Assembly: GCF_916049665.1 (NCBI RefSeq)
Contig: NZ_CAJZIE010000001.1
Coordinates: 1,223 to 65,222 of the forward strand
Reading direction: 5' to 3'
Source of the DNA: an uncultured Rothia sp.
GTDB taxonomy: Bacteria > Actinomycetota > Actinomycetes > Actinomycetales > Micrococcaceae
DNA length: 64,000 bases
Shown here in pieces: positions 1 to 64,000 of the stretch. The notes below the pieces were generated by a model that worked only from the letters and a program-made list of their open reading frames with translations, ran no database searches and was not told where the DNA came from. Both the position numbers and the translations under genes were made by a program. Each line of letters begins with the position of its first letter. Positions within the stretch are counted from its first letter, which is position 1.

Positions 1-856
1 AGACGAAAACGGCGTTGAGCTCTTCAACGATGGGGCCGGTGCAGGAGAAGGTCAGGTCCTTCCACTCCAAGCCCTTCTTAATGTTTTCGGGCATGTCGTA
101 GGAGCGGTGAATAGCGTTCTGCGAACCGGAGAACGCGACGCGTCCGTCCACGACGAGGACCTTGCGGTGGTTACGCAGGTCGGGTCGCTGCCACTTGAGT
201 TTCCACGGTTTGAGCGGCAGCATGAGGCGCCACTGCATACCCGAGTCGTTGAGCATTTTCACGAGTTTCTTATAGGACGGGTATTTGCGGGAGCCGATGT
301 GGTCGATGAGTACGCGCACCTGTACACCGCGTTCGTGGGCTGCGAAGAGGGCGTCCCAGAGGACTGCGCTCGCCTCGTCGTAGGCGGTGATGTAGAACTC
401 GAAGTGCACGTATTTGGTGGCGCGGTCGACTTCTTCCGCCATGGCGACCATTGCCTCGTGGTTGTCGGTGTGGAGGGTGAATTGGTTGCCGCCGACCAGG
501 GGGAGTGAGCCCAGGGTGTAGTTGAGCTGGCTGGCTGCCTTTGCGGGGTCGGAGAGGTCGTCGGTGCGGGTGAGGAAGGGCTTGTTCTCGCTGACTTCGC
601 GGATCAAGTCGTTCATGGCGTGTTGGCGTGCGCGGCGGTAGGCGGGCAGGCGCGAGGAGCCGAAGACGAGGAATGCGATGAACCCTACGAAGGGGATGAA
701 GAAGATGGCCATGAGCCAGCCCAGTGCAACCACGGGTTTGCGGTTGTAGGGGAGCCAACAGAGGGCTGCGAGTCGGATGAGGATATCGGCTATGCCGAGT
801 GCGAGGCGCAGCCAGTCGGGCAGGAAGTCGAGGGAGGTGGGGGCAAACAAGTTCAC
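1..856 (-). CDS. cls: cardiolipin synthase (phospholipase D family), N-terminal ~285 aa; 3' end runs past the window start
   Basis: Manual minus-strand translation gives N-terminal hydrophobic segments ('LALGIADILIRLAALCWL', 'GWLMAIFFIPFVGFIAFLVF') then an HxKxxxxD motif 'NHRKVLVVDGRVAFSGSQN' near position 150. Candidate GTG start at 854-856. Absent from the ORF track because no stop codon lies in the window. Confidence 0.7.
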   Translation of the reverse strand, partial: MNLFAPTSLDFLPDWLRLALGIADILIRLAALCWLPYNRKPVVALGWLMAIFFIPFVGFIAFLVFGSSRLPAYRRARQHAMNDLIREVSENKPFLTRTDDLSDPAKAASQLNYTLGSLPLVGGNQFTLHTDNHEAMVAMAEEVDRATKYVHFEFYITAYDEASAVLWDALFAAHERGVQVRVLIDHIGSRKYPSYKKLVKMLNDSGMQWRLMLPLKPWKLKWQRPDLRNHRKVLVVDGRVAFSGSQNAIHRSYDMPENIKKGLEWKDLTFSCTGPIVEELNAVFV

Positions 857-989
857 CCGTCTATTATGCCAGTATTTCGTGTGGGGCTTGGGAGAGCGGG
901 TTTGCCGCTTCGTATGTGATGTGTCGGTATTGTGTGCCAGCGGCGGGGCTGGAGTTTAGCTGGCTATGCTGTGAGCCTTAACGCTAAAA

Positions 990-1703
990 ATGCACTTGAG
1001 CATTGTGTGCAGTGGTGAAATAATTGCAGTTATGCAGAAAAAGGAACAGAGTCTTCGCGAACGCCGCCGCGAACAAACCTGGACGGCAATCCACGAAGCA
1101 GCCCTCAAACGCGTCCGCGACCACGGGATGCGCGGAACCACCGTTGAAGAAATCGCCCAGGAGGCGGGCGTCTCCCCGCGTACCTTCTTCAACTACTTCC
1201 CCTCCAAAGAGGACGCCGTCCTGGGTCTGCGTGAACCGGTGGTCAGCGAGGAAATCCTCGAAACAGACCGCGCCCACGAGGATGACAACACGATTATTCG
1301 TGTAACCCATCTTCTCTGGGAGGTCATTTTCCAGAGCTTCCACTACGCCAAGGGCAAGGACCCTCGAGCTCCCTATCAGGAGTTCCCCGAGTCCGCGAAG
1401 CGAATGAAAATGCACTACATGAAGTGCGAACAGGTGCTCACCGAGTACCTGAACACCATCGACTGGGTGGCTTTTGATGCTGCTGGTCGCCGCGGCCCCT
1501 TCCCGCGCCGAAACCCGGCTGACCCGCTGACCGATCACTTCCGCGAGCGATCGCGCGCAAAGGTCCAGCTTGCCTCCGCGGTGCTTCGTCAGCTGGAGTT
1601 TGCCCGCAACCTGGAGGACAAAGAGGATATCGCCCGCGGTATTCGCCAGACGGTGAAGACCTTCCAGTTCCTGCTTTTTGAGCAGAGTCGACCTGCAATC
1701 TAG
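990..1703 (+). CDS. TetR family transcriptional regulator (alternative start at 1032, 'MQKKEQ')
   Basis: HTH signature 'TTVEEIAQEAGVSPRTFFNYFPSKEDAV' and an all-alpha C-terminal domain. Lies directly upstream of an MFS efflux gene, the classic TetR/efflux pairing. Confidence 0.8.
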   Translation: MHLSIVCSGEIIAVMQKKEQSLRERRREQTWTAIHEAALKRVRDHGMRGTTVEEIAQEAGVSPRTFFNYFPSKEDAVLGLREPVVSEEILETDRAHEDDNTIIRVTHLLWEVIFQSFHYAKGKDPRAPYQEFPESAKRMKMHYMKCEQVLTEYLNTIDWVAFDAAGRRGPFPRRNPADPLTDHFRERSRAKVQLASAVLRQLEFARNLEDKEDIARGIRQTVKTFQFLLFEQSRPAI

Positions 1704-1844
1704 CGGCGGTTTACTACTGCAAACGGCAAAGCCCGCCGGAACCAAATCGGGGCGACCAAATCGGGGCGACCGATTCGAGCAACCGAATCAAGAACCTGGC
1801 GGACACATAACAGAAACATATAGAACGTAACTAAGGATTAAACG

Positions 1845-3572
1845 ATGAGTACAGAGGAAAAGAAGCTACCTCAGCCGCCAGCCGGTGAGACTAAGCAGGA
1901 AAGTAAAAACCGCATCCGCGCCATGTTCCTGGGCTTGGTCATTGTGATGCTCATGTCCTCGCTGAACCAGACGATTCTGGCGCCGTCGCTGCCCACGATC
2001 GTCGGTGAGCTTCACGGCGTGGAGCACATGAGCTGGGTGATTACCATTTTCATCCTGCTGTCGACGATTACGATGCCGGTCTACGGCAAGCTTTCTGACC
2101 AGTTCGGACGCAAGCCCTTCCTGATTTTTGCGATTGTCGCTTTCATGGCGGGTTCGGTTGTTGGCGCGCTCGCGCAGAACATGAACTGGCTGATTTTTGC
2201 TCGCGCCCTGCAGGGTCTGGGCGGTGGTGGCCTGATGATTCTTTCTCAGGCGGTGATTGCTGACGTGATCCCTCCTCGCGACCGAGGCCGCTACATGGGT
2301 ATTATCGGTGGCGTTTTCGCGTTCTCGTCGGTGGCTGGTCCGCTGATTGGCGGCTGGATTACTGAGGGCCCGGGTTGGCGTTGGGCGTTTTGGCTGAATC
2401 TGCCGTTGGCTATTTTGTCGATTCTCGCGGTGATTTTCTTGCTGCCGCACCGCCCGTTCCGTGAGCGTGAGAAGCACAGCATCGACTACCTTGGTTCGTT
2501 GATTTTGATGGCGGGTACGAGTGCGCTCGTGCTTGCTACGATCTGGGGCGGTAACCAGTACGAGTGGACGTCGCCGCAGATTATTGGTCTGCTGATTTTC
2601 TCGGTGGTTGCTGCGCTGGTGTTCATCCCGGTGGAGAACCGTGCGGCTGAGCCGGTTATGCCCATGTACCTGTTCAAGAACCGTAACTTCCTGCTGACTC
2701 TGGGTGCTTCGCTGGCGCTGGGCGTGGCGATGTTCGGTGCGGTGGAGTACATCCCGACCTATCTGCAGATGGCGCTGGGCGTGAGTGCTACGGTGGCTGG
2801 CCTGCTGATGATCCCGATGATGGGTGTCATGCTGGTGGTGTCGATTGTGACGGGCCGCGTGGTGTCGAAGACCGGTCGCTATAAGAGTTACGTGACGACC
2901 GGTACCGCGGTTGTGGCGTTGGGCCTGTTCCTGCTGTCGACTGTGACTGTTGAGACTCCGACCTGGCTGTTCTGTATATACCTTGCGGTGATGGGTGCCG
3001 GTCTGGGTATGTCTATGCAGTTCTTGACTCTGATTGTTCAGAATGCGTTCCCGGTGAGTGTGGTTGGTACCGCGACGGCGTCGAATAACTTCTTCCGTCA
3101 GGTGGGTGCTACTGTGGGTGCCTCGCTGGTGGGTGGTCTGTTTACCTCGCGTCTGACGTCGCTGATTTCTGAGCGTATGCCGCAGCAGGCGCTGCAGTCT
3201 TCGGGTAGCCATGCGTCTTCGTCTCTGACTCCTGAGCTGGTGGCGTCTTTGCCGGAGCCGGTGCACGGCATCATTGTGAATGCGTATAACGATGCGCTGA
3301 TTCCGCTGTTCCTGTACCTGGTGCCGCTGGGCCTGGTGTCTACGCTGCTTCTGTTCTTCATTCGTGAGGATGCGCTGGCGACGACCCTGGAGACTGAGCC
3401 GGCTGTTGATATTGCCCGTGCGGCGACCGGTGCGATTCCGGTAATTACTCCGGAGATGGCTGCTAAGGATGCGCAGGCTTTGAAGAGCATTCACGGCTCT
3501 GCTCGTGCTCGTATTGATGAGTCGTTGAGTTCGGAGGCTTCGCCGGATTCGGAGCCTAACGCTAAGAGCTAG
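1845..3572 (+). CDS. MFS transporter, DHA2 (EmrB/QacA-like) drug:H+ antiporter family, ~14 TMS
   Basis: 575 aa and highly hydrophobic. MFS motif 'GKLSDQFGRKP' and a long 14-TMS architecture typical of DHA2. Sits next to a TetR gene. Confidence 0.85.
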   Translation: MSTEEKKLPQPPAGETKQESKNRIRAMFLGLVIVMLMSSLNQTILAPSLPTIVGELHGVEHMSWVITIFILLSTITMPVYGKLSDQFGRKPFLIFAIVAFMAGSVVGALAQNMNWLIFARALQGLGGGGLMILSQAVIADVIPPRDRGRYMGIIGGVFAFSSVAGPLIGGWITEGPGWRWAFWLNLPLAILSILAVIFLLPHRPFREREKHSIDYLGSLILMAGTSALVLATIWGGNQYEWTSPQIIGLLIFSVVAALVFIPVENRAAEPVMPMYLFKNRNFLLTLGASLALGVAMFGAVEYIPTYLQMALGVSATVAGLLMIPMMGVMLVVSIVTGRVVSKTGRYKSYVTTGTAVVALGLFLLSTVTVETPTWLFCIYLAVMGAGLGMSMQFLTLIVQNAFPVSVVGTATASNNFFRQVGATVGASLVGGLFTSRLTSLISERMPQQALQSSGSHASSSLTPELVASLPEPVHGIIVNAYNDALIPLFLYLVPLGLVSTLLLFFIREDALATTLETEPAVDIARAATGAIPVITPEMAAKDAQALKSIHGSARARIDESLSSEASPDSEPNAKS

Positions 3573-3616
3573 GGTCTTAGCACTAGATGCGGAGGCGTTG
3601 CCTTCCTATATAAGTG

Positions 3617-3661
3617 GCGCCCCGGTGCGAGTCGTGTGCTCGTGTCGGGGCGCTGTTTTTG
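3617..3661 (+). terminator. rho-independent terminator after the MFS gene
   Basis: GC-rich hairpin 'gcgccccggtgcgagtcgtgtgctcgtgtcggggcgc' followed by TTTTT. Confidence 0.6.
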
Positions 3662-4088
3662 GCTGAGTTGCCTTAAATAGCGCGCTTAAGAGGTGTGCCT
3701 TAGTGCTTGGTTTAGGGGTTGGAAGTGTTGGTTTAGTCCCTTAAATAGTGGGTTTACGTGGTGTTTTGCCCCGTTAAAACGCTTATCGAAAAGGTTATTA
3801 CGTCCCTATGTCGAGAGAATTGTTTCCGATGTAAAATTTTCGTAAAAATTGTTAATCCGCCCCTTTTCCCCGGTATTCCGGGGCATTTTTTTACCCAGCT
3901 CCCTTTTAGCTTGCATACAGGCTGTTCTAAGGGGTGAAAGTGCCCAATGTGGGTTTGGTGGAAGTGTTACAGGCTATATAAGATAAAGTACATATGCTCC
4001 TAGTGACAGTCATCACGAAGCAGTGCGCTAGGACAGCATGACACACATGCCTTAACACCGACATCTACACAAGGAGGGGAACCGTCCC

Positions 4089-5084
4089 ATGTTTAGGTAC
4101 ATCCTCCAGCGATCGCTGACGTACCTCGTCATGGTCTTTATTACGACCACGATGGGTTACTTTGCAGCGGTTACTGCCCTGAAGCCTGCCCTCTTGGAGC
4201 AGGAAAAGGTTCCGAAGCCTAGCCCCGAGCAGGTGAACCGTAACTTCGCATCCCTGGGTCTCGATCCCGAAATGAACCCCTGGGACCGCTACGTTCAGTG
4301 GCTGACCAATGTGGTCACCAAGTTCGATTGGGGCCGTAGCCCCAACGGCGCGTACATTAACCAGGAATTTGGCCAGCGCGTGTGGGTTTCTACCCGCCTG
4401 CTGCTGGTGGCTACCATTCTCTCGATTGTGATTGGTATTGCCCTGGGTGTGTACTCGGCAGCTCGCCAGTACAAGTTCTCTGACCGTGTTATCACCGGTT
4501 ACTCCTACCTGGTCTACATCATCCCCGCTCCCGTTGCTTACTTCGTGGTGCAGCAGGGCGCGACCACTATCAACAACATCGCCGTTGCTAATGGTGGAGA
4601 GAAGATTTTCTATGTGACCGGTATTTCGACTCCGGGTCTGACCGGATTCTGGGAAATCACCATGGATATGGCGGCGCACTACGTCGTGCCGACCTTCTGT
4701 ATGACCATCTTCGGTTGGGCTGGTTACCAGATTGCACAGCGTCAGTACCTGCTCGATAACGTGAACGCTGACTTCGTGCGTACCGCTCGTGCTAAGGGCT
4801 TGACCCGTAACCAGGCGATTACTCGCCACGCACTGCGCGTCTCCTTCATCCCCGTGGCACAGTCCATCGCGTACCAGATTCCGATGATTTTTGCGGGTGC
4901 ATTCTTCGCCGAGACCGTCTTTGCATGGCCCGGTATCGGTAAGTGGTCGATTGACTCCATTTCCGCGCAGGACGTGAACGCTGCGACCGTGACCCTCGCG
5001 TACGGTTCTGCACTGTTCGCTGTCGGTGCGATCATCGCTGATATCGCTACCACCATCGTCGACCCCCGAGTGAGGATCTCATGA
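4089..5084 (+). CDS. oppB: ABC transporter permease, OppB/DppB family
   Basis: 331 aa with 6 predicted TM segments and an N-terminal 'ILQRSLTYLVMVF' typical of OppB/DppB. RBS 'aaggagggga' upstream. Start of a translationally coupled operon with the next two genes. Confidence 0.85.
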   Translation: MFRYILQRSLTYLVMVFITTTMGYFAAVTALKPALLEQEKVPKPSPEQVNRNFASLGLDPEMNPWDRYVQWLTNVVTKFDWGRSPNGAYINQEFGQRVWVSTRLLLVATILSIVIGIALGVYSAARQYKFSDRVITGYSYLVYIIPAPVAYFVVQQGATTINNIAVANGGEKIFYVTGISTPGLTGFWEITMDMAAHYVVPTFCMTIFGWAGYQIAQRQYLLDNVNADFVRTARAKGLTRNQAITRHALRVSFIPVAQSIAYQIPMIFAGAFFAETVFAWPGIGKWSIDSISAQDVNAATVTLAYGSALFAVGAIIADIATTIVDPRVRIS

Positions 5085-6082
5085 GTCAGGTAACTGCAAC
5101 TTCCTCCGTACCGGTGGTACAGGAGAACGGTGACTTCAAGGTCATCAACAAGAGCGTTATTATTCTGCGCCGCTTCCTGCGTAACAAGGCTGCAGTCTTC
5201 GGTCTGTGCGTGTTCATCGGCATGGGTCTGTTCGGTCTGTTCGGTAAGTACCTGACCAAGTACAAGCCCAACGACATTGACTACATGGCGCTGGGTGAAG
5301 GCCCCTCGGCCGAGCACTGGTTCGGTACCACCATCGCGGGTAATGACGTGTTCGCCATGATGTCTGAGGCCGTCTGGACCTCTCTCCAGATTGGTGTGGT
5401 CGTCGGTTTGGCCACTGTGTTCATCTCCGCAGTTTACGGTTGTGTGATGGCGTACTTCGGTGGCTGGATTGACAAGATTATGCTGTTCATCCTCGAGACC
5501 CTGATCATGGTTCCCTCGCTGCTGATTCTGGCAATTCTGATTAACGGTCAGGTTGGTAAGCAGATTCAGAAGAGCGTCCCCACCTGGGTTCTGCTCTCTG
5601 CAGTGCTGATTGCCTTCGGCTGGATGGGTAGCGCCCGTGTTATTCGTGCAATGGCGCAGTCCCTCATCAACCGCGACTTCGTGAAGGCTGCACGCTACAT
5701 GGGTGTGCACCCCTTCAAGATTGTGATGCGCCACCTGGTTCCGAACATTGGCTCCCTGCTGGTTCTGAACTTCACCAGCGGCATCATGGGCGCTGTGCTC
5801 TCTGAGGTCGCTTACTCCTTCATCGGCATCGGTATTAAGTACCCCAACTACTCGCTGGGCTCGCTGATTTCGGATGCTTCGCAGCAGATTAACACCCTGC
5901 CGCACATGTTCTGGTTCCCGGTTCTGTTCTTCTTCCTGCTGGTTGGTCCGCTGGCCCTCATGAACGACGGTCTGCGTGACGCATTCGACCCGACTTCGAT
6001 GTCGGTCGGTAAGATCAAGAAGTCCAAGAAGAACGAGAAGGCAGAGGCACCCGCTGCCGCTGCAAAGGAGGCGAAGAACTAA
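5081..6082 (+). CDS. oppC: ABC transporter permease, OppC/DppC family
   Basis: Overlaps oppB by 4 nt (ATGA). Polytopic membrane protein with the ABC-transmembrane-domain region typical of OppC. Confidence 0.85.
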   Translation: MSQVTATSSVPVVQENGDFKVINKSVIILRRFLRNKAAVFGLCVFIGMGLFGLFGKYLTKYKPNDIDYMALGEGPSAEHWFGTTIAGNDVFAMMSEAVWTSLQIGVVVGLATVFISAVYGCVMAYFGGWIDKIMLFILETLIMVPSLLILAILINGQVGKQIQKSVPTWVLLSAVLIAFGWMGSARVIRAMAQSLINRDFVKAARYMGVHPFKIVMRHLVPNIGSLLVLNFTSGIMGAVLSEVAYSFIGIGIKYPNYSLGSLISDASQQINTLPHMFWFPVLFFFLLVGPLALMNDGLRDAFDPTSMSVGKIKKSKKNEKAEAPAAAAKEAKN

Positions 6083-8175
6083 TGAGTACCTCTCCCGTTC
6101 TGAGCGTTAAGGACCTCAACGTCCGCTTCAATACTGAGAATGGCGTCGTGCACGCTGTTCGCGGTGTGAACTTTGACCTGTACCCCGGTAAGACCCTGGG
6201 TATTGTGGGTGAGTCCGGTTCCGGTAAGTCCGTTGCCTCCATGGCAATCATGGGTCTGCACCCGACTACCGCTGACATCACCGGTTCGGTCAAGTACAAC
6301 GGCACCGAGCTGCTGGGCTTGAGCGATAAGGAAATGTGCGCATACCGCGGCAAGGAGATCTCTATGATCTTCCAGGATCCGCTGTCCTCTCTGACCCCCG
6401 TGTACACCATTGGTGATCAGATTGCTGAGGTGCTCAAGGTCCACAACAAGGGCATGAGCAAGCAGGCTATCAAGGACCGTTCCATCGAACTGATGCGTAT
6501 GGTGGGTATTCCCTCGCCGGCTGACCGCCTGCGTTCCTTCCCGCACGAGTTCTCCGGTGGTATGCGTCAGCGCATCATGATCGCTATGGCGATTGCGAAT
6601 GACCCCCGCGTGCTCATCGCCGATGAGCCCACCACCGCACTGGATGTGACCATTCAGGCGCAGGTGCTGGAGGTTATGCAGAAGGCTCAGGATGAGACCG
6701 GCGCAGCGACCATCATGATTACCCACGACCTCGGTGTTGTGGCTGGTATGGCTGACGACATTCTGGTGATGTACGCCGGTAAGCCGGTGGAGATTGCGAA
6801 GGCAGAAGACCTGTACAAGCATCCCTCCCACCCGTACACCATCGGTCTGCTGGGTGCGGTCCCGCGTGTGGACCGTTCCGAGAAGGTCTCCCTGGTACCC
6901 ATCGAGGGTACCCCTCCGAACCTGATTAACCCGGTGACCGCGTGCTCCTTCCGCCCGCGTTGCCCCATCGCTAAAAGCGGTGGCCAGTGCTGCCAGGACT
7001 CCAACGGCGAGCCCGATCTGCAGCTGCTGGAAGGCGTTGGCGAGGGCCACTACTCCTCCTGCACCATCTCTCAGGAGCTGGTCGGTAAGACCGCAGACGA
7101 GCTGTACCCGGTTCCGGAACCCCCGGTATCGAAGTACGACGGCATCCCGCGTGAGGAGCGTGCCCCCGTCCTGGAGGTCCGCAACGTCAAGAAGCACTTC
7201 CCGCTCATGAAGGGTGCGCTGATTAAGCGCCGCGTGGGCACTGTGAAGGCTGTGAACGGCGTGTCCTTCGACATTCGCGAGGGCGAGTGCTTCTCCATCG
7301 TGGGTGAGTCCGGTTGTGGTAAGACCACCACCCTGCTGGAAATCATGGAGTTCAACAAGAACACCGACGGTGAGATTCTGATTAACGGAACCTCCACCAA
7401 GGACGGCAAGTCCGCAGGTGAGATTCTTGAGCTGCGTAAGAACCAGCAGATGGTGTTCCAGGACCCCACCGGTGCTCTGGATCCGCGCTTCACCGTTTAC
7501 GAGGTGCTGGCTGAGCCCCTGGAAAACCAGGGCATGAACAAGGCAGACATCAAGAAGCGCGTCATCGAGCTGATGCACATTGTGGGTCTGCAGCCCGACC
7601 ACGTGAACCGCTTCCCGAACCAGTTCTCTGGCGGTCAGCGTCAGCGTATCGGTATTGCTCGTGCGCTTGCCGTTAACCCTAAGCTCGTGGTTCTGGATGA
7701 GCCGGTGTCCGCACTGGACGTGTCCGTCCAGGCTGGTGTGATCAACCTGCTGGAGGAGTTGCGTGCAAACCTGGGCCTGAGCTACCTGATGGTTGCTCAC
7801 GACCTCGCGGTGATTCGCCACGCATCCGACCGCGTTGCAGTGATGTACCTGGGTCGTATTGTTGAGATCGGTGACGTCGACCAGGTGTTCGACAACCCGA
7901 TTCACCCGTACACCCGTGCACTGCTCTCGGCGATTCCGGTTCCGGATCCCGAGGTTGAGGCAAAGCGCCACCGCATTATGCTTGAGGGCGACCTGCCCAC
8001 TCCGGTGAACGCGCCTAAGGGTTGTGGCTTCTCGAGCCGTTGCCCGGTCTTCAAGCTGCTGCCTGAGGACAAGAAGCGTCGTTGCCTGGAGGAGATGCCG
8101 GAACTGACCCCCGTTGAGGGCCAGGATCACGGTTATGCTTGCTACTACCCTGAGGCTGAGGCCGCTACGGTGTAG
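6082..8175 (+). CDS. oppD: ABC transporter ATP-binding protein with two fused ATPase domains (OppD-OppF fusion)
   Basis: Two Walker A motifs ('GESGSGKS' and 'GESGCGKT'), two 'LSGGQRQR/FSGGMRQR' signature motifs, and Opp-type C-terminal Cys-containing extensions. Overlaps the oppC stop (TAATG). Confidence 0.9.
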   Translation: MSTSPVLSVKDLNVRFNTENGVVHAVRGVNFDLYPGKTLGIVGESGSGKSVASMAIMGLHPTTADITGSVKYNGTELLGLSDKEMCAYRGKEISMIFQDPLSSLTPVYTIGDQIAEVLKVHNKGMSKQAIKDRSIELMRMVGIPSPADRLRSFPHEFSGGMRQRIMIAMAIANDPRVLIADEPTTALDVTIQAQVLEVMQKAQDETGAATIMITHDLGVVAGMADDILVMYAGKPVEIAKAEDLYKHPSHPYTIGLLGAVPRVDRSEKVSLVPIEGTPPNLINPVTACSFRPRCPIAKSGGQCCQDSNGEPDLQLLEGVGEGHYSSCTISQELVGKTADELYPVPEPPVSKYDGIPREERAPVLEVRNVKKHFPLMKGALIKRRVGTVKAVNGVSFDIREGECFSIVGESGCGKTTTLLEIMEFNKNTDGEILINGTSTKDGKSAGEILELRKNQQMVFQDPTGALDPRFTVYEVLAEPLENQGMNKADIKKRVIELMHIVGLQPDHVNRFPNQFSGGQRQRIGIARALAVNPKLVVLDEPVSALDVSVQAGVINLLEELRANLGLSYLMVAHDLAVIRHASDRVAVMYLGRIVEIGDVDQVFDNPIHPYTRALLSAIPVPDPEVEAKRHRIMLEGDLPTPVNAPKGCGFSSRCPVFKLLPEDKKRRCLEEMPELTPVEGQDHGYACYYPEAEAATV

Positions 8176-8207
8176 CTCTAGAGTCGGCTGAATAAGTCGC
8201 ATGTGTG

Positions 8208-8251
8208 CCGAGGGGCGAATATTCGTTGAATATTCGCCCCTCGGGTTTTTT
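8208..8251 (+). terminator. rho-independent terminator after oppD
   Basis: Hairpin 'ccgaggggcgaatattcgttgaatattcgcccctcgg' followed by TTTTTT. Confidence 0.7.
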
Positions 8252-8604
8252 ATGCCCGGTATTGGTGGGCTGTACGTTGTTCGAGATTGTCACCTAGTGA
8301 GACGGTGCGAGCCGCAGAATGTGGCGCTAGGCACTGAAACCACCAAGAAAACAGGAAAAACTGCACTGACTAGGCGTAACCTTTCTCACCATTCAAGATA
8401 TGAATATTTATGGAAGAGCTTTCCTGCTGGCAGTAAGCCATAATTAAGCCTGTGGGTGCGCCGCTAGGGGCGTACCTCAAGGAACACATTCATAGACCGG
8501 CACTAATTCATCGCTCACCGCACCCTATTGCGGCGCATGAGCAGGGAATCCTTGACGCTTTCCTGCAGGATTATTGAGGGTCAAACGTATAAGAGGACAC
8601 TCTC

Positions 8605-10305
8605 ATGGAGAAGAATTTCATCCTGAACCGTCGTACCGTTCTCGGTGGCGCTGCAGCACTGGGTACCGTGGGCGTACTGGCTGCGTGCGGCTCGTCCAAG
8701 GACTCCAAGGCAACCACCAAGGGTGCAACCGTGGGCACCGATGCCAAGGAGCTTTATGACCTTGGCGAGGCCGCTGTTTCTGAGCTGAAGGATGGCGGCA
8801 CTCTGCGCCTGGCTGTTCCGGGTATTGGTCCGGACTTCAACCTTTTCAGCGCGGACGGCAACTCCCTGTACACCCAGACCGCTATGAGCCCCGTGGCTTA
8901 CGCAGGCCTGTGGCAGGGTGACCCCCTGGGTAAGCGCACTCTGGCTCCCGAGTTTGCGAAGAGCTTCGATGTCGCCGAAGAAAACGGTCTGCCCGTCGTC
9001 TCCATTGAGCTGAACCCCCAGGCTAAGTTCAACGATGGTACCCCCATCGACTACAAGGCTCTGCAGGCTACCTGGAACATCCTCAAGAGCACCGATGGTG
9101 ACTACAAGGTCGGAAGCAGCGGCATCTACAGCAGCATTGCTTCCGTGGATCGCGACGGTGATGACTTCAAGGTGAAGGTAACCTTCTCCGCACCTTACTA
9201 CCCGCTGAATACCCTCTTCGCTGGCATTGTGCACCCGGCTCTGCTGGACAAGGAACTCTTCAACACTGGTTTCGTTGACAAGCCGCACCCCGAGTACTGG
9301 GTTGGCCCCTTCACCATTGCTGAAGGTGGTTGGAACTCGACCGAGAAGACCCTGACCCTGACCCGCAACGACAAGTGGTGGGGCGAGAAGCCCGTTCTGG
9401 AGCGCATTGTCTTCCGTCAGATGGATCCCGCTGCTGAGCGCGCGGCATTCAAGAACGATGAGCTTGATGCGATTGGTGCTACCACCGCTTCCGCATACAA
9501 GGAGCTCAAGGACGTTGCTAACATCGAGATCCGCCGAGGCTCTCGCCTGTTCTCCGGTGGCGTGACCATGAACCCCGCCCGCATGCAGGATGTTGCTCTG
9601 CGCCGCGCTGTGGTTACTGGTCTGAACCGTGAGGCTCTCGCCAAGGTTCGTTTCCAGGGCCTGGATTACGAAGAGAAGCTTCCCAACTCGATGATTCACA
9701 TGCCCTTCAACGAGTACTACCAGGACACCTACCCGACCCCGAACAACGATGCTGCTGCAGCATCCAAGATTCTGGAAGATGCAGGCTACACCAAGAACGG
9801 TGAGTTCTACGAGAAGGACGGCAAGCAGGCTGCCTTCAAGTTCTCCATCTTCGGTGAGGATCCCACCTCCAAGGCTGTCGGTCAGACCCTGGTTCAGCAG
9901 CTGAAGTCCGTAGGTATTAATGCTGAGCTCGACTCCCGTGCTGTTAGCGAGTTTAACAAGACCATGGCCTCCAAGGACTACGACGCAACCTCCTCCGGTT
10001 TCGCTCCGAGCTCCCCGGATGCTACCGAGGCTACCGAGCAGTTCTACATGCGCCGTAAGCCTGAGGAAGCCGGTTCCGATGAGATCAATGAGATGATCGC
10101 AAAGATGAAGCTCATTGCTGACGACAAGGAACGCAACCAGGCTTGCAATGAGATCGAGAAGAAGCACCTGGCTGAGTTCGCAGTGCTGATTCCGCTCATG
10201 AACGGCCCCGAGTACAAGTTCGTGAAGAAGGGTCTGCGCAACTACGGCGTGTCCCTCTTCCAGGGCACCGGCATTCACTGGGAGAAGGTTGGTTGGGCTA
10301 AGTAA
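8605..10305 (+). CDS. ABC transporter substrate-binding lipoprotein, family 5 (peptide/nickel/opine type), paralog 1
   Basis: RBS 'aagagga'. Signal 'NRRTVLGGAAALGTVGVLAACGSS' is a twin-Arg-like lipobox. Conserved family-5 motifs 'KFNDGTPI' and 'NDKWWGEKP'. Confidence 0.85.
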   Translation: MEKNFILNRRTVLGGAAALGTVGVLAACGSSKDSKATTKGATVGTDAKELYDLGEAAVSELKDGGTLRLAVPGIGPDFNLFSADGNSLYTQTAMSPVAYAGLWQGDPLGKRTLAPEFAKSFDVAEENGLPVVSIELNPQAKFNDGTPIDYKALQATWNILKSTDGDYKVGSSGIYSSIASVDRDGDDFKVKVTFSAPYYPLNTLFAGIVHPALLDKELFNTGFVDKPHPEYWVGPFTIAEGGWNSTEKTLTLTRNDKWWGEKPVLERIVFRQMDPAAERAAFKNDELDAIGATTASAYKELKDVANIEIRRGSRLFSGGVTMNPARMQDVALRRAVVTGLNREALAKVRFQGLDYEEKLPNSMIHMPFNEYYQDTYPTPNNDAAAASKILEDAGYTKNGEFYEKDGKQAAFKFSIFGEDPTSKAVGQTLVQQLKSVGINAELDSRAVSEFNKTMASKDYDATSSGFAPSSPDATEATEQFYMRRKPEEAGSDEINEMIAKMKLIADDKERNQACNEIEKKHLAEFAVLIPLMNGPEYKFVKKGLRNYGVSLFQGTGIHWEKVGWAK

Positions 10306-10352
10306 GTCCTCATCCCTTCACCTCCTAGGTGAATAGCCTAGAGCTATTGAAA

Positions 10353-10387
10353 GTGTCCACCCGGATTATCCGGGTGGACACTTTTTG
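10353..10387 (+). terminator. rho-independent terminator after SBP paralog 1
   Basis: Hairpin 'gtgtccacccggattatccgggtggacac' followed by TTTTT. Confidence 0.7.
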
Positions 10388-10671
10388 CATTTCTGGAGGG
10401 GGCTTTGGGTGCTTTTGTGTACCTATGTGGGGGAGTGATGGTATAGCTATCCGGCAAAATCCGAAAAATTCGCGCAAAAACAGGGTATTCATAGTATGAA
10501 TATTCAAAAAATACGATAAATATTAAGAAATATTGTGAAAATGCTTGGTTTTCGCTCTCGAGGTGCGCTACAGTGAAGTCATACAAAGTTATGCAGTGCT
10601 CTGCATAAATAATCATTACTTCGGGAATACGGGGTACACCCGCCCGCACAAGACAGAAGGAAACCACTCCC

Positions 10672-12402
10672 ATGACCGCCAACACCGCATACACCGCGAG
10701 TAGCCACGAAGCGACCAAGAACAGCTTCAGCCGCCGCGCGCTCATTGGCGGCACCGCGGCTCTGGGAGCTGTAGGTCTGCTCAGCGCCTGCGGCAACGGC
10801 AGCGCAAGCTCTGAAAAGACCAAGGCCGCCGGCGCCGGTGCCAATATCGAAGACCTCTACAACATCAACGCTCAGGACGTGAACAGCCTGAAGAAGGGCG
10901 GCACTCTGCGCCTGCCCGCCGGATCCATCGGCCCGAACTTTAACTTCTACACCCAGAGCGGTAACACCAGCGATAACGTCAACGTTATGAGCACCATCAG
11001 CCAGGCTGGCATGTGGAACCTCGACTTTGACGGTACCTACAAGCTGAACACCGACTTCGCTGTCTCCTTCGAGCACAGCAAGAAGGATGACAAGATTCAG
11101 GTTGCCGTCAAGCTCAACCCCAAGGCTGTCTTCAATGATGGCACCCCCATCACCTACAAGGCGCTCCAGTCCACCTGGAACATCTTCAAGAGCCTGGATA
11201 ACGGCTACAACATTGTCACCAGCGGCATCTACGAATTCGTCGAATCCGTAGAAAAGGGCGAAGACGACTACAGTGCAATCGTCACCTTCTCCAAGCCCTT
11301 CTACCCGCTGCAGAGCCTCTTCTCTGAGATTCTGCACCCCGCACTGGAAGACGTCGAGCTCTTCAACAACGGCTTCGTGGATGCGCCCCACCCCGAGTAC
11401 TGGGCCGGCCCCTTCACCCTGGCGGATAAGGGCTGGGACTCCACCGCGAAGACCTTCAGTGTTGTACCCAACGATAAGTGGTGGGGCACCAAGCCCCTGC
11501 TGGACAAGATTGTCTTTACCCAGATGGAGTCCAGCGCTGCACGTGCCGCGTTCAAGAATGATGAAATTGACGCTATCGGTGCAAGCACCTCCTCCACCTA
11601 TGCCGAGGTGAAGAACATTGCGGGTACCGAACTGCGTAAGGGTACCCGCCTCTACGCCGGTGGCCTGGATATTAATCCCCGTCGCGTCAAGGATGCTGCC
11701 CTGCGTAAGGCAATCTTCGTCGGCACCAACCGTGAAGCACTGGCAAAGATTCAGTTCCAGGGTCTGCCCTATGAGGAGGCTATTCCCGGTTCGATGATTC
11801 ACATGCCCTTCTCGCCCTACTACCAGGATTCTTACCCGACCCCGAATAACAGCGTTTCGGAGGCGCAGAAGATTCTGGAGGCCGCCGGCTACACCAAGAA
11901 CGGCGACTACTACGAGAAGGACGGCACGAAGGCTGGCTGCGCAGTGGTGGTCTTCGGTGACGATCCGACCAACAAGGGTAAGGCTCAGACCTTCACTCAG
12001 CAGATGAAGGATGTCGGTATCGAGATCCGGATTGATCAGCACGCCGATAGCGAGTTCGCCACCATTCTGGGCAACTGGGACTACGATATTTCCTTCAGCG
12101 GCTACTCGGTCTCTGCTGACGCGACCGAGAGTACCAAGCAGTTCTACTACTCCGAGAACAACGAAGGTATCGGCAGCAAGGAAATCGATGCCCTCATCGA
12201 CGCCATGACCCTCATTGAGGATGACAAGGAACGTAACCTCGCCTGCAACGAGATTGAGAAGAAGCACATGGCGGAGTTCGCCTTCCTGGGCACCATTACG
12301 AACGGTCCTGACTTTGTGATGGTCAAGAAGACTCTGGCTAACTACGGTCCGCGCCTGTACAAGTCGATGGACTGGGCTGCTGTGGGCTGGATGAACTCCT
12401 AA
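10672..12402 (+). CDS. ABC transporter substrate-binding lipoprotein, family 5, paralog 2
   Basis: RBS 'gaaggaaa'. Signal 'SRRALIGGTAALGAVGLLSACG'. Shares 'KAVFNDGTPI', 'PNDKWWG' and 'GYTKNGDYYEKDGT' motifs with its neighbours. Confidence 0.85.
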   Translation: MTANTAYTASSHEATKNSFSRRALIGGTAALGAVGLLSACGNGSASSEKTKAAGAGANIEDLYNINAQDVNSLKKGGTLRLPAGSIGPNFNFYTQSGNTSDNVNVMSTISQAGMWNLDFDGTYKLNTDFAVSFEHSKKDDKIQVAVKLNPKAVFNDGTPITYKALQSTWNIFKSLDNGYNIVTSGIYEFVESVEKGEDDYSAIVTFSKPFYPLQSLFSEILHPALEDVELFNNGFVDAPHPEYWAGPFTLADKGWDSTAKTFSVVPNDKWWGTKPLLDKIVFTQMESSAARAAFKNDEIDAIGASTSSTYAEVKNIAGTELRKGTRLYAGGLDINPRRVKDAALRKAIFVGTNREALAKIQFQGLPYEEAIPGSMIHMPFSPYYQDSYPTPNNSVSEAQKILEAAGYTKNGDYYEKDGTKAGCAVVVFGDDPTNKGKAQTFTQQMKDVGIEIRIDQHADSEFATILGNWDYDISFSGYSVSADATESTKQFYYSENNEGIGSKEIDALIDAMTLIEDDKERNLACNEIEKKHMAEFAFLGTITNGPDFVMVKKTLANYGPRLYKSMDWAAVGWMNS

Positions 12403-12810
12403 AAGGTGCCTGTCTTGCGAGCGGGTCGAATGCGTATATGCGCGTTCGGCCCGCTTTGCTGTGCCCGTTGGCTATTTCTGGAGGTGGGGGAGGGGTGTTG
12501 CGCGAAGGATAGTGGGGTTGTGTCGATATGGATTTAGGCCCGCTGCATTAGGGTCGGGCGTAATAATTGAGAAATATTTATCGTGTTGCGCACCTGTAGT
12601 GATTTATGTGGTGTACACTACTAAAAATATTAAATGTGGCTTAGAACATAGCTTTAGGTCACATTATTTTGCATGGCTTGACCTGCCCGCCCATCACCGC
12701 AGATAGCAGGCGCTCCTGCAGACGGAAACCCCGCCTCCAGAGCACGCAAGCCACCCACTCTACACTGCAAACACTGCATCAGCGCAGTCCACACCCACAA
12801 GGAGCCCATC

Positions 12811-14511
12811 ATGAGCCCCCACCCCATCCCCTCCCTCTCCGGATTCAACCCGATCATGAGCCGCCGCGTACTGTTCGGCGGCGCAACCGCCGTCGCTGCT
12901 GCCGGCGTACTGAGCGCTTGTGGCTCCTCGTCCTCCAAGACCGAGCACAAGGCAAGCGAAACCCCGTTCTATGAAATCAACGAGCAGGATGCCTCGAAGC
13001 TCAAGCAGGGCGGTACCCTGAACCTGAGCACTTACTCCCTTGGTCCGGACTTCAACCGCTTCTCCCAGAACGGCTCGAGCACCTCCGTCTCCGAAACCAT
13101 GGGCGTTATCGCCGGTGCCGGCATCTGGCGCAGCACCTTCAAGGGCGAAGATGAGCTCGACCCCAACTACTGCCTCGGCTTCGAAGCTAAGGAAGTAGAC
13201 GGCAAGATCACCGCAGAGGTTCGTCTGAACCCCAAGGCAGTCTTCAACGACGGCACCCCCATCGACATCGATGCACTCAAGGCAACCTGGCAGATCCAGC
13301 GTGACCCCGACGGTGAATACAAGATTGCCGCAGCAGGTATCTACGAGTACATCGAAAGCGTTGAAGCTATCGATGGCGACCGCTACCACGCACGCGTTGT
13401 TTTCAAGACTGCGCACAACCCCGTCAAGGGTCTGCTCTTCGGCGGAATCCTGCACCCGGCGATGCTCGACGTAAACCTCTTCAATGAAGGCTTCGTGGAC
13501 AACCCCCACCCCGAGCTCGGTTGCGGCCCCTTCACCCTGGCACCCAACGGCTGGAACTCCTCCGAGAAGACCTTCACTGCTGTGCCCAACGACAAGTGGT
13601 GGGGTGAGAAGCCCAAGCTGGACCGCATCGTCGTGCGTGAAATGGCAGACGCTGCAGCTCGCGCCGCCTACAAGAACGGCGAGCTGGACGTCGTGGAATC
13701 ACGTACCCTCAGCGCCTACAACGAGATGAAGGACGTTGCAAACTCTGAAATCCGCCGCGGTCGCCGCCTCTTCGCCGGTGGTATGAACCTGAACGCACAG
13801 CACATCACCGATGTTGCCGTGCGTAAGGCAATCTTCCTGGGTATCGATCGCGGTGCTCTGGCAAAGATTCGCTTCCAGGGTCTGCCCTACGAAGAAGAAG
13901 TTCCCGGCTCGATGCTTCTGTTGGGTTCCTCCCAGTACTACCGCGACAACTACCCGGCACGTAACCCGGAGGAAGCACGCAAGGTCCTGGAGAAGGCAGG
14001 CTACACCAAGTCCGGCGACTTCTACGCGAAGGACGGCAAGACCATCACCTTGAAGCTGACCACCTTCGGTGATGACGCCACCACCAAGGGCCAGGCACAG
14101 ACCTTCATCCAGAGCATGAAGGAAATCGGCATTAACTTCGAGCTCGATTCGCGTGCACAGTCTGAATTCTCGAAGGTTGTTGGTAACCGCGAGTACGACG
14201 TAAGCATTTCGGGCTTCGGCGTGACCTCCGAGCCGACCAGTGCAGCCGAGTACTTCTACCACTCCAAGAACTGGAACGGCGTCGGCACCCCCGAAATCGA
14301 CGCTATGGTCGACGAGATGGTCACCATCCTCGATGACGCTAAGCGCGCCGAGAAGTGCAACGAAATTGAGAAGAAGCACATGAGCGAGGTTTGCCTCTTC
14401 ATCCCCTTCCTCAATGGCCCGGACTTCAAGGCATGCCGCCCGAAGCTCGCTAACTACGGTGCGTTCCTCTTCAAGACCACCGACTGGTCTACCGTCGGCT
14501 GGATGGCATAA
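12811..14511 (+). CDS. ABC transporter substrate-binding lipoprotein, family 5, paralog 3
   Basis: Strong SD 'aaggag' 6 nt before the ATG at 12811. Lipobox 'MSRRVLFGGATAVAAAGVLSACG' begins 15 codons in. Same conserved motifs as the other paralogs. Confidence 0.85.
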   Translation: MSPHPIPSLSGFNPIMSRRVLFGGATAVAAAGVLSACGSSSSKTEHKASETPFYEINEQDASKLKQGGTLNLSTYSLGPDFNRFSQNGSSTSVSETMGVIAGAGIWRSTFKGEDELDPNYCLGFEAKEVDGKITAEVRLNPKAVFNDGTPIDIDALKATWQIQRDPDGEYKIAAAGIYEYIESVEAIDGDRYHARVVFKTAHNPVKGLLFGGILHPAMLDVNLFNEGFVDNPHPELGCGPFTLAPNGWNSSEKTFTAVPNDKWWGEKPKLDRIVVREMADAAARAAYKNGELDVVESRTLSAYNEMKDVANSEIRRGRRLFAGGMNLNAQHITDVAVRKAIFLGIDRGALAKIRFQGLPYEEEVPGSMLLLGSSQYYRDNYPARNPEEARKVLEKAGYTKSGDFYAKDGKTITLKLTTFGDDATTKGQAQTFIQSMKEIGINFELDSRAQSEFSKVVGNREYDVSISGFGVTSEPTSAAEYFYHSKNWNGVGTPEIDAMVDEMVTILDDAKRAEKCNEIEKKHMSEVCLFIPFLNGPDFKACRPKLANYGAFLFKTTDWSTVGWMA

Positions 14512-14523
14512 GCCGCAGTTTTA

Positions 14524-14580
14524 AGCTCCCTGCCCCCTATACGTTTTCGCAGTGTCGTATAGGGGTGGGGAGCTTTTTCT
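14524..14580 (+). terminator. rho-independent terminator after SBP paralog 3
   Basis: Hairpin 'agctccctgccccctatacg...cgtataggggtggggagct' followed by TTTTT. Confidence 0.65.
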
Positions 14581-14840
14581 TGTGGAGGGTTCAGTGCGCT
14601 TTAGTTGCCCCGACGCTGTGCTTGTAACTTGTAACGACTCTCAAAGTACCGGGTGTGACGCGCTCGCGCGCCAATGCTACATAATATTTCATTTTTTAGT
14701 TTTCGCACGCGGCTTCCGCATGATGATGCGGTTTCAGGCGCTGAACCCGTGATTTTTAGACGGTGTATAGTTCTTCCACGGATTGGACTGTGGTCTGCGT
14801 CGCTTCTTTTGGGGGTATACTGTGTTTCAACCACAAACAA

Positions 14841-14856
14841 TGTGGGGGCTCTCACA
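14841..14856. promoter_or_regulatory. CRP/GlxR-like palindrome TGTGG-N6-TCACA upstream of SBP paralog 4
   Basis: 'TGTGGgggctcTCACA' matches the Crp family consensus TGTGA-N6-TCACA. It lies ~100 bp upstream of the start codon. Confidence 0.4.
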
Positions 14857-14954
14857 AAGGTGATGGGCGGGAGCTTCGGCGCTCCCGAAAAATCAGCGCA
14901 CAACACGGTGCGCTTATCGAATAGCACCCGAGCCCTCCGGCATGAGGAGAATAC

Positions 14955-16664
14955 ATGACTCATCTACGTATTAATCGCCGTACCCTGCTGACCGGCACCG
15001 TTGCCCTGGGTACCGTCGGCCTGCTCGCTGCATGCGGCGGCGGCTCTGACAAGAAGATCAGCGGTAAGGCTGCATCAAGCACCGAGGAAATCGTCAAGAA
15101 CCTCGAAATCAACAAGCAGGACCGCTCCTCCCTCAAGCAGGGTGGCGAGTTCCGCGGTAGCGTCTCCGCAGTCGGCCCGAACTTCAACATTCTGACTCAG
15201 AGCGGCTACACCACCGAGAACCTCACCGCATTCGGTGGCGCCTGCAACATCCCCTCCGCTATCGGCTTCACCTCCCTAAGCCCTGCTGGCGAATACAGCC
15301 TCAACGACGACTATGTCAGCGACTACAAGGCAGAGACCGTTGGCGGCGTGCAGACCATCACCTTCAAGCTCAACTCTAAGGCTGTCTTCAATGACGGCAC
15401 CCCCGTTGACGTTGAGGCAATCCGCGCCGCGTGGACCGTCTACCGCAACCCTGATGACGGCTACAACGTTATCGCCGCTCCCTTCTGGCAGCAGGTAGCA
15501 TCCATCGACCCCGTGGATGGCGACAAGACCCGCGTCAAGATCGTCATGTCCAAGCCCCTGTACCCCGCTGAGACCCTCGGCCTGCTCGGTCTGCACCCCG
15601 CACTGACCGACAAGGAGCTCTTCAATAACGGCTTCGTGAACAAACCCATGGATCAGTACTGGTCCGGCCCCTTCAAGATTGGCGAGTGGAACTCTTCGGC
15701 TAAGACCCTCACCCTCGTGCCCAACGACAAGTGGTGGGGCGAGAAGCCTCTGCTGGATCGCATCATCTGGCGCGAAATGGGCGACGAAGCAGAGCGCGCA
15801 GCGTTCAAGAACGGCGAGCTGGACAGCATCGGCTTTGCTGGCCTGGCAACCTACAACGCCGTCAAGGGTCAGCCCGGTGTTCAGATTCGCTCCGGCCAGA
15901 GCGTTGGCGTGATCAACCTGCAGTTCAACCCGACCCGCGTGACCGACACCGCCCTGCGCCGTGCAGTCTTCGCCGCGGTTGACCGCTCCCAGCTGGCTAA
16001 GGTCAAGTTCGGCCAGATCAACTGGGAAGAGCCGCTGACCGGCTCCATGATCGCTATGCCCTTCCAGAAGGGCTACCAGAACAACATGCCGTCCAACCCC
16101 GGCGCCGAGGCTGCGGCAAAGATCCTGGAAGCAGCAGGCTACTCCAAGAATGGCGACTACTACGCCAAGGACGGCAAGACTGCAGGCTTCTCCATCACCT
16201 ACTTCGGTTCGGATGCAACCTCCCTGGCTCAGTTCCAGAACCTCGAGCAGCAGCTCAAGGCAGCAGGTATTAAGCTCGAGCAGGACAACCAGCCGCAGTC
16301 CCAGTTCAACTCCGTGATGGGCTCTAAGCAGTACGACTGCGCCTTCTCCGGCTGGGGTATTGGTGCTGACCCCGCAGACAGTGTTCAGTACTTCTACACC
16401 AGCGAAATCAACGAAGGTGTGGGCGATCCCGAGCTGGATAAGTTCATCGCGTCTATTTACGAGAAGGAATCCCACGAGGAGCAGTTGAAGATGGCTGCTG
16501 AGGCTGAGAAGCAGCACATGGAGAAGGTCGCTATTTACTTCCCCTACGCTAACGGCCCCAGCTACGCAGCTGTGAAGGAGAAGCTGGCTAACTATGGTCC
16601 TTCCCTCTTCGCAACCAGCTACACCGACCCCAAGCGCTGGGTCAATGTGGGTTGGCAGAACTAA
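14955..16664 (+). CDS. ABC transporter substrate-binding lipoprotein, family 5, paralog 4
   Basis: RBS 'gaggag'. Signal 'NRRTLLTGTVALGTVGLLAACGGG' is near-identical to those of paralogs 5 and 6. Confidence 0.85.
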   Translation: MTHLRINRRTLLTGTVALGTVGLLAACGGGSDKKISGKAASSTEEIVKNLEINKQDRSSLKQGGEFRGSVSAVGPNFNILTQSGYTTENLTAFGGACNIPSAIGFTSLSPAGEYSLNDDYVSDYKAETVGGVQTITFKLNSKAVFNDGTPVDVEAIRAAWTVYRNPDDGYNVIAAPFWQQVASIDPVDGDKTRVKIVMSKPLYPAETLGLLGLHPALTDKELFNNGFVNKPMDQYWSGPFKIGEWNSSAKTLTLVPNDKWWGEKPLLDRIIWREMGDEAERAAFKNGELDSIGFAGLATYNAVKGQPGVQIRSGQSVGVINLQFNPTRVTDTALRRAVFAAVDRSQLAKVKFGQINWEEPLTGSMIAMPFQKGYQNNMPSNPGAEAAAKILEAAGYSKNGDYYAKDGKTAGFSITYFGSDATSLAQFQNLEQQLKAAGIKLEQDNQPQSQFNSVMGSKQYDCAFSGWGIGADPADSVQYFYTSEINEGVGDPELDKFIASIYEKESHEEQLKMAAEAEKQHMEKVAIYFPYANGPSYAAVKEKLANYGPSLFATSYTDPKRWVNVGWQN

Positions 16665-16914
16665 AGCCACAGGTTAATTTTCTGGATTCCTATTCGGTAG
16701 TTTCTGAATTTTCGGAGGCGCCGGTTCAGGTCTCCAGAAGGGTAAAGTCCCGCGGTATTCCGCCTCAGTGGCGGGGTACTGCGGGGCTTTTCTGTGTTTT
16801 TGATGGGGGGTTTGTGGTGGGGTGGTTTCGGGGATTGGCTGAAATATTTTCCCTAAAACGGTGAACTAGGTCATAGTGCGTGGGAAATGTGTGTATACTA
16901 ATCTCAATGCAAAA

Positions 16915-16930
16915 TGTGCGTGCTGTCACA
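16915..16930. promoter_or_regulatory. CRP/GlxR-like palindrome TGTGC-N6-TCACA upstream of SBP paralog 5
   Basis: 'TGTGCgtgctgTCACA' lies ~65 bp upstream of the start, followed by the same 'TCACAAAGGTG' string seen at paralog 4. Confidence 0.4.
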
Positions 16931-16995
16931 AAGGTGTGCGGGTTGTGTTCCCCCGCGTACAGCAAAGCAGCATCCCACCTAACTGAGGAAAACTA

Positions 16996-18702
16996 ATGAC
17001 CACTTTCACCCTCAACCGTCGTACCCTGCTCACCGGCACCGTTGCCCTGGGTACCGTCGGCCTGCTCGCAGCCTGCGGCGGCAACTCCTCCAAGAACGAA
17101 ACCAGCGCTCTCTCCGCCGGCGACGACCTCTCCAAGGCAGTCTCCTACAACGAGAAGGACCGCTCCGCCCTCAAGGACGGCGGCGAGCTGCGACTGAGCG
17201 CAGACGGCATTGGCCCGAACTTCAACATCCTCAACACCAACGGCTACACCGCCGGTAACCTGAATATTCAGGCGGCTATCAACTCTGCCTTCACCGGCGG
17301 CTTCTACGCTGACTTCCGCGGCGAGTCGCACATGAACAAGGACTACGTCACCGAATACAAGGCGCAGACCGTTGACGGCGTGCAGACCGTGACCTTCAAG
17401 ATCAACCCCAAGGCAGCCTTCAACGACGGTACCCCCATCGACGTGAACGCCGTCAAGAGCTACCAGACCATCTACACCGCCGCGGCATCCGGTTCGGACT
17501 ACCAGATCACCCCCTCGCCCATCTGGGAACAGGTCGCAAGCGTCGAGGCTGTGGACGGCGATACCCGCCACGTGAAGGTCACCATGTCCAAGCCCTGGTA
17601 CCCCATCGAAGGCAGCTTCACCTCGTTCCTGCACCCGGCATTCGCCGACCCCAAGTTCTTCAACGACGGCCTGAACGACAAGCCCCTCGACCAGTACTGG
17701 GCAGGTCCCTTCAAGGTCGGCGAGTGGAACTCCTCCTCCAAGGTGCTCACCGTCGTCCGCAACGAGAAGTGGTGGGGCACCAAGCCCGCTCTTGAGCGCA
17801 TCACCTGGCGTGAAATGAGCTCCCAGGCAGAGCAGGCAGCTTACAAGAACGGCGAAATCGACTACGTGGATGCCAGCACCCTCAGCTCCTACAACGAGCT
17901 CTCCGGCGTGGCAAACACCGACATTCGCAAGGGTAGCGCTCTCAGCGTGGGCAACTACGAAATCAACCCCGAAAAGGTGCCCCTGCCCGTCCGCCGCGCA
18001 TTCGTTGCAGCCCTCAACCGTGAGCAGCTGCAGAAGCTGCGCTACGAGAAGCTCGGCTGGAAGGAAACCCTGCCCGGCTCCATGTGCATGCTGCCCATGC
18101 AGGAAGGCTACCAGGACAACTACCCGACCAAGCTCGGCAAGGACGTCGCTACCAAGATCCTTGAGGACGCAGGCTACACCAAGTCCGGTGACTACTACAC
18201 CAAGGACGGCGCTAAGGTCTCCTACCCGGTCATCACCTTCGGTAGCGACCCGGTTGTCAGCTCCACCGCGCAGTTCCTCGTCCAGCAGATGAAGGAAATC
18301 GGCGTTGAACTGACCATCGAGAACCACGGTGCCTCTGAAATGTCGAGCATCATCTCCTCGAAGAACTTCGCGATTAAGACCGGTGGCTACGGCATCACCA
18401 CCTCCCCGGTGGATGCGGCGAACTACTTCTACATCTCCGAGACCAACAACGGTCACGGTAAGGATCTGGACTCGCTGGCAGCAACCATGATGTCCACCGA
18501 GGACCCGAAGGAACAGCTCAAGATCATGAACGAGCTGGAGAAGCGCCACCTGGACGAGGTCGCCATCTACGTGCCCACCCACAACGGCCCGAACTTCAAG
18601 GCGTGCCGTAAGGGCCTGGCGAACTACGGCCCCATGCTCTTCGGCCTGCCCTACTACAACCCGAACGTATGGATCAACGTCGGTTGGGAGAAGCAAAACT
18701 AA
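16996..18702 (+). CDS. ABC transporter substrate-binding lipoprotein, family 5, paralog 5
   Basis: RBS 'gaggaaa'. Signal 'NRRTLLTGTVALGTVGLLAACGGN'. Confidence 0.85.
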   Translation: MTTFTLNRRTLLTGTVALGTVGLLAACGGNSSKNETSALSAGDDLSKAVSYNEKDRSALKDGGELRLSADGIGPNFNILNTNGYTAGNLNIQAAINSAFTGGFYADFRGESHMNKDYVTEYKAQTVDGVQTVTFKINPKAAFNDGTPIDVNAVKSYQTIYTAAASGSDYQITPSPIWEQVASVEAVDGDTRHVKVTMSKPWYPIEGSFTSFLHPAFADPKFFNDGLNDKPLDQYWAGPFKVGEWNSSSKVLTVVRNEKWWGTKPALERITWREMSSQAEQAAYKNGEIDYVDASTLSSYNELSGVANTDIRKGSALSVGNYEINPEKVPLPVRRAFVAALNREQLQKLRYEKLGWKETLPGSMCMLPMQEGYQDNYPTKLGKDVATKILEDAGYTKSGDYYTKDGAKVSYPVITFGSDPVVSSTAQFLVQQMKEIGVELTIENHGASEMSSIISSKNFAIKTGGYGITTSPVDAANYFYISETNNGHGKDLDSLAATMMSTEDPKEQLKIMNELEKRHLDEVAIYVPTHNGPNFKACRKGLANYGPMLFGLPYYNPNVWINVGWEKQN

Positions 18703-18951
18703 GCGTTGAGCACCGCTCACACACTCCATAAGGGGTAAAAGCGCTACAGCGGCGTGTTACAAAAGGATTAAAACCTTCTGTAGCACGCCGCTTTCCCGTT
18801 CCTAAGAGAGTCGCACGGATATACTTAAAACAAATGTGGGCATTCTGCCCGCAACCCCGGCAGAGACTGTCCTCCCGCCGGGTTGGAGTGTGGGTTACGC
18901 ACCGTTCGCGTACCGCCTCCACAACACTGCGAATACTCTAGGAGAAATTCC

Positions 18952-20655
18952 ATGAAGAGCATGTCTGTCTCTCGCCGTACCCTCCTGACCGGCACCGTTG
19001 CCCTCGGCACCGTTGGTCTACTGGCTGCCTGCGGCAGCTCGAAGGAAAAGGTTGGCGGTAGCGCCGCTAACAACGCTGAAGATATTCTGAAGAACCTTCA
19101 GGTCAACAAGCAGGACCGTTCCTCCCTCAAGCAGGGTGGCACCCTGACCCTCGCGGCTACCGCCCTGGGCCCCAACTTCAACCTGCAGACCCAGAGCGGC
19201 TACACCTCCAGCAACCTGGACGCTCTGGCACCCTGCAACATTCCCGCCGTGATGGGCTTCTACACCATGAGCCCCGAAGGCGAAGGTACCCTCAACCCCG
19301 AGTTCTGCACCGAGCACAAGACCGAGACCGTCGATGGCGTGCAGACCGCGACCTTCAAGATCAACCCCAAGGCTGCCTTCAACGACGGCACCCCCATGGA
19401 CGTGAACGCTGTTCGCGCCGTGTGGAAGGTCTACCGCGCAACCACCGACAACCCCTACCACATCACCGACAACACCATGTGGCAGCAGGTTGAGAGCATC
19501 GAGGCTGTGGACGGCGACAACTTCCACGTCAAGGTCACCATGAAGGCTCCGTACTACCCCTCCGAGGGTCTGTGCGCCTTCGCAATCCACCCCGCCCTGG
19601 AAGACGTCAACCTCTTCAACGAAGGCTTCGTTGACAAGCCCCTCGACCAGTACTGGGCAGGTCCCTTCAAGGTTGGCGAGTGGAACTCCTCCCAGAAGGT
19701 GCTCACCCTGGTCAAGAACGACAAGTGGTGGGGCGAGAAGCCGGTGCTGGACCGCATCATCTGGCGTCAGATGGACTCCGAAGCAATCCGTGCAAGCTTC
19801 AAGAACGGCGAACTGGACGCCTTCACCTTCGTTGGCGCAACCAGCTACAACGCTGTGAAGGGCCAGGCAGGCACCGAGATTCGCCAGAGCCAGAACACCA
19901 ACGTCAACATCATTCAGCTGAACCCCAAGCGCATCGAGGACCTGGCACTGCGCCGCGCAATCCTCGCTTCTGTGGACCGCGAGCAGATTGCTAAGGCATA
20001 CTTCTCGCAGCTCGGCTGGACCGAGCCGCTGCCCGGCTCCATCATCGCAATGCCGTTCCAGAAGGGCTACCAGAACAACTACGCTGGTGACACCGGTGCA
20101 CAGGCAGCTGGCAAGATTCTGGAGGCAGCAGGCTACTCCAAGTCCGGCGACTACTACGCTAAGGACGGCAAGGTTGCTGGCTTCGCCCTGACCTCCTTCG
20201 GTTCCGAGGCTGTCTACCAGGCGGTCTACCAGATTCTGGAGCAGCAGCTGAAGTCCGCAGGTATCCGCCTGAGCGCTGACAACCAGCCGCAGTCGAACTC
20301 CAACTCCGTGCTCGGCCAGAAGAGCTACGAAGCAATCTTCACCGGTTGGGGCGTTCTGCCCGACCTGGCTTCCTCGGCACCCTACTTCTTCACCACCGAG
20401 GTGTTCGGAGTCGGTGACCCCGAAGTTGATAAGCTCATCGAGAAGCTGCAGAACACCGAGAAGGAAGACGAGCGCATCAAGATCGCTAACGAGGCGGAGA
20501 AGCTCTACTACGAGAAGGTCGCAGTGTACCTGCCCTACGCAAACGGCCCGATGTACGCCGCTGTCAAGGCTAAGGTTGCGAACTACGGTCCGTCCCTGTT
20601 CAAGCAGAGCTACACCAGCGCTGACTACTGGGTCAACGTTGGCTGGCAGGAGTAG
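18952..20655 (+). CDS. ABC transporter substrate-binding lipoprotein, family 5, paralog 6 (track ORF starts at 18883; the RBS-supported start is 18952)
   Basis: RBS 'aggaga' precedes the ATG at 18952. Signal 'MKSMSVSRRTLLTGTVALGTVGLLAACGSS'. Confidence 0.85.
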   Translation: MKSMSVSRRTLLTGTVALGTVGLLAACGSSKEKVGGSAANNAEDILKNLQVNKQDRSSLKQGGTLTLAATALGPNFNLQTQSGYTSSNLDALAPCNIPAVMGFYTMSPEGEGTLNPEFCTEHKTETVDGVQTATFKINPKAAFNDGTPMDVNAVRAVWKVYRATTDNPYHITDNTMWQQVESIEAVDGDNFHVKVTMKAPYYPSEGLCAFAIHPALEDVNLFNEGFVDKPLDQYWAGPFKVGEWNSSQKVLTLVKNDKWWGEKPVLDRIIWRQMDSEAIRASFKNGELDAFTFVGATSYNAVKGQAGTEIRQSQNTNVNIIQLNPKRIEDLALRRAILASVDREQIAKAYFSQLGWTEPLPGSIIAMPFQKGYQNNYAGDTGAQAAGKILEAAGYSKSGDYYAKDGKVAGFALTSFGSEAVYQAVYQILEQQLKSAGIRLSADNQPQSNSNSVLGQKSYEAIFTGWGVLPDLASSAPYFFTTEVFGVGDPEVDKLIEKLQNTEKEDERIKIANEAEKLYYEKVAVYLPYANGPMYAAVKAKVANYGPSLFKQSYTSADYWVNVGWQE

Positions 20656-20697
20656 TACCGCTTACGGTAACGCTCTAGCCGTCCTGTAGGACTCGAA

Positions 20698-20746
20698 ATC
20701 CCGGGTACTCTCACGAGAGAGTGCCCGGGATTTTTTGTGCCCTTTA
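20698..20746 (+). terminator. rho-independent terminator closing the SBP array
   Basis: Hairpin 'cccgggtactctcacgagagagtgcccggg' followed by TTTTTT. Confidence 0.7.
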
Positions 20747-20796
20747 GCCGGATATGTAATTACAAAAAACGAGGGGAGCGCCACTCTAACTGGCTG

Positions 20797-21840
20797 CTAC
20801 CACTCGCCCAGGTACAGGGCACGCTCCTGCAGGTACCTCAACATCTTCGGGTTCTGCCGCAGATAGAAGATGCGGTAAATGCCGCCTCCAGCGACGATGA
20901 AAGCCAGCGGGAAACCTAAAATCACGAGCACACGGCTCATATTGGCGGACAGATCAAAAGGATCACCGCTGGTTGCCACCAGTACAATCCAGAGAGAATA
21001 GCCCACGCAGGCGAGCAGAGTGCCCCACATGCCGCGCACGAGCCAGCTTACCAGTGTCACCGCAATGACCCACGCCAGCGCCAACGTGAACTGGTGACGC
21101 TCCGCCTGAGCCCAGGGAAGCGCCCCCACGTAAATAATTGCGGGGATGCCCAGGTACCCGGGGATATTCAGCGAGGCAAGAATGTTCACACAAAAATAGC
21201 CCAAGAAAATAGCGCTCAACGATGAGGACAGGAACAGGTGCAGGGGAATCATGCCGTCGCCGCTATAGACGGCGGTCGGGCCCGCGTACACGGTTTCAAA
21301 CATGAGGGTCAGCGGAGTCATCATGTACTCAATCCAGACGACCAGCGCAAAAGCACCGAAAATGCCCAGAGCTTGCATCAGAGCAATCAACCGTGAACGC
21401 GCATCGTGAGGAATGGTGAAGCTCTGACCCTTCGCCTTGACGCCGCAGAGATGAACGACAGCCACCATTGCCGCGATGCACAGTACCCAGCGCACGAGGA
21501 CCCCCGGCAGCTCAGGAAGACCTCCATAAGCCCCCGTAGCGGGGTCGCCCCAGGCTCCGGGGAGCAGCGTAATAGCGTGAGTGCCCTCGGGGAGGCTGGT
21601 GGAGGAAGCAAACCGGTGCGGCTCGTAGATAACCCACCACAGAAGGCACGCTGGAATCAGCGCGGAGAGCTTACGCAACAGAACCGGAAACGGCGCGGAC
21701 TCGTAGACGAGCGCCTCAAGATTGAGCCGGCGCATCAGCCGCCGAACAGGAGAAAGAGCGCGTAGCTCTTTTTGCTGCTCTTCCCACACTCCGGTATCCC
21801 ACGTCCTAGTATCAGAAGACATCATCGTACTCCATATCAC
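20797..21840 (-). CDS. hypothetical polytopic integral membrane protein (Trp/Leu-rich, ~8 TMS), function unknown
   Basis: 347 aa ORF with coding-like GC3 and multiple hydrophobic helices. No motif I can recognise. Convergent with the SBP array. Confidence 0.5.
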   Translation of the reverse strand: MIWSTMMSSDTRTWDTGVWEEQQKELRALSPVRRLMRRLNLEALVYESAPFPVLLRKLSALIPACLLWWVIYEPHRFASSTSLPEGTHAITLLPGAWGDPATGAYGGLPELPGVLVRWVLCIAAMVAVVHLCGVKAKGQSFTIPHDARSRLIALMQALGIFGAFALVVWIEYMMTPLTLMFETVYAGPTAVYSGDGMIPLHLFLSSSLSAIFLGYFCVNILASLNIPGYLGIPAIIYVGALPWAQAERHQFTLALAWVIAVTLVSWLVRGMWGTLLACVGYSLWIVLVATSGDPFDLSANMSRVLVILGFPLAFIVAGGGIYRIFYLRQNPKMLRYLQERALYLGEW

Positions 21841-22003
21841 CTGAGAACTTCCTTGTTGAGCGTATTCTTACATTAGCAGAAATACCCCCGGCTAGTGCAT
21901 ACGCCCAAGCAAAACCTGCCTAAAGAATCAGTACATAAGAGAACAGGCATAAGGAAAGGGGCCCCACCATAATGGTGGGGCCCCTTAGAGCCTATAAAGG
22001 GAA

Positions 22004-24076
22004 CTACTTAGTGGTCACCTTCAGGACAGTGCTCAGGTTCTGGTGAGCAACGCCCGGCAGACCCTTCACCTCAGCGAACTTGCGGGTGTTGGTCACGATA
22101 ACCGGGGTAATCAGCGGGTAACCCGCCTCCTTGATAACCTCAGGATCGAACTCAATCAGAGCGTCGCCAGCAGCAACAACATCGCCCTTAGCAACCTTCA
22201 CGCTGAAGCCCTTACCGTCCAGGTTCACGGTATCCAGACCAACGTGAATCAGCAGCTCAATGCCGTTCTCCAGCTTCAGACCCACAGCGTGGCCCGAGGG
22301 GTAGGTTGCAGCAACCTTACCGGCTGCGGGAGCAACAACAGTGGTACCGGTCGGCTCAATTGCCACACCCTCGCCCAGCTTGCCAGCAGCGAAAATCGGG
22401 TCCGGAACATCAGACAGAGCAACAGCAGTACCCTCAAGAGGAGCGTGCAGCTCAATGACCTCACCAGCGGAAGCAGCGGGTGCAGCAGCCGCGGTCGCAG
22501 CAGCGGCAGCAGCCGGAGCAGCCTTAGCGGCAACAGCCTCAGCCTTAGGAGCGGCCTCAGCATCCTCAGCCTTACGCTCCGCAGCGTGCCTTACAGCGTC
22601 AGCCTTCGACTCGTAACCGAACAGCAGAACACCGGTCATAGCGCCGAAGAACGCAATAGCCAGACCAATCACGTACAGGTAGGAAGGCTGCATAGCCGGA
22701 ATCGACAGCAGCGAAGTGAACGCGAACGCGTAGGACTTAACGCCCAGGAAGGAAATGGTAGCACCACCAATAACAGCGGGAACCAGAATAATCGGAATCA
22801 CGCGCTTGTAGCGGAGCACAACACCGTACAGGGACGGCTCAGAAATACCACCGAGCAGACCGGACATCGACGCACCAACAGCGGTCTGGCGCAGCTCGCG
22901 GTCGTGCTTAGCCTTAATAGCCACACCGGTGACCAGGCCGAACACAGCGAAGTTGTAAGCACCCATGGGGGACTGAATGAAGTCAGTACCCATGGTCTGC
23001 AGGTTGTTAATCATGACAGCGTTCAGCGGCCAGTGCAGACCCAGCGGAACCATGAACAGGTACAGGCCAGCAATCAGAGCACCAACCAGAGCCGGAGCAA
23101 CGTCGTTAACCATCTTCAGGAAGTCAGAGATACCCATAGCCACACCAATGCCGATGGGGCCAACCAGGAACGCGGTCACCGGAACCAGAATGATGACCGA
23201 AATCATCGGCACGAACACCATCTGCAGCATCGAAGGAATAACCTTCTTCAGGAAGCGCTCAAGCGGAGCCAGCAGAGCAGCAGCCAGCAGCGGGGGGAAG
23301 ACCTGACCGGTGTAGCTGAATGCGTACAGCGGCAGATCCAGACCGAAGAACGGAACGTTCAGGATCTTGGTAGTGGGGTCAGCCAGAGCGGTCAAATCGG
23401 TGAAGGTACTGGTCATCAGCGCAGCGGGGATAGCCGCACCAACCCACATGTTCGCGCCCAGACGCTTAGCGGCGGTAGCGCCCAGCATGATGGGCATGAA
23501 GTTCAGAACCGACAGCGAAGCAGCCTTCAGGATGTACCAGAAAGCGAACTGCTGCATCCACTGGTTGTTCAGAGCCTTAGCTTCCGCAGGGTCAGCCACA
23601 CGAGCACCGTTAATGATGTCAATGTTCACGCTCTGACCGGTCAAGTCAGTGTACTGACCGAAGAAGCCCAGCTGCTGCATGAACACAATCAGGGTCAGAA
23701 TCATCGAGGTACCCAGAAGCGCCCACAGCAGAGGACGGAAGGAGTCAGACAGAACGTCGAAGACGTTGGTAAGCCAGCCGGACTTCTTACCCTCAGCCTC
23801 AACCTTGGTGTCACCCTCAGCGTGGCCGGACATAGAAGGCAGAGCGTTGATCTCGTTGTACACAGCCTCAACGCGATCGCCCAGAACAACCTGAGTCTGG
23901 CCGGACTGCTCAATCACAGAGAGAACGCCGGGCAGGCCCTCAATCTTCTTGTTCTGCACTGCATCGTTAGACACAGGAGTGACACGAAGGCGGGTTGCGC
24001 AGTGAGTAATGTGCGCGATGTTCTCGGGGCCACCCAGGCCGTCAAGAATCTTCTCGCCAAGTTCGCGGTTATTCAC
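22004..24076 (-). CDS. PTS transporter subunit EIIBCA, glucose/glucoside family
   Basis: N-terminal IIB domain with catalytic Cys 'HCATRLR', a central polytopic IIC domain, an Ala/Pro-rich linker, and a C-terminal IIA-Glc domain ('IHVGLDTVNLDGKGF'). Confidence 0.85.
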   Translation of the reverse strand: MNNRELGEKILDGLGGPENIAHITHCATRLRVTPVSNDAVQNKKIEGLPGVLSVIEQSGQTQVVLGDRVEAVYNEINALPSMSGHAEGDTKVEAEGKKSGWLTNVFDVLSDSFRPLLWALLGTSMILTLIVFMQQLGFFGQYTDLTGQSVNIDIINGARVADPAEAKALNNQWMQQFAFWYILKAASLSVLNFMPIMLGATAAKRLGANMWVGAAIPAALMTSTFTDLTALADPTTKILNVPFFGLDLPLYAFSYTGQVFPPLLAAALLAPLERFLKKVIPSMLQMVFVPMISVIILVPVTAFLVGPIGIGVAMGISDFLKMVNDVAPALVGALIAGLYLFMVPLGLHWPLNAVMINNLQTMGTDFIQSPMGAYNFAVFGLVTGVAIKAKHDRELRQTAVGASMSGLLGGISEPSLYGVVLRYKRVIPIILVPAVIGGATISFLGVKSYAFAFTSLLSIPAMQPSYLYVIGLAIAFFGAMTGVLLFGYESKADAVRHAAERKAEDAEAAPKAEAVAAKAAPAAAAAATAAAAPAASAGEVIELHAPLEGTAVALSDVPDPIFAAGKLGEGVAIEPTGTTVVAPAAGKVAATYPSGHAVGLKLENGIELLIHVGLDTVNLDGKGFSVKVAKGDVVAAGDALIEFDPEVIKEAGYPLITPVIVTNTRKFAEVKGLPGVAHQNLSTVLKVTTK

Positions 24077-24146
24077 GATACTTCCTTAGATATGCGGTCA
24101 ATGTCTACTCAACGTTGCTACAGGAGGCTGCGCTCGCTGAAGAAAA

Positions 24147-24215
24147 CCCAAACGGGGGAACCCCAGAACGGGGAAACCCAGAACGGGGAAACCCAGAAGC
24201 GGGAAACGCCCCAGA
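24147..24215. repeat. about 4.5 tandem copies of a 15-nt unit (CCCAGAACGGGGAAA on the plus strand; TTTCCCCGTTCTGGG in the PTS sense strand) in the PTS leader
   Basis: Direct reading: cccaaacgggggaa / ccccagaacggggaaa / cccagaacggggaaa / cccagaagcgggaaa, located 70-140 nt upstream of the PTS start codon. Confidence 0.8.
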
Positions 24216-24672
24216 AAACACAAAAGACCCGAGTCTCTCGACCACCGGAAGCACTACACTTTGTGCCCACTATGGAGCTTCGGTACAGCAAATAGAGGGG
24301 ATTATCGGCAGATACAAACTGCCGTCCCATACGGTGTTGAGTAACTCAGGTCTTGCCTGCCAAACCAGTAACAACCCTGAAGAAGGTTTCCCTTCTCAAA
24401 TAGTTCCCTGTAACTCTAAGGGTTTTCCCAGGTTAAGAGCAAGGTGAGAGAGAAAAGCTATCAGAAGCTGTTAAATGTTTCACTCAAGTGATAGCTGGGA
24501 CACACCATCGGCAGTGCTAGTAGGAGTGCCCAGACTGGCTCCGGAACGCTCCGGAACATTCCGGCACGCCCCAGACCGGGTGCCCCTCGAAGACGCCGCT
24601 CATGAAGACGCGGAAGGGCCCCGCATCCACAGGATACGGGGCCCACACGCTACCGAAGCAGCTACCTTTCGA

Positions 24673-27294
24673 CTACTTAGTCGGGAAGAAATTCAGCGGA
24701 GCAACCTCCAGCTCAGGGTAATTACGCTTCTGCCAACGGCGGTTACGATGCGCATTCACCTCAATCAGAGCCGCACCCAGGGCGCCGGCACCAACCGCGG
24801 TCCACAGCAGATGCGGAAGCACCGTAACGAACTGGTGGTACTCCACCAGAACCGGCACGAACAGCGCCGCGAAGAACACCGCAAGCAATGCGCCAAACAG
24901 CAGAACACGAGCACGGTTGAACGGGCGAGCCACCGCAGCCAAGTTCCACAGACCCATCATCACCAGGGTGATGAACGAAGCCGTCTGAATCTGACGGATA
25001 TCCTCAACACCCATGCCGCGAGCCGTGAACGTCACCGCCAACAGCATCGCAACCACAATAATCGAGTTCGGAACCGTGTAATTCAGCACGCGGCGCAAGA
25101 AGCCCGGCACGTAACGGCGCGAATTCGGTAGCAGAGTCAACGCGAAGGACGACGCGCCCACAATCAAGAAGTCAGCGGTCGAGTACTGACGCGGCAAGAA
25201 CGGGAAGGTCAAACCGAAGAGGCTGAACAGAACACCCAGCAGAATCGCGAAACCGGTCTTCGTCAAGAACAGGTTCGCCACCATCTCAATGTTCGTAATG
25301 ACCTGACGGCCCTGCTCCAGGGCAGCCGGCAGGGACGAGAACTTACCGTCCAGCAGAACCAGACGAGAAACAGCCTTCGTCGCAGGGGCCGCGTTACCCA
25401 TCGCAATACCCAAGCTTGCATGCTTGAGCGCCAGAGCGTCATTAATACCGTCACCGGTCATTGCCACCACATGGCCGCGCTCCTTCAGAGCAATCACCAT
25501 GTTCTTCTTCTGCTCGGGCGACACACGACCGAAAATGTTGTGAGTAGCCGCAGCCTCGGCAAGCTCCGGGCCGTCCTCGGGCAGAGTCGACGCGTCAACC
25601 GCACCAGCGGAGGTGTCCATACCCGCGGTCTTCGCAGCCGCCGCCACAGTGAACGGGTTATCACCCGAGAAGACCTTCAGAGTCACGCCCTGACGGTGGA
25701 AATACTCCACAATCTCAGGCGCATCCGCACGCACGTTCTCACGGAAAATCACGAACAGAACCGGGGTAGCATCCGACGGGATCTTCTGGATCGGCTCATC
25801 CTTCTCATTGCGGACCACCGCAGAAGCATGCGCCAAAACCATCGTGCGCAGACCCAACGCCGCCAGTTCGGCCGCACGCTCACGCTCAGCGGTGCCCTTG
25901 GCGAGAAGCGCCTCCGGAGCACCCAGAAGCCAAGCACCCGAATCCTTAAACTCAATCGCGCTAAAACGCAGAGCCGAGGAGAACGGCACAATACCGGTCA
26001 CCGACGCTGACGAAGCATCCGGGAAGCCACCGGTCAGAGCCGCAGCGGTCGGGTTCGCGTTCTCATCGTGACCAAACCACGCCAGCGCCTCATTCCAGCC
26101 GGCAGGTAGAGAAGCACGCCAAGAAGTGTGCTCGGCAGAGTCGGCATCCGGGCCCTCAGCCTCAGCAGCGGTGTCCAGCGGGCGCACCGAATCAAAAATC
26201 ACGCCGCCCTCAGTCAGGGTGCCGGTCTTATCGAAGCAGACCACGTCCACACGAGCCAGAACCTCAACCGCAGGCTGTTCCTGCACCAGGATGTTGTGCT
26301 TACGACCCAGCGTCACAGCCGCCGCAGCAAACGCCAGGGTAGTCATCAGCGCCAGGCCCTGCGGAATCATCGAAGCAACCGAGGACACCACAGCAATAGA
26401 AACCTGCTCCCACAGGTTGTTCTGCTGCACGGTCTCCAGGCCGCCAGCCGCCTGAATCTGACCCCACAACACCACAGGAATAATGACCGCAAGACCCACC
26501 GTAATCCAGCGGACTACACGGTTCAGCGCATCACGCAGCTCAGACTGAATACGCGAGAACTGGCGCGCCTCGTCAGAAATCTTGCTTGCACGAGAATTCG
26601 CACCCACGTGCGAGAGCAGGACGCGGCCGGTACCACCCAGCACACTCGACGCCGACAGCACCATATCGCCGGGGCGCTTAGCAATCGGGTCGTTCTCACC
26701 GGTCAGCAGGGACTCATCCAGCTCCAAAGAATCGGAGGTGAGCACAACAGCATCCGCGGGAACCTGATCGCCGCGCTTGAGGATGACAACGTCACCCTCA
26801 ACCAGCTGCTCCATCGGAACCTCGATGGTCTTACCGTCACGCACAGCGGTCGCGGGGGATCGGTCCAGCAGAGAGATGCGGTCCAGCTCAAGCTTCGCCT
26901 TGTACTCCTGCACAAAACCAATCACCACGTTAGCGATAACAGCCGCCAGGAAGAGCAAATCAGCCCAACGCTGGTACATGATCACTACAGCGCCACAGGC
27001 ACCCAACACAAAGTTAAAGACCGTGAACAGATGCGCACGCATAATGCTCCACAGCGTGCGGGAAGACTTATTGTTCTGGGTATTGACCTTACCCTCAGCC
27101 GTCAGGCGTGCAACATCATCGCTACTCAAGCCGTGCTGGGCAATATCGAAAGATCCGCTATGCGGTGTTTCAGAATATTCGGGAATGTAGCCGGCAACGG
27201 CAGCCGTTGCCGTTTTCTGCTGAGGATCCATGCAGGGGTCTCTTTCTCGAATGGGTGGAATGCAGAACTGAATAGAGTTCAGCATTGCGGACAC
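24673..27294 (-). CDS. cation-transporting P-type ATPase (P2-type; Ca2+/Mg2+-like)
   Basis: Phosphorylation motif 'CFDKTGTLTEGG', hinge 'MTGDGINDALALKHASLGIAMG', and 10 predicted TMS. Confidence 0.85.
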   Translation of the reverse strand: MSAMLNSIQFCIPPIRERDPCMDPQQKTATAAVAGYIPEYSETPHSGSFDIAQHGLSSDDVARLTAEGKVNTQNNKSSRTLWSIMRAHLFTVFNFVLGACGAVVIMYQRWADLLFLAAVIANVVIGFVQEYKAKLELDRISLLDRSPATAVRDGKTIEVPMEQLVEGDVVILKRGDQVPADAVVLTSDSLELDESLLTGENDPIAKRPGDMVLSASSVLGGTGRVLLSHVGANSRASKISDEARQFSRIQSELRDALNRVVRWITVGLAVIIPVVLWGQIQAAGGLETVQQNNLWEQVSIAVVSSVASMIPQGLALMTTLAFAAAAVTLGRKHNILVQEQPAVEVLARVDVVCFDKTGTLTEGGVIFDSVRPLDTAAEAEGPDADSAEHTSWRASLPAGWNEALAWFGHDENANPTAAALTGGFPDASSASVTGIVPFSSALRFSAIEFKDSGAWLLGAPEALLAKGTAERERAAELAALGLRTMVLAHASAVVRNEKDEPIQKIPSDATPVLFVIFRENVRADAPEIVEYFHRQGVTLKVFSGDNPFTVAAAAKTAGMDTSAGAVDASTLPEDGPELAEAAATHNIFGRVSPEQKKNMVIALKERGHVVAMTGDGINDALALKHASLGIAMGNAAPATKAVSRLVLLDGKFSSLPAALEQGRQVITNIEMVANLFLTKTGFAILLGVLFSLFGLTFPFLPRQYSTADFLIVGASSFALTLLPNSRRYVPGFLRRVLNYTVPNSIIVVAMLLAVTFTARGMGVEDIRQIQTASFITLVMMGLWNLAAVARPFNRARVLLFGALLAVFFAALFVPVLVEYHQFVTVLPHLLWTAVGAGALGAALIEVNAHRNRRWQKRNYPELEVAPLNFFPTK

Positions 27295-27472
27295 TACCTT
27301 TCAGTGTATCCGTGCAAGCGGGGATAAAGATAATCTCCGCCCTGTAATGAGCTGATAGTTACAGTCATCCCAGAACGGAGATTTAATATATGCGAATACT
27401 GGCATATTTTGAGGTAGAAAGTGTTTGCTGAGCGGTTCGCTAACGCTTCTGTAGAATCAGCGCGCTAGCAGG

Positions 27473-28243
27473 TCAGCGCTCCGGCAGAATCAACAAACGA
27501 TTCGTCACCGGATGCCTCAACACCTCAATCGGATGCTGATACACCTCAGACAACAACTCCGCCGAACACACCTGCTCAGGGGTGCCCGAAGCAACCACCT
27601 CGCCACCACGCAACAACACCATACGGTCAGAATACGCAGCCGCTACATCCAGGTCATGAAGCACGGTCAACACCGCGGCACCCTCGGCAGCCAACTCACG
27701 GCTCACCCGCAACGTCTGCTCCTGATGTGTAATATCCAACGCCGCAGTCGGCTCATCCAAAAGAATCAGCGGAGTCTGCTGAGCAAACACACGTGCCAAA
27801 TGCGCACGGCCACTTTCGCCACCGGACAGGGTCGTAATATCGCGATCCGACAAATGAGTCACCGACGTGCGCTCCATCATCGAAGCGACCACGGCATCAT
27901 CCTCTTCAGCGCGCTCCGTACCCTTCCACGGGGTGCGGCCCATCTGAACCACTTCATGCACCGTGTACGAAAACGCCACATTCAACTTCTGCAGTAGCAT
28001 CGCACGCTGACGAGCCATCTGACGGGCAGGAATCGAACCCAGGGGGGCGCCATCCAGCAGAATCTCACCGCTACTGCGCGCAATATCACCAGCAATCACA
28101 CCCAACAGAGTGGACTTACCGGCACCATTGGGACCAATTAGCGACACAACCTCGCCCGCAGAAACCGACAGAGACACATCATTCAGAATCTGGCGCCCAC
28201 CAGCGTTAAAACACACACCGGACAGGCTTAACAACTCACTCAC
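27473..28243 (-). CDS. hmuV: heme/iron-siderophore ABC transporter ATP-binding protein
   Basis: Walker A 'GPNGAGKST'. FecE/HmuV-like size of 256 aa. Overlaps the permease upstream. Confidence 0.8.
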   Translation of the reverse strand: MSELLSLSGVCFNAGGRQILNDVSLSVSAGEVVSLIGPNGAGKSTLLGVIAGDIARSSGEILLDGAPLGSIPARQMARQRAMLLQKLNVAFSYTVHEVVQMGRTPWKGTERAEEDDAVVASMMERTSVTHLSDRDITTLSGGESGRAHLARVFAQQTPLILLDEPTAALDITHQEQTLRVSRELAAEGAAVLTVLHDLDVAAAYSDRMVLLRGGEVVASGTPEQVCSAELLSEVYQHPIEVLRHPVTNRLLILPER

Positions 28244-29319
28244 GAAGCACCTCCGCCCTGACCCAGAGAACGACGCAACAAGACAAAGAACGTCGGGCCG
28301 CCCACCAGAGCCGTAAAAATACCAATCGGCAAATCAGCAAAAGGCACCAGCGTACGCGCACCCAAATCAGATAGCGCAATCAACAGAGCGCCACCCAACG
28401 CCGAAGCCGGCAACAGTACACGATTCGACGGACCCAAAATCATGCGCAACAGGTGAGGAATAATCAGACCAATAAACGCAATAATGCCCGCATACGCCAC
28501 CGCGGCACCCGTCAACAAAGCCGTCGCCGCAATAGACACCGCACGTAGGCGCTCCACATTCACACCCGAATGCTGCGCCGCGCGCTCACCCAACGCCAGA
28601 ACATCCAGCGAAGAAGCCATCACGAAACACGCCACCAAGCCAATCAGAATGACCGGCCACACGCTCGCAACAGCCTTCCACGTGGCGCCGTTCAGCGAAC
28701 CCATCTGCCAGAACACAATCTGATCGCGGCTCGTCGTATCAGCAATGAACATGAGGAACGCAATAATCGCATTCGCCACCGCGGTCACCGCAATACCCGT
28801 CAAAATCATCGACAGGACCTTAGCACGCCCCGAAGAACGCGACAGGAAATACACCAGCGCGGTAGCCGCCAGCGCACCCACAAACGCGAACGCGGGAGTC
28901 GTGAAAATGCCGAAGAACTGCAGGTTCAACACAATCGACAAACACGCGCCAACCGCCGCACCCGAGGAAACACCAATCACGCCCGGCTCAGCCAGCGGGT
29001 TACCGAACACCGACTGCATCACCGCACCGGAAGTGCCCAACGCGGCACCCACCAGCACACCCAACAGCACACGCGGGAAACGGATATTCCACAGCGTATT
29101 ATCGGCAAGCTGCATCGCCGGGTTCTCCGGCACAAAACCCAGACGGCGGCCCACAGAAGCAATCACCTGATCAGTCGGGATATTGTACTGACCCAAACCC
29201 GCAGACAGCACCATCACGGCGCACAGCGCCACCGCCAAAAACGTAAACGTCAGACCGGCACGACGCCGACGCGACGCACGATAATCCCTCGCGCCCGCCG
29301 CACTCTTCACGGCAGCCAC
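28240..29319 (-). CDS. hmuU: heme/iron ABC transporter permease, FecCD family
   Basis: 359 aa polytopic protein with FecCD-type architecture. Translationally coupled to hmuT and hmuV. Confidence 0.8.
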   Translation of the reverse strand: MAAVKSAAGARDYRASRRRRAGLTFTFLAVALCAVMVLSAGLGQYNIPTDQVIASVGRRLGFVPENPAMQLADNTLWNIRFPRVLLGVLVGAALGTSGAVMQSVFGNPLAEPGVIGVSSGAAVGACLSIVLNLQFFGIFTTPAFAFVGALAATALVYFLSRSSGRAKVLSMILTGIAVTAVANAIIAFLMFIADTTSRDQIVFWQMGSLNGATWKAVASVWPVILIGLVACFVMASSLDVLALGERAAQHSGVNVERLRAVSIAATALLTGAAVAYAGIIAFIGLIIPHLLRMILGPSNRVLLPASALGGALLIALSDLGARTLVPFADLPIGIFTALVGGPTFFVLLRRSLGQGGGAS

Positions 29320-30482
29320 TACTGGGCTCCCGCAGGAGTCGAGTACGCAGCCTTAGCCAGCGACAGCAACACCGCCGGAGTATTCGGGCCGTAGGACAGA
29401 ATCTGACCGTCACCCATATCGATAATGCGCTTATTCTTACCGGCAGTCGTCTCACCCACACCCGGGCGAGCCAAGAAACCATCCAAACCACCGGTGGACT
29501 TAATGCCGCCGCTCATGGTCAGAATGACGTCCGGGTTCAGCTTCACCAGCGCCTCACTGGTCGCCGGAATAATATTCGTCGCGTTCTGCTCAGACGCCAC
29601 ATCCTTGCCGCCAATAGCCTGAATCAAATCATCAGCGCCAGAGCCCTTACCGAGCACGAAGAACACGCCAGCGGTACCGCGCACGTACAGGAACGCGAAC
29701 GACACCTGCTGCTCGCCCTTCGGTGCAACCTCCTTGAGTACCTGCAGGGCGTAATCCAGGTCCTTCTGCACGCGGGCGGCAACCTGCTCGCCCGCCTCCG
29801 GAACACCCAGCGCCTGCGCCACAGCCTTGAGCTGCGGAATGATCTTATCCATGCGGCGCTCATGGTCGAAGACCACAACGGTCACACCCGCCGCGCGCAG
29901 CTGATCCACAATCTCAATCGGGCCGTTGCTCTTATCCCACAGCACCAGGTCAGGGGAGGTCGCCAGAATCGCCTCAGCATTCAGGTCGTGACCGTTCTGA
30001 GTCACCAGCGGAAGATGAGCCAGCGACTGCTCCGTCGAGGAGGTGACGCGACCCACCAGGCGGCCGCCCAGACCCAATGCAATCATCTGCTGAGCCAGAG
30101 TGCCGTACAGGTCCAGCGCCAGCACACGGTCAGCGGACTTAACGGTCACCTCAGTGCCGTTGAAATCCTTGAACGTCACGGGGAAAGCCGGAGTGGGGGT
30201 ATCGACCATCGGCTGAATTTCGGGGGTATCCGCCGCGCTATTGGGGCCGCGCAGAGCCTTCTGATCAGGGGCAATAGAAGAACGCAGCTGATCTGCCAGG
30301 TTCTCCAAAACGGTGCGGGTGCTCTGCTCATCCACCACAGCCTGCGACGTGTTCGAAGAAGCAGACGGGTTCTGAGTACCCACGCCGCAAGAGCTCAACA
30401 GGAACGCGGAGGTGATGGAGAACGCCGCATACTTCATTGCATCGCGGCGGTTCAGGGCAGAAGAAGAAAGAGAAGAAAACAT
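29319..30482 (-). CDS. hmuT: heme ABC transporter substrate-binding lipoprotein (class III periplasmic binding protein)
   Basis: Lipobox 'AFLLSSCG'. Periplasmic binding protein fold typical of HmuT/FecB. Sits in an operon with the FecCD permease and ATPase. Confidence 0.75.
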   Translation of the reverse strand: MFSSLSSSALNRRDAMKYAAFSITSAFLLSSCGVGTQNPSASSNTSQAVVDEQSTRTVLENLADQLRSSIAPDQKALRGPNSAADTPEIQPMVDTPTPAFPVTFKDFNGTEVTVKSADRVLALDLYGTLAQQMIALGLGGRLVGRVTSSTEQSLAHLPLVTQNGHDLNAEAILATSPDLVLWDKSNGPIEIVDQLRAAGVTVVVFDHERRMDKIIPQLKAVAQALGVPEAGEQVAARVQKDLDYALQVLKEVAPKGEQQVSFAFLYVRGTAGVFFVLGKGSGADDLIQAIGGKDVASEQNATNIIPATSEALVKLNPDVILTMSGGIKSTGGLDGFLARPGVGETTAGKNKRIIDMGDGQILSYGPNTPAVLLSLAKAAYSTPAGAQ

Positions 30483-30666
30483 CGTCGTCTCACAGAGAAA
30501 AAGGGAGCTAGAAAAACTGGGGTAGGTGCCGGGGCAAAATCTGGCACCTGAAGCGGGGGTGCAGTGAAAATCTGCACCCCCGCACGGACCGTGTCAGCTC
30601 ACCGGTGAACCTCATGGTTGAGTCTCACGGGCGAGCCGACAGTGTGGGCATCCTCGTGAGGTGCCG

Positions 30667-33021
30667 CTATGCCTTCTTGCGGCGGCGAGTGTACACGACG
30701 GTACCCGCACCGGCCGCGACAGCGATGAAGCCAGCAACCAGGGTGCCCTCAACACCGGACGCACCGGTGGAAGCCAGGGGCTTGCCGGTGACCGGGTCGC
30801 AACCCTCACCCTCGTAGACGGTCTCGGTCACGGTCTTGGTGGTGGTCTTAGCGCCGTTGATTGCTGCGGAGAAGCTCAGCGGAGCCATGTCCTTACCAGC
30901 CTCGTAGAAGCCAGCGAATGCCTTCGCGCCCTCAGCGGTCAGAGCGGTTGCCGCACCGTTGACGCTCACAGCCTCGGCGGAGCTCTGCAGACCGGACAGA
31001 TCCACCTTCAGCAGTGCCACCTCACCGTAGTTAGTTGCCTTGCCGGAGGAGTCATTGCTGTTCATGGTCGCGTAGAGAGTACCGGAATTGCCGTTAATCT
31101 CGAGGCGCGGGTTCGCAATGGTGGTGTCCAGAATGCCGTGGTGACCGGTGAAACGAACCGAACCGCTGAAGGAGATGGAACCCTTACCGCCCTTGAAGGT
31201 GCCGGTGCCGTTAGACCAGTTGAACGCATCCGAAGAGTAGGAGGTGCCGTTCAGCTCCCAGCTACCGTTCGCGATGCCGCCGCGCACGTAGTTGCGGAAG
31301 GAATCACGCACGCCCCAGCCGAGGTTAGCGCTCTTAATGGTGCCGTCGGATGCGCCCTGCTCCTGTACCTCGCGGGTGCGGGTGACGGGTACGCAGACAG
31401 GCTGTGCCGGGTTGTTGCTGACAGAGCCATTCGAGGAGGAACCGCCGTTAGAGACGCTGCCGGAGGTGCCTGCCGAACCACCAGAACCGGAGCCGCTCGC
31501 GCCGGAGTTACCGGAGGAGTTCGAGGAGCTGTTATCGGAGGAGCCGTTCTCAGAACCCTTGTTGTCGGAGGACTTGTCCTCAGAGACGCGCGGAACCTCA
31601 ACGGTGTTCTCCGCGGTCTGCTCGCTGAGCTTTACGGAGAAGCTCAGCGGTGCCATGGCGTTGTCGGAGCCGCGGTACTGGCCCGCGAAGAGAACCTCGG
31701 AGCCTTCATTGGTGAGGGCAACCGCCGCGTTCTGCGCGGAGAAAACCCCGTCCTTCACGCTCGCGCCGGAGAGGTCTACCTCGGCGATAGCCAAGCCGGT
31801 CTTGGAGATGGACTTACCGTCGCGGGTCAGCGCGTCAACATCGGCGACCAAGGTGCCCTTACCGTTGACGACGACCAGGCGCATGTTCTTGATGGTGCTC
31901 TTGAGCTGACCGTTGTGGCCGGTGAACTCTGCGGTGCCCGCAAAGTTGATCTGACCGGTCTTGGTCTCGGGGTTGTACACGCCGGATGCCTGAGTGTACT
32001 TCAGGCCGCCTGCCGCGGTCTTCTCCAGACCGTCAACGTTCACGGAGCCGTGGGCGAAGCTGGTCAGGTACTTCAGGAAGGACTCGCGGATATCCCAGCT
32101 GAGGGTGCCGGACTCGACGACGTTGCCGGTGACCTTCTCTTCACGCTTGGGCTCGGTGGTTGCGGCGGGGGAGGAGGGCACCGCGGAGGTGGGGGCTGCG
32201 CTCGGCGCTGCAGAAGTGGGCTCGGCGGGCTTGGGTGCCTCGCTGGTCGGTGCGGAGGAAGGCTCGCTGCTGGGCTCTGCGGTCGGCGCTGCAGTCGGCT
32301 CGGCGCTGGGCTCAGTGGAAGGTGCGGGCGCGGGTGCTTCCTTGGTCACGATGGTTGCGGAGAAGCCGAGCGCATCCAGCTCCTGACCTGCCTTGTAGAA
32401 GCCGGCGAAGGCGCCGGTTGCCTCTTCGGAGAGCTTGACGCGGGTGCCGTTTTCTTCGTCAACGCTGGGCAGGGTGATGGTGTTACCCTCAACCTTCAGG
32501 CCGGAGGCGTTGAAGGTACCGATGGTCATGTTCTTGGTTTCGACCAGGTCGTTCGGGGTGGTGTTGCCGTTGTAGGGGCGCGACTGAACGTTGGCGCGCA
32601 CGGTGCCCACGCCGTCCTTAATGGTGACGGAGAGGTCGGAGATGATGACTTCCAGCAGGCCGTGGTGTGCGGTGTAGTGGATCGAGGAACCGGTGAAGGT
32701 GACGGAGTATTCGCCGTTGGCTACGGTGCCTTCGGCGGAGGTGAAGTGGTAGGAGCCGTCTTCGTTGGTGGTGACGCCGGTCAGTTCCTGAGAGCCCTGG
32801 GAGAAGGGGCCGTTGATGTAGGAGCGGAAGGACTTCTTCAGACCCCAGTTGACGGTGACGTCCTGCAGGCTCTGCTCTGAGGCTGCGGTTACCTCACTGG
32901 CGCTGATGTGGGAGTTGGTTTCAGCTGCGAAGGCTGCGGGTACGCCGGCGACGCCGCTGAGGCCGATGGTTGCTGAAGCCAAGAACGCCCAAGTGCGCTT
33001 GGTGAGAGAGGGGGTAGACAT
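30667..33021 (-). CDS. htaA: cell-wall-anchored heme-binding protein, HtaA-like, with three CR domains and an LAxTG (LASTG) sortase signal
   Basis: N-terminal signal peptide. Three repeats with the HtaA CR-domain signature (e.g. 'SFRNYV...VRFTGHHGILDTTIANPRLEINGNSGTLYA', with conserved Y and H). Ser/Gly/Asn-rich and Pro/Ala/Glu-rich linkers. C-terminal 'LASTG', a hydrophobic segment and 'RRRKKA'. Adjacent to hmuTUV. Confidence 0.8.
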   Translation of the reverse strand: MSTPSLTKRTWAFLASATIGLSGVAGVPAAFAAETNSHISASEVTAASEQSLQDVTVNWGLKKSFRSYINGPFSQGSQELTGVTTNEDGSYHFTSAEGTVANGEYSVTFTGSSIHYTAHHGLLEVIISDLSVTIKDGVGTVRANVQSRPYNGNTTPNDLVETKNMTIGTFNASGLKVEGNTITLPSVDEENGTRVKLSEEATGAFAGFYKAGQELDALGFSATIVTKEAPAPAPSTEPSAEPTAAPTAEPSSEPSSAPTSEAPKPAEPTSAAPSAAPTSAVPSSPAATTEPKREEKVTGNVVESGTLSWDIRESFLKYLTSFAHGSVNVDGLEKTAAGGLKYTQASGVYNPETKTGQINFAGTAEFTGHNGQLKSTIKNMRLVVVNGKGTLVADVDALTRDGKSISKTGLAIAEVDLSGASVKDGVFSAQNAAVALTNEGSEVLFAGQYRGSDNAMAPLSFSVKLSEQTAENTVEVPRVSEDKSSDNKGSENGSSDNSSSNSSGNSGASGSGSGGSAGTSGSVSNGGSSSNGSVSNNPAQPVCVPVTRTREVQEQGASDGTIKSANLGWGVRDSFRNYVRGGIANGSWELNGTSYSSDAFNWSNGTGTFKGGKGSISFSGSVRFTGHHGILDTTIANPRLEINGNSGTLYATMNSNDSSGKATNYGEVALLKVDLSGLQSSAEAVSVNGAATALTAEGAKAFAGFYEAGKDMAPLSFSAAINGAKTTTKTVTETVYEGEGCDPVTGKPLASTGASGVEGTLVAGFIAVAAGAGTVVYTRRRKKA

Positions 33022-33117
33022 TCGGTGTCTCCTTGAATTAGTGATTGTGGTGTTCGTATCAAGTCTAGACCTATTAGCCTATGTTTGTGTAACTTAATGC
33101 CTAGGGTGACTTGTGCA

Positions 33118-33134
33118 TAAGGTTTACCTTAGCA
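33118..33134. promoter_or_regulatory. DtxR/IdeR-like palindrome (TAAGGTTTACCTTA) in the htaA-hmuO divergent region
   Basis: Perfect 6-2-6 palindrome resembling the iron-box half-sites TTAGG...CCTAA. Lies ~100 bp upstream of the htaA start. Confidence 0.4.
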
Positions 33135-33167
33135 AATTTTTTGTGGGGGCTATTGCCAAAACTGGTT

Positions 33168-33211
33168 TTTGGTGACAATATGTCATTAACAGTTTGGTGA
33201 CACAGTGTCAT
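33168..33211. promoter_or_regulatory. two tandem palindromic operators (TTTGGTGACA-N-TGTCAT) upstream of hmuO
   Basis: 'tttggtgacaatatgtcat' and 'tttggtgacacagtgtcat' are spaced 25 bp apart, at -88 to -45 relative to the hmuO ATG. Confidence 0.5.
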
Positions 33212-33255
33212 CAAAACCTTTATTGTTCACCCACAAGTCGCTATAGGAGCTCACC

Positions 33256-33918
33256 ATGACTATTACCGCCCCCGAAACCACCCAGGAACGCTTCTCCGCA
33301 CGCCTGAAGGAAAGCACCAAGCACGTCCACGACAACGCCGAACACTCCACCTTCATGGAAGACCTCATGGGCGGCGCCCTCAACACCGAGGCATACCTGC
33401 GCCTCATCAACCAGTACGTGCACATCTACGAAGCACTCGAAGCAGTCTCCGCACACTACCGCGCAGAACCCAACCCCATCACCGAACCCTTCACCCAGCC
33501 CGGCCTCGACCGCGCAGAATACATCCGTGCAGACATCCGCGCACTCGGCCAGGAAGGCGACATCGATGCGCCCCTGCCCGCAACCGCAGAGTACGTAGAG
33601 CGCATCCGCGCCACCATCAACTCCCCCGAACGCTACCTCGCACACCACTACCTGCGCTACCTCGGCGACCTCTCCGGCGGCCAGGCCGTCGCAGCGCTCG
33701 TCAACCGCCACTACGGCATCCCCGCCGAAGCACTGAGCATGTACCGCTTCACCGAACTGCCCAAGCCCAAGGTCTTCAAGGACGGCTACCGCGAACTGCT
33801 CGACAACGCACCCCTGACCGACGAACAGCGCGAGGCCCTCATCGAAGAGTGCATCGAAGGCTTCCGCATCAACGCCTCCCTGTTCGCGCAGCTGGGCCGC
33901 CAGGTCGCTGAGGCATAA
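33256..33918 (+). CDS. hmuO: heme oxygenase
   Basis: 'FSARLKESTKHVHDNAEHSTFMEDLM' matches the heme oxygenase proximal-helix region (catalytic His). 220 aa. RBS 'aggag'. Divergent from the htaA-hmuTUV cluster. Confidence 0.85.
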   Translation: MTITAPETTQERFSARLKESTKHVHDNAEHSTFMEDLMGGALNTEAYLRLINQYVHIYEALEAVSAHYRAEPNPITEPFTQPGLDRAEYIRADIRALGQEGDIDAPLPATAEYVERIRATINSPERYLAHHYLRYLGDLSGGQAVAALVNRHYGIPAEALSMYRFTELPKPKVFKDGYRELLDNAPLTDEQREALIEECIEGFRINASLFAQLGRQVAEA

Positions 33919-33993
33919 ACCCAGAACGCGCATAAACAGAACGCCTCAACGCACAACCTCTCACCGCTCAGTGCACAAGCCCGCGGGCATAAC

Positions 33994-34029
33994 AAAAGGG
34001 CGGATGCTTTCACAAGCATCCGCCCCTTT
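33994..34029. terminator. bidirectional terminator between hmuO (+) and purL (-)
   Basis: AAAA-'gggcggatgctt tcac aagcatccgccc'-TTT. Confidence 0.65.
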
Positions 34030-34056
34030 CGGCGTTAGTCTCAAACTAGTCGAAGA

Positions 34057-36375
34057 CTAGCCCTTCGCAACCTCACCGAAGTAAGAAGCGAGAGTACCCT
34101 CGTGAGCTGCACGCAGCTCATCCAGGTCAATGGAAACCTCATCCTGGAAGTCCAGAGCGTTCGACGCAGCATCCACCACACCAATACGTGCGAAGGGGAA
34201 CTGGCGAGCGGTGCACATATCCTTGAAGCGCACCTCCTCAGAACGCGGAACCGAAACCACAACGCGGCCCAGGGACTCCGAGAACAGCAGGGTGAACAGG
34301 TCCAGACCGTCACGCTCAGCAACCTCACCCAGACCAATGCGGGCACCGGTGTTGAAACGCAGGCAAGCCTCCGACAGAGCGGCAGCCAGACCACCAGCAG
34401 ACACGTCGTGTGCGGCATCAATCATGCCGTCACGAGACATGTTCACCAGCATGTCACCCAGCTGACGCTCCAGAGCCAGATCAACCTTCGGCGGCTGACC
34501 GCCCAGGTGACCCTTGAAGCGAGCCCACTCGGAGCCGTCCAGCTCATCGCGGGTGGTACCCAGCAGGTAGATAGCCTGACCATCATGCTCAGGAGCCCAA
34601 CCCGACGGGGTGCGGCGGGTGACGTCATCCATAACGCCCATCATCGCCACCACGGGGGTCGGGTTAATAGCCTTGCCACCGGTCTGGTTGTACAGGGACA
34701 CGTTACCGCCGGTCACCGGAACACCCAGCTCCATGCAACCGTCAGCCAGGCCGCGAACAGCCTCAGCGAACTGCCACATGACGTCCGGATCCTCGGGAGA
34801 ACCGAAGTTCAGGCAGTCAGACACAGCCACGGGGCGTGCACCAACGGTAGCCACGTTACGGTACGCCTCAGCCAAGGACGCGCGAGCACCCTCGTACGGA
34901 TCCAGGTAGGTGAAACGCGGGGAGGCGTCGGTCGCCAGAGCAACACCGAGGTTGGTGTTCTCGTCCACGCGCACCACGCCGCCGTCATCCGGCATGGACA
35001 GGGCGGTGTTGCCCTGAACGTAGCGGTCGTACTGGTTGGTAATCCAGGACTTGGAGCACATGTTCGGGGACGCCATGAACGCCTTGATTGCCTCGCCCAG
35101 CTCCTTGCCACGCGGGCGGGATTCGTCAGCAGCCGAACCGGTGAAGTGGTTAGCCTGAACATCGTCCTGCCACTCGGGGCGTGCGTAGGGACGCTCGTAG
35201 GTGGGGCCGTCGTGTGCAACGGTGCGGGGGTCAACGTCCACGATGACCTCGCCGTCCCACTCGATGACCAGGCGACCGGAGTCGGTCACCTCACCGAGGA
35301 AGGAGTACTCCACGCCCCACTTGTTCATGATCGCTTCGAAGCGCTCCACGTTCTCAGGGGAGACAACAGCCATCATGCGTTCCTGAGACTCAGACATCAG
35401 AATCTCGCCGGGGGTCAGGGTGGGGTCACGCAGCAGAACCTTGGTCAGGTCGACGTGCATGCCGCCTTCACCGTTAGAAGCCAGCTCGCTGGTTGCGCAG
35501 GAAATACCCGCAGCACCCAGGTCCTGAATACCCTCAACCACGGAGCCCTTGAACAGCTCCAGGCAGCACTCAATCAGAACCTTCTCAGCGAAGGGGTCGC
35601 CCACCTGAACGGCAGGACGCTTCGAGGGCTTGGTATCATCGAAGGACTCCGACGCCAGCACCGACGCACCGCCGATGCCGTCGCCACCGGTGCGCGCACC
35701 GAAGAGGACAACCTTGTTGCCCACGCCCGATGCGTTCGCCAGGCGGATGTCCTCGTGGCGCATAATGCCCACAGCCAGTGCGTTGACCAGCGGGTTTGCC
35801 TGGTAGCAGGAATCGAACTCAACCTCGCCACCGATGTTCGGCAGGCCCAGGGAGTTACCGTAACCACCAATACCAGCAACCACGCCGCCAATAACGCGGG
35901 CGGTGTCCGGGTGATCAATCGCGCCGAAACGCAGCGGATCCATCACAGCAATCGGGCGTGCACCCATCGAAATAATGTCACGCACAATACCGCCCACACC
36001 GGTCGCAGCACCCTGGTAGGGCTCCACGTACGAGGGGTGGTTGTGAGACTCAATCTTGAAGGTAACAGCCCAGCCGTCACCAATATCGGTCACACCGGCG
36101 TTCTCACCGATACCGACCATCAGGTCCTTCTTCATCTCATCGGTGACCTTCGCACCGAACTGCTTCAGATGAACCTTAGAAGACTTGTAGGAGCAGTGCT
36201 CGGACCACATGACCGAGTACATTGCCAGCTCAGCCGCGGTAGGGCGGCGACCCAGAATCTCCTTAATGTCCTCGAACTCGTTCTCCTTCAGGCCCAGTTC
36301 AGCCCAGGGGAGTTCGGTGTCCGGGGTTGCCGCCGCGTGCTCGACGGTGTCGAGGTTAAACTGCTTTTCGCTCAT
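34057..36375 (-). CDS. purL: phosphoribosylformylglycinamidine synthase subunit PurL
   Basis: 772 aa. N-terminal '[17 protein letters not shown]' and two PurM-like domains. Confidence 0.9.
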
Positions 36376-36400
36376 AACTTCTTAGAATCCTTGTCGTGCG

Positions 36401-37213
36401 TTAGCGGGCGTTAATCAGGTTGGCAAGAACCGAGGTGAACACGCCGAGACCATCGGCGCCACCGCGCAGAGAAACCTCACCAAAACCGGAAGAGGAAGGA
36501 CCGAAGCCGGGCTCCACAGCGTGCTCCGGGTGCGGCATCAGGCCGACCACGTTACCGCGCTCATTGCTGATGCCAGCAATGTCGTTACGGGAACCGTTCG
36601 GGTTGAAACCAACGTAGCGGAACACCACGCGGCCCTCAGCCTCCAGCGCCTCCAGGGTCTTCGCGTCAGCAACATACTGACCGTCCTGGTTCTTCAGAGG
36701 AACAACAATCTCCTGGCCTGCAGCGTAATCGCTCGTCCAGGAGGTGGAGTTATTCTCAATGCGCAGAACCTGGTCACGGCAAATGAACTTGCGGTGATCG
36801 TTCTTAATCATCGAACCGGGCAGCAGGTGAGACTCAGTCAGAATCTGGAAACCATTGCAAATACCCAGAACAGGCAGGGGTGAAGAACCGGAGGTACCAG
36901 CAGCGTTAGCGGCATCAATCACCGAACGCATCACGGGAGCCTTCGCAGCAATAGCGCCGGCACGCAGGTAGTCACCGTAGGAGAAACCGCCGGGAATAAT
37001 GACGGCGTCAACGTTCTTCAGGTCAGCGTCGTCGTGCCACAGCTCAACGACGGTACCGCCAGCCAGACGGACAGCACGCGCAGCGTCACGGTCATCCAGA
37101 GTGCCGGGGAAAGTCACCACACCAACGCGTGCATCAGCGAAGGCGGGGTTCGGGGAATAAGTAGAAAAGTCGCCAACCAGGGGGACTTCAGTAGGTGCGA
37201 GGGACTCTGCCAT
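36401..37213 (-). CDS. purQ: phosphoribosylformylglycinamidine synthase glutamine amidotransferase subunit PurQ
   Basis: '[19 protein letters not shown]' and the catalytic region match PurQ. SD 'ggagga' precedes the ATG at 37213. It carries a ~28 aa N-terminal extension relative to typical PurQ. Confidence 0.8.
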
Positions 37214-37218
37214 AGGTA

Positions 37219-37473
37219 TTAGTCCTCCAGAACCGAAACGTTCACAACGTCTTCGATGACGGGGTTCGACAGCAGCTCTTCAGCAGCCTTGCGGGCAGCT
37301 GCGAGGTGCTCCTCAGTAGCCTCACCCTCGACGGTCAGCTCGAAGCGCTTACCCTGGCGAACATCCACGAAGGAATCAACGCCGATACGGGGCAGTTCGT
37401 GAGAAATAGCCTTACCCTGCGGGTCAAGAATTTCGGGCTTGAGCATAACATCAACAACAATACGGGCCATGTG
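37219..37473 (-). CDS. purS: phosphoribosylformylglycinamidine synthase subunit PurS
   Basis: '[22 protein letters not shown]...' is the canonical ~84 aa PurS. The track ORF extends upstream to 37518, but the Met at 37473 fits the PurS N-terminus. Confidence 0.8.
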
Positions 37474-37592
37474 TGGGCACTCCTTGGGTGCGTGGGTTCT
37501 GTATGAGCCGTATCTCATCTTACCGTACTAACGACCGTAACGGGGGTATGCGTTCGGTTGGTGGATACCCTAAGAGGCTCGAATCACGTCTT

Positions 37593-38543
37593 TTACGCCT
37601 CGAGGGGCGGAAGATAGCGCTCGCACACCGCAAGCAGGCGCTCACGCAGCTCAATCGAACGCTCCGACAGCTCACGCTGAATCCGCACGTACTCGGCCTT
37701 ACCCTCGGTCGTCTCCACCGGAATCGGCTCGTACCCCCAGTCACGAATATCGTAGGGGGCCGCGCGCATATCCAGTTCGCGCGCATCCCACGCCAGATCG
37801 AAACAATCCATGACCAGGGTCGAATCAACCAGCGGCAGAAGCTTGTACGCCCACTTGTACACGTCCATATTCGCGTGCAGGCATGCCGGCTGCTCCAGTA
37901 CGCGCTGCAACTCGCGGGTCGGCTGTAGCTCGTTCATCGGTGCTGCCTGCGGCATGAAGAAACGGAACGCATCAAAGTGCGAGCAGCGGATGCGGTGCTC
38001 CTCCACCACGCGGTCCGTGCCCTCCGCACCCAGGCGCAGCTGTAGGTAGTCGTGGCGGATATTGTTCTCCACCGACTTGTACGCCATCGCCCACTCGTGC
38101 ATGCCGAAGCATCCGAACTGGCCCTTCTTCGCGGCGGTGTTGCGCAGGATCTCGTGGGTGAAGGCGAGAGCGGTAGCACGGCGCTCCACAAAATCGGTGA
38201 CGTCCACAGTGACGGCGGAGGCGGCATCCACCCGGGCACGCGCCTGCTCGGGGGTGCAACCCGCCTCGAGCAGCTCCCGCTCGGTTGCGAGGCGGTAAAA
38301 ACGCCAGGAGGCGCGCTCGGGCGCATCCAGCAGAATGACCCCGGCGCCGGGGTGCCAGCGCTTGAACTGGCCGGGCTTGAGAGTGTAGTAGGTGAAGAGG
38401 AAGTCCTCAACGGGGTGCACCTCGTGGCGGGCGCGACGCTGCGCAAACGGGTCAGCGTAGCGGCCGGCACGCGCCTCATGCGCTACCGCGGCGGCACGCC
38501 ACTCGGAGCCATCCATCACCTGGGAAAACACAACACTACTCAT
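37593..38543 (-). CDS. conserved hypothetical protein (resembles an actinobacterial family annotated as '3-methyladenine DNA glycosylase'-like)
   Basis: 316 aa with coding GC3 bias and motifs 'FTYYTLKPGQ' and 'GMHEWAMAY'. Family assignment is from memory and is uncertain. Confidence 0.4.
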   Translation of the reverse strand: MSSVVFSQVMDGSEWRAAAVAHEARAGRYADPFAQRRARHEVHPVEDFLFTYYTLKPGQFKRWHPGAGVILLDAPERASWRFYRLATERELLEAGCTPEQARARVDAASAVTVDVTDFVERRATALAFTHEILRNTAAKKGQFGCFGMHEWAMAYKSVENNIRHDYLQLRLGAEGTDRVVEEHRIRCSHFDAFRFFMPQAAPMNELQPTRELQRVLEQPACLHANMDVYKWAYKLLPLVDSTLVMDCFDLAWDARELDMRAAPYDIRDWGYEPIPVETTEGKAEYVRIQRELSERSIELRERLLAVCERYLPPLEA

Positions 38544-38595
38544 GCTTCTAGCCTAAACGATGCCGCGACAAGGTAGTGCAGGAGGTTAAGCGACT

Positions 38596-39153
38596 TCATT
38601 CAGTGAAGGTGCCAACAAGGCCGTGTTCCTCCTCGAGCTCCCAGAGCTCTTTGAGGGCTTGCTCCTTCTGCGAAACAGCCTTCTTGAGCAGCTCCTTGCG
38701 GAAAGCGTCAGCATCCTCAGTACGGATACGGAAGTGGCTACCCACCTTATGCGCAGGCAGTTCACCGGTACGAATAGCCTTCATAAGCGTGGGACGGGAA
38801 ATACCGATACGCTGAGCCGCAACGGTCGTCGTCAAATCGTGAGGGACAACCTGAACGTCAATACTCTGGCCCTGCGCTAGGGCGTGGAGAACGTGCTGAA
38901 TGACCTGGTTGAGGGCATCACCAAGCTGCTGGCTTTCTCGGCCTGAAACAGTCAGCTCAATAGTGGTTTCTTCAGAGTTCTTAAGAATCTCCCGTGCCTC
39001 TGCGCGAGCCTGGTTGAGGGTATCTTCCTCCAGAGGACTGATTAGGGCGGTGGTCATCATCTTCTCCTTGGGGTTGGGTGAATAAGCGTCTGAAGGCACC
39101 ACGTCGATGGGGTGCATATCATCCGGTGAGAGGCTCATCCATGGTTGATACAA
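38596..39153 (-). CDS. helix-turn-helix DNA-binding protein, excisionase/MerR-like HTH (start may be the internal 'MMTTAL' ~39058)
   Basis: HTH 'LTTTVAAQRIGISRPTLMKAIRTGELPAHKVGSHFRI' followed by a charged coiled-coil-like tail. Confidence 0.6.
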   Translation of the reverse strand: MYQPWMSLSPDDMHPIDVVPSDAYSPNPKEKMMTTALISPLEEDTLNQARAEAREILKNSEETTIELTVSGRESQQLGDALNQVIQHVLHALAQGQSIDVQVVPHDLTTTVAAQRIGISRPTLMKAIRTGELPAHKVGSHFRIRTEDADAFRKELLKKAVSQKEQALKELWELEEEHGLVGTFTE

Positions 39154-39163
39154 CCTTACCCCT

Positions 39164-39201
39164 AACTGAAATAACTGTAAAGCATTTCAGTTATTTCAGT
39201 T
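39164..39201. promoter_or_regulatory. 14-bp perfect inverted repeat (AACTGAAATAACTG-N10-CAGTTATTTCAGTT), AT-rich, immediately upstream of the HTH gene
   Basis: Read directly from the sequence. Unusually AT-rich for this genome. Candidate operator. Confidence 0.5.
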
Positions 39202-39207
39202 GTAGGC

Positions 39208-39256
39208 AGAAAAAGGGGAGGGGCGGTACTGGAATAAACCAGCACCGCCCCTCCCG
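39208..39256 (-). terminator. rho-independent terminator of lysC (minus strand)
   Basis: 12-bp perfect stem 'gggaggggcggt...accgcccctccc' with a U-run on the minus strand (AAAAA on the plus strand at 39210-39214). Confidence 0.75.
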
Positions 39257-39293
39257 AAGCGTGCAGCTCACAAACGAGCTAACCACCTAAACC

Positions 39294-40589
39294 TTAGCGG
39301 CCAGTACCACCGTAAACAGTAGCCTCACCCTCGGCATCCAGACCGAACGCAGTGTGCACCGCGCGAACAGCCTCATCCAGCTTGCTCAGCTCAGTAATCA
39401 CCGAAATACGGATCTCAGAGGTCGAAATCATGTCAATGTTCACGCCAGCAGCAGACAGTGCCTCGAAGAAGGTGAACGAAACACCCGGGTTGGTCTTCAT
39501 ACCCGCGCCAACCAGCGACAGCTTACCAACCGACTCGTTGTAAATAACCTCCTGGAAGCCCAGCTCAGCCTTAGCATCCTCCAGAGCCTTCAGCGCGGTC
39601 GGGCCCTGCGCCTGATCCAGAGTGAAGGAAATATCGGTCACGCCCGGGCGGTCAGTGGGAACGTTCTGAACAATCATGTCCAGGTTCACCTTCGCCTCGT
39701 TCAGCAGGCCGAACACCTTCGCTGCCGAACCGGGAACATCCGGAACACCAACAACGGTAATCTTTGCGCGGGTGCGATCATGCGCAACACCAGAAATCAG
39801 GGGCTGTTCCAAGGGAATCTCCTTCAGATGGGTGGGGGTCAGTTCCGCGGACTCCTCCGGGATCACAATGGTGCCTTCAAGGTTCGAGAACGAAGAACGC
39901 ACGTGAAGCTTCAAATTAAAACGACGAGCATACTCGACACTGCGCAGGTGCAGAATCTTCGCACCATTCGCCGCCATCTCCAGCATCTCCTCGCTAGTGA
40001 CGGTATCCAGCTTATGCGCGGTCGGCACGATGCGCGGGTCGGCAGTGAACACGCCGTCAACATCCGAGTAAATCTCGCACACATCAGCGTTCAGGGCAGC
40101 AGCCAGAGCAACAGCGGTCGTATCAGAACCGCCGCGGCCCAGGGTCGTAATGTCGCCGCTCTGACGGTTCATGCCCTGGAAACCAGCCACAATCGCAATG
40201 TTGCCAGCCTCAATCGACTCACGGATACGGTCAGGGTTGACCTCCACCAGACGCGCAGAACCGTGCACGCCGTCAGTAATCATGCCTGCCTGAGAACCAG
40301 TGAAAGACTGGGCCTTAGCACCCAGGTCGTTAATAGCCATCGATAGGATGGCAGTCGAAATGCGTTCACCGGCAGTCAGCAGCATGTCCAGCTCACGGGA
40401 AGGAGTGACATTGCTGGTGACTTCTGCGGCAAGGTCGAGCAGCTCATCGGTGGTGTCACCCATAGCGGACACCACGACGACCACATCGTTACCTGCCTTC
40501 TGAGTGTCCACGACGCGGCGGGCAACGCGCTTGACGCCCTCCGCATCCGCTACGGAGGAACCGCCGAACTTTTGGACGATCAGGCTCAT
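39294..40589 (-). CDS. lysC: aspartate kinase
   Basis: '[27 protein letters not shown]...[15 protein letters not shown]' plus C-terminal tandem ACT domains. SD 'ggag' precedes the ATG at 40589 (track ORF extends to 40643). Confidence 0.9.
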
Positions 40590-40777
40590 AGATATCTCCA
40601 GGTCAGTTACTTTGTGTGCTACCGGCAGACGCCGGCTCCTCACCTATAGTAGACGGCGTTCAGTGCAGGCGGCGAACTGCACCCCCGTATGTATTGCCCC
40701 GTGAAATATTACGTAGTATTACGCGGTAGCGACGCGGGGTGCGGAGGCGGGTACAGCAAGCCCTCGGAAGCGAGTTT

Positions 40778-41893
40778 TTAGGTCCACGGGTTCACGTAAG
40801 TGACACCCGGCAGCGGCGGAACATCCGGCTTCGGGGTGCGCAACGGGGCGTTCTGAATCGAGCGGATCTTCTCCTCATAATCGGGGGTGCGGAACACCTC
40901 CGGAGCATCCTCCGACTGCTCAGGCGCGGGCGCCTCTGCGGGGTCGGAGGCGGCGCTCGCCGGAGCCTCCTCGGCAGAGTCTTCGCCCAGGTCAGGGGTG
41001 GATTCCGCGGCGGTTTCAGCATCGGCAGGGGAGTCCTCATCGCGGGATTCCTCAGCCCCCTGCAGAACCTGCTCAATCAGCTGCTCATCCACGGTGCCCT
41101 GCACGCCTTCAGCCGCCTGCGGGGCGGAAACGGCAGAAACCTCAGAATCCAGGTCATCGAACATGCTCGAATTCCAGCGGCGACGGGTCTGCTTCGCCTC
41201 CTGAGCCTGAACCTGAGCCGCCTGCTCACGCTCCTGCTCCTCCTCGCGGTTCACGCGCTCAAAATCCTCGGCGGCAGTATGAGCCACCGCCGTGCCCTCG
41301 CTAATGACGCGGCGACCCTCCAATGCGCGGCCCAGGGTAATCTCATCCGCGTACTCCAGGTCGCCACCGACCGGCAGACCCGACGCCAGGCGCGAGAGGC
41401 GCACACCCAACGGCACGAGCATGCGCGAGAGGTAGGTTGCGGTCGCCTCACCCTCAAGGTTCGGGTCCATCGCCAGAATAATCTCTTGGATACGCTCATC
41501 CGCCAGGCGGGACACCAGCTCGCGGATACGCAGCTGCTCCGGGCCCACGCCCGCCAGCGGGTTAATGGCGCCGCCGAGCACGTGGTAACGACCGGTAAAG
41601 GAGCGGGTACGCTCAATCGCGACCACGTCCTTGGACTCCTCGACCACGCACAGCACCGACGGGTCGCGGCGCTCATCACGGCAAATCGAGCACAGTTTCG
41701 TCTCGGAGACGTTACCGCACTCCTCACAGAAGCTCACGCTGGTTTTCACCGTGGAAATCGCGTTGGCCAGGCGTGCCATATCGGCAGCGTCCGCATTCAG
41801 AATGTGAAAAGCGATGCGCTGAGCCGACTTAGGACCCACGCCCGGCAGGCGTCCGAGCTCGTCAATGAGGTTTTGAACTGCTCCCTCGTACAA
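40778..41893 (-). CDS. recR: recombination protein RecR with a ~170 aa acidic low-complexity C-terminal extension
   Basis: The first ~200 aa are canonical RecR (HhH '[17 protein letters not shown]', C4 zinc finger '[16 protein letters not shown]', Toprim). The remaining ~170 aa are Glu/Asp/Ala/Gln/Pro-rich. Confidence 0.85.
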
Positions 41894-42073
41894 GGCTTCT
41901 CCTTCTGATGCGGTGTTTCGTTCCGGGTGTCGGTATCCGGGTGACGGTAAGAGTATGCCCCAAACCCCTGACAGTTTAGGGCTGTTTCGCGCAGCGGGTA
42001 TGAGGCGGGAATGAGTGCGCCCGCCATCGGCGCGATGGCGGGCGCGGCACCTGCCGGGTGTTAGAACCCCGGA

Positions 42074-45040
42074 TTAGGGCTGGTGCAGGGGGCGTTCGTC
42101 AATGACGGTGCCACCAATAACTTTTTCAATAGCGCGCAGGCCGATGAAGGTGCTGTTTTCGACCTTCTCGTCATCCTCAGAGACATAGTCCTCATCGGAT
42201 GCGGCGCGTGCCGGGCGAGCAGCCTGTGCCGGTGCTACAGGTTCCGGTACAGCGGGCTGGGCGAGCTTCTCCTCGCGTGCCGGTGCGTTATCGACCGGGG
42301 CATTATCAACCGGAGCCGCCTGCGGGGGAGTAGCCAACGGGCCAGCCGGAGCAATTGGTGCTACGGGTGCAAGCGGACCTGCAGGCTCAACCGGAGCAGC
42401 AAGCGGGCCTGCCGGCTCAATCGGGGCTACCGAATCCTGCGGAGGCGCTCCCAGCGGACCCGCCGGGGCAACCGGAGGCGCGAGCGGACCAGCCGGCGCT
42501 ACAGGCTCGACGGGCATTGCAGGTGCAGGAGGCGTTGCGGGTGCAGGGGGCGCCTCAACCGGCTCGGCGTAGGGAGGCTCATCCTCAAAAGGGGGCTCCT
42601 CCTCGTAGGGCGGTTCCTCTACATGAAGGGGTTCCTGCTGCGGAACTCCGCTACCGGATGCGGCGAAGGAATCACGCTCACCAAAACCACCCGCCGGGCC
42701 CGCCTGTGCCGCCGGAGCCTCCTGAATCGGTGACTGCGGGGCAACCTGGGGTTCGGGCGCGAGAGGACCAGTCGGAGCAGCCTGCTGGGGCGCCTCCTCG
42801 GGGGCGCTCTGCGGAATCGGGGTAACCTCCCACGCACCCAGGGGCGCATCCACGCTGGTGGACTCGGGGCTGTTTGCGCCGGTCAGCGGCTGACCGTGGC
42901 GACGCCACGCATCCTCACCGCCGCGCGGACCATCAGCCAGAGGCGCCGGCTGAGAGGGCTGCGGGGGAGTCTGCTGAACGGGCTGCTGAGGTGCCTGCGG
43001 TGCAGGAACCGCCGTAGCAGGGGGCTGTACGGGGGTAGGCTGCGCTACGGGCGCCGCCGCCGGGACGGGCTTAGCCTGCTCGCCGGGCTTCGCCACCTGT
43101 GCGTGAATGGTCACCTGACGGCGCAGGAACTCGCTCACGCGGGCGGTCAGCTCGGGTACGAAGCCCTTGACCGCGCGCAGGGTCGCAATGTCGGCGCTCA
43201 CGTACAGGGTTGCGCCGTCCATGCGGGCGGGGCGAACCTTCATCAGCTGCTCAGCCGCACCGGGAACGCTCATTCGGTTTAGGATGGCGCGCCAATTACC
43301 CTGAACCGCCGACAGCGGATCATTCGGGTCAAGTTTCAAGGGTGCGGAGGGGGTGGCCGCCGGAGCGGCATCAGCTACGTGAGAAGCCGGGGCATTGGAT
43401 GCCGTCGGGGCGTTACCCGTCGGGGGAGTGCCAGCCGGAGCTACAGGTGCCTGAGTTGCAGGGGCCTGTGCTGCGGGTGTCTGTGCTACGGGTGCAAGAG
43501 GCGCGGCGCTAAGCGGGGCGCCAGAAGACTGCGGGGTAGCCGCAGCAAGAGGCGCACCAGCCAGCGGGGGAGCACCCGCGCTGGCATGCTGAGAACCGCC
43601 CAGCTGAGAACTAGCCTGCTGGGCGGGCTGAGTCGCCTCCTGAACAGGCGCGCTAGAAGCATTAGGGGCCTGGGCATTAGCCGCCGGAGTCTTAGGGGTC
43701 AGACCAGCCGCAGCCATACCCGCCGCACGAGCCGCAGACATGCCGCCCTGCGCCGGAACAGAACCGGCAGAACCAGCAGCACCAGAAGCCACGCGGCGCT
43801 CCAAAACCTGCAGGCGAGAAGCCAAGGCCGCAACCTCCGCACCACCGGCAGAACCCTCCGCAGCAGGCAGAAGCAGACGAGCACACAGCAACTCCAGCTG
43901 AAGCTGCGGATTCGCCGCACCCGTCATACCATTCAGAGTCTCATTGACCGTACCCGCGGCAACCATCAGCTCACGCTCACCCAAAGCCTGAGCCTGCTGA
44001 CCCAGGCGCTCCAACTGGTCCTGCGGAACACCCTGCAAAATCTGGCCGGCAGCCTGCGGAACAGCCTTCACCACAATCAAATCACGCAGACGCTCCAGCA
44101 GATCCTCCACAAAACGGCGAGGATCCTGACCGGTCGCCACCACACGCGACACCGCGCCAAAGAGAGTCGGGGCATCCTTCGCGCCCAACGCATCAATGAC
44201 CTCATCCAGAAGCTGCGCGTGGGTATAACCCAGCAGCGCCACCGCACGGTCATACTCAATACCGTTCTGCGACGACGCGCCAGCCATCAACTGGTCAAGA
44301 ATCGACAGCGAGTCACGCACCGAGCCGCCGCCGGCACGAATCACCAGCTGCAGCACGCCCGGCTCCACCGCCACCTGCTCCTGATCGCACAGACCCTGCA
44401 GATACGGCAGAAGAACCTCCGGCGGCACCAGGCGGAACGGGTAATGGTGAGTACGCGAACGAATCGTACCCAGCACCTTATTCGGCTCGGTCGTCGCGAA
44501 GATAAACTTCACGTGCTCCGGCGGCTCCTCCACAATCTTCAGCAACGCATTGAAACCCTCACGGGTCACCATATGTGCCTCATCAATAATGAAGATCTTG
44601 TAACGGTCACGCACCGGCGCCAAAGTAGCGCGCTCACGCAGGTCACGGGCATGATCCACACCGCCGTGGCTCGCCGCATCCATCTCAATCACGTCAAGGG
44701 AACCGCCACCATCACGCGAGAGCTCACGGCACGAATCGCACACACCACACGGAGTAGGAGTCGGACCCTGCGCACAGTTCAGGCAGCGCGCCAAAATACG
44801 CGCCGACGTGGTCTTACCGCAACCACGCGGACCCGAAAACAGGTACGCGTGATTCACACGGTTCTTCTCCAGAGCGACCATAAGAGGTTCGGTCACGTGC
44901 TCCTGCCCGATAACCTCAGCGAAGGTCTCGGGGCGATAACGACGATAAAGGGCAGTGCTCACAGCAACCTCTTCAACTCGGGGTGCGGATAGGACAATCC
45001 CTACCATTTTAGACGCTCCACCCCCGGCACGAGTGGTCAC
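42074..45040 (-). CDS. dnaX: DNA polymerase III subunits gamma/tau (exact start uncertain; GTG near 'VSTALYRRYRPETF' is possible)
   Basis: 'YRRYRPETFAEVIGQEHV...LFSGPRGCGKTTSARILARCLNC...CGVCDSC' with an AAA+ domain, followed by a very long Pro/Ala-rich tau region. Confidence 0.85.
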   Translation of the reverse strand: MTTRAGGGASKMVGIVLSAPRVEEVAVSTALYRRYRPETFAEVIGQEHVTEPLMVALEKNRVNHAYLFSGPRGCGKTTSARILARCLNCAQGPTPTPCGVCDSCRELSRDGGGSLDVIEMDAASHGGVDHARDLRERATLAPVRDRYKIFIIDEAHMVTREGFNALLKIVEEPPEHVKFIFATTEPNKVLGTIRSRTHHYPFRLVPPEVLLPYLQGLCDQEQVAVEPGVLQLVIRAGGGSVRDSLSILDQLMAGASSQNGIEYDRAVALLGYTHAQLLDEVIDALGAKDAPTLFGAVSRVVATGQDPRRFVEDLLERLRDLIVVKAVPQAAGQILQGVPQDQLERLGQQAQALGERELMVAAGTVNETLNGMTGAANPQLQLELLCARLLLPAAEGSAGGAEVAALASRLQVLERRVASGAAGSAGSVPAQGGMSAARAAGMAAAGLTPKTPAANAQAPNASSAPVQEATQPAQQASSQLGGSQHASAGAPPLAGAPLAAATPQSSGAPLSAAPLAPVAQTPAAQAPATQAPVAPAGTPPTGNAPTASNAPASHVADAAPAATPSAPLKLDPNDPLSAVQGNWRAILNRMSVPGAAEQLMKVRPARMDGATLYVSADIATLRAVKGFVPELTARVSEFLRRQVTIHAQVAKPGEQAKPVPAAAPVAQPTPVQPPATAVPAPQAPQQPVQQTPPQPSQPAPLADGPRGGEDAWRRHGQPLTGANSPESTSVDAPLGAWEVTPIPQSAPEEAPQQAAPTGPLAPEPQVAPQSPIQEAPAAQAGPAGGFGERDSFAASGSGVPQQEPLHVEEPPYEEEPPFEDEPPYAEPVEAPPAPATPPAPAMPVEPVAPAGPLAPPVAPAGPLGAPPQDSVAPIEPAGPLAAPVEPAGPLAPVAPIAPAGPLATPPQAAPVDNAPVDNAPAREEKLAQPAVPEPVAPAQAARPARAASDEDYVSEDDEKVENSTFIGLRAIEKVIGGTVIDERPLHQP

Positions 45041-45182
45041 CAGTCACCGGCGAACACACCACCACAACACCGCCACCGTGACACCTACCGTGGATGCTCA
45101 CCCGGGTGGCATGTACGCCCACAGAAATACCGCGGATGCACCGAATTCCCAAGAACCCAAAAATCCGGTACACTGGTTCTTG

Positions 45183-45270
45183 CCTCTTACGTGGCGTTAT
45201 CTTGGAAAACTCCCCCAGGACCGGAAGGTAGCAAGGGTATTCGAGCTATGGCGGGTGCGTAGGAGGTTTT
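45183..45270 (+). ncRNA. ffs: signal recognition particle RNA (4.5S, small SRP RNA)
   Basis: Domain IV signature 'CAGGACCGGAAGGTAGCAAGG' (compare E. coli CAGGUCCGGAAGGAAGCAGCCAAGG). The 5' arm 'cctcttacgtggcg' pairs with the 3' arm 'cgggtgcgtaggagg', followed by a U-run. The position next to dnaX matches the common ffs-dnaX linkage. Ends are approximate. Confidence 0.55.
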
Positions 45271-45615
45271 TTCATGCCCAAAAACGGGTACCTGGATAGT
45301 TCACACCCGTCATATGCACTGCGTGCCCGCTCCGCTGGCGCTCCGCGGCTTCGGATCCGGATTTCCGCCTCTCTAGAGCTCGGTGGCTTCGACGCAGGAT
45401 TTATTGCCTCGCGCGCTCGGAATCCTGCGTCTCAGTTCGCGAGCTCAGAATCCGGATCCTCAGCGGTTGCGTAAGGGGTTTTTCTATGCCTAAAAGTAAG
45501 ACACAAGCCCCCACAAATGTGCTTTCTATTACTTTTGCCGCCTAGGGCTTGCGTGCCCGGCAAAAGCGTAGTAAAGTTTTATTCGTTGCCTACGCAATGC
45601 GTAGAAAACATAGCT

Positions 45616-45704
45616 GGAGGATTCGCCTAGCGGCCTATGGCGCACGCCTGGAACGCGTGTTGGGTTAACAGCCCTCGGGGGTTCAAATCCCCCATCCTCC
45701 GCCA
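45616..45704 (+). tRNA. tRNA-Ser (anticodon GGA), CCA encoded
   Basis: Manual fold: acceptor GGAGGAU/AUCCUCC, D-arm, anticodon stem CACGC/GCGUG with loop CUGGAAC, long variable arm UUGGGUUAACAGCCCUC, T-arm GGGGG-UUCAAAU-CCCCC, 3' GCCA. Confidence 0.85.
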
Positions 45705-45707
45705 CCG

Positions 45708-45744
45708 ATCCCCGGTCTTAGCTTCTAAGACCGGGGATTTTTTA
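45708..45744 (+). terminator. rho-independent terminator after tRNA-Ser
   Basis: Hairpin 'atccccggtcttagcttctaagaccggggat' followed by TTTTTT. Confidence 0.75.
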
Positions 45745-45824
45745 TACCCCTTGGTACTATTTCTTCAGAACCCCCACGGTTCCACGCGCCGCCGAGGCGC
45801 CTCGCACCTGCAGAAAGCACCACC

Positions 45825-46148
45825 ATGATCTTCAAAAAAGTAGGCGACAGTCGCCCCTACCCCCAGCACGGCATGACCCACGCCGACTGGGGAGGAATCC
45901 CGCCGCAGCAGGTACGCCTCGACACCCTCATCACCACCCAAAAAACCCTCAACCTCGAGACCCTACTCGCCGAAGACTCCACCTTCTACGGCGACCTCTT
46001 CCCGCACGTCGTCAAATGGGGTGGCGAACTCTACCTCGAAGACGGCGTGCACCGCGCGCTCCGAAACGCCCTGCACCGCCGCGCCGTCATGTACGCGCGC
46101 GTACTCGACCTGGACTCCATCTCACCGGCACTGCTGCCCGGTGCGTAA
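45825..46148 (+). CDS. small ParB/sulfiredoxin-like domain protein (107 aa), hypothetical
   Basis: High GC3. The region 'IPPQQVRLDTLITTQ...ELYLEDGVHRALRNALHRRAVMYARVLD' resembles the ParB/Srx nuclease-fold core (DGxHR...A). Confidence 0.4.
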   Translation: MIFKKVGDSRPYPQHGMTHADWGGIPPQQVRLDTLITTQKTLNLETLLAEDSTFYGDLFPHVVKWGGELYLEDGVHRALRNALHRRAVMYARVLDLDSISPALLPGA

Positions 46149-46256
46149 CCCCCCCCGAATACAGAAAAAGCCGCGGACCGATGCAAAGAAGCATCAGGTC
46201 CGCGGCATTTTTAGTGACGTATAACTGCTACGTATTTGTTGCTTAGGGCGCCACGC

Positions 46257-46952
46257 TTAGGATGCGACCTTCAGGCCCGCCTCCTGCACCGGGGACTGCT
46301 CCGGCAGAGACTCCTCGGAGTCCAGGCGAACAGGGTTGCCCTCGGCGTCAAAACGCGCTCCGAGGCCCATCTGAATAAAACGGATGGTATTCAGAATCTG
46401 GCGCTCGCGGGTCTCCTCGTCCGGCGCGTCCTCGGCGCGACCGGCGCTTGAGGAGAGGGAGCCGTGCACGAGCATCGCCAGTTCGCGAATGTCGTTCTTC
46501 GGAATGTAGTTCTCGGCAATGGCGGCAGAAAGAATATGCGCGAGCACCATCTGCAGCTCGTGAACGTGCTTGCCGAGCTTCGCGTAGGACTCGGGGGAGA
46601 GCATGGAGCGCATCGCAGGGCCCGGAGGCAGGTGGCGGCGCGCCAGGTCGTTGATTTGCAAGCGAATGTAGACCGCGAGCTGGTCAATCGGGTTTTCGAT
46701 GCCCTCCAGGCCGACGCGCAGCTCGTTGAGGAAGCGTTCGGTCTCGTCCAGGGCGTAGGCGACCAGCAGTTCGCCCATGTCGGCGAAGTAGTTGTAGACC
46801 GCGGTGCGGCCGATTCCGGCGTTCTTGGCGACGTCGGTCATGGTCAGGCCGGAGAGGCCGCGGTTGTAGAGGATCTCGCCGAAGGAGTTGAGGATGGCGC
46901 GCTTGGTGTTTTCGCGCTGGGCGGCGTTGGTTGCTGCAGAAATACGAGGCAT
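46257..46952 (-). CDS. TetR family transcriptional regulator
   Basis: HTH 'LTMTDVAKNAGIGRTAVYNYFADMGELL'. Confidence 0.8.
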   Translation of the reverse strand: MPRISAATNAAQRENTKRAILNSFGEILYNRGLSGLTMTDVAKNAGIGRTAVYNYFADMGELLVAYALDETERFLNELRVGLEGIENPIDQLAVYIRLQINDLARRHLPPGPAMRSMLSPESYAKLGKHVHELQMVLAHILSAAIAENYIPKNDIRELAMLVHGSLSSSAGRAEDAPDEETRERQILNTIRFIQMGLGARFDAEGNPVRLDSEESLPEQSPVQEAGLKVAS

Positions 46953-47061
46953 AGTGACACTCTACCCCAAATCGTCAGCAAATGACGAATTTATCGAATG
47001 TGTCACCAAGAAATTTGCCCAATCCATGCGAATTTTCATGTTTATGACAGAACAACCGCCC

Positions 47062-48150
47062 CTAGAGGAACCCCAAACGCGTAGCCACCGCCAAATCAGC
47101 ACCCACCAACGACGCAATCGGATACCCCGTATGGCCACGCCCCGGAGTCACCTGCAGAAGAGTCCGCGCCCCCAAACTCTCGTAGAACGCGCTACCCTCC
47201 TGCACCGCAATCCGCGCCGACCAACTCCCCTCAGAACTCGTCGCCATACGCCGACGACCCGACGGCGAGCGCCCATCCAGCACACCCACATGCCAGCTCA
47301 TCAGCAGACGCTTATGCGAAGAAGGGTTCAGCGCAGCCTGCTCACGCACCCGCGCGGGCACGCCGTCAGCGCCGCCGCCACCGATGAAGGCCGCGCCACC
47401 TCCGCGAATCCACTCAATATCGTGCGACAGTAGCTCGTAGCTGAGGAACTCCGCGCCGCCCGAATAGCCCGCAAGCCACACGCGGCTCATATCCACCCCG
47501 TACGCCAGGGCAATCTCCTCAATGAGAGCGCGGACCATCCTGCCGTTCGAACGGGCGCGAACCCACCAGTTATAGGTCAGCGGAGGCGCATAGGCACCAA
47601 CATCCCTCAGTCGAGGCTCCCGCAGGCTACCCGGCGACAGCACCGGCACGGACAGCATATTGAACTCAGCCGCCACCTTCGCCAACTCTGTACGCAACGG
47701 GGAGGTGCGGCGTAGCAGACGACTACCGGCACGCGAGAGATGATCACCATCAAAATAGAACAGCACACCGGGCGCGGAATCAGACTCGGTCAGAAGGTGC
47801 AGGTTATCGACCCGGTAGTAGATATTGCGGCCGCGATGCGTAAACGACCGGTAGCCGAGAAGCTCAGAGGACGCCAGCAGCATCGGCTCAAGAAGGGAAA
47901 TGCCGGTACGAACCGCATGTGCCGCATAGGTCAGCAGCGGATGCAACCGTGGAATATGTGCGCTGAGCCTACGCTGATTGCGGTGCCGCCTCTTCTGCGC
48001 TCGACGTGCAGAACGCCGTAGCGAACGTCGTATCGAGGCGCGTAGAGCACGACCCGTACCCGCTTCCAGCAGGGATGCCACCTGCTCAGTACGGTGAGCG
48101 CCGCTGCGGTAAACTCCGCTACGGTGAACTCTGCGGCTCAGTCTCTTCAT
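47062..48150 (-). CDS. alpha/beta hydrolase (esterase/lipase-like); the N-terminal ~65 aa are Arg-rich, so the start is possibly over-called
   Basis: Nucleophile elbow 'LAGYSGGAEF' (GxSxG) and 'GGGGADGVP'. Lies upstream of the TetR gene on the same strand. Confidence 0.55.
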   Translation of the reverse strand: MKRLSRRVHRSGVYRSGAHRTEQVASLLEAGTGRALRASIRRSLRRSARRAQKRRHRNQRRLSAHIPRLHPLLTYAAHAVRTGISLLEPMLLASSELLGYRSFTHRGRNIYYRVDNLHLLTESDSAPGVLFYFDGDHLSRAGSRLLRRTSPLRTELAKVAAEFNMLSVPVLSPGSLREPRLRDVGAYAPPLTYNWWVRARSNGRMVRALIEEIALAYGVDMSRVWLAGYSGGAEFLSYELLSHDIEWIRGGGAAFIGGGGADGVPARVREQAALNPSSHKRLLMSWHVGVLDGRSPSGRRRMATSSEGSWSARIAVQEGSAFYESLGARTLLQVTPGRGHTGYPIASLVGADLAVATRLGFL

Positions 48151-48362
48151 ATCTCCATTGTAAATGTGCGGGTTCTGCCGCTACCGGGATGAGATGGTGC
48201 CGCAGGCATTCCATGCCGGGTAACCGGGTGCATAGAGCGTCCACACTCTTGAAAGAGGCGCAGAAACCTGCCGCCGTCACGGCATATAGGTACTATTAGA
48301 TAGGCTCGGGTGGCAGGCGAGCCGGTGAGTAGCGCCCTGCATAGCGCGCTCACCCACCACGC

Positions 48363-49151
48363 GTGAGGGCGGTGTCCTCGCGTCAAGAAACACATCGCAT
48401 GAAGAAAGACTTGGGGAAAGTAATGGCTAAACCCGTTAGCGAATCTAAGGCTCAGACGAGCACCGTCAAGGTGCCCTGGGCTGGTCGCCGCGGCTACTTT
48501 GATCTGCTGCTGGGCGCGTCCTGCGTCATCCTGATCATTTCGAATATTGGTGCAACCAAGGGTGTGGAATTCGGTCCGCTGCCCTTCGAACTGCCCCTCA
48601 TCGGTAACACCATCGTCACCGATGGTGGTTTCTTCCTTTTCCCTCTCGCCTACGTTATTGGCGACCTTCTCTCTGAGGTGTACGGCTTTAAGCGTGCCCG
48701 CCGCGCCATTGTGGCGTCCTTCGCCTCGGCTGCTTTTGCCGCCCTGTGCTTCCTGCTGATTGTGCACCTGCCGCCGGCAAGCTTCTACACCGGCCAGGAT
48801 TCGTTCGCACAGGTTCTCGGCCCGGTCTGGCAGATTTTTGCGGGCTCCCTGCTCGGCTACCTGTTCGGTCAGACCCTGAACGCCTGGGTCATGGTAGCGA
48901 TGAAGAAGGCAAGCAAGGGTCGTTTCCTCTGGCTGCGCATGATTGTCTCCACCCTGGTTGGCGAGTTGCTCGACACCCTCATCTTCTGCTCGATCGCCGC
49001 ACCGGTACTCGGCATCGAGACCATCGAAGCGTTCATCAACTACGTGCTGATTGGCTATATCTATAAGTGCCTGGTCGAGGTGCTCCTCATGCCGATCAGC
49101 TACCCGATTATTGGTTGGTTCAAGCGTCACGAACTCGAGTACGTGGCATAA
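48363..49151 (+). CDS. yhhQ: queuosine precursor transporter, YhhQ/DUF165 family (likely start at 48402 or 48423)
   Basis: 'LIISNIGATKGVEFGPL...FPLAYVIGDLLSEVYGFKRARRAI' is the characteristic YhhQ core. 6 TMS. Confidence 0.75.
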   Translation: MRAVSSRQETHRMKKDLGKVMAKPVSESKAQTSTVKVPWAGRRGYFDLLLGASCVILIISNIGATKGVEFGPLPFELPLIGNTIVTDGGFFLFPLAYVIGDLLSEVYGFKRARRAIVASFASAAFAALCFLLIVHLPPASFYTGQDSFAQVLGPVWQIFAGSLLGYLFGQTLNAWVMVAMKKASKGRFLWLRMIVSTLVGELLDTLIFCSIAAPVLGIETIEAFINYVLIGYIYKCLVEVLLMPISYPIIGWFKRHELEYVA

Positions 49152-49258
49152 GCTAACCTCCTTACAGCTGATGTGCAGAGCCGCCCGGCCTAACGACTGG
49201 GCGGCATTGCCATTTCAGCTTTATTCAATACACAGCATGTCTAAGAAAGAGATACGTT

Positions 49259-50713
49259 ATGTCTAAACTGCAGGGGAACACCCCCGAGCAGTCGGAGAAG
49301 AACGACTCGCTGAATCGTTCCCTCTCCCACGGCCAGTTGACCATGATTGCGATGGGCTTGGCGCTGGGTACGGGCCTGTTCCTGGGCTCCTCCTCCGCCA
49401 TTAAAATTGCAGGCCCCGGCGCAATCCTCTCTTACGCTATTGGTGCGATGATTGCGGCAACCATTGCCGCGTGCGCGGGCGAAATGTCCGTGCGTCACCC
49501 CGTCCAGGGCGGTTTTGGCACCATTGCGAGCCGATACCTGAACCCCTTTAGCGGCTACCTGACTCGCTGGGCGTATTGGGCATGCACCGTGCCGCTGGCG
49601 GGTGCTGAGCTGGTGGCGGTTGGCCACTACATGGCGTACTGGTTCCCGGACGTTCCCCTGGCTGTGTTCGTTGCCCTCTTCGGCGCGATTATTCTGGTGC
49701 TGAACCTGGTGAGCGTGAAGTCCTTCGGCGCCCTGGAGTTCATGCTCTCTTCGATTAAGGTTTCTGCCGTCATCGTGTTCATGGTGATTGGTGTGCTGCT
49801 GGTGTTCGTGGGTCTGCCCGGTCATGCCGCGGCGGGTACCGCAAACCTCGTGAACGACGGCGGCTTCCTGCCCAACGGCCCGGCATCCATCTGGATTTCG
49901 ATGGCTGTTGTCATGTTCTCCTTCGGCGGTGTGGAAATGATTTCTCTCTCCGCAGCGGAGGCGAAAGACCCGGCACGCTCGGTGGCAACCAGCGTGAAGG
50001 CAATGATTTGGCGCCTGTCCACCTTCTACGTGGTGTCCATGGCGATTATTCTGTGCCTGGTGCCCTGGCAGACCGCCGCACAGAACTCGGAGCTGACCGA
50101 GTCGCCGTTCGTGCTCGTCTTCTCTGAACTGGGTATCCCCTTCGCGGCGGACATCATGAACTTCGTGGTGCTCGTTGCTGCGCTCTCTGGCGCTAACGCC
50201 TCCCTGTACGCGGCAACTCGCCTGCTGCACGCCCTGGGCTCTGACCGTATGGCTCCCGCAGTGGCTGCCCGCACCTCCTCGCGCGGTGTGCCGGTCGTAG
50301 CTCTGCTGATTTCCTTCACCGGCGTTGTTGTGGCGACCGTGATGGCTGTTGCCAAGATTGGCGACATCTTTGCCCTGCTCATGGCGCTGGTGACCCTGTG
50401 CATCCTGATTGTGTGGATCATGATTCTGCTGACCTACCAGGCGTACAAGAAGGACCAGAAGGATGCCTCCTCCTTCACCGTGCTGGGTGGCCGCATCACC
50501 GCTGGCCTGGCTCTGGCGGGTGTTCTGGCGACCCTGGCGGCAATGTTCATGCTGCCCGGCTCGGGTGTTCAGGAATCCATCATGGTCGGCATCGTCTTCT
50601 TCGTGCTGATTTCTATTGGCTACGCCATCTCCTCGAAGGTTAAGGGCGGTTATGAGCGCCCCGACCTGGACGCTATGCACGCCGACGAGGATACCAGCGC
50701 GGCACAGCACTAA
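49259..50713 (+). CDS. amino acid permease, APC family
   Basis: 'LSHGQLTMIAMGLALGTGLFLGSSSAIKIAGP' is an APC signature. 12 TMS. Confidence 0.85.
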   Translation: MSKLQGNTPEQSEKNDSLNRSLSHGQLTMIAMGLALGTGLFLGSSSAIKIAGPGAILSYAIGAMIAATIAACAGEMSVRHPVQGGFGTIASRYLNPFSGYLTRWAYWACTVPLAGAELVAVGHYMAYWFPDVPLAVFVALFGAIILVLNLVSVKSFGALEFMLSSIKVSAVIVFMVIGVLLVFVGLPGHAAAGTANLVNDGGFLPNGPASIWISMAVVMFSFGGVEMISLSAAEAKDPARSVATSVKAMIWRLSTFYVVSMAIILCLVPWQTAAQNSELTESPFVLVFSELGIPFAADIMNFVVLVAALSGANASLYAATRLLHALGSDRMAPAVAARTSSRGVPVVALLISFTGVVVATVMAVAKIGDIFALLMALVTLCILIVWIMILLTYQAYKKDQKDASSFTVLGGRITAGLALAGVLATLAAMFMLPGSGVQESIMVGIVFFVLISIGYAISSKVKGGYERPDLDAMHADEDTSAAQH

Positions 50714-50744
50714 ATAGCGTGAAAGCCTCGCGAGGCTGAACCAT

Positions 50745-50797
50745 GAAAGGCACCGGATGGGGGAGCAACCCCGTTCGGTGCCTTTTGCTTTCTGCGG
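50745..50797 (+). terminator. rho-independent terminator after permease 1
   Basis: Hairpin 'ggcaccggatgggggagcaaccccgttcggtgcc' followed by TTTTGCTTTC. Confidence 0.6.
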
Positions 50798-50838
50798 GTT
50801 CTGGCGGCGCCGTTCTGAACGGCTCGGGCGTGCCCGTA

Positions 50839-50854
50839 GAATAGTTAACTATTC
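50839..50854. promoter_or_regulatory. 16-bp perfect palindrome GAATAGTTAACTATTC upstream of permease 2
   Basis: Read directly from the sequence, ~95 bp upstream of the GTG start at 50948. Confidence 0.5.
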
Positions 50855-50947
50855 GCACCTGTCACCGAGGACATGAGGCCGCGGGAGCCGGGTGCGAGCA
50901 CACATTGCACATCACGCCCCTAAGGCGTACTGACGGAAGGCACCTTC

Positions 50948-52453
50948 GTGTCCCACAACGACGATACCCGCAGCCACGCTGCAGCGGGGACCGCCGGATC
51001 GCGCACCCTGAAGCGTTCGCTGTCCCACGGACAGATGACCATGATTGTGATGGGTTCTGCGCTCGGTACGGGCCTCTTCTTGGGTTCGGGCACCGCCATT
51101 GCGATGGCTGGTCCTGCGGTCATTCTCACCTACGCTATTGGTTCTGCGCTCGCTTCGGTGATTGGCGCGGCAACCGGTGAAATGGCGGTTCGCTACCCTG
51201 TCCGTGGCGGTTTCGGTACTATTGCTACCCGCTACTTGGGCCCCTTCGCGGGCTTTTTGACTCGCATTGCCTACTGGACTGCGACTGTTCTGATTGCCGG
51301 TGTTGAGCTGGTATCGGTGGCAACCTACCTGAATTATTGGTGGCCGCAGTTGCCTCTGTGGGTTGGTATTGCTGTGTTTGGTGTGGCGCTGATTGTGCTG
51401 AATCTGACCAGCGTGAAGTCTTTTGGCATGCTGGAGTTCTTCCTGTCTTCGATTAAGGTCATTTCGATTGTTGCCTTCCTGCTGGTGGGCCTGTGCCTGG
51501 TTTTCTTCGGCCTGCCCGGTCACGCCGCGGTGGGTACCGCAAACCTCTTCAACGACGGCGGTTTCATGCCTAACGGCCCTCAGTCGGTGTGGCTGTCGCT
51601 GGCTGTTGTGATGTTCTCCTTCGGCGGTATTGAGATGATTTCGATCTCTGCTGCGGAGGCGAAGGACCCCTCCCGTTCGGTGCGTTCCTCGGCGAAGGCG
51701 ATGATGATTCGCCTGGCGACCTTCTACGTGCTGGCAGTTCTGATTGTTGTGGCTATTATTCCGTGGCGTTCGGCGTCGGGCCTGGGCGATGCGGTGGAAG
51801 CTTCCCCGTTCGTTCTGGTCTTTGAGCAGCTGGGTGTGCACGGTGTGGCGCACTTCGTGAACTTTGTGGTGCTGATTGCGGCGCTGTCGAGCGCGAACGC
51901 GAACCTGTACGCGGGTGCGCGTCTGATGCACTCGCTGGCGGTTGACGGTATGGCGCCTATCCAGCTGGCTCAGGTGAACCGTGCCGGCGTTCCGGCGCGT
52001 GCGGTATGGCTATCAACCAGCGGTATGGTGATTGCTATTCTGCTGGCTCTGTACAGCCCGAAGGAAGCGTTCCTCTCCATGATTTTTGTGATTATGGTGT
52101 GCGCGCTGACCGTGTGGGTTCTGATTCTTTTCGCGTACATCGTGTACAAGCGTGTTGAACCGGCAACGGGCGGTTTCCGCCTGTGGGGTGGCCAGTTCAC
52201 CGCAGCGGTGGGCGTTCTGCTGCTCTTCGCGGTGTGGGTTGCGCTCTTCATGGTGCGCGGTTCCATGGTTCCGGCAATTGTGGGCGTGGGCTACTTTGTG
52301 GTGCTGAGCCTGCTGTACTTCGCCCGTATTCGCCACACTCACATGATTGATGAGCAGACCTTCGTGGAGGCTCAGCAGGCAACTGCCGAGTATGACGCCA
52401 TGAAGTACGACGCTGATCATGCCCTGGAGACTGCGGCAAAGCTGGGCCGTTAG
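50948..52453 (+). CDS. amino acid permease, APC family (paralog of the upstream gene; GTG start)
   Basis: 'LSHGQMTMIVMGSALGTGLFLGSGTAIAMAGP'. Collinear and similar to the upstream permease throughout. Confidence 0.85.
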   Translation: MSHNDDTRSHAAAGTAGSRTLKRSLSHGQMTMIVMGSALGTGLFLGSGTAIAMAGPAVILTYAIGSALASVIGAATGEMAVRYPVRGGFGTIATRYLGPFAGFLTRIAYWTATVLIAGVELVSVATYLNYWWPQLPLWVGIAVFGVALIVLNLTSVKSFGMLEFFLSSIKVISIVAFLLVGLCLVFFGLPGHAAVGTANLFNDGGFMPNGPQSVWLSLAVVMFSFGGIEMISISAAEAKDPSRSVRSSAKAMMIRLATFYVLAVLIVVAIIPWRSASGLGDAVEASPFVLVFEQLGVHGVAHFVNFVVLIAALSSANANLYAGARLMHSLAVDGMAPIQLAQVNRAGVPARAVWLSTSGMVIAILLALYSPKEAFLSMIFVIMVCALTVWVLILFAYIVYKRVEPATGGFRLWGGQFTAAVGVLLLFAVWVALFMVRGSMVPAIVGVGYFVVLSLLYFARIRHTHMIDEQTFVEAQQATAEYDAMKYDADHALETAAKLGR

Positions 52454-52641
52454 GTTCTGCAGCTGCCGGGAGGGCCTGTGTTGGGGTCTGTAGAGACTCC
52501 AAGAAGGTAATAAACGAAAAATACGGAAAATTTCTGGAATTCCTCGTAATAAACCCGTAAAAATACCGTGGGCTCTCAGAGCGGGTCTATGATAGACAGT
52601 GAACCGTATGATCTTGTATGCGTTCAAATGTCTGTGTGTTG

Positions 52642-52690
52642 GATGAGGCTCGAAAGCATCGTAGCTTTCGAGCCTCATCATTTTAATTTC
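52642..52690 (+). terminator. perfect 16-bp-stem hairpin plus T-rich tract (terminator or sRNA 3' end)
   Basis: 'gatgaggctcgaaagc atcgta gctttcgagcctcatc' followed by 'attttaatttctg'. Confidence 0.6.
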
Positions 52691-52797
52691 TGAACATATT
52701 TTTAGAGCATTAAACCTAGATAATGTGTTCATTTGCTTTATAGTGCGAACCTGTGTGAACAGCCCCCTCAAAGCGGCGGGGGAGTAGAGTTAAAACC

Positions 52798-53310
52798 ATG
52801 CAAAGCCACGAAAACACCCCCGAAAAGAACGCCGCCTCTGAGGCTGGTACCACCGACGAACTGCTGGTGCACGTTCCCGCCCGCTGGGGCGACATGGACG
52901 CTTACGGCCACGTCAACAACGTTGCAATCCTCTCGGTCATGGAAGAAGCCCGCGTGGCGCTCTTCGGCCCGCCTCCGTCGTCCGGTGAGAAGCCAAGCGT
53001 GGCACCGCAGCCTCCGATTCCGCTGTTCGAGCTGGTCGCCGAGGGCGTGCAGGCACTCATCGCCGAGCACGGCATCCGCTACCTGGCTCAGCTGCCCTAC
53101 ACCGGCGAGCCCGTACCCGTGCGTGCGCGCGTGGAGAAGGTCAGCGCGGCATCCGTGCGGATTGGCTACTCGATTCTCTCCCCGGTGGACGGCCGCGAAT
53201 GCGTGCGTGCCTTCACCGTGCTGGCGTTCTGGGATTCCGTGGCGGGGCGGCTGACCCGACTCAGCCCCGAGCAGCGTGACCTGCTGAGCTCCTACCTGCC
53301 GCAGAAGTAG
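52798..53310 (+). CDS. acyl-CoA thioesterase, hotdog fold (YbgC/4HBT-like)
   Basis: 'VPARWGDMDAYGHVNNVAILSVMEEARV' is a typical 4HBT motif. Confidence 0.7.
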   Translation: MQSHENTPEKNAASEAGTTDELLVHVPARWGDMDAYGHVNNVAILSVMEEARVALFGPPPSSGEKPSVAPQPPIPLFELVAEGVQALIAEHGIRYLAQLPYTGEPVPVRARVEKVSAASVRIGYSILSPVDGRECVRAFTVLAFWDSVAGRLTRLSPEQRDLLSSYLPQK

Positions 53311-53415
53311 GGGCTGGTGCTCCGCTGTAATAAAACGGTCTTGAACGGGGTGAAGCGTATGCTTTAAATACCTTCTGCAAAGGGTGCAAAAGGTTCATTC
53401 CCGGGAGAGATAACG

Positions 53416-54537
53416 ATGTCGTTTCACCACACTCAGGCAGGCCCCGCCGGTTGGGGTCGCCGCACGATGCGCGCCACCGGATGCGCCGCCGCCCTGCTTC
53501 TTGCCCTGACCGGCTGTTTTGGCGGTTCTCAGAGCGAAAACTCCTCGTCGACCCCCAACCCCTCCGGCACGGCTAACCACTCGCAGTACCCGCTCCCTTC
53601 CTCCACCGCGTCCCCGTCACCGACGAAGAAGACCGAGCCGACCGTCACCGAGACTCAGGCGCCGGCTCCCGCAGAGAGCGCCGAGGCGAAGGCGTCCGAG
53701 TCCTCCGCACCGGCTGAGGCGAAGGAAACCCCCGCCGCGGCAGCAAGCTCCACCGGTGACACTCCTCGCGCGCCCGAAAAGGTGGAGGCTGAACGCGCCT
53801 CCGCCGGCGAGCGCTGCGGGCATATTGGTCGTAAGGGCTACTTGAAGACCGGTGCGGAGATCATGGTGCTGCGCGGTACCGTGGACTGCGCTCACGCGCT
53901 GGATGTGCTGACCGAGTACGTCACCACCCCGCGTGCCGACGACAACATGACCCAGCATCAGGTTGCGAAGGTTCAGGACGCCACCTGCTACTGGAACCCG
54001 CAGTACGAGATGGCGGAGAACCGTCGTGAGGACCGCGGCGCCCCCGAATGCACTATTGGCGAGGATGTCGCCTTCGTGGCTCGCCTGCAGAACCCGGACG
54101 CTCCTGACATTCCGTTCCTCATGGATCCTGCCCGGTACGATTCTGGTGCCGGCTACTACCGTTTCAAGAGCTACGATGAGCGCACCGTCTGCGAGTTGAA
54201 TGCCGCTGAGTCGACTCTGACCTGTGAGCGTCGTCTGGGCGGTCAGCTCACCGATGGTAACGGCGCGGTGGGTCGTACCTTCTCAGCGCCGGTGCGCATC
54301 ACCCGCATGAATTTTGCTACGGGTGCCTACGATGAGCGCGTGGAGGATGTCGCCCCCGCGACCCTGCATGCCGAGAGCACGACTGCGAACACGCTCATGT
54401 TGCGTCCGAATAATGTGACGACATTCCCTGCGGCTTCCGGCAAGCAGATTACCTGCTACGGCGAACCGGAGGATGGCATGATGACCTGCCACGATGGCGG
54501 AACCTACTCGGTTCCGATTGGTGGCGGTCAGCTCTAA
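53416..54537 (+). CDS. secreted lipoprotein with a Pro/Ser/Thr/Ala-rich linker and a Cys-containing C-terminal domain, unknown function
   Basis: RBS 'gggagag'. Lipobox 'LLLALTGCFGG'. Low-complexity linker. C-terminal domain conserved with the next gene. Confidence 0.6.
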   Translation: MSFHHTQAGPAGWGRRTMRATGCAAALLLALTGCFGGSQSENSSSTPNPSGTANHSQYPLPSSTASPSPTKKTEPTVTETQAPAPAESAEAKASESSAPAEAKETPAAAASSTGDTPRAPEKVEAERASAGERCGHIGRKGYLKTGAEIMVLRGTVDCAHALDVLTEYVTTPRADDNMTQHQVAKVQDATCYWNPQYEMAENRREDRGAPECTIGEDVAFVARLQNPDAPDIPFLMDPARYDSGAGYYRFKSYDERTVCELNAAESTLTCERRLGGQLTDGNGAVGRTFSAPVRITRMNFATGAYDERVEDVAPATLHAESTTANTLMLRPNNVTTFPAASGKQITCYGEPEDGMMTCHDGGTYSVPIGGGQL

Positions 54538-54728
54538 AACGGAGCACGCGGGCATAATGTTTGTCGATAGCTCAGGAGGGGCTCCCCGCAATGCTGGGGA
54601 GCCCTTCCTTTCGTGCTCTTGGGGCTATTTCGCGAGTCCTTGAGATGTCATATCCACATAGCTAGCTCACAGGTAGCGTCTTTAGAATACTGGTTAGGAA
54701 CCCGAACCGATGACGCAGAAAGGTCACC

Positions 54729-55430
54729 ATGCATCCGGCACAGAAGCACTCTACCCAGACTTCTTCTACTACTCTCCGCACCGCTAAGCGTTACAGCCCC
54801 GTGGCGCTCGGTGCCACGCTCCTGCTTGCCCTGTCGGCATGCTCCGGAGGTGCCACTACCGCCTCCCCGAGCGCTACCGCAACCCCCAGCCCCAGCGCTA
54901 CGAGCGCGAAGGCGACCCCTTCGCCCACCCGCACCGCAACGGTTACTGAAAGCACCCCGACCGCCGGTACTGTGCACACCCCCACCGCGGCGGCTACCGT
55001 TACCCCGGGCACCATCACCACCGCAAGCCCCTCGGCGACCGTGCAGGCGAGCGCGGCGGCGAGCTCCTCCGCATCGGCGAAGGCCGGTTCGAACGCTTCG
55101 GCGAGCGCATCGAGCACTGCGAGCCTGTCCAGCTCGGATGTTCAGTCTGCTGGCGGTAGCTGTGGCAGCATGGACGCTACCGGCTACCTGAAGCACAACG
55201 GAGTTGTTCAGGTGACCTCAGGTGCGGTGGATTGCCTGTTTGCGCGTGAGCTGGTCCGCCAGTTTGTGATGCAGAATCCCGCGGAGGTGACCGGTAAGGC
55301 GAATGGTGAGCGTACCGTCATGTCGGCGCGCTGCTACTGGAAGCCGGGTGACGGCGCGGATCGTGCGACCCCCGAGTGCGTGTCCCTGGATGGTGGTAGC
55401 ACCGTCATTACCGTGAAGCTGACTAACTAG
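54729..55430 (+). CDS. secreted lipoprotein, paralog of the upstream gene (shared 4-Cys domain), unknown function
   Basis: Lipobox 'LLLALSACSGG'. Thr/Ala/Ser/Pro-rich linker. 'CGSMDATGYLKHNGVVQVTSGAVDCLFA...ARCYWKPGDG...PECV' aligns with 'CGHIGRKGYLKTGAEIMVLRGTVDCAHA...ATCYWNPQ...PECT' in the upstream gene. Confidence 0.6.
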   Translation: MHPAQKHSTQTSSTTLRTAKRYSPVALGATLLLALSACSGGATTASPSATATPSPSATSAKATPSPTRTATVTESTPTAGTVHTPTAAATVTPGTITTASPSATVQASAAASSSASAKAGSNASASASSTASLSSSDVQSAGGSCGSMDATGYLKHNGVVQVTSGAVDCLFARELVRQFVMQNPAEVTGKANGERTVMSARCYWKPGDGADRATPECVSLDGGSTVITVKLTN

Positions 55431-55471
55431 CCTGCGGCTCACCCCCGCAAGGTTTAGGCGTTAAACGCAAG

Positions 55472-55512
55472 CGCCGCGTTGACGAGTGATTCGTCAACGC
55501 GGCGCTTTGCTG
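55472..55512. terminator. bidirectional terminator, 15-bp perfect stem
   Basis: 'gcgccgcgttgacga gtgat tcgtcaacgcggcgc' followed by TTTG. Lies between the convergent lipoprotein (+) and SRPBCC (-) genes. Confidence 0.6.
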
Positions 55513-55548
55513 TCTCGAGGCTATCTCGAGGAGTCGGCACGGCGAGGT

Positions 55549-56058
55549 TTAGAGCTCCCCGCGGGCACGGGCGGCGAGCACATCGTCCAGGCGGGCGAAG
55601 GTCGAACGCCAGGTGGTGCGCACCTCCTCATGGACCGAGGCGGGCATGGGGCCAATCTCGATAACGATGCGGGTACCGGAGCCCACGCCGTCAGAGGTGA
55701 TCACGGTTTCGGGGAAGAAACGGTGACGCTGGTACACCAGCACGCTACCGGGGTTGCCCAGGTGGTCGGGCAGCTGCTCGGCGTACTCGATCTCCTTGAA
55801 CGGCTCAATGCTCAAAAAGCGGCTCTGCAGGATGCAGGATACCGAGGGGTCGACCTCGTTAATCATGGAGAGGCGCTGCAGACCGCCGACGACGGGCTCC
55901 ACGACAACGTCGGTGGGGCGCACGTGCCAGCCGGCGGGGCCGTACCAGCGGACCAGCAGTTTGGGGTCCAGGTAGGCGCCGAAGACGTCCTCGACCGGTG
56001 CGGCGATCTCGTGGTCGAAGACGAGAAGCTCCTCATCGGGAACATGAGTGATGCTCAT
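55549..56058 (-). CDS. SRPBCC family protein (AHSA1 / polyketide-cyclase-like)
   Basis: 169 aa with 'FDHEIAAPVEDVFGAYLDPKLLVRWYGPAGW', typical of the Aha1/SRPBCC domain. Confidence 0.6.
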   Translation of the reverse strand: MSITHVPDEELLVFDHEIAAPVEDVFGAYLDPKLLVRWYGPAGWHVRPTDVVVEPVVGGLQRLSMINEVDPSVSCILQSRFLSIEPFKEIEYAEQLPDHLGNPGSVLVYQRHRFFPETVITSDGVGSGTRIVIEIGPMPASVHEEVRTTWRSTFARLDDVLAARARGEL

Positions 56059-56090
56059 AGGGTTCTCCTTACGCGGGTTGAAGAGCGGGT

Positions 56091-57515
<1,425 letters not shown>

Positions 57516-57525
57516 TCAGCCAAGC

Positions 57526-58500
57526 TTAGCCGGCAAAGTCGCCGAGCATATCCACGGTCGGCACGAAGAAGAGGGTGCCGGTCACCGCGGTGCTGAAGTC
57601 CAGCAGGCGGTCGTAATTAGCGCCGTCCACTCCCATGAACATGTTCATGAGCATCTTCTGAACGGTCGAGAAGGTGCTGGCGTAGCAGATGAAGTAGGTG
57701 CCCAGCTCGTTGTTACCCACGGTGCCGAAGGGCATGTTGTCGCGAATAACCTTGAAGTCGTCACCGATATTGGCGATGGCGGAGTGCGAGTTGGCGGGCT
57801 TTTCGTCCTCGCTCATCTCGATGTCGTCGTGCTTGGATCGGCCGATGACCTTCTCCTGCTCGGACACGGGCAGACTATTCCACGCGGTCATGTCGTGAAT
57901 GTACTTCTGCACGAACTGGTAGCTGCCGCCCTTGTACATGGGGTCATTGTCACCGATGAGACCGAAGTATTCGCGTGCCGCGGGGGTCTGCGGGTTCTCG
58001 GTGCCGTCCACAAAGCCGATGATGGAGCGGCCGTCCCAGTAGCGGAAGCCGTGCACCTCATCGAGCACCTCGGCAATATCGCGCAGAGCCGCGGTAATAG
58101 CGGACGCCATATCGTAGGCGACCGACGGCTGGGTCGCGCGGATGTGGAAGTGCAGATCGCCGGGAGTGGATACCGCGGTGTGCTTGGGGCCCCTAATCTC
58201 CTCGAACTCCACGAGCTCCTGCGGCAGCGGCTTGGGCAAATCCAGGGTCAGCCACGCGCTGTGGCTGATGCCCAGCACAATGCTGGCGTTCTCGGGTGAG
58301 TAGCGGTTCGCGGCGGTGTGGTTGAGGTTAATGACGAGCCCGCAGAGGTTCTGGAACCCCTCAAGGAGCGCATCCTGCGAGATGCCCTCCTTGAACTTCC
58401 AGACCATGAAGATGGTGTTGGAGTTCGGGCTGGCGGTGACCTGTTGTGATTCTGGTGCAAACATAAAACTCACCGTACGCCCGTGTACACGCCCCCGCAA
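57526..58500 (-). CDS. Dyp-type peroxidase (probable start at the internal 'MFAPES' ~58464)
   Basis: 'GFVDGTENP' is the DyP GXXDG motif region. ~310 aa core. Confidence 0.7.
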   Translation of the reverse strand: MRGRVHGRTVSFMFAPESQQVTASPNSNTIFMVWKFKEGISQDALLEGFQNLCGLVINLNHTAANRYSPENASIVLGISHSAWLTLDLPKPLPQELVEFEEIRGPKHTAVSTPGDLHFHIRATQPSVAYDMASAITAALRDIAEVLDEVHGFRYWDGRSIIGFVDGTENPQTPAAREYFGLIGDNDPMYKGGSYQFVQKYIHDMTAWNSLPVSEQEKVIGRSKHDDIEMSEDEKPANSHSAIANIGDDFKVIRDNMPFGTVGNNELGTYFICYASTFSTVQKMLMNMFMGVDGANYDRLLDFSTAVTGTLFFVPTVDMLGDFAG

Positions 58501-58579
58501 TGAACCCAGCCCTAACCTTCTGCGCCAGCGTGAGAATACATTGGCGGGAGAAGATTAGGGCTGTATCAACGATAAGAAT

Positions 58580-59842
58580 TTAGAAGCCGTGGGAGGCGAG
58601 GTCGCGGGCATGCGCCAGACGCGCCGCCGTCTCAAAAATAGTCCACGCCTGCACCTGAGTGGACAGCTCCACCGGCGCACCGGGCTTCACGACCTTACTC
58701 ATCGGCTCGGTGAACCGCGGGGAGAACTGTACGAGCGCCTTACCGCGAATCTCGTTCGGGTCAATGCCGTACTCGTTCATCGGCAGGTCGGGGTCGAATT
58801 CGCGGCGGCCCTCCCACAGGGCGCGGGCGGTCGAGTACACCAGGGTCGAGGCGAGCGCTCGCGCCTCGTCACTGAGCAGCGGCGAGGATGCCGCCATGCC
58901 CAGGTAGCGCACGAGAATGCCGGTGAACAGGCCGCCGTCGCCGTCGCCGTGCGAGATGAGGATGCGGCGGCGCGCACCGGAGAGGAACTCCACCTCTTCG
59001 GTCATATGCTTGACGATGCCGACGATGAGGCGTTCGGCGCGTTCTGCGGGGTCCACCTCGCAGGGCACGCCGGAGGCGGCGAGGCTCAGCAGGGCACCCA
59101 GGGCGGTTCCCTGGTTGTAGGTGTATTCGCCGCGTTCGTAGTCGTACTCGTCGCCGCGCACGTTCACACCGTCAATATAGAGCGAACGTTCTGCATCCCA
59201 GAGGGTTTCATTCATCCAGTCCATGAGCGCGGCGGCAGTCTTTGGGTCACCCGCACGCACATACGCCAGGGCGGTCGGCGCGGTCGCCGCAGCATTCACG
59301 AAATCACGCTTGGACTTGCGCCAACTCATGCCGCCCACCGGGGAGAAACCCTTCGCCAGCTGCTCAAAGAGAGCCGCACCAGCATCCTGAGCGGCAACAT
59401 CGTTCGCACCGGTCAGCTCAATGCAGAAGGAATTCATGCGGCCCACAGCGAGGGTCAGCCACGCCATATCGTCAAAGTAGTCGTTCGCGAAGCGGCCGTA
59501 GTTACGAACATTAATGCCGCGCAACAGCGCGCGGGCACGGTGCAACTCCTCCTGGGCGGCGGTGATATCGCCCTCGCGTAGGTGACGCTGGCCGGCATCA
59601 ATCACACAGTCCAGCAGGTGCGCCTGCCACCAGTAATGCCAAATGTTCAGGCGCTGGCTCAGCGGGCGCGGGTCCGGCACCTGCACCGAACCGATGAGGG
59701 CGCCGGGCACGCCGAGGATGCGGTGCACGAAGGTGTCGGTGACGCTGGCGGCTGCGGCAGCGGCATGCGAGGAGGTGCGCTCGGCGTACTCGCTAATCGA
59801 CTCCAGAGACTGCGCGTTGTGGGAAGACGGCTGGGAATTCAT
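58580..59842 (-). CDS. glycoside hydrolase family 76-like (six-hairpin) protein
   Basis: 'LNIWHYWWQAHLLDCVIDAGQ' and overall similarity to GH76-type proteins. The start is set at 'MNSQPSS'; the upstream ~100 codons of the track ORF are low-complexity. Confidence 0.45.
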   Translation of the reverse strand: MNSQPSSHNAQSLESISEYAERTSSHAAAAAASVTDTFVHRILGVPGALIGSVQVPDPRPLSQRLNIWHYWWQAHLLDCVIDAGQRHLREGDITAAQEELHRARALLRGINVRNYGRFANDYFDDMAWLTLAVGRMNSFCIELTGANDVAAQDAGAALFEQLAKGFSPVGGMSWRKSKRDFVNAAATAPTALAYVRAGDPKTAAALMDWMNETLWDAERSLYIDGVNVRGDEYDYERGEYTYNQGTALGALLSLAASGVPCEVDPAERAERLIVGIVKHMTEEVEFLSGARRRILISHGDGDGGLFTGILVRYLGMAASSPLLSDEARALASTLVYSTARALWEGRREFDPDLPMNEYGIDPNEIRGKALVQFSPRFTEPMSKVVKPGAPVELSTQVQAWTIFETAARLAHARDLASHGF

Positions 59843-60005
59843 GGACCCTCTGTAGTTGCGGTGAAGTATTACGTCTGAAATTATCCCACTTTTTGCCCTC
59901 TGAACGCCCGGACGCTGTGGGCGGGCTCTCGGGTGTGACCCCTTTTCGAGAGCCCGCCGAGAAGATGCACCGCAGGGAACGGGATGAACGCCACTCAAAA
60001 ACGGG

Positions 60006-61139
60006 TTAGGCGGCGGCAACCAGCGAGCGGCCGCTGTACAGGTCCACCCGCTCACCGGTGATGGGGTGTTCAAAGTGCAGGCTGTACGCCAGTAGCTGCA
60101 GCGGGTACTCGGGGCGGTCGGGTGCGTCGGGGAGTACCTGCGGATAGAGTACATCGCCCAAAATGGGGGAACCGAGCATATTCAGGTGCGCCCGCAGCTG
60201 GTGCGTCTTGCCGGTGTGAGGCGCCAAATCATAGAGCGCCCATTCTCTATTCGGTTCCGCGCGCCAGCCCTCAACCGCCTGCGCGCTCGGGGTGAAAGTC
60301 TGCAGAATCTTCGCGGTCGTGAGCGTATTCGGCTCCACGCCCTGCGCCGCGCACTGCTCCTCAGAAAGCTGCTGAACCTGCAGCTGGTCGCGAATCTTCT
60401 GAATATGTGAACGCACCTGTAGCCCCTCCGCACTCAGCGCCCGCTCGGCGGCGGCGGGGTCAGCGGGAACCGGCGCCACGGCGCGGTAGGTCTTCGACAC
60501 CCGACGGTGCTGAAACATCATCTGGAAGGGGCGGCGCGCCTCCACGGTCTTAGCAAAAAGTAGCACGCCCGCGGTCGGGCGGTCCAGGCGGTGAATCGGA
60601 ATCAGCAGCGGGTTCTGCTCACGCACCCGCAGCTTGGTCAGCGCGGTCTGCGCAATATAAGCACCGCGCGGGGTGGTCGGCAGAAAATGCGGCTTATCAA
60701 TCGCCAGCACGTGCTCGTCCTCGTAGAGCACCGGCATATCGGAGGGTAGCTCCGGCTCATCGGCAAGCTCGCGGAAGTACCAGATGCGCTCGCCCGGCAT
60801 GTAGGGGCTATCGCTGGTCAGCACCGTGCCGTCATCCAGGCGCACCTCGCCGGTATTAAAGCGGGCGTGAATAATCTGCGGGTCGTTCGGGTAGAAACGC
60901 GCAATCAGATAATCCGCGACGGTCGTCGGGGTGGTGCTGGTCGCGGAGCTACCGTTTGGGGCAAGCTCGGCGGGGAGCTCCTCTAGGTGCGGCAGAATCA
61001 GCTGAATCGGGTCAATGCCGTTCTTCTGTGCCAGCGGAGGGGTCAGGAGGCGGCGGTGTGTGCGGCGTGCAGGCTTCGCCTGGTAGTTTGCGCCGGGCTG
61101 CGTACTGGGCTGCGTGCGGGTGGTGTTCTGTGCGGGCAT
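60006..61139 (-). CDS. pseudouridine synthase, RluA family
   Basis: Catalytic motif 'HRLDRPTAGVLLFAKT'. Confidence 0.75.
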   Translation of the reverse strand: MPAQNTTRTQPSTQPGANYQAKPARRTHRRLLTPPLAQKNGIDPIQLILPHLEELPAELAPNGSSATSTTPTTVADYLIARFYPNDPQIIHARFNTGEVRLDDGTVLTSDSPYMPGERIWYFRELADEPELPSDMPVLYEDEHVLAIDKPHFLPTTPRGAYIAQTALTKLRVREQNPLLIPIHRLDRPTAGVLLFAKTVEARRPFQMMFQHRRVSKTYRAVAPVPADPAAAERALSAEGLQVRSHIQKIRDQLQVQQLSEEQCAAQGVEPNTLTTAKILQTFTPSAQAVEGWRAEPNREWALYDLAPHTGKTHQLRAHLNMLGSPILGDVLYPQVLPDAPDRPEYPLQLLAYSLHFEHPITGERVDLYSGRSLVAAA

Positions 61140-61193
61140 GGCTCTACTCTACCGCCTGCGCGGGGCTGGTTGGTGGCGGCCCAGATGAGCCAG

Positions 61194-61235
61194 GCTGAAC
61201 CGGGCTGAACCGGGCTGAACCGGGCTGTCTACCGG
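61194..61235. repeat. 10-bp tandem repeat (GCTGAACCGG) x3 plus a degenerate copy
   Basis: Read directly from the sequence, just upstream of the RluA-family gene start. Confidence 0.8.
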
Positions 61236-61684
61236 ATGAAGCGGGTGGAAATATTGCCGTGGGTCTGGCTGTGGGGTTGCGAAAATCAGATTTGTCTGAC
61301 ACTCATGAATGTTTGTGCGAATGCTTGGAGCAAAAAACGAAAACTTCACAAATTTTTGAAATTATTGGACATTTAATTTAAAAAAACTGCATTAATTTTA
61401 CAAAAAACAGTGTTTAAGTGCGGTATTTTCGAAAATGCTGTCAAATCAGAAACTAATAACCCTCAATTTAGACCCTGTGGTTTTTCTAAGTATATAAGAT
61501 GTAAAGCAATTAAAGACCTGCTAACCTGGGCATCCTACGTCATAAACGCCTTAATAAAGGCTGGAAACCGCCTTAAAGCGGTACGATTAAGACACAGAAG
61601 TTCGATATTTCGAACGAAGGGGTCGAAATGTGACAGAAACAGCGCAAGGGCGCAGAGATTAAAGGAACACCCCCGATTAAGGCG

Positions 61685-62317
61685 GTGCAATCGGACAATT
61701 CCAAAGCACCGGAAAATGCGATAGGAGAGGTTATGGAACATTCACAAAAGAATGCGGAGCCTCGCACCGGTGCCCTGCGCATGGAACCGCACGAACGCGA
61801 AGAGCAAATTCTGAAAATTGCTGCAGAACATTTCGCTCAACGTGGCGTGCTCGGTGCCTCCATGAGCGCTATTGCCCGCGACGCCGGCATCACGCGAGCC
61901 CTGCTCTACCACTACTTCCCCGGCAAGGACTCCCTGGCGGCAGCCGTCACCCGACGCGAAGCCAACGCAGTCCTTGAGGCTCTTGGCGAGCACCACGAAA
62001 ACCCCGAGGAAGCACTCCGCAGGGCACTGCGCACCTACTTCCTCGTGGTGGCGGGCGTCCCCACCCCCGGCGGGGAGGACTTCCCGAACAACCCCACCGA
62101 CTACCTCGAGTGGATGCTCGAGCGCACCGGCATGCCGATTAATGACCGCACCCGCGTCATTCTCGGAGGCTGGTTGCAGCTCGTCGACTACTTCGCCCTG
62201 CACGTCGTGCAGCTCAACCCCCGCGATCAGCGCACCGTTCGTTCCCGCGGGCTCGGGCTCGAAGAAGCCATCGACCTGTGCCTGGGTGCCGTTGACACCC
62301 TCACCGGCGGCTACTAG
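61685..62317 (+). CDS. TetR family transcriptional regulator (start possibly at 61724, 'MEHSQKN')
   Basis: HTH 'ASMSAIARDAGITRALLYHYFPGKDSL'. Confidence 0.8.
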   Translation: MQSDNSKAPENAIGEVMEHSQKNAEPRTGALRMEPHEREEQILKIAAEHFAQRGVLGASMSAIARDAGITRALLYHYFPGKDSLAAAVTRREANAVLEALGEHHENPEEALRRALRTYFLVVAGVPTPGGEDFPNNPTDYLEWMLERTGMPINDRTRVILGGWLQLVDYFALHVVQLNPRDQRTVRSRGLGLEEAIDLCLGAVDTLTGGY

Positions 62318-62612
62318 CCGACAATTCTGAAGGTACTAGGCGAGCACCCTAGACTTCCCGCTCCGATGTTTGGTTATGTGCTCCACGGCAAAGATGACGT
62401 GGATATCCGGGCGGTTATTCCTCCGCTACGCCGCCTGCGACGTGGTGGACTCCGGGAACACCACCCGGTTCGTGAGTAGGGAAACATAATGCCCCGCATC
62501 CCCTTCCGTGAGGGTGTGGGGCATTATGCTGCTCAGATTTTGTGATGTTCAGGTTGAGGTTAAAGGAATTAGCTTAACTTGAGGCTGAGCCTGAGACCCT
62601 GTGCGGAGGGCG

Positions 62613-64000
62613 CTAAATGGAGCGTCGCAACGACAGCCCGCGAACCGTCGCGTAGAAACCCTGCGCCTGCAATGCTGCGCGCAGTGCCTCCACCGGATGC
62701 TCCACGATTTCGCTACCGGAGGTGCCCAGCGTGGATGCGTTCAGGGTGTGGGTGCCCAAAAGCTCCACATCGTTGACCTTCTCCACCGAAATCTTCTCCG
62801 CACCACCGGCAGACACCAGGCGCGCCAGGGCGGGGGCAGCCGCCTCCAGAAGCACCGGGTCGGTGGTAAACGCCAGCAGAGTCTTCGCGCCACGCTCCAC
62901 GTACAGCACCGGGGCGCCGTTCACCAGTACCACGCAGGCGCCCGCCTTACGCGCCGGGCGGTGCTTCACCGGGCCCTCGCCTTCGTGCGCAAAGGAGGGA
63001 ATCGGGGGCCAGCTCAACGCCGCACCGTACGGGTTCGCCGGGTCGGTCGCCGCCAGAAGGGTCACCGTGAACGTGCCGTACACCTGCTCCGTATCGGTAC
63101 GCTGCGGGGTATAGGCGCTCGCACCAAAAGCCTGCGGACCTGCGGGAATGCTGAGATTATCGGCGGTGGAACGCAACAGATCCACCGTCGCCGGGGCGGC
63201 AAACTGAGCCGCGCCCAAACCCTCAATAAAGTAGCCGCGACGCACCAGCGCACGATCCTCAGCCGCCGAATAAATCCGGTACAGCTGCGAGAACCCGCCG
63301 GCAGAATCCTCCACCTGCAGGCACCCGCGAGTCAGCACGCCGTAGCGGTCCAGCAGCAGGTCGGCACGTGCGAGCGCCGCAACCGTCGCCTCTACCGGCT
63401 CCTGAAGGAGTGTGTCCACGCGCGAGAAACGGCCGCTATCCTGCGGTGCAACTGCGGGAGCGGCGGTATGGAGCCCGCCGCGGAGGGAATTGCCACGCAG
63501 GGAACGCAGGCCGCGCCCGGTGGCAGGCGCAGAGTAGCCGCTGGAACCATAACTATCAGCGCCGAAACTGCCCGCCATGCCGTTACCCATGGAGGCGCGC
63601 GCCGCCGCAATACGACCCGCACCGCGGCGACCCACCCGCGTCAGACGCGCAGCAAGTGCCGGAGTCGGATGCGCACTGCGGACACCGGCAAGCATCGCCC
63701 GAACCGGTGCGAAACTATCGTTCGTCACCGCGCCAGACCACACAAGCCGCCACAGCGCTGCCGAAACCTCCGCCGCATCCGGAAAAGTCACCACCTGACC
63801 GGCGGGCGCAGCCGCACTCATCAGCTGCGCCACCCGCTCACGCAGCGCCGGCACGAACAGGCCGCCGTGAGCCAGCGCCTCATAAATGGCGTGCTCGAGC
63901 GTGCCCGGAGTCTGCAGAGCCTCCCAGAGCTCGGGATTCTCTGCGTGCAGCAGCTGCTCCGGGTAGTCCTCGCCCAGAGTCAGCGAAGAGCTCTCGCTCA
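62613..64000 (-). CDS. lhr: C-terminal portion of a large Lhr-type ATP-dependent helicase (partial; continues beyond the window end)
   Basis: Open frame with no start in the window and coding GC3 bias. 'VTFPDAAEVSAALWRLVWSGAVTNDSFAPVRAML' resembles the Lhr C-terminal domain. Assignment is tentative. Confidence 0.45.
   Translation of the reverse strand, partial: SESSSLTLGEDYPEQLLHAENPELWEALQTPGTLEHAIYEALAHGGLFVPALRERVAQLMSAAAPAGQVVTFPDAAEVSAALWRLVWSGAVTNDSFAPVRAMLAGVRSAHPTPALAARLTRVGRRGAGRIAAARASMGNGMAGSFGADSYGSSGYSAPATGRGLRSLRGNSLRGGLHTAAPAVAPQDSGRFSRVDTLLQEPVEATVAALARADLLLDRYGVLTRGCLQVEDSAGGFSQLYRIYSAAEDRALVRRGYFIEGLGAAQFAAPATVDLLRSTADNLSIPAGPQAFGASAYTPQRTDTEQVYGTFTVTLLAATDPANPYGAALSWPPIPSFAHEGEGPVKHRPARKAGACVVLVNGAPVLYVERGAKTLLAFTTDPVLLEAAAPALARLVSAGGAEKISVEKVNDVELLGTHTLNASTLGTSGSEIVEHPVEALRAALQAQGFYATVRGLSLRRSI

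Follow-up and report, generated by a model that had tools for sequence, protein, structure and literature searches.

Conserved CRP-type palindromes at opp-locus promoters of Rothia mucilaginosa as candidate sites for a Crp/GlxR-type regulator

The opp locus of the Rothia mucilaginosa group presents conserved sites of the TGTG-N8-CACA type at five of its seven promoters, mostly just past the promoter; further Rothia species and genera of the Arthrobacter group have equivalent sites ahead of oppB. Judging from their sequence, we lean slightly towards binding of these sites by a Crp/GlxR-type regulator. The stretch of DNA analysed (64 kb, hereafter the window) comes from this group and shows the gene order oppB-oppC-oppDF followed by six peptide-binding-protein genes (SBP1 to SBP6), each with a separate promoter.

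An initial annotation had placed an (A)ATGTGGG motif in the leader of every transcription unit of the locus. A check of the sequence found all of these copies, some deviating from that motif:

3946-3953, + strand: oppB instance, AATGTGGG
8318-8325, + strand: SBP1 distal instance, AATGTGGC
8450-8457: SBP1 proximal instance, CTGTGGGT, without ATG
10424-10433, + strand: SBP2 instance, TATGTGGGGG
12632-12640: SBP3 instance, AAATGTGGC
14839-14848: SBP4 instance, AATGTGGGGG
16912-16920: SBP5 instance, AAATGTGCG, with TGTGC in place of TGTGG
18832-18840: SBP6 instance, AAATGTGGG

The word is not in excess across the whole window (29 ATGTGG observed versus 28 expected), but it clusters in the opp leaders and does so on one strand only: the opp intergenic DNA (2,673 nt) holds seven sense and no antisense copies of (A)ATGTGG, against no sense and one antisense copy in the remaining intergenic DNA (6,739 nt; Fisher p = 1.8e-6). 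AATGTGG is also the most widely shared 7-mer among the seven upstream regions, being present in five of them, a number reached by none of 100 shuffles. The copies GTGTGGGGCT (~879-888) and TGTGGGGGCT (~33142-33151), which had suggested a general promoter element, were confirmed; that suggestion is nevertheless unsupported, the word being missing from the sense strand of the window's other intergenic regions.

The ATGTGG instances are several different elements, not a single one. Those at SBP1 8320, SBP3 12635, SBP4 14841 and SBP5 16915 are left halves of CRP-type 16-mers, and those at SBP1 8449 and SBP6 18836 are arms of predicted 5' RNA hairpins that change between strains. The SBP2 copy reads ATGCGG, ATGTAG or GTGCAG in other strains and is probably a chance match. 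The oppB 3946 copy lies upstream of the putative -10 region, 55 nt before the conserved site, and has no counterpart in the Rothia loci L029 and L033, its sole comparison being the 98%-identical L039. The proposal of a half-site on every unit is therefore not borne out.

In the four CRP-type cases, ATGTGG forms the half nearer the promoter in a 16-bp imperfect palindrome, (A/T)ATGTG-N8-CA(C/T)A, and a further site of this type lies in front of oppB. The pattern is the one recognised by dimeric Crp/GlxR-family regulators (TGTGA-N6-TCACA, with ten specified positions). The candidate sites, together with the oppB promoter box, are as follows:

3974..3982, + strand: putative oppB -10 region, CTATATAAG/TATAAG, with CTATAAGAT kept in three Rothia lineages
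4002..4017, + strand: oppB CRP-type site, AGTGACAGTCATCACG, GTGA-N6-TCAC core, two mismatches in the ten positions
8320..8335, + strand: SBP1 distal CRP-type site, TGTGGCGCTAGGCACT, one mismatch to TGTG-N8-CACA
12635..12650, + strand: SBP3 CRP-type site, TGTGGCTTAGAACATA, one mismatch, right half weaker
14841..14856, + strand: SBP4 CRP-type palindrome, TGTGGGGGCTCTCACA, exact TGTG-N8-CACA, one mismatch in the ten positions
16860..16875, + strand: SBP5 upstream CRP-type site, GGTGAACTAGGTCATA, two mismatches in the ten positions
16915..16930, + strand: SBP5 CRP-type palindrome, TGTGCGTGCTGTCACA, exact TGTG-N8-CACA

Exact TGTG-N8-CACA occurs only twice in the 64 kb, at SBP4 and SBP5, in both cases directly followed by TCACAAAGGTG, just as first described, and these palindromes are the window's two best matches to TGTGA-N6-TCACA. 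The Crp/GlxR-type reading originally offered for the pair gains from the sites of the same geometry at SBP1 8320, SBP3 12635, SBP5 16860 and oppB 4002. The oppB site had been absent from the earlier list.

Conservation of the sites is bipartite. Mean identity over 16-19 strains is 0.969 for the half-sites, 0.886 for the spacer and 0.853 for the flanks, and we favour the Crp-type reading because the half-sites are kept while spacer and flanks drift. The SBP4 palindrome is unchanged in 17 of 18 strains, including an 87%-identical allele (L011), with diverging flanks; its spacer is no less invariant than its half-sites, which would exceed what a pure Crp site requires. At SBP5, both halves of the 16915 palindrome are found in 15 of 19 strains, with (T/C)GTG-N8-CATA in four divergent leader alleles, and the 16860 site retains GTGA and TCA(T/C) around a variable spacer in 19 strains. 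The SBP3 site keeps TGTGGCTTA and CATAG unchanged in 16 strains, positions 10-12 being variable, while locus L017 retains the SBP1 8320 site as TGTGGTTCTCGGCACT (TGTGG-N7-CACT) amid diverged flanks. Three Rothia lineages with 71-72% identity between their OppB proteins keep the oppB site; its sequence is CGTGACCCCACTCACA in L029 and AGTGTCTTGAATCACA in L033, and it follows the conserved CTATAAGAT box at an unchanged position.

Beyond Rothia, the oppB leaders of about 40 Arthrobacter, Pseudarthrobacter and Paenarthrobacter loci carry TGnTAGTTT-CCTCTGG-AATGTGAC-N6-(A/C)CATAG with a variable centre. The Arthrobacter-group loci have CRP-like sites in unrelated intergenic regions too, including one that immediately precedes a -10 box, and strong CRP-like sites are enriched about 2.4-fold in intergenic DNA.

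The transcribed CRP-type sites overlap predicted hairpins, and all six SBP leaders are predicted to form a hairpin no more than about 20 nt from the putative start, always with TGTGG inside. Five of them are listed here:

8449..8482, + strand: SBP1 5'-proximal hairpin, predicted fold just after the conserved ATAATT box, including CTGTGGG
10589..10608, + strand: SBP2 5'-proximal hairpin, TTATGCAG-TGCT-CTGCATAA, from fold and alignment, downstream of the conserved TACAGT box (10569-10574)
12633..12665, + strand: predicted SBP3 13-bp leader hairpin followed by ATTTTG, overlapping the SBP3 CRP-type site
14831..14845, + strand: predicted SBP4 5'-proximal hairpin, CCACA-AACAA-TGTGG, an alternative partner for TGTGG
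18836..18852, + strand: SBP6 5'-proximal hairpin, GTGGGCA-TTC-TGCCCGC, with ATGTGGG as 5' arm

The strongest case is SBP6, whose hairpin shifts in sequence to AGTGAGTG or AGTGAGCG in L011 and L009 and stays paired in 60 of 60 cells (100%), with compensatory changes in three of its seven pairs, against 29-57% pairing in slid controls; no CAC is found at N8 from its ATGTGGG half. It is the only one of the two hairpins holding ATGTGG to show compensatory changes. At the other, SBP1 8449, other strains have ATGGGC, TAGGGG or GAGGGC in place of TGTGGG, and pairing is retained there, as in SBP3, via one-sided changes only. Pairing also persists through changes in SBP2, where the closing pair is G-C in four of nine rows, A-U in one, U-A in one and broken in three. 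R. nasimurium-group leaders have CCATAC...GTGTGG or TCACAC...GTGTGG where the SBP4 hairpin sits.

Three other explanations were weighed against a Crp-type regulator. The simplest, that TG-rich intergenic DNA yields short TGTG words with no shared function, could draw on the window-wide count of ATGTGG, on the unconserved SBP2 copy, on an expectation of 1.07 exact TGTG-N8-CACA matches for the two observed, and on shuffled opp intergenic regions, which alone give about 0.9 one-mismatch matches each. Yet four of the window's seven one-mismatch matches fall in opp leaders, and five of its eight matches with at most two mismatches to the ten positions of TGTGA/TCACA fall within the 2.7 kb of opp intergenic DNA; dinucleotide shuffles of these regions give a mean of 0.81 for the latter pattern, with 1 in 1000 reaching five, while the 8-position pattern gives only P = 0.015. 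Together with the concentration and strand bias of ATGTGG, the excess of half-site over flank conservation and the recurrence at orthologous promoters of other species and genera, this makes chance highly improbable, and the comparative data have largely refuted it. An RNA-level signal, in which each SBP mRNA would start with a 5'-proximal stem-loop acting as stabiliser or structured leader and no protein would read the DNA, is in our judgement unlikely. Besides the hairpins themselves, the predicted folds of the SBP4 and SBP6 leaders are more stable than those of shuffled sequences (z = -4.0 and -3.2), and the 7:0 strand specificity of ATGTGG would also fit an RNA-level role or shared descent of leaders from tandem duplications that retained the G-rich arm. 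However, TGTGG forms the 5' arm of the SBP1, SBP3 and SBP6 hairpins and the 3' arm of those of SBP4 and SBP5, leaving no common structure; TGTG and CACA could pair only as an unstable 4-bp stem around an 8-nt loop, yet it is the two tetramers and their N8 spacing that are conserved; the CATAG loop sequence is invariant in SBP3; the Arthrobacter motif changes its centre at fixed spacing; and some sites precede promoters (16860, 8320 and 18518 in L041). No Rfam family matched, even at E <= 1.

Operators of another dimeric helix-turn-helix repressor, with the TetR-family regulator encoded at window 990-1703 as candidate local opp repressor, would be a rather improbable source of TGTG-N8-CACA. Some TetR-family repressors, such as McbR, do use 5-N6-5 palindromes, and a site just past the -10 box is a typical operator position. 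In R. mucilaginosa the TetR gene precedes oppB and shares its strand, about 42% identical orthologues occur in L029 and L033 with a different gene between TetR and oppB, the lineages with orthologues are the same three that share the oppB site, and in every Arthrobacter-group locus a TetR gene comes immediately before oppB. Against this, the Rothia and Arthrobacter TetRs have no detectable relation outside the fold (BLASTP E = 5.8) and differ in their recognition helices (VSPRTFFNYF versus VGKGTVFRRF), although the opp motif is common to both genera. The Arthrobacter regulator has its own palindrome, AAACGGAC-N4-GTCCGTTT, which is present at the promoter of its own gene but absent from the oppB leader; the Rothia TetR and MFS genes have no TGTG-N8-CACA-like site or other palindrome in front; and R. 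nasimurium-group loci give no TetR match in about 3.8 kb upstream of oppB.

For the Crp/GlxR-type regulator that we favour, the position of the sites suggests how it might act. They follow conserved TAyACT or TATAAG boxes, with centres 23.5 nt past TACACT (12614-12619) at SBP3, 27.5 nt past TATACT (14816-14821) at SBP4 and 23.5 nt past TATACT (16894-16899) at SBP5. Most would be centred 19-32 nt downstream of the -10 hexamer, roughly +12 to +25 with starts that we infer from the -10 boxes. For a Crp acting at such positions, repression would be likelier than classical activation, most probably by blocking RNA polymerase at the opp promoters. The SBP1 8320 site precedes the putative start by about 120 nt, and the second SBP5 site, centred about 29 nt before the -10 box centre (~-39), could activate. 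Several features speak against Crp: the left half in Rothia has G or C at position 5 where the consensus has A, the right halves of SBP1 (GCACT) and SBP3 (ACATA) are weak, and three of the four SBP5 alleles with CATA also have CGTG. No Crp-family gene was found in the 64 kb window or in any compared locus. Taken globally, the opp sites are an ordinary but well-supported regulatory prediction, not a new kind of element; if it is true, peptide uptake would be coupled to the cAMP and carbon status of the cell.

Among known systems, some bacterial mRNAs are stabilised by 5'-terminal stem-loops, the ompA leader being one example, and each SBP leader likewise starts with a predicted hairpin a few nucleotides from its putative 5' end, that of SBP6 covarying. 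This analogy would explain the SBP6, SBP1 8449 and SBP2 hairpins, but not the conserved N8-spaced TGTG/CACA tetramers. The 22-bp consensus of E. coli CRP is AAATGTGATCTAGATCACATTT, and its left half is matched by the Rothia A-rich 5' flank plus TGTG (AAATGTG, CAATGTG); most Rothia sites are off the class I and class II activating positions (-61.5, -41.5), and at SBP3, SBP4 and SBP5 no -10 box was found at the distance required for either class. GlxR of Corynebacterium glutamicum (Crp/Fnr family) has the consensus TGTGA-N6-TCACA, has natural functional sites with one imperfect half, such as ldhA TGTGATTTTTTCAACA (PMC7999487), and is both activator and repressor (PMC10187061). The Rothia candidate sites share the half-sites, the spacing and the 16-bp imperfect palindrome of GlxR, and differ in the left-half G or C and in G+C-rich spacers; a literature search turned up no publication that connects GlxR with opp genes. 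CRP(Mt) (Rv3676) of Mycobacterium tuberculosis has a palindromic consensus resembling that of E. coli CRP; its binding near the start goes with repression and at upstream sites with activation, and whiB1 carries tandem activating and inhibitory sites (PMC4117774). With starts taken from the -10 boxes, the SBP5 pair at ~-39 and ~+17 resembles this tandem arrangement.

The window matches the R. mucilaginosa group, its SBP4 protein being 94–99% identical in the 20 related loci of that group (L001–L020). The locus under study, in which six peptide-binding-protein genes (SBP1–SBP6) follow the opp permease and ATPase genes, is laid out as follows, in window positions:

990-1703: TetR-family regulator gene
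1845-3572: MFS transporter gene
4089-5084: oppB
5081-6082: oppC
6082-8175: oppDF, fused
SBP1 to SBP6: six paralogous family-5 solute-binding proteins; the locus as a whole spans 990-20655

The other five binding proteins are 41–61% identical to SBP4, the reference row of the alignment. Each SBP gene has its own upstream region of 250–450 nt, and terminator-like hairpins lie 3' of oppDF and of SBP4. For SBP6 the mechanical ORF call begins at TTG 18883 (region 18883-18954), but ATG 18952, with AGGAG at 18940-18944 in front of it, is the likely start, which makes the leader longer by about 70 nt than in the ORF list. Among strains whose OppDF proteins are 95–100% identical, SBP1 and SBP5 range from 79% to 100%, a variation that suggests allelic replacement or diversification of these binding proteins.

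The initial annotation had described the word (A)ATGTGGG in the leader of every opp transcription unit, and all of its listed instances are present, some in degenerate form (CTGTGGG at 8450, ATGTGCG at 16914). Counted across the 64 kb, ATGTGG shows no enrichment (29 observed, 28 expected). Seven sense and no antisense copies fall in the opp intergenic DNA (2,673 nt), against no sense and one antisense copy in the remaining intergenic DNA (6,739 nt; Fisher p = 1.8e-6 for the opp contrast), and AATGTGG is the most widely shared 7-mer, found in 5 of 7 upstream regions, a number that 0 of 100 shuffles reached. From this distribution, confined to opp and to the sense strand, we conclude that the motif is real, local and oriented. 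It had also been suggested that the word could belong to a general promoter element; this idea is contradicted by the lack of any sense-strand copy in the other intergenic regions of the window and of a CACA partner in the contexts at 879 and 33142. Two further invariant copies, absent from the original list, directly adjoin −10 boxes, one at SBP3 (12606) and one at SBP5 (16886).

Another shared word, AATATT, is not significant by the occurrence statistic, though it is kept between strains. It forms AT-rich boxes of the form rAATATTy (e.g. ATGAATATTTAT and GAAATATTT), also invariant between strains, at these positions:

8402-8409: rAATATTy box
10497-10502: rAATATTy box
10522-10537: rAATATTy box
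12572-12579: rAATATTy box
14682-14689: rAATATTy box
16842-16849: rAATATTy box

These boxes lie about 35–50 nt 5' of the −10 boxes at SBP1, SBP2, SBP3 and SBP5, and farther 5' at SBP4; they could be UP elements or sites for a second regulator.

The two palindromes reported at SBP4 and SBP5 (14841-14856 and 16915-16930) are exact and are the sole TGTG-N8-CACA matches in the 64 kb, where 1.07 would be expected. With one mismatch allowed there are seven matches in the window, four of them in opp leaders (8320, 12635, 14841 and 16915). Allowing at most two mismatches over the ten positions of TGTGA-N6-TCACA yields eight sites, of which five fall in opp intergenic DNA:

4002-4017: site in the oppB leader
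14630: site in opp intergenic DNA
14841: site in the SBP4 leader
16860: upstream site of SBP5
16915: site in the SBP5 leader

Dinucleotide shuffles of the opp regions contain 0.81 such sites on average, and 1 in 1000 reaches five. The shorter GTG-N8-CAC pattern occurs 14 times in the window, five times in intergenic DNA and, within the latter, four times at opp. Every strong intergenic CRP-type site in the window is at opp. SBP4 and SBP5 16915 deviate from TGTGA-N6-TCACA at 1 of 10 positions and oppB 4002 and SBP5 16860 at 2, while SBP1 8320 and SBP3 12635 deviate at 3 and retain the TGTG/CA(C/T) core. The sites are thus 16-bp imperfect palindromes with GTG and CAC cores 8 bp apart, the form of a Crp/GlxR operator. 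Separately, coding DNA is poor in TGTG-N8-CACA with at most one mismatch: it holds 2 matches where codon-order shuffles give 8.5 ± 3.0, and for the entire window dinucleotide shuffles give about 27 where 7 are observed. Most of this deficit is due to codon usage, and avoidance of spurious sites could account for the remainder.

We aligned the SBP upstream regions of 15–21 different strains of the R. mucilaginosa group, among them L009 and L011 with their divergent alleles, and found that the instances of the word differ in kind. At SBP1 8320, SBP3, SBP4 and SBP5 it sits inside a conserved block. SBP3 keeps TGTGGCTTA and CATAG invariant with three variable positions in between, and SBP1 8320 retains TGTGG-N7-CACT in strain locus L017, where the flanks have diverged. 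Elsewhere the word is lost: SBP2 10424 reads ATGCGG, ATGTAG or GTGCAG in other strains; SBP1 8449 becomes ATGGGC, TAGGGG or GAGGGC, its hairpin retained via one-sided changes alone; and the SBP6 copy becomes AGTGAGTG or AGTGAGCG with the opposite arm changing in compensation. Consequently, the proposed half-site on every unit does not survive the comparison, the SBP2 copy not being conserved and those of SBP1 8449 and SBP6 being hairpin arms. Comparison of the SBP5 leader (16930-16995) with L006, L009, L013 and L017 also shows two allele classes among the strains, which differ by 16-nt and ~62-nt insertions and an altered right half-site.

Over five sites, namely the four leader sites (8320, 12635, 14841, 16915) and 16860, column identity across strains averages 0.969 for the half-sites, against 0.886 for the spacer and 0.853 for the flanks; the SBP4 spacer is invariant and uninformative for the contrast between half-sites and spacer. 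The oppB sites of Rothia and of the Arthrobacter group likewise retain their halves around variable centres. Conserved half-sites around a variable spacer at orthologous promoters are again what would be expected of Crp/GlxR operators, and such bipartite conservation at fixed spacing is the pattern that a dimeric DNA-binding protein would leave. The Crp-type interpretation is partly supported, and the observation behind it is confirmed. It holds for SBP4 and SBP5, with their exact palindromes, single mismatches and conserved half-sites, and likewise for SBP1 8320, SBP3 and a different oppB site, and fails for SBP2, SBP6, SBP1 8449 and oppB 3946.

The oppB site at 4002-4017, AGTGACAGTCATCACG, recurs at the equivalent position in two other Rothia whose OppB proteins are 71–72% identical, as CGTGACCCCACTCACA in L029 and AGTGTCTTGAATCACA in L033, and similar sites occur 5' of SBP genes in L029, L032 and L033. 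More distantly, the oppB leaders of about 40 Arthrobacter, Pseudarthrobacter and Paenarthrobacter loci carry an extended −10 box, TGnTAGTTT, followed after 7–8 nt by AATGTGA(C/T)-N6-(A/C/G)CA(T/C)A, with a centre that varies by group (CCCGCG, CGCATG or TTCGAA). Both halves and the spacing of the SBP3 site, AATGTGGCTTAGAACATAG, are found again in the Arthrobacter site, AATGTGACCCGCGACATAG. Unrelated intergenic regions of the Arthrobacter-group loci hold further conserved sites of this kind, one immediately 5' of a −10 box, and strong sites are ~2.4-fold enriched in the intergenic DNA of these loci. That the motif recurs at orthologous promoters across genera argues most strongly for its being read by a conserved regulator. 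The oppB leaders of the three Rothia lineages, L029 and L033 included, also share a box CACACA(C/T)ATG (4039-4048) about 45 nt 5' of the oppB start codon, which in the window lies within the palindrome GCATG-ACACA-CATGC. An unrelated c-di-AMP riboswitch (RF00379, 49.8 bits), cut at the locus end, was found at 21614-21707 of the Paenarthrobacter-type locus L050.

With respect to the promoters, an invariant TAyACT hexamer lies 8–20 nt 5' of the motif in SBP3–SBP6, and the corresponding conserved box of the oppB leader in three Rothia lineages is CTATAAGAT. We found no canonical −35 element, as is usual in Actinomycetota, and a sigma-70 scan returned no −35/−10 pairs here. Most of the palindromes are centred 19–32 nt 3' of these −10-like boxes, the distance being 23.5 nt for SBP3 and SBP5 and 27.5 nt for SBP4 and oppB, which would place the four centres at about +16 to +21 if the boxes are −10 elements. 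The second SBP5 site (16860-16875) has its midpoint about 29 nt 5' of that of the putative −10 box, presumably near −39, and the SBP1 8320 site would lie ~120 nt 5' of the putative start. Class II activation from −41.5 was rejected for the downstream sites of SBP3, SBP4 and SBP5, where no −10-like hexamer lies at the needed distance. We also discarded ATGTGG as a second −10 box (nAnAAT) followed by a GTGGG discriminator, since A at −11 and T at −7 are inconsistent whereas the upstream TAyACT is invariant. Leader peptides starting at the ATG of the word ("MW..." uORFs) were equally discarded: three alleles of SBP5 have ACG in place of the ATG, L009 and L011 lack it in their SBP6 leaders, codon 2 is variable, the frames are not maintained between strains and there is no Shine-Dalgarno sequence in front.

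Could the signal instead act in RNA, as a riboswitch or attenuator? Every SBP leader is predicted to open with a hairpin that holds TGTGG:

8449-8482: 5'-proximal hairpin of SBP1
10589-10608: 5'-proximal hairpin of SBP2
12633-12665: 5'-proximal hairpin of SBP3
14831-14845: 5'-proximal hairpin of SBP4
16907-16921: 5'-proximal hairpin of SBP5
18836-18852: 5'-proximal hairpin of SBP6

Covariation backs the one of SBP6, in which 60 of 60 cells are paired and 3 of 7 pairs are compensatory (slid controls, 29–57% paired); a competing long-range pairing in this leader (alignment A2, columns 23–34 with 44–57) shows covariation as well. The hairpins of SBP1, SBP2 and SBP3 are kept mainly by one-sided changes, with one compensatory pair in SBP2, and that of SBP3, followed by ATTTTG, is terminator-like. 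As a source of the shared motif, a cis-regulatory RNA does not hold up: the leaders match no Rfam family at the gathering score or at E ≤ 1, and they have no common structure, TGTGG being the 5' arm in SBP1, SBP3 and SBP6 but the 3' arm in SBP4 and SBP5. Moreover, a 4-bp TGTG/CACA stem with an 8-nt loop is unstable, yet exactly that is conserved, and the SBP3 loop sequence is invariant. We conclude that the 5' hairpins are a real, separate leader feature that accounts for SBP6 and SBP1 8449 and not for the N8 palindromes. SBP4 can pair alternatively as CCACA/TGTGG or TGTGGG/CTCACA and SBP6 locally or over a long range, with some covariation each. A dual use of AATGTG-N8-CAYA just 3' of Micrococcaceae opp promoters, as a DNA operator and as part of mutually exclusive leader hairpins, strikes us as quite improbable; if true, binding-protein expression would be set by a DNA regulator together with an undescribed leader RNA switch or stability element.

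At the DNA level, the reader could also be the neighbouring TetR-family protein acting as a local repressor, which is less likely than a conserved global regulator. A TetR gene does lie 5' of oppB in R. mucilaginosa and in Rothia L029 and L033 (~42% identity), and one of a different subfamily occupies this place in all Arthrobacter-group loci. However, no similarity is detectable between the Rothia and Arthrobacter proteins, which have different recognition helices, yet the opp motif is common to both genera. No such site lies 5' of the Rothia TetR or MFS genes, so autoregulation via the TGTG motif was rejected, and the Arthrobacter TetR has a palindrome of its own, AAACGGAC-N4-GTCCGTTT, which lies at the promoter of the TetR gene and is missing from the oppB leader. 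This palindrome is perfectly conserved about 45 nt 5' of the TetR gene in L037–L075 (e.g. L047 4631-4650), at the −35 position, and is probably that protein's own operator; the gene, whose GTG start follows a −10 box by 7–8 nt, appears leaderless. Between the Rothia TetR and MFS genes (1720-1790), a tandem direct repeat of two ACCAAATCGGGGCG copies followed by CCGATTCG...CCGAATC is a candidate operator for the Rothia TetR, unrelated to the TGTG motif. Two adjacent TGACA-N3/4-TGTCA palindromes at 33172-33215 (GGTGACAATATGTCA and GGTGACACAGTGTCA), in the intergenic region 5' of the minus-strand gene 30667-33021, look like another regulator's operator.

Mechanistically, a Crp/GlxR-type dimer would bind the predicted sites. 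Those just 3' of the −10 box would hinder RNA polymerase and thereby repress, while the SBP5 site near −39 could serve activation or fine-tuning. By analogy with C. glutamicum, peptide uptake would be off as long as a preferred carbon source keeps the regulator active. No Crp-family gene lies in the 64-kb window or the 75 loci, and tblastn with Rv3676 as query likewise detected nothing in any of them. A database search with Rv3676 returned only the query's close relatives, with matches at least 86% identical in several other actinobacterial genera, and shows only that the family is strongly conserved in Actinomycetota. Our literature search found nothing on Crp or GlxR in Rothia and no description of a Crp regulon in Micrococcaceae.

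If correct, the proposal ties peptide uptake in R. mucilaginosa, an abundant oral and airway commensal, and in the wider Micrococcaceae, to a global regulator of the Crp/GlxR type in a testable way, and the conserved sites provide a small seed set for modelling the motif across the genome. That the six paralogous binding-protein genes have a promoter, an operator-like site and a 5' hairpin apiece suggests an individually tunable set. The mechanism fits the precedent of GlxR, which has TGTGA-N6-TCACA as its consensus and for which a site imperfect in one half still functions (PMC7999487), and which both activates and represses, cAMP being high on glucose in C. glutamicum (PMC10187061). Conceptually the scheme is not new, since other Actinomycetota offer well-known examples of Crp/GlxR operators, among them sites near the transcription start that repress.

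Follow-up and report, generated by a model that had tools for sequence, protein, structure and literature searches.

Six anciently duplicated substrate-binding lipoprotein genes behind one set of oppBCD genes in Rothia mucilaginosa: a putative modular oligopeptide importer

In Streptococcus pneumoniae, the paralogous family-5 substrate-binding proteins (SBPs) AmiA, AliA and AliB differ in ligand range and serve one AmiCDEF translocator. Several receptors for one transporter are also known from Escherichia coli, where the paralogous SBPs MppA and OppA, with different ligand ranges, use one OppBCDF translocator (PMC12136057), and from the spirochete Borrelia burgdorferi, where several lipoprotein OppAs (OppA1–5), three of them in tandem, serve a shared Opp machinery and were shown experimentally to be individually regulated and to prefer different peptides (PMC11732028). 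The OppABCD system of Mycobacterium tuberculosis (Mtb; Rv1283c–Rv1280c; PDB 8J5Q–8J5U) is a peptide importer with a single operonic OppA, shown to bind glutathione and bradykinin by means of G109, N110, N230, D494 and F496, which are required (PMC2923189).

The window analysed here, a 64-kb stretch of DNA and part of the genome of the oral bacterium Rothia mucilaginosa, carries oppB-oppC-oppD followed by six head-to-tail genes for family-5 lipoprotein SBPs, S1–S6 (Table 1). These are the only genes for Opp permeases, Opp ATPases or family-5 SBPs within the 64 kb, although Opp/Dpp translocators encoded elsewhere in the genome might serve some of the six SBPs. A literature search found nothing on this Rothia locus. 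An earlier note, made from the sequence, had read it as an Opp-type translocator with a fused OppD and six family-5 SBP paralogs in an actinobacterium, and domain matches confirm this: PF00496 (SBP_bac_5) is matched by all six SBPs (E 3e-41 to 2e-49). The oppC and oppB genes overlap by 4 nt. The SBP sizes given in that note (566–590 amino acids) hold at the lower bound only; the upper bound is 576, since the mechanical open reading frame for S6 begins at TTG 18883 and its start is most likely ATG 18952 (567 amino acids, not 590), as judged from a TAGGAG Shine–Dalgarno site, alignment with the N-termini of S4 and S5 and the choice of public gene calls. The array adjoins a heme system that has a Peripla_BP_2 binding protein of its own.

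Table 1. Features of the oppBCD–SBP array and its upstream region (positions in the window)
Feature	Position	Strand	Evidence or remark
oppB upstream region	3573..4088	+	blocks conserved in 13 genomes
MFS terminator, in oppB upstream region	3616-3653		
Second terminator-like hairpin, in oppB upstream region	3868-3883		conserved; T7
Promoter-like TTGGTG-16-TATAAG, in oppB upstream region	~3955-3982		
CRP/GlxR-like box, oppB	4002-4017		87 nt ahead of ATG; same position in L072, L040, L044
oppB, permease, 331 aa	4089..5084	+	PF00528 E 1e-31; best NCBIfam match Opp4B, under its cutoff; dN/dS 0.033
oppC, permease, 333 aa	5081..6082	+	PF12911 OppC_N and PF00528; dN/dS 0.083
oppD, fused double ATPase, 697 aa	6082..8175	+	two ABC_tran and two oligo_HPY domains
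oppBCD terminator, perfect 17-bp hairpin then T6	8208..8244	+	kept in 17 genomes
S1, SBP lipoprotein, 566 aa, clade A	8605..10305	+	PF00496 E 5e-48; Mtb OppA E 1.5e-49; dN/dS 0.215
Hairpin after S1, perfect 17-bp, then T5	10350..10384	+	
S2, SBP lipoprotein, 576 aa, clade A	10672..12402	+	PF00496 E 3e-41; Mtb OppA E 4e-61, end-to-end alignment
Hairpin after S2, weak T-tract	12417..12459	+	dG about -33 kcal/mol
S3, SBP lipoprotein, 566 aa, clade A	12811..14511	+	PF00496 E 4e-48; dN/dS 0.092
Hairpin after S3, then T5	14523..14575	+	conserved
CRP/GlxR-like box TGTGGGGGCTCTCACA, S4 leader	14841..14856	+	114 nt ahead of ATG
S4, SBP lipoprotein, 569 aa, clade B	14955..16664	+	PF00496 E 3e-49; Mtb OppA E 1.5e-43
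Hairpin after S4, 20-bp, then T-tract	16745..16789	+	
CRP/GlxR-like box TGTGCGTGCTGTCACA, S5 leader	16915..16930	+	81 nt ahead of ATG
S5, SBP lipoprotein, 568 aa, clade B	16996..18702	+	PF00496 E 2e-44; dN/dS 0.158
Hairpin after S5, weak T-tract	18748..18792	+	dG about -30 kcal/mol
S6, SBP lipoprotein, 567 aa, clade B, S4 closest (62%)	18952..20655	+	PF00496 E 2e-49; gene calls and TAGGAG Shine–Dalgarno
Hairpin after S6, 17-bp, then T6; array end	20696..20733	+	

The order oppB-oppC-oppD-oppA is that of M. tuberculosis, and OppD, a fused double ATPase in both, aligns with Rv1281c (8j5q_D; E 1e-194, residues 4–624) including the four cysteines of the mycobacterial Fe–S domain. All six SBPs align end-to-end with Rv1280c (Mtb OppA; E 1e-43 to 4e-61), at an identity of only about 28–30%, as against E-values of 1e-16 to 1e-22 with NikA, CntA and EppA; in Foldseek, the top four PDB matches of a predicted S2 model of modest confidence (pLDDT 63, pTM 0.54) are Mtb OppA, including its endogenous oligopeptide-bound form. 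By these matches, the SBPs and translocator are orthologous in type to Mtb OppABCD, clearly the closest system, which makes peptides the likely substrates. The earlier statement that the substrates were unknown (peptides, nickel, metallophores or heme) is therefore overstated, the more so as the equivalog models of NikA, CntA, GsiB and DppA score 20–100 bits against cutoffs of 393–1005.

A comparison of binding-pocket residues, proposed in the earlier note, was made against the Mtb OppA contacts, a list that derives from a 2010 homology model and mutagenesis rather than from the 2024 structures. Scaffold residues are retained: G109 and G490 do not vary, and 491 is always aromatic. N230 and G231 align to a gap in every Rothia SBP, and what stands opposite N110, D494 and F496 depends on the paralog. 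Specificity positions are constant inside each orthogroup (16 genomes) and different between paralogs, giving each a distinct fixed residue set: from S1 to S6, position 110 is N/N/S/Y/Y/Y and position 496 is D/D/E/D/S/D. Contact positions hold 3.23 distinct residues between paralogs versus 2.72 for the background, a marginal difference (p = 0.089), so that pocket divergence beyond general divergence is not demonstrated.

The duplications are old. Identity among S1–S6 is 41–62%, with dS of 0.68–1.17 in the mature parts, near saturation; each of the roughly 20 genomes of the R. mucilaginosa complex that cover the array has all six orthogroups, and specific orthologs of S2, S4 and S5 are found in a sister Rothia lineage. 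This speaks against the recent serial duplication once proposed. Nor are paralogs 1–3 the more divergent ones, whole-protein identity being 50–54% within S1–S3 and 48–62% within S4–S6; only their signal peptides differ more. The dN/dS values of the six SBPs (0.07–0.22) indicate that purifying selection acts on all of them.

A synteny check, also called for earlier, found the array complete in these genomes and fewer SBPs in other Micrococcaceae: one in Arthrobacter (operonic), two to four in other Rothia. The oppBCDA genes of Arthrobacter and Psychromicrobium (identity to Rothia of 69–70% for oppB, 66–71% for oppD and 41–45% for the SBP) share with the Rothia locus a CRP-like box upstream of oppB, but have one SBP gene, 2–63 nt past oppD and without an intervening terminator. 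In R. nasimurium, the first SBP gene lies 42–44 nt past oppD, and a hairpin and about 320–350 nt separate the second from it, while in R. mucilaginosa and its relatives every SBP gene is uncoupled from oppD. The Rothia arrays likely grew out of a single-copy oppBCDA operon as the ancestral arrangement, and the distribution suggests a stepwise uncoupling of SBPs from oppD across lineages of the family.

The spacers before S1–S6 measure 429, 366, 408, 443, 331 and 249 nt, with a GC content of 0.44–0.54 versus about 0.56–0.62 inside genes, and a Shine–Dalgarno site precedes each SBP gene, which bears out the AT-richer leaders described before. All seven units (oppBCD and S1–S6) are followed by a strong hairpin, with dG values between -30 and -41 kcal/mol in 55-nt windows. 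Intrinsic terminators had been ascribed to most units; the T-tract is clear in five (after oppD, S1, S3, S4 and S6) and weak after S2 and S5, where read-through is possible. Leader blocks, among them -10-like TATACT elements, are conserved across 13–17 genomes. In a consensus scan, the leaders gave no sigma-70-type site, which says little either way because actinobacterial promoters fit that consensus poorly. With a hairpin per unit, conserved leader blocks and uncoupling from oppD, each SBP gene looks like a separate transcription unit, in agreement with the independent termination proposed at the outset.

Candidate operators differ among leaders. In the array, CRP/GlxR-like boxes occur only ahead of oppB (Shine–Dalgarno AGGAGG), where the position is kept in four Rothia lineages, and of S4 and S5, where they lie downstream of a conserved TATACT (14817–14822 and 16893–16898, respectively). 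Over 29 leaders from nine lineages, 25 boxes were found versus 3.9 ± 1.9 in dinucleotide shuffles, and 6 versus 0.23 at no more than one mismatch. Other palindromes are present in the S1 and S2 leaders. These differences fit a non-uniform regulation, in which a regulator of CRP/GlxR type may take part.

The locus is probably the R. mucilaginosa version of the actinobacterial OppBCD–OppA oligopeptide importer, with six anciently duplicated, modular SBPs for differing peptide subsets. The ancestor's one oppA, part of the operon, would have been replaced by genes for six membrane-anchored lipoproteins, each encoded by a leader–gene–terminator module. The oppBCD genes would form one transcript ending at their strong terminator, and each SBP gene would be transcribed mainly from its own promoter within the leader, independently and differentially, under control that is part shared and part gene-specific (CRP/GlxR-type boxes at oppB, S4 and S5; other palindromes at S1 and S2). 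The six lipoproteins, presumably of distinct specificities, would trap different peptide subsets extracellularly and hand them over to one shared OppBC pore powered by the fused, Fe–S-containing OppD, so that the uptake spectrum would be set by the SBPs made and, between strains, by the S1 allele carried and to a lesser extent S5. This would be an unusually large local example of a known strategy. Mtb has one operonic OppA where Rothia has six SBP genes, each with leader and terminator. The analogy drawn earlier with Borrelia OppA1–5 and AmiA/AliA/AliB is apt. However, regulation and specificity are experimental in B. burgdorferi and inferred in Rothia, and the Borrelia SBPs fall in a separate branch of family 5. 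B. burgdorferi encodes two of its OppAs on plasmids and has two permease pairs, and its OppAs come before the translocator genes, whereas the Rothia SBPs form one chromosomal array after them. The AmiA/AliA/AliB and OppA/MppA sets comprise two or three SBPs, the extra ones usually elsewhere in the genome, and no six-member monocistronic tandem array.

Other explanations deserve weighing. At least one paralog, especially one of clade B or S5, might bind nickel or a metallophore, an opine-like compound, heme or oligosaccharides, still delivered via OppBCD: EppA (an EDTA binder), NikA, CntA and AccA are the next-best relatives after Mtb OppA, N110 is replaced by Y in clade B in all genomes, and S5, alone among the paralogs, has no acidic residue opposite F496 and carries S instead of L at position 226. 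Yet Mtb OppA is a far closer relative of all six SBPs than any non-peptide binder is, the equivalog scores are low, the array flanks hold no metallophore, nickel-enzyme or glycosidase genes, and heme has its binding protein next door, so that this reading is unlikely. It is likewise rather improbable that one broad peptide specificity is, in essence, common to all six and that the array raises receptor amount or buffers loss. OppA-type pockets do bind peptide backbones promiscuously (PMC11732028; PMC2923189), divergence at the contact positions does not significantly exceed that of the remaining protein, and an AATGTG element is common to six of the seven leaders; but genes amplified for dosage are as a rule young and almost identical, unlike these diverged paralogs, which are kept in all genomes covering the array, each with its own fixed residues at predicted contacts and with differing candidate operators.

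Co-transcription of all six SBP genes with oppBCD from the oppB promoter, through hairpins that are leaky or that stabilise or process the mRNA, would agree with the common strand, the weak T-tracts after S2 and S5 and the empty promoter scan. It is very unlikely, given five canonical intrinsic terminators (stems of roughly 17–20 bp, then a T-run), leaders of 250–440 nt with conserved -10-like elements and operator-like palindromes, and an ancestral operonic layout specifically abandoned in this lineage. The least credible proposal, which we hold to be extremely improbable, makes some paralogs mainly adhesins, antigens, phage receptors or signalling lipoproteins. The model would be LpqW of mycobacteria, which is detected as a relative (E 1e-13) and also appears among the fold matches. 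S1 has the highest dN/dS among the nine genes and two gene-sized allele classes in the species complex, with cassette-like divergence limited to the coding region, which is what diversifying pressure on an exposed protein would produce. However, differences between the S1 classes fall preferentially on predicted ligand contacts (6/13 positions versus 87/482 elsewhere, p = 0.02), a pattern that points to ligand binding and not to surface epitopes; furthermore, the SBP genes are close neighbours of oppBCD in every Rothia lineage, the six share over 100 invariant residues, and dN/dS is well under 1 for all.

The signal peptides of S4–S6 had been described as near-identical and twin-arginine. Their near-identity stands: the 22-residue signal NRRTLLTGTVALGTVGLLAACG is identical in S4 and S5 and differs by one residue in S6. 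Although the signals contain an RR pair, the curated model TIGR01409 does not uphold the twin-arginine (Tat) label, since its cutoff (16.7 bits) is reached by none of the six SBPs (scores: S1 16.4, S2 14.6, S6 9.6; no match for S3–S5). Since dN is about 0 in the signal shared by S4–S6 while dS is 0.27–0.82, the signal appears to be conserved, any gene conversion between S4 and S5 being confined to a small 5′ tract at most.

The only oppBCD genes of the 64-kb window directly precede six tandem lipoprotein genes for family-5 substrate-binding proteins (SBPs), designated S1 to S6 in array order, and no further Opp components were found beyond this array within the 64-kb window. Rothia mucilaginosa genomes match the window at 96-99% protein identity, and public annotation describes the six products generically as 'ABC transporter substrate-binding proteins'. 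The arrangement of one translocator followed by six SBP genes, recognized in the earlier note from sequence alone, is confirmed with small corrections by the open reading frames (ORFs), the Pfam matches and the hairpins between genes. The same note had allowed that the six ORFs might fail to align as family-5 SBPs; all six match PF00496 (SBP_bac_5) with E-values of 3e-41 to 2e-49 and 142-169 bits versus a gathering-score cutoff of 32.4. For S6, the ATG start is preferred over the TTG start of the mechanical ORF because of a TAGGAG ribosome-binding site, the alignment with the N-termini of S4 and S5, and public gene calls. The spacers ahead of S1-S6 (429, 366, 408, 443, 331 and 249 nt, respectively), referred to here as leaders, have a GC content of 0.44-0.54 versus about 0.58 for the genes. 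Most genes were also said to possess their own terminator. A strong hairpin does lie at the end of all seven units (oppBCD or one SBP gene), but a clear T-run follows it in only five, namely after oppD, S1, S3, S4 and S6, and is weak after S2 and S5. In one comparison genome (Rothia sp. P3C3.S176, locus L028), S3 appears as two separate ORF matches, which may reflect a frameshift or an assembly error and is the sole sign of disruption among roughly 20 arrays.

Features of the importer locus and its surroundings (window positions unless another locus is named)
Feature	Position	Strand	Remarks
Terminator-like hairpin	3868-3890		CCCCGGTATTCCGGGG then T7
CRP/GlxR-like box	4002-4017		87 nt before oppB
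Counterparts of the oppB box	L072 905; L040 3514; L044 3391		in other Rothia lineages
oppB	4089-5084	+	4-nt overlap with oppC
oppC	5081-6082	+	last base = first base of oppD
oppD	6082-8175	+	697 aa; two fused ABC ATPase domains, oligo_HPY after each
Candidate operator, S1 leader	8392-8410		ATTCAAGATATGAAT, related to the S2-leader palindromes
S1	8605-10305	+	PF00496 match
Candidate operator, S2 leader	10487-10503		perfect 8-1-8 palindrome TATTCATAGTATGAATA
Candidate operator, S2 leader	10589-10608		palindrome TTATGCAG-N4-CTGCATAA
S2	10672-12402	+	PF00496 match
-10-like TACACT	12613		conserved in R. mucilaginosa-complex leaders
S3	12811-14511	+	PF00496 match
-10-like TATACT	14817, 16893, 18819		conserved in R. 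mucilaginosa-complex leaders
CRP/GlxR-like box	14841-14856		114 nt before S4
S4	14955-16664	+	PF00496 match
CRP/GlxR-like box	16915-16930		81 nt before S5
S5	16996-18702	+	PF00496 match
Divergence block in S5	17589-18489		weaker than that of S1
S6	18952-20655	+	PF00496 match; 567 aa from ATG 18952; mechanical ORF from TTG 18883
347-aa ORF	20797-21840	-	convergent with S6; no Pfam match
P-type ATPase	24673-27294
Corynebacterial-type heme acquisition cluster	27473-33021	-	784-aa HtaA protein with three HtaA domains
Bacterial small SRP RNA	45178-45274		RF00169, 59 bits; just 3′ of dnaX, standard arrangement

The closest characterized relatives are found in Mycobacterium tuberculosis (Mtb). OppD aligns over residues 4-624 with Rv1281c (8J5Q chain D; E 1e-194), and its four cysteines align with the Fe-S region of Mtb OppD, whose cluster is required by MtbOppABCD (PMC12136057). 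S1 (E 1.5e-49), S2 (4e-61) and S4 (1.5e-43), the three paralogs compared, match Mtb OppA (Rv1280c) along nearly all of their length, and S3, S5 and S6 are 48-62% identical to these three; matches to the next relatives, EppA, NikA and CntA, fall short by 20 to 40 orders of magnitude (≤1e-22). An AlphaFold model of S2, of moderate confidence (pLDDT 63, pTM 0.54) and used for fold-level neighbours only, retrieves family-5 SBPs in all of its top 50 PDB matches (probability 1.00, TM up to 0.76), the four best being Mtb OppA (E 7.5e-42 to 2e-37), including a crystal form with bound endogenous oligopeptide. NCBIfam equivalog models gave no assignment for S1-S6, with 60-95 bits for NikA (cutoff 393), 59-100 for Opp5A_nikA (cutoff 600), 44-77 for CntA (cutoff 800), 42-54 for GsiB (cutoff 594) and 23-38 for DppA (cutoff 1005), and with scores far under the cutoff for E. 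coli OppA. Together with the gene order oppB-oppC-oppD(fused)-oppA common to Mtb and Rothia, the OppD, SBP and fold matches and these equivalog failures indicate that the locus is, by homology, an actinobacterial OppBCD-OppA system of the Mtb Rv1280c-Rv1283c type. Known ligands of Mtb OppA are glutathione and bradykinin (PMC2923189), and peptides are the best-supported predicted substrate class for S1-S6. It is very likely that the locus encodes an Opp-type importer whose six SBP modules are all retained.

The alignment, phylogeny and synteny comparisons proposed in the earlier note show old paralogs in two groups. Pairwise identity among S1-S6 is 41-62%, with 50-54% within group A (S1-S3), 48-62% within group B (S4-S6) and 41-44% between groups. 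In neighbour-joining (NJ) trees, bootstrap support for each orthogroup is 100% and the topology is ((S3,(S1,S2)),(S5,(S4,S6))). Wherever the array is covered in a genome of the R. mucilaginosa complex (about 20 genomes), all six orthogroups occur, with their order unchanged. Four SBPs are encoded by a sister lineage known from oral metagenomes (L072; GC 52.5%, oppB 89% identical), among them specific orthologs of S2 (bootstrap 90), S4 (96) and S5 (100). Recent serial duplication had been proposed on the strength of a near-identical signal peptide in S4-S6, and this explanation, like gene conversion, would account for that identity. It is contradicted by the overall identities and by synonymous divergence, since the mature regions of the paralogs are near saturation (dS 0.68-1.17) and the shared S4-S6 signal itself combines a dN of about 0 with a dS of 0.27-0.82, compared with about 0.7-0.9 in the mature parts of these proteins. 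These values point to conservation of the signal as protein sequence and not to recent copying, and both recent duplication and conversion are rejected as its cause; a small S4-S5 conversion tract may exist within the signal, where only 22 codons are involved.

The nature of this signal had also been described as twin-Arg. The lipoprotein part of the description stands, as does its sharing by S4-S6: direct reading of the six N-termini gives an RR pair, a hydrophobic stretch, a lipobox L(A/S)AC (pattern [LVI][ASTVI][GAS]C; LAAC in S1, S4, S5 and S6, LSAC in S2 and S3) and, starting with the lipobox Cys, an invariant Cys-Gly. The curated TAT model TIGR01409 (cutoff 16.7 bits), however, scores 16.4 for S1, 14.6 for S2 and 9.6 for S6 and does not match S3, S4 or S5, and PF10518 matches none of S1-S6. 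Tat export of the six proteins was rejected on this basis, an RR pair alone being insufficient.

The number of SBP copies forms a series among relatives, from one in Arthrobacter and Psychromicrobium, through two in R. nasimurium, R. nasisuis and the R. amarae group, three in the L073 lineage and at least four in a related uncultured Rothia (L042), to six in R. mucilaginosa. The NJ tree suggests that SBP genes were duplicated independently in R. nasimurium (bootstrap 67-68); contrary to it, the N110-to-Y change, a TQxGYT signature and the best BLAST matches place the second R. nasimurium SBP with clade B. The genes also differ in their coupling to the operon. A gap of 2-63 nt separates oppD from the single oppA of Arthrobacter and Psychromicrobium. 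R. nasimurium keeps its first SBP gene 42-44 nt 3′ of oppD, with the second placed behind a hairpin and about 320-350 nt of spacer. Each SBP gene of R. mucilaginosa, L072, L073 and the R. amarae group, the first included, is roughly 100-560 nt from its upstream neighbour, with a strong hairpin in most such gaps. Within one family, the copy series of 1, 2, 3-4 and 6 and the departure of the SBP from the operon trace an evolutionary path that is unusually clean.

Purifying selection acts on all nine genes, and none of the six SBPs is decaying; dN/dS is 0.03-0.08 for oppBCD and 0.07-0.22 for the SBPs, highest in S1 (0.215) and then S5 (0.158). Binding pockets, whose comparison had also been proposed, were examined at contact positions, defined as Mtb OppA residues predicted or shown by mutagenesis to touch ligand (PMC2923189), with the numbering verified on the HMMER alignment. 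Peptide binding by Mtb OppA needs G109, N110, N230, D494 and F496 (PMC2923189). Equivalents of G109 and G490 are invariant in S1-S6 and position 491 is aromatic throughout (F/Y/F/W/Y/W, in the order S1-S6). Residues differ at positions 110 (N/N/S/Y/Y/Y, the N of S1 being that of its major allele), 115 (Q/V/S/L/L/L), 229 (G/E/G/L/S/F), 232 (I/I/I/G/F/A), 494 (S/A/S/G/T/L) and 496 (D/D/E/D/S/D). The D494/F496 region is shifted in the alignment, five of the paralogs having an acidic residue there, and the N230 and G231 positions of Mtb fall in a gap of the Rothia alignment. The clearest cases (among them 110, 115 and 232, and 496 except in S1 and S3) show no variation over 16/16 genomes, the others showing minor variants only, and each paralog therefore has its own stable predicted pocket signature on a conserved scaffold. 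Set against these fixed residues, variability among paralogs is only marginally higher at contact positions than over the whole protein, and not significantly so (p = 0.089). Distinct specificities of S1-S6 are a reasonable expectation from these residues, not a proven one.

Some blocks of the leaders, terminators included, match coding sequence in conservation across the R. mucilaginosa complex. No riboswitch, T-box or other known RNA was found in the leaders by Rfam (window at gathering scores; 3500-21000 at E ≤ 1). A scan for CRP/GlxR-type boxes (TGTGA-N6-TCACA, ≤2 mismatches) detected candidates ahead of oppB, S4 and S5, and none ahead of S1, S2, S3 and S6. The oppB box recurs at a like spacing, 87-96 nt ahead of the start codon, in three further Rothia lineages, four in all. 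Over 29 leaders of nine lineages, 25 such boxes were observed versus 3.9 ± 1.9 in dinucleotide-preserving shuffles, and six versus 0.23 ± 0.5 at ≤1 mismatch. Two simpler motifs were considered. TGTG-N8-CACA occurs twice in the window, not above the chance expectation of 1.07, and only its placement at equivalent positions of the paralogous S4 and S5 leaders is notable. AATGTG(G), a motif picked post hoc, occurs seven times in the leaders of the window versus 0.38 expected; it was dropped as a common operator owing to that choice and because the closest sister arrays (L072 and L073) lack it in their leaders, and is reinterpreted as the left half of the CRP/GlxR-like boxes, which do exceed shuffles across lineages. 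A scan of the larger window ORFs revealed no gene of the CRP family. The palindromes of the S1 and S2 leaders are conserved, distinct from the CRP/GlxR-like boxes and candidates for gene-specific operators. This operator pattern would fit a control with shared and gene-specific components, exerted through a regulator, promoters and transcripts that we infer. Separate expression of S1-S6 is suggested indirectly by their own hairpins, the conserved -10-like elements and the different candidate operators. The full mechanism, in which a common translocator would be served by receptors with differing peptide ranges under partly independent regulation, is considered fairly likely. A second conserved terminator-like hairpin, about 200 nt past the MFS gene terminator and about 200 nt ahead of oppB, stands in conserved intervening sequence; its region gave no Rfam match and no convincing small ORF, and it could represent a small transcript or an attenuator.

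Within the species, S1 exists as two allele classes of about 80% protein identity, in 12/16 and 4/16 genomes (divergence listed for loci L014, L019, L020 and L025). Relative to strain D1 (L014), identity at the nucleotide level is 97-99% over oppBCD and the S1 leader, 82-86% over the S1 coding region and then 94-97% downstream, and the between-class dS of S1 is 0.44 versus 0.087 for oppD in the same genome pair, a pattern that suggests gene-sized allelic replacement between conserved flanks. The classes differ at 6/13 predicted contact positions versus 87/482 others (p = 0.02). A weaker block in S5 has 88-92% nucleotide identity in a subset of genomes including L009 and L014 (protein 89-93% versus 98-100%), with neighbouring genes near-identical in those genomes. 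It is conceivable, but rather unlikely, that leader-SBP-terminator units are independently regulated and exchangeable cassettes whose SBP alleles are swapped between strains with preferential alteration of contact residues; the swaps would proceed by homologous recombination in conserved flanks, with S1 as the clear case and S5 as a weaker one. Were this so, the specificity of peptide uptake would be polymorphic across the population, allowing tuning to host or dietary peptides (e.g. salivary proline-rich or gluten-derived), and a CRP/GlxR-type regulator would gate part of the repertoire only.

Several OppA paralogs on one Opp machinery are a well-known arrangement, of which pneumococcal AmiA/AliA/AliB is one case of several SBPs on one translocator. 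In Borrelia burgdorferi, OppA1-5 are regulated one by one and differ in peptide preferences (PMC11732028), and in E. coli, OppA and MppA use one OppBCDF (PMC12136057). By analogy, the Rothia array may work like these multi-receptor systems; the concept is already known and nothing found conflicts with current understanding. No publication on this Rothia locus was found in the literature. Its novelty is local and would lie in six tandem, apparently monocistronic receptor modules in an actinobacterium, in the one-to-six copy series with operon uncoupling, and in candidate CRP/GlxR boxes on a subset of modules and cassette-like S1 alleles. As six individually packaged receptors serving a single importer, the array would rank among the larger tandem OppA repertoires described, and it offers a tractable actinobacterial model of how receptor duplication widens the substrate range of an ABC importer. 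In saliva, Rothia mucilaginosa ranks among the bacteria with the highest abundance and transcriptional activity; it also inhabits the airways, and probably relies on peptides as a major nutrient.

The flanking genes bear no relation to the array; upstream lie a TetR regulator and an MFS pump of the DHA2 type, and downstream the convergent 347-aa ORF, a PTS EIIBCA, the P-type ATPase and a heme uptake cluster of the HtaA/HmuTUV type. The position of the 347-aa ORF is conserved in other R. mucilaginosa contigs (341-343 aa), and the HtaA gene adjoins genes for Peripla_BP_2, FecCD and ABC ATPase proteins.

What the first reader, a model, noticed from the sequence alone, without database searches (positions are those of the whole stretch)
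30667..33021. Corynebacterium-style heme acquisition module: an LASTG-anchored HtaA-like protein with three CR domains next to hmuTUV
The 784-aa protein has an N-terminal signal peptide and three copies of the HtaA conserved-region fold, each with the FTGH(N/H)G...L signature and conserved Tyr/His heme ligands. It also has long Ser/Gly/Asn and Pro/Ala/Glu/Ser linkers and a C-terminal LASTG sorting signal, which is the LAxTG class-E sortase motif. It lies immediately upstream of hmuT-hmuU-hmuV. Described HtaA proteins carry two CR domains, so a three-domain, sortase-anchored variant is a notable elaboration. Low-complexity linkers of this kind are often glycosylated in actinobacteria.
Basis: partly seen in the sequence, partly recalled or inferred. 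Interest (0 to 1): 0.55.

Follow-up and report, generated by a model that had tools for sequence, protein, structure and literature searches.

The report
Wall-anchored three-domain heme receptor in Rothia
This Rothia mucilaginosa gene encodes a surface protein with three heme-capturing domains and a cell-wall sorting signal, next to a heme importer and a heme-degrading enzyme; it is real, but it is a common, already annotated kind of actinobacterial iron-scavenging system.

Summary
A 784-aa ORF on the minus strand (30667-33021) carries three complete HtaA/CR domains, at 130-172 bits each against a Pfam cutoff of 24. All three keep the axial Tyr, helper His, Ser and propionate Tyr. The protein also has a signal peptide, two low-complexity linkers and an LASTG sorting signal.

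It sits directly upstream of hmuT, hmuU and hmuV. HmuT keeps the heme ligands of C. glutamicum HmuT. The gene is divergent from hmuO. The organism is Rothia mucilaginosa, not Corynebacterium, and an identical protein is already in NCBI as "HtaA domain-containing protein".

The novelty claim is overstated. Among the top 150 of 2284 CR cluster representatives, 116 have three or more CR domains and 89 carry an LAxTG or LPxTG signal. The same module recurs in Kocuria, Arthrobacter, Arcanobacterium, Ruania, Sanguibacter and Streptomyces. Only Corynebacterium, the one characterised case, uses transmembrane anchors and at most two CR domains per protein.

New here is a conserved Cys pair that brackets the wall-proximal CR domain in 128 of 150 representatives. 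In Rothia it sits at the ends of a confidently predicted two-strand extension.

Most likely function: an iron-regulated, sortase-anchored heme receptor or relay feeding HmuTUV, analogous to Isd/NEAT. No sortase gene was located, and glycosylation was not tested.

The parts
30667..33021 (-). Gene for a 784-aa HtaA-family protein with three CR domains (including the stop codon)
   Evidence: ORF list and translation. Pfam HtaA E=1.3e-123 in 3 stretches. 100% identical to an NCBI 'HtaA domain-containing protein [uncultured Rothia sp.]'.
33029..33034 (-). Ribosome-binding site AAGGAG, 7 nt upstream of the ATG
   Evidence: Read from the sequence.
32926..33021 (-). Signal peptide, residues 1-32, with predicted cleavage at AFA|AE
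   Evidence: By inspection of the translation: basic n-region (TKR), hydrophobic core, AxA site. No consistent twin-arginine motif among relatives.
32341..32871 (-). CR domain 1 (residues 51-227): Ser64, axial Tyr68, helper His119 (YTAHHG), Phe208-Tyr209
   Evidence: Pfam 129.6 bits over profile positions 2-164. PDB 8smu 1.5e-18. Residue mapping.
32122..32340 (-). Linker 1 (residues 228-300), Ala/Pro/Ser/Glu/Thr-rich; the only site of strain-to-strain indels
   Evidence: Composition and within-species variation. Weak 12-bp tandem repeats. Sub-threshold PT-repeat hit.
31618..32121 (-). CR domain 2 (residues 301-468): Ser314, Tyr318, His369 (FTGHNG), Gln448-Tyr449 (Gln replaces the cap Phe)
   Evidence: Pfam 132.8 bits. 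PDB 8smu 6.9e-16. Residue mapping.
31396..31617 (-). Linker 2 (residues 469-542), Ser/Gly/Asn-rich
   Evidence: Composition. Weak 12-bp repeats.
31360..31395 (-). Cys543 plus the N-flank beta-strand (residues 544-554) that precedes CR3
   Evidence: AF2 model: strand at model residues 9-19, block pLDDT about 86. Cys543 is invariant in 120 Rothia homologs. A Cys is found at this flank in 128/150 family representatives.
30850..31341 (-). CR domain 3 (residues 561-724), wall-proximal: Ser574, Tyr578, His627 (FTGHHG), Phe705-Tyr706
   Evidence: Pfam 172.2 bits. PDB 8smu 4.4e-39. AF2 mean pLDDT 94.2. Superposes on C. glutamicum HtaA C-terminal domain 6jsa at rmsd 1.2 A, TM 0.94, 44% identity.
30799..30843 (-). 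C-flank beta-strand (residues 727-737) and Cys741 in the YEGEGC motif
   Evidence: AF2 strand at model residues 192-202. Cys741 is invariant. The two flanking Cys co-occur in the family: both 128, neither 20, one only 2.
30670..30777 (-). Cell-wall sorting signal (residues 749-784): LASTG, hydrophobic segment, TRRRKKA tail
   Evidence: Translation. TIGR01167 16.6 bits against cutoff 15.9; NF058582 Microco_LAVTG 20.3 bits, below its cutoff of 27. LASTG is invariant in 120/120 Rothia homologs. LAxTG is the class E sortase signal (PMC5148588).
30553..30583 (-). Perfect 12-bp GC-rich hairpin in the 184-nt htaA-hmuT spacer; possible attenuator, terminator or mRNA stabiliser
   Evidence: A 71-nt fold gives -36 kcal/mol, z=-4.07, and 0/200 shuffles fold as well. 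It is identical in other R. mucilaginosa strains. Different hairpins occupy the same position in R. aeria and Kocuria.
29319..30482 (-). hmuT: heme-binding lipoprotein of the ABC importer, with lipobox LLSS|C at Cys32
   Evidence: Peripla_BP_2 1.2e-29. PDB 5az3 CgHmuT 6.7e-79, with His165/Tyr266/Arg268 aligned to the heme ligands His141/Tyr240/Arg242 (ligands from PMC4926363, abstract).
28240..29319 (-). hmuU: FecCD-family permease
   Evidence: PF01032 2.2e-92.
27473..28243 (-). hmuV: heme ABC transporter ATPase
   Evidence: NF010068 'heme ABC transporter ATP-binding protein' 302.7 bits against cutoff 261.
33118..33136 (.). DtxR/IdeR-like iron box TAAGGTTTACCTTAGCAAA in the divergent htaA/hmuO promoter region
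   Evidence: 15/19 match to TWAGGTWAGSCTWACCTWA, the single best score in the 64-kb window. Boxes of 14-15/19 at the equivalent position are the best or joint-best of their loci in R. aeria, Kocuria and Galactobacter.
33168..33214 (.). Two tandem 22-bp palindromic sites (TTTGGTGACA-N3-TGTCAT(T/C)AA, 25-bp spacing) just upstream of hmuO; candidate operator of a second regulator
   Evidence: TGACA-N3-TGTCA is conserved twice in R. aeria and once in Kocuria.
33256..33918 (+). hmuO: heme oxygenase, divergently transcribed
   Evidence: PF01126 1.2e-46. PDB 1iw0 C. diphtheriae HmuO 9.9e-45.

Best explanation
This is the surface heme receptor of the Rothia mucilaginosa heme-uptake locus (htaA-like gene, hmuT, hmuU, hmuV, and divergent hmuO). 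The precursor is most likely exported through Sec. Its LASTG signal is then cut between Thr and Gly by a housekeeping class E sortase, and the protein is linked covalently to peptidoglycan. That leaves three CR beta-sandwich domains strung on two flexible low-complexity linkers across the thick wall of this monoderm, non-mycolate actinobacterium. Each domain binds ferric heme through an axial Tyr, held by a helper His, with Ser and Tyr contacting a propionate. Heme captured by the distal domains is passed inward to CR3. CR3 sits on a short two-strand stalk, probably stapled by a Cys543-Cys741 disulfide. From CR3 heme goes to the lipoprotein HmuT, then through HmuUV into the cell, where HmuO opens the ring and releases iron. 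Transcription is probably repressed by a DtxR/IdeR-type repressor when iron is plentiful. SHOWN: three complete CR domains with intact pocket residues; the CR fold of CR3; the sorting-signal anatomy; the hmuTUV/hmuO identities and ligand conservation; synteny across genera. INFERRED: heme binding, sortase processing, directional relay, the disulfide, and iron regulation.
For: There are three full-length CR domains well above cutoff, and each hits solved CR structures. The CR3 model has pLDDT 94.2 and superposes on 6jsa at 1.2 A. The pocket residues named in PMC12494546 are present in all three domains and invariant in 120 Rothia homologs. Family-wide, the axial Tyr is kept in every domain rank: 150/150, 147/150, 115/116 and 35/38. 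HmuT is 6.7e-79 to CgHmuT with His/Tyr/Arg ligands aligned. HmuV passes the heme-ABC equivalog cutoff. HmuO is 1e-44 to C. diphtheriae HmuO. The CR protein + hmuTUV (+ hmuO) module recurs in Rothia, Kocuria, Galactobacter, Arthrobacter, Specibacter, Arcanobacterium, Buchananella, Ruania, Streptomyces and Corynebacterium; for Sanguibacter (L075) only the three-CR LATTG protein was recovered in the fetched DNA. The sorting signal passes TIGR01167. LASTG is invariant in 120/120 strains, and LAxTG/LPxTG is present in 89/150 family representatives. LAxTG is the class E sortase signal (PMC5148588). The best DtxR-like box of the window lies in the promoter region, and a comparable box lies at the equivalent position in R. 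aeria, Kocuria and Galactobacter, though not in the Arthrobacter locus. For the Cys pair, the counts are both 128, neither 20, one 2, and the pair is specific to the last CR domain. The flanks are predicted as ordered strands. The CR N- and C-terminal strands are neighbours in one sheet (PMC11725911).
Against: No sortase gene was found in the 64-kb window or within 10 kb of any of 75 related loci, and the rest of the Rothia genome could not be searched. The NCBIfam Microco_LAVTG model scores below its cutoff, 20.3 against 27. The DtxR-like box matches only 15/19, and three other sites in the window reach 14/19. No heme-binding, localisation or expression data exist for Rothia. CR2 lacks the cap Phe (it has Gln448), so its affinity may differ. 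The Cys-Cys distance could not be measured because the tool returns no model coordinates. C. diphtheriae HtaA and ChtA are partly released as soluble hemophores by proteolysis (PMC12873794), so the Rothia protein may not act purely as a wall-bound relay.
Confidence: 0.82

Rival explanations
1. The protein is tail-anchored in the membrane rather than sortase-linked. The C-terminal hydrophobic segment plus RRRKK tail stays as a transmembrane anchor, as in Corynebacterium HtaA, HtaB and ChtA, and LASTG is not processed or only partly processed.
For: All characterised CR proteins are held by a C-terminal TM helix (PMC12494546; PMC12873794). The C-tail of a Streptomyces 'HtaA domain LPXTG protein' integrates into membranes in a reporter assay (PMC10924467). 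No sortase gene was located here. 57 of 150 family representatives have a TM-like tail without a sorting motif.
Against: LASTG is invariant in 120/120 Rothia variants while the neighbouring stalk residues vary. LAxTG sits at the same distance from the C-terminus in orthologs from many genera whose tails otherwise differ. The signal passes TIGR01167. A sortase substrate is transiently membrane-anchored anyway, so the reporter result does not argue against later cleavage.
Confidence: 0.12
2. The protein acts mainly as a released hemophore. Proteases cut the linkers and shed soluble single-CR fragments that scavenge heme at a distance, so the wall-bound form is only a precursor.
For: C. diphtheriae sheds HtaA31-272, HtaA273-555 and ChtA30-314, and S. 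aureus sheds IsdA fragments (PMC12873794). The Rothia linkers are long, low-complexity and the most polymorphic parts of the protein.
Against: No protease site or data exist for Rothia. The conserved, ordered, Cys-bracketed stalk next to the sorting signal suggests a functional wall-proximal domain. This rival is compatible with the main explanation rather than exclusive of it.
Confidence: 0.3
3. The domains divide the labour as in IsdH. One or two distal CR domains bind host hemoproteins (hemoglobin, or haptoglobin-hemoglobin) rather than heme, and only CR3 is the heme acceptor.
For: IsdH and IsdB use some NEAT domains for hemoglobin and one for heme (general knowledge). A CR-like fold does bind hemoglobin in C. 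diphtheriae HbpA (PMC11725911). CR1 and CR2 are only 25-32% identical to CR3, and CR1 carries a 12-residue insertion.
Against: CR1 and CR2 keep every heme-pocket residue apart from the Phe-to-Gln cap change in CR2. These residues are invariant within the species and conserved in distal domains family-wide. HbpA, by contrast, shares only about 14-18% identity with heme-binding CR domains.
Confidence: 0.12

Closest known systems
Corynebacterium diphtheriae / C. glutamicum HtaA (htaA-hmuTUV locus; structures 8SMU, 9O0J, 6JS9, 6JSA)
   Same: It has the same domain family (PF04213) and the same fold; the CR3 model is 1.2 A from 6JSA. It has the same Tyr/His/Ser/Tyr heme pocket, the same gene order htaA-hmuT-hmuU-hmuV, an HmuT with identical heme ligands, an HmuO-type oxygenase, and a likely DtxR-type control. 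A Cys pair also brackets the CR domains.
   Different: It has three CR domains rather than two, and an LASTG sorting signal rather than a plain C-terminal TM helix. It has long low-complexity linkers. Only the last CR is Cys-bracketed, whereas every CR is bracketed in Corynebacterium. CR3 carries a roughly 20-residue two-strand extension on each flank that is absent from the crystallised constructs. No HtaB, ChtA or HbpA partner was found in the window. The host is a monoderm without a mycomembrane.
Uncharacterised multi-CR LAxTG proteins of other Actinobacteria (Kocuria, Arthrobacter, Galactobacter, Arcanobacterium, Buchananella, Ruania, Sanguibacter); the Streptomyces 'HtaA domain LPXTG protein' WP_129815067.1
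   Same: The architecture is the same: 2-4 (up to 7) CR domains, a Cys-bracketed last CR and an LAxTG signal. Except for Sanguibacter (L075), where only the three-CR LATTG protein was recovered, they share the hmuTUV/hmuO neighbourhood. This is the group the Rothia protein belongs to.
   Different: Domain number and linker length vary. Streptomyces pairs a 2-CR TM protein with a 2-CR LAxTG protein, and some of its members have Tat signal peptides (PMC10924467). Rothia has KR, not RR.
Isd system of Staphylococcus aureus (IsdH with three NEAT domains, IsdB, IsdA, IsdC; sortase A/B; IsdEF; IsdG/I)
   Same: The logic is the same: sortase-anchored, multi-domain heme receptors spanning the peptidoglycan, Tyr-ligated heme, hand-off to a lipoprotein and ABC permease, then a cytoplasmic heme-degrading enzyme, all under iron-repressor control.
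   Different: The fold is unrelated; there is no NEAT hit in Pfam. The signal is LAxTG with a presumed class E sortase, not LPXTG/NPQTN with SrtA/SrtB. One polypeptide carries all three heme domains. This is an analogue, not a member.
C. diphtheriae HbpA (CR-like hemoglobin receptor)
   Same: It has a CR-related beta-sandwich displayed on the surface through a low-complexity stalk (PMC11725911).
   Different: HbpA binds hemoglobin, not heme, and shares only about 14-18% identity with heme-binding CR domains. The Rothia domains keep the whole heme pocket.

Membership tests
HtaA / CR-domain family (Pfam PF04213) | Profile match above the gathering threshold for each claimed domain | tested here: met
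   129.6, 132.8 and 172.2 bits against cutoff 24, each covering profile positions 1/2-164.
HtaA / CR-domain family (Pfam PF04213) | CR beta-sandwich fold | tested here: met
   CR3 AF2 model: pLDDT 94.2, and TM 0.94 / rmsd 1.2 A to 6jsa. CR1 and CR2 were tested by sequence only, full-length alignments to 8smu/6jsa at 1e-18 and 7e-16.
HtaA / CR-domain family (Pfam PF04213) | Axial Tyr in helix alpha1 (S-x-x-x-Y), with conserved Ser and a propionate-binding Tyr in the alpha2-beta11 loop | tested here: met
   S64/Y68/Y209, S314/Y318/Y449 and S574/Y578/Y706. Tyr578 and Tyr706 are invariant columns in 51 diverse domains.
HtaA / CR-domain family (Pfam PF04213) | Helper His (or Tyr) in the beta6-beta7 loop | tested here: met
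   His119, His369 and His627 align with the His mutated in 6jsc, the H434A variant.
HtaA / CR-domain family (Pfam PF04213) | Actual hemin binding | not testable with these tools
   This needs recombinant domains and spectroscopy or ITC.
HtaA sensu stricto (characterised Corynebacterium HtaA) | Exactly two CR domains | tested here: not met
   Three domains. [quoted passage not shown]
HtaA sensu stricto (characterised Corynebacterium HtaA) | C-terminal TM-helix anchor without a sortase motif | tested here: not met
   LASTG precedes the hydrophobic tail. Corynebacterial loci show TM tails without a motif.
HtaA sensu stricto (characterised Corynebacterium HtaA) | Gene immediately upstream of hmuTUV | tested here: met
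Sortase (class E) substrates | Tripartite C-terminal sorting signal: LAxTG, a hydrophobic stretch, and a basic tail within about 35 residues of the C-terminus | tested here: met
   LASTG at 749-753, then 31 residues ending TRRRKKA. TIGR01167 is above cutoff. LASTG is invariant in 120 homologs.
Sortase (class E) substrates | N-terminal secretion signal | tested here: inconclusive
   A typical Sec-like n/h/c region with AFA|AE is seen by inspection. No signal-peptide predictor was available.
Sortase (class E) substrates | Cognate class E sortase encoded in the genome | not testable with these tools
   No TLxTC-type sortase ORF is in the window or in the +/-10 kb flanks of 75 loci.
Sortase (class E) substrates | Covalent linkage to peptidoglycan | not testable with these tools
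   This needs cell fractionation and mass spectrometry.
DtxR/IdeR regulon | 19-bp palindromic iron box in the promoter | tested here: inconclusive
   15/19 at 33118-33136, the best score in the window. A comparable box is at the equivalent position in three other genera and is the best or joint-best of each locus. The match is imperfect, there are no binding data, and the regulator gene was not sought.
Isd / NEAT heme receptors | NEAT domain | tested here: not met
   No NEAT family appears among the Pfam hits. It works like an Isd receptor but is not one.

The most novel reading that the evidence does not exclude
In monoderm (non-mycolate) Actinobacteria, CR-domain proteins form a single-polypeptide, sortase-E-anchored heme wire across the peptidoglycan. 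This would be a convergent counterpart of the Firmicute Isd/NEAT relay. Its wall-proximal CR domain would carry a previously undescribed disulfide-stapled stalk (Cys543-Cys741 in Rothia, conserved in about 85% of multi-CR proteins and around every corynebacterial CR domain). The stalk would be needed for oxidative folding, protease resistance, or correct positioning for hand-off to HmuT.
Probability: 0.4. Interest if true: 0.5.

Novelty: new member of a known kind. Interest (0 to 1): 0.3.

Why it matters
Rothia mucilaginosa is one of the most abundant commensals of the mouth and airways and an opportunist in cystic fibrosis lungs, yet its heme uptake has only been mentioned in passing (PMC3667864). 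Everything known mechanistically about CR-domain heme capture comes from Corynebacterium, which has an outer mycomembrane and anchors its CR proteins with TM helices. This locus, and the many loci like it, show that outside Corynebacterium the usual design is a sortase-signal-bearing protein with two to four or more CR domains. That gives a simple model for asking how heme crosses a thick Gram-positive wall using CR rather than NEAT domains. The conserved Cys pair around the wall-proximal domain is a concrete, testable structural feature that the solved constructs may have trimmed away. None of this overturns current understanding; it extends a known system to new hosts.

Tried and rejected
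- **Corynebacterium origin:** rejected. The best hits are Rothia mucilaginosa at 97-100% identity.
- **Sortase in the window or near related loci:** none found. The only TLxTC hit is a 101-aa spurious ORF at 17499-17804, and there is none in 75 loci. Searches for Rothia with sortase or LPXTG gave nothing useful.
- **A second CR locus in Rothia (L027):** rejected. It is the C-terminal half of the same gene, split by a contig break in a MAG.
- **Tat export:** the N-terminus has KR, and relatives show RR, KR, QR or TR at that position, so there is no consistent twin-arginine motif. Sec is assumed, not proven.
- **Other CR-domain ORFs in the window:** none.
- **Structure prediction with an alignment built from fetched loci:** It succeeded with sub-sequences of the representative-search proteins. 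Model coordinates are not returned, so the Cys-Cys distance could not be measured.
- **Matching the TGACA-N3-TGTCA sites to the HrrA/ChrA motif:** the published motif appears only in a figure, so this is unresolved.
- **The long + strand ORF at 30661-32880 (739 aa):** treated as a shadow ORF of the GC-rich gene. Its translation is Gly/Ala/Arg-rich nonsense.
- **Rothia + HtaA in the literature:** zero papers.


Full report
**Observation**

The coordinates 30667-33021 delimit a real 784-codon ORF, but on the minus strand. It starts at an ATG preceded by AAGGAG at a 7-nt spacing. The 739-aa ORF on the plus strand is a GC-rich shadow frame.

Pfam finds HtaA (PF04213) at E=1.3e-123 in three stretches. 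I cut the protein into three pieces and scanned each. Every piece matches the whole 164-position profile, at 129.6, 132.8 and 172.2 bits against a gathering score of 24. Each piece on its own also finds the solved CR structures, with C. diphtheriae HtaA-CR2 (8smu) as the best hit at 1.5e-18, 6.9e-16 and 4.4e-39.

An AlphaFold2 model of residues 536-748, built on 30 diverse sequences, has mean pLDDT 94.2. It superposes on the C. glutamicum HtaA C-terminal domain (6jsa) at 1.2 A rmsd, target-normalised TM 0.94 and 44% identity. Three CR domains are therefore certain.

**Heme pocket**

The structural paper PMC12494546 defines the universally conserved CR residues:
- an axial Tyr in helix alpha1;
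- a Ser four residues before it;
- a Tyr in the alpha2-beta11 loop, which with the Ser holds a propionate;
- a helper His (Tyr in ChtA) in the beta6-beta7 loop;
- usually a capping Phe.

In the window protein these are as follows:

| Domain | Ser | Axial Tyr | Helper His | Cap / propionate pair |
|---|---|---|---|---|
| CR1 | S64 | Y68 | H119 | F208-Y209 |
| CR2 | S314 | Y318 | H369 | Q448-Y449 |
| CR3 | S574 | Y578 | H627 | F705-Y706 |

CR1 reads YTAHHG rather than FTGH, and CR2 has Gln at the cap position. All of these residues are invariant in 120 Rothia homologs. Across 150 family representatives the axial Tyr is kept in every domain rank: 150/150, 147/150, 115/116 and 35/38. Distal domains of multi-CR proteins therefore look like genuine heme binders, not degenerate spacers.

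**Ends of the protein**

The N-terminus (MSTPSLTKRTWAFLASATIGLSGVAGVPAAFA|AE) has the shape of a Sec signal peptide. Close relatives carry RR, KR, QR or TR at the basic position, so there is no consistent Tat motif.

The C-terminus is LASTG, then ASGVEG, then an 18-residue hydrophobic stretch, then TRRRKKA. It passes TIGR01167 at 16.6 against 15.9, and it approaches but does not reach the NCBIfam 'Microco_LAVTG' model at 20.3 against 27. LASTG is invariant in 120/120 Rothia variants. LAxTG is the experimentally established signal of class E sortases (PMC5148588), which are housekeeping sortases of Actinobacteria (PMC9282373).

I could not find the enzyme. There is no sortase-like ORF in the window or in the 10-kb flanks of 75 related loci, and the remaining genome was out of reach.

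**Neighbourhood**

Three genes follow on the same strand:
- a lipoprotein (lipobox LLSS|C) that is 6.7e-79 to C. glutamicum HmuT, with His165, Tyr266 and Arg268 aligned to the heme ligands His141, Tyr240 and Arg242 (PMC4926363);
- a FecCD permease;
- an ATPase that passes the NCBIfam heme-ABC equivalog cutoff.

A heme oxygenase is divergently transcribed. Its closest solved relative is C. diphtheriae HmuO at 1e-44.

The 234-bp divergent promoter region holds the best DtxR/IdeR-like box of the whole 64-kb window, 15/19 at 33118-33136. Boxes of 14-15/19 lie at the equivalent position in R. aeria, Kocuria and Galactobacter and are the best or joint-best of their loci; the Arthrobacter locus has no comparable box. 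Iron repression is therefore plausible but not proven.

**Organism and prior annotation**

The protein is 100% identical to an NCBI entry, 'HtaA domain-containing protein [uncultured Rothia sp.]', and 97% identical to R. mucilaginosa proteins. The locus is found in R. mucilaginosa genomes, including a complete one. 'Corynebacterium-style' is therefore right as a description of the system, but the host is a Micrococcaceae member. No paper in the library mentions Rothia together with HtaA. [quoted passage not shown]

**How unusual is it?**

I built a profile from the three Rothia CR domains and searched it against 1.84 billion cluster representatives. It found 2284 proteins. Of the best 150:
- 116 have three or more CR domains, with up to six or seven;
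- 89 carry an L[PA]xT[GAS] sorting signal, mostly LAxTG;
- 57 have a TM-like tail.

Named examples come from Rothia/Kocuria, Curtobacterium, Microbacterium, Actinomycetaceae, Arcanobacterium haemolyticum, Ruania and Jiangella. All are annotated simply as HtaA domain-containing proteins.

In 75 loci from reference genomes:
- Three- or four-CR LAxTG proteins sit next to hmuTUV in Rothia, Kocuria, Galactobacter, Arthrobacter, Specibacter, Arcanobacterium, Buchananella, an Actinomycetaceae bacterium and Ruania. hmuO is also present in the Micrococcaceae loci. In Sanguibacter only the three-CR LATTG protein was recovered.
- Streptomyces pairs a two-CR TM protein with a two-CR LAxTG protein.
- Only Corynebacterium shows the textbook two-CR-plus-one-CR, TM-anchored set.

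The 'elaboration', however, is the common form outside the one genus that has been studied.

**Something not in the finding: a conserved Cys pair**

The protein has exactly two cysteines, C543 and C741. They lie 18 residues before and 17 residues after CR3.

In the 150 representatives, the last (anchor-proximal) CR domain is flanked by a Cys on both sides in 128 cases, on neither side in 20, and on one side in only 2. Other domain ranks are bracketed in 22/150, 10/116 and 3/33 cases. Of 68 proteins with exactly two Cys, 61 place both around the last CR. In Corynebacterium every CR domain is bracketed.

The AF2 model predicts the Rothia flanks as ordered beta-strands. Residues 544-554 follow directly after C543, and residues 727-737 end just before C741. 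These roughly 45 residues have no counterpart in the crystal constructs: query-normalised TM is 0.74 against target-normalised 0.94. In the CR fold the first and last strands are neighbours in one sheet (PMC11725911).

The simplest reading is a disulfide that closes a two-strand stalk under the wall-proximal domain. I could not measure the distance. The structural papers I read mention only a different, intra-loop disulfide in ChtA.

**Mechanism**

Putting this together, the protein is most likely a Sec-exported, sortase-E-anchored, iron-regulated heme receptor. Its three Tyr-ligating CR domains are spread across the peptidoglycan by two flexible linkers. Heme would pass to HmuT, then HmuUV, then HmuO.

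The linkers are the most polymorphic parts of the protein, with 24-30% of sites variable against 6-16% in the domains. Linker 1 carries the only indels.

This protein works like the Isd/NEAT relay of Firmicutes, and like IsdH in having three heme-type domains on one sortase substrate. It is not a member of that family, because there is no NEAT domain. Proteolytic release of soluble CR fragments, as in C. diphtheriae, is compatible with this picture and remains untested. Glycosylation of the linkers is speculation.

**Verdict**

The functional interpretation is essentially right. The novelty is overstated. This is a well-conserved, already annotated member of a widespread but experimentally unstudied branch of the HtaA/CR family. 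Interest is modest at 0.3. The most useful leads are the Cys-bracketed stalk and the chance to study CR-based heme transfer in a monoderm, sortase-anchored setting.

Noticed in passing
window 31393-31395 (Cys543) and 30799-30801 (Cys741); family-wide in P0121-P0270 and L020-L075: A conserved Cys pair brackets the anchor-proximal CR domain: both 128, neither 20, one 2 of 150 representatives. It is far rarer around other domains, but it surrounds every CR domain in Corynebacterium. In Rothia the two Cys sit at the ends of two flanking strands that AF2 predicts as ordered, which suggests a disulfide-stapled stalk. The structural papers I read do not mention it.
   Followed up: yes
window 33168-33189 and 33193-33214: Two tandem copies, 25 bp apart, of a palindromic 22-mer (TTTGGTGACA-N3-TGTCAT(T/C)AA) lie just upstream of hmuO and overlap the only sigma70-like promoter hit. 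TGACA-N3-TGTCA is conserved twice in R. aeria and once in Kocuria. This is a candidate operator for a second, possibly heme-responsive, regulator. The regulator is unknown.
   Followed up: partly
window 33118-33136: The best DtxR/IdeR-like box of the whole window (15/19) lies in the htaA/hmuO divergent promoter. Comparable boxes occupy the same position in R. aeria, Kocuria and Galactobacter.
   Followed up: partly
window 30553-30583 (minus strand), in the 184-nt htaA-hmuT spacer: There is a perfect 12-bp GC-rich hairpin (71-nt fold -36 kcal/mol, z=-4.07) with no clear T-tract. It is identical in other R. mucilaginosa strains. R. aeria and Kocuria have different hairpins at the same position. 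It may attenuate read-through into hmuTUV or stabilise the htaA mRNA.
   Followed up: partly
L001 and L027 (the same Rothia MAG, two contigs): The gene is split across two contigs in a metagenome-assembled genome, somewhere between the start of CR1 and the middle of CR2. Such breaks can mimic a second, shorter 'two-CR' gene.
   Followed up: yes
L024, L029, L035-L073 (Streptomyces loci): Streptomyces consistently encodes two adjacent two-CR proteins, one with a TM-like tail and one with LAxTG, between hmuTUV and hmuO. This may be a built-in membrane-plus-wall relay pair.
   Followed up: partly
window 33021 region, protein residues 7-14 (TKRTWAFL): The signal-peptide n-region has KR where several relatives (Kocuria, R. 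uropygialis) have RR. Some HtaA-domain proteins are reported to be Tat-dependent (PMC10924467). The export route in Rothia is therefore not settled.
   Followed up: partly
window 40778-41893 (minus strand): RecR (HhH, Zn finger, Toprim and RecR_C domains end at residue 195) carries a further extension of about 175 residues that is acidic, Ala/Glu/Pro-rich and low-complexity. This is unusually long for RecR.
   Followed up: no
window 37593-38543 (minus strand): A 316-aa ORF between purQ and an HTH_17 protein has no Pfam match at E<=0.001.
   Followed up: no
window 30661-32880 (plus strand): A 739-aa ORF lies antisense to the htaA-like gene. Its translation is Gly/Ala/Arg-rich and it is best explained as a shadow frame of a GC-rich gene, not a gene.
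   Followed up: no
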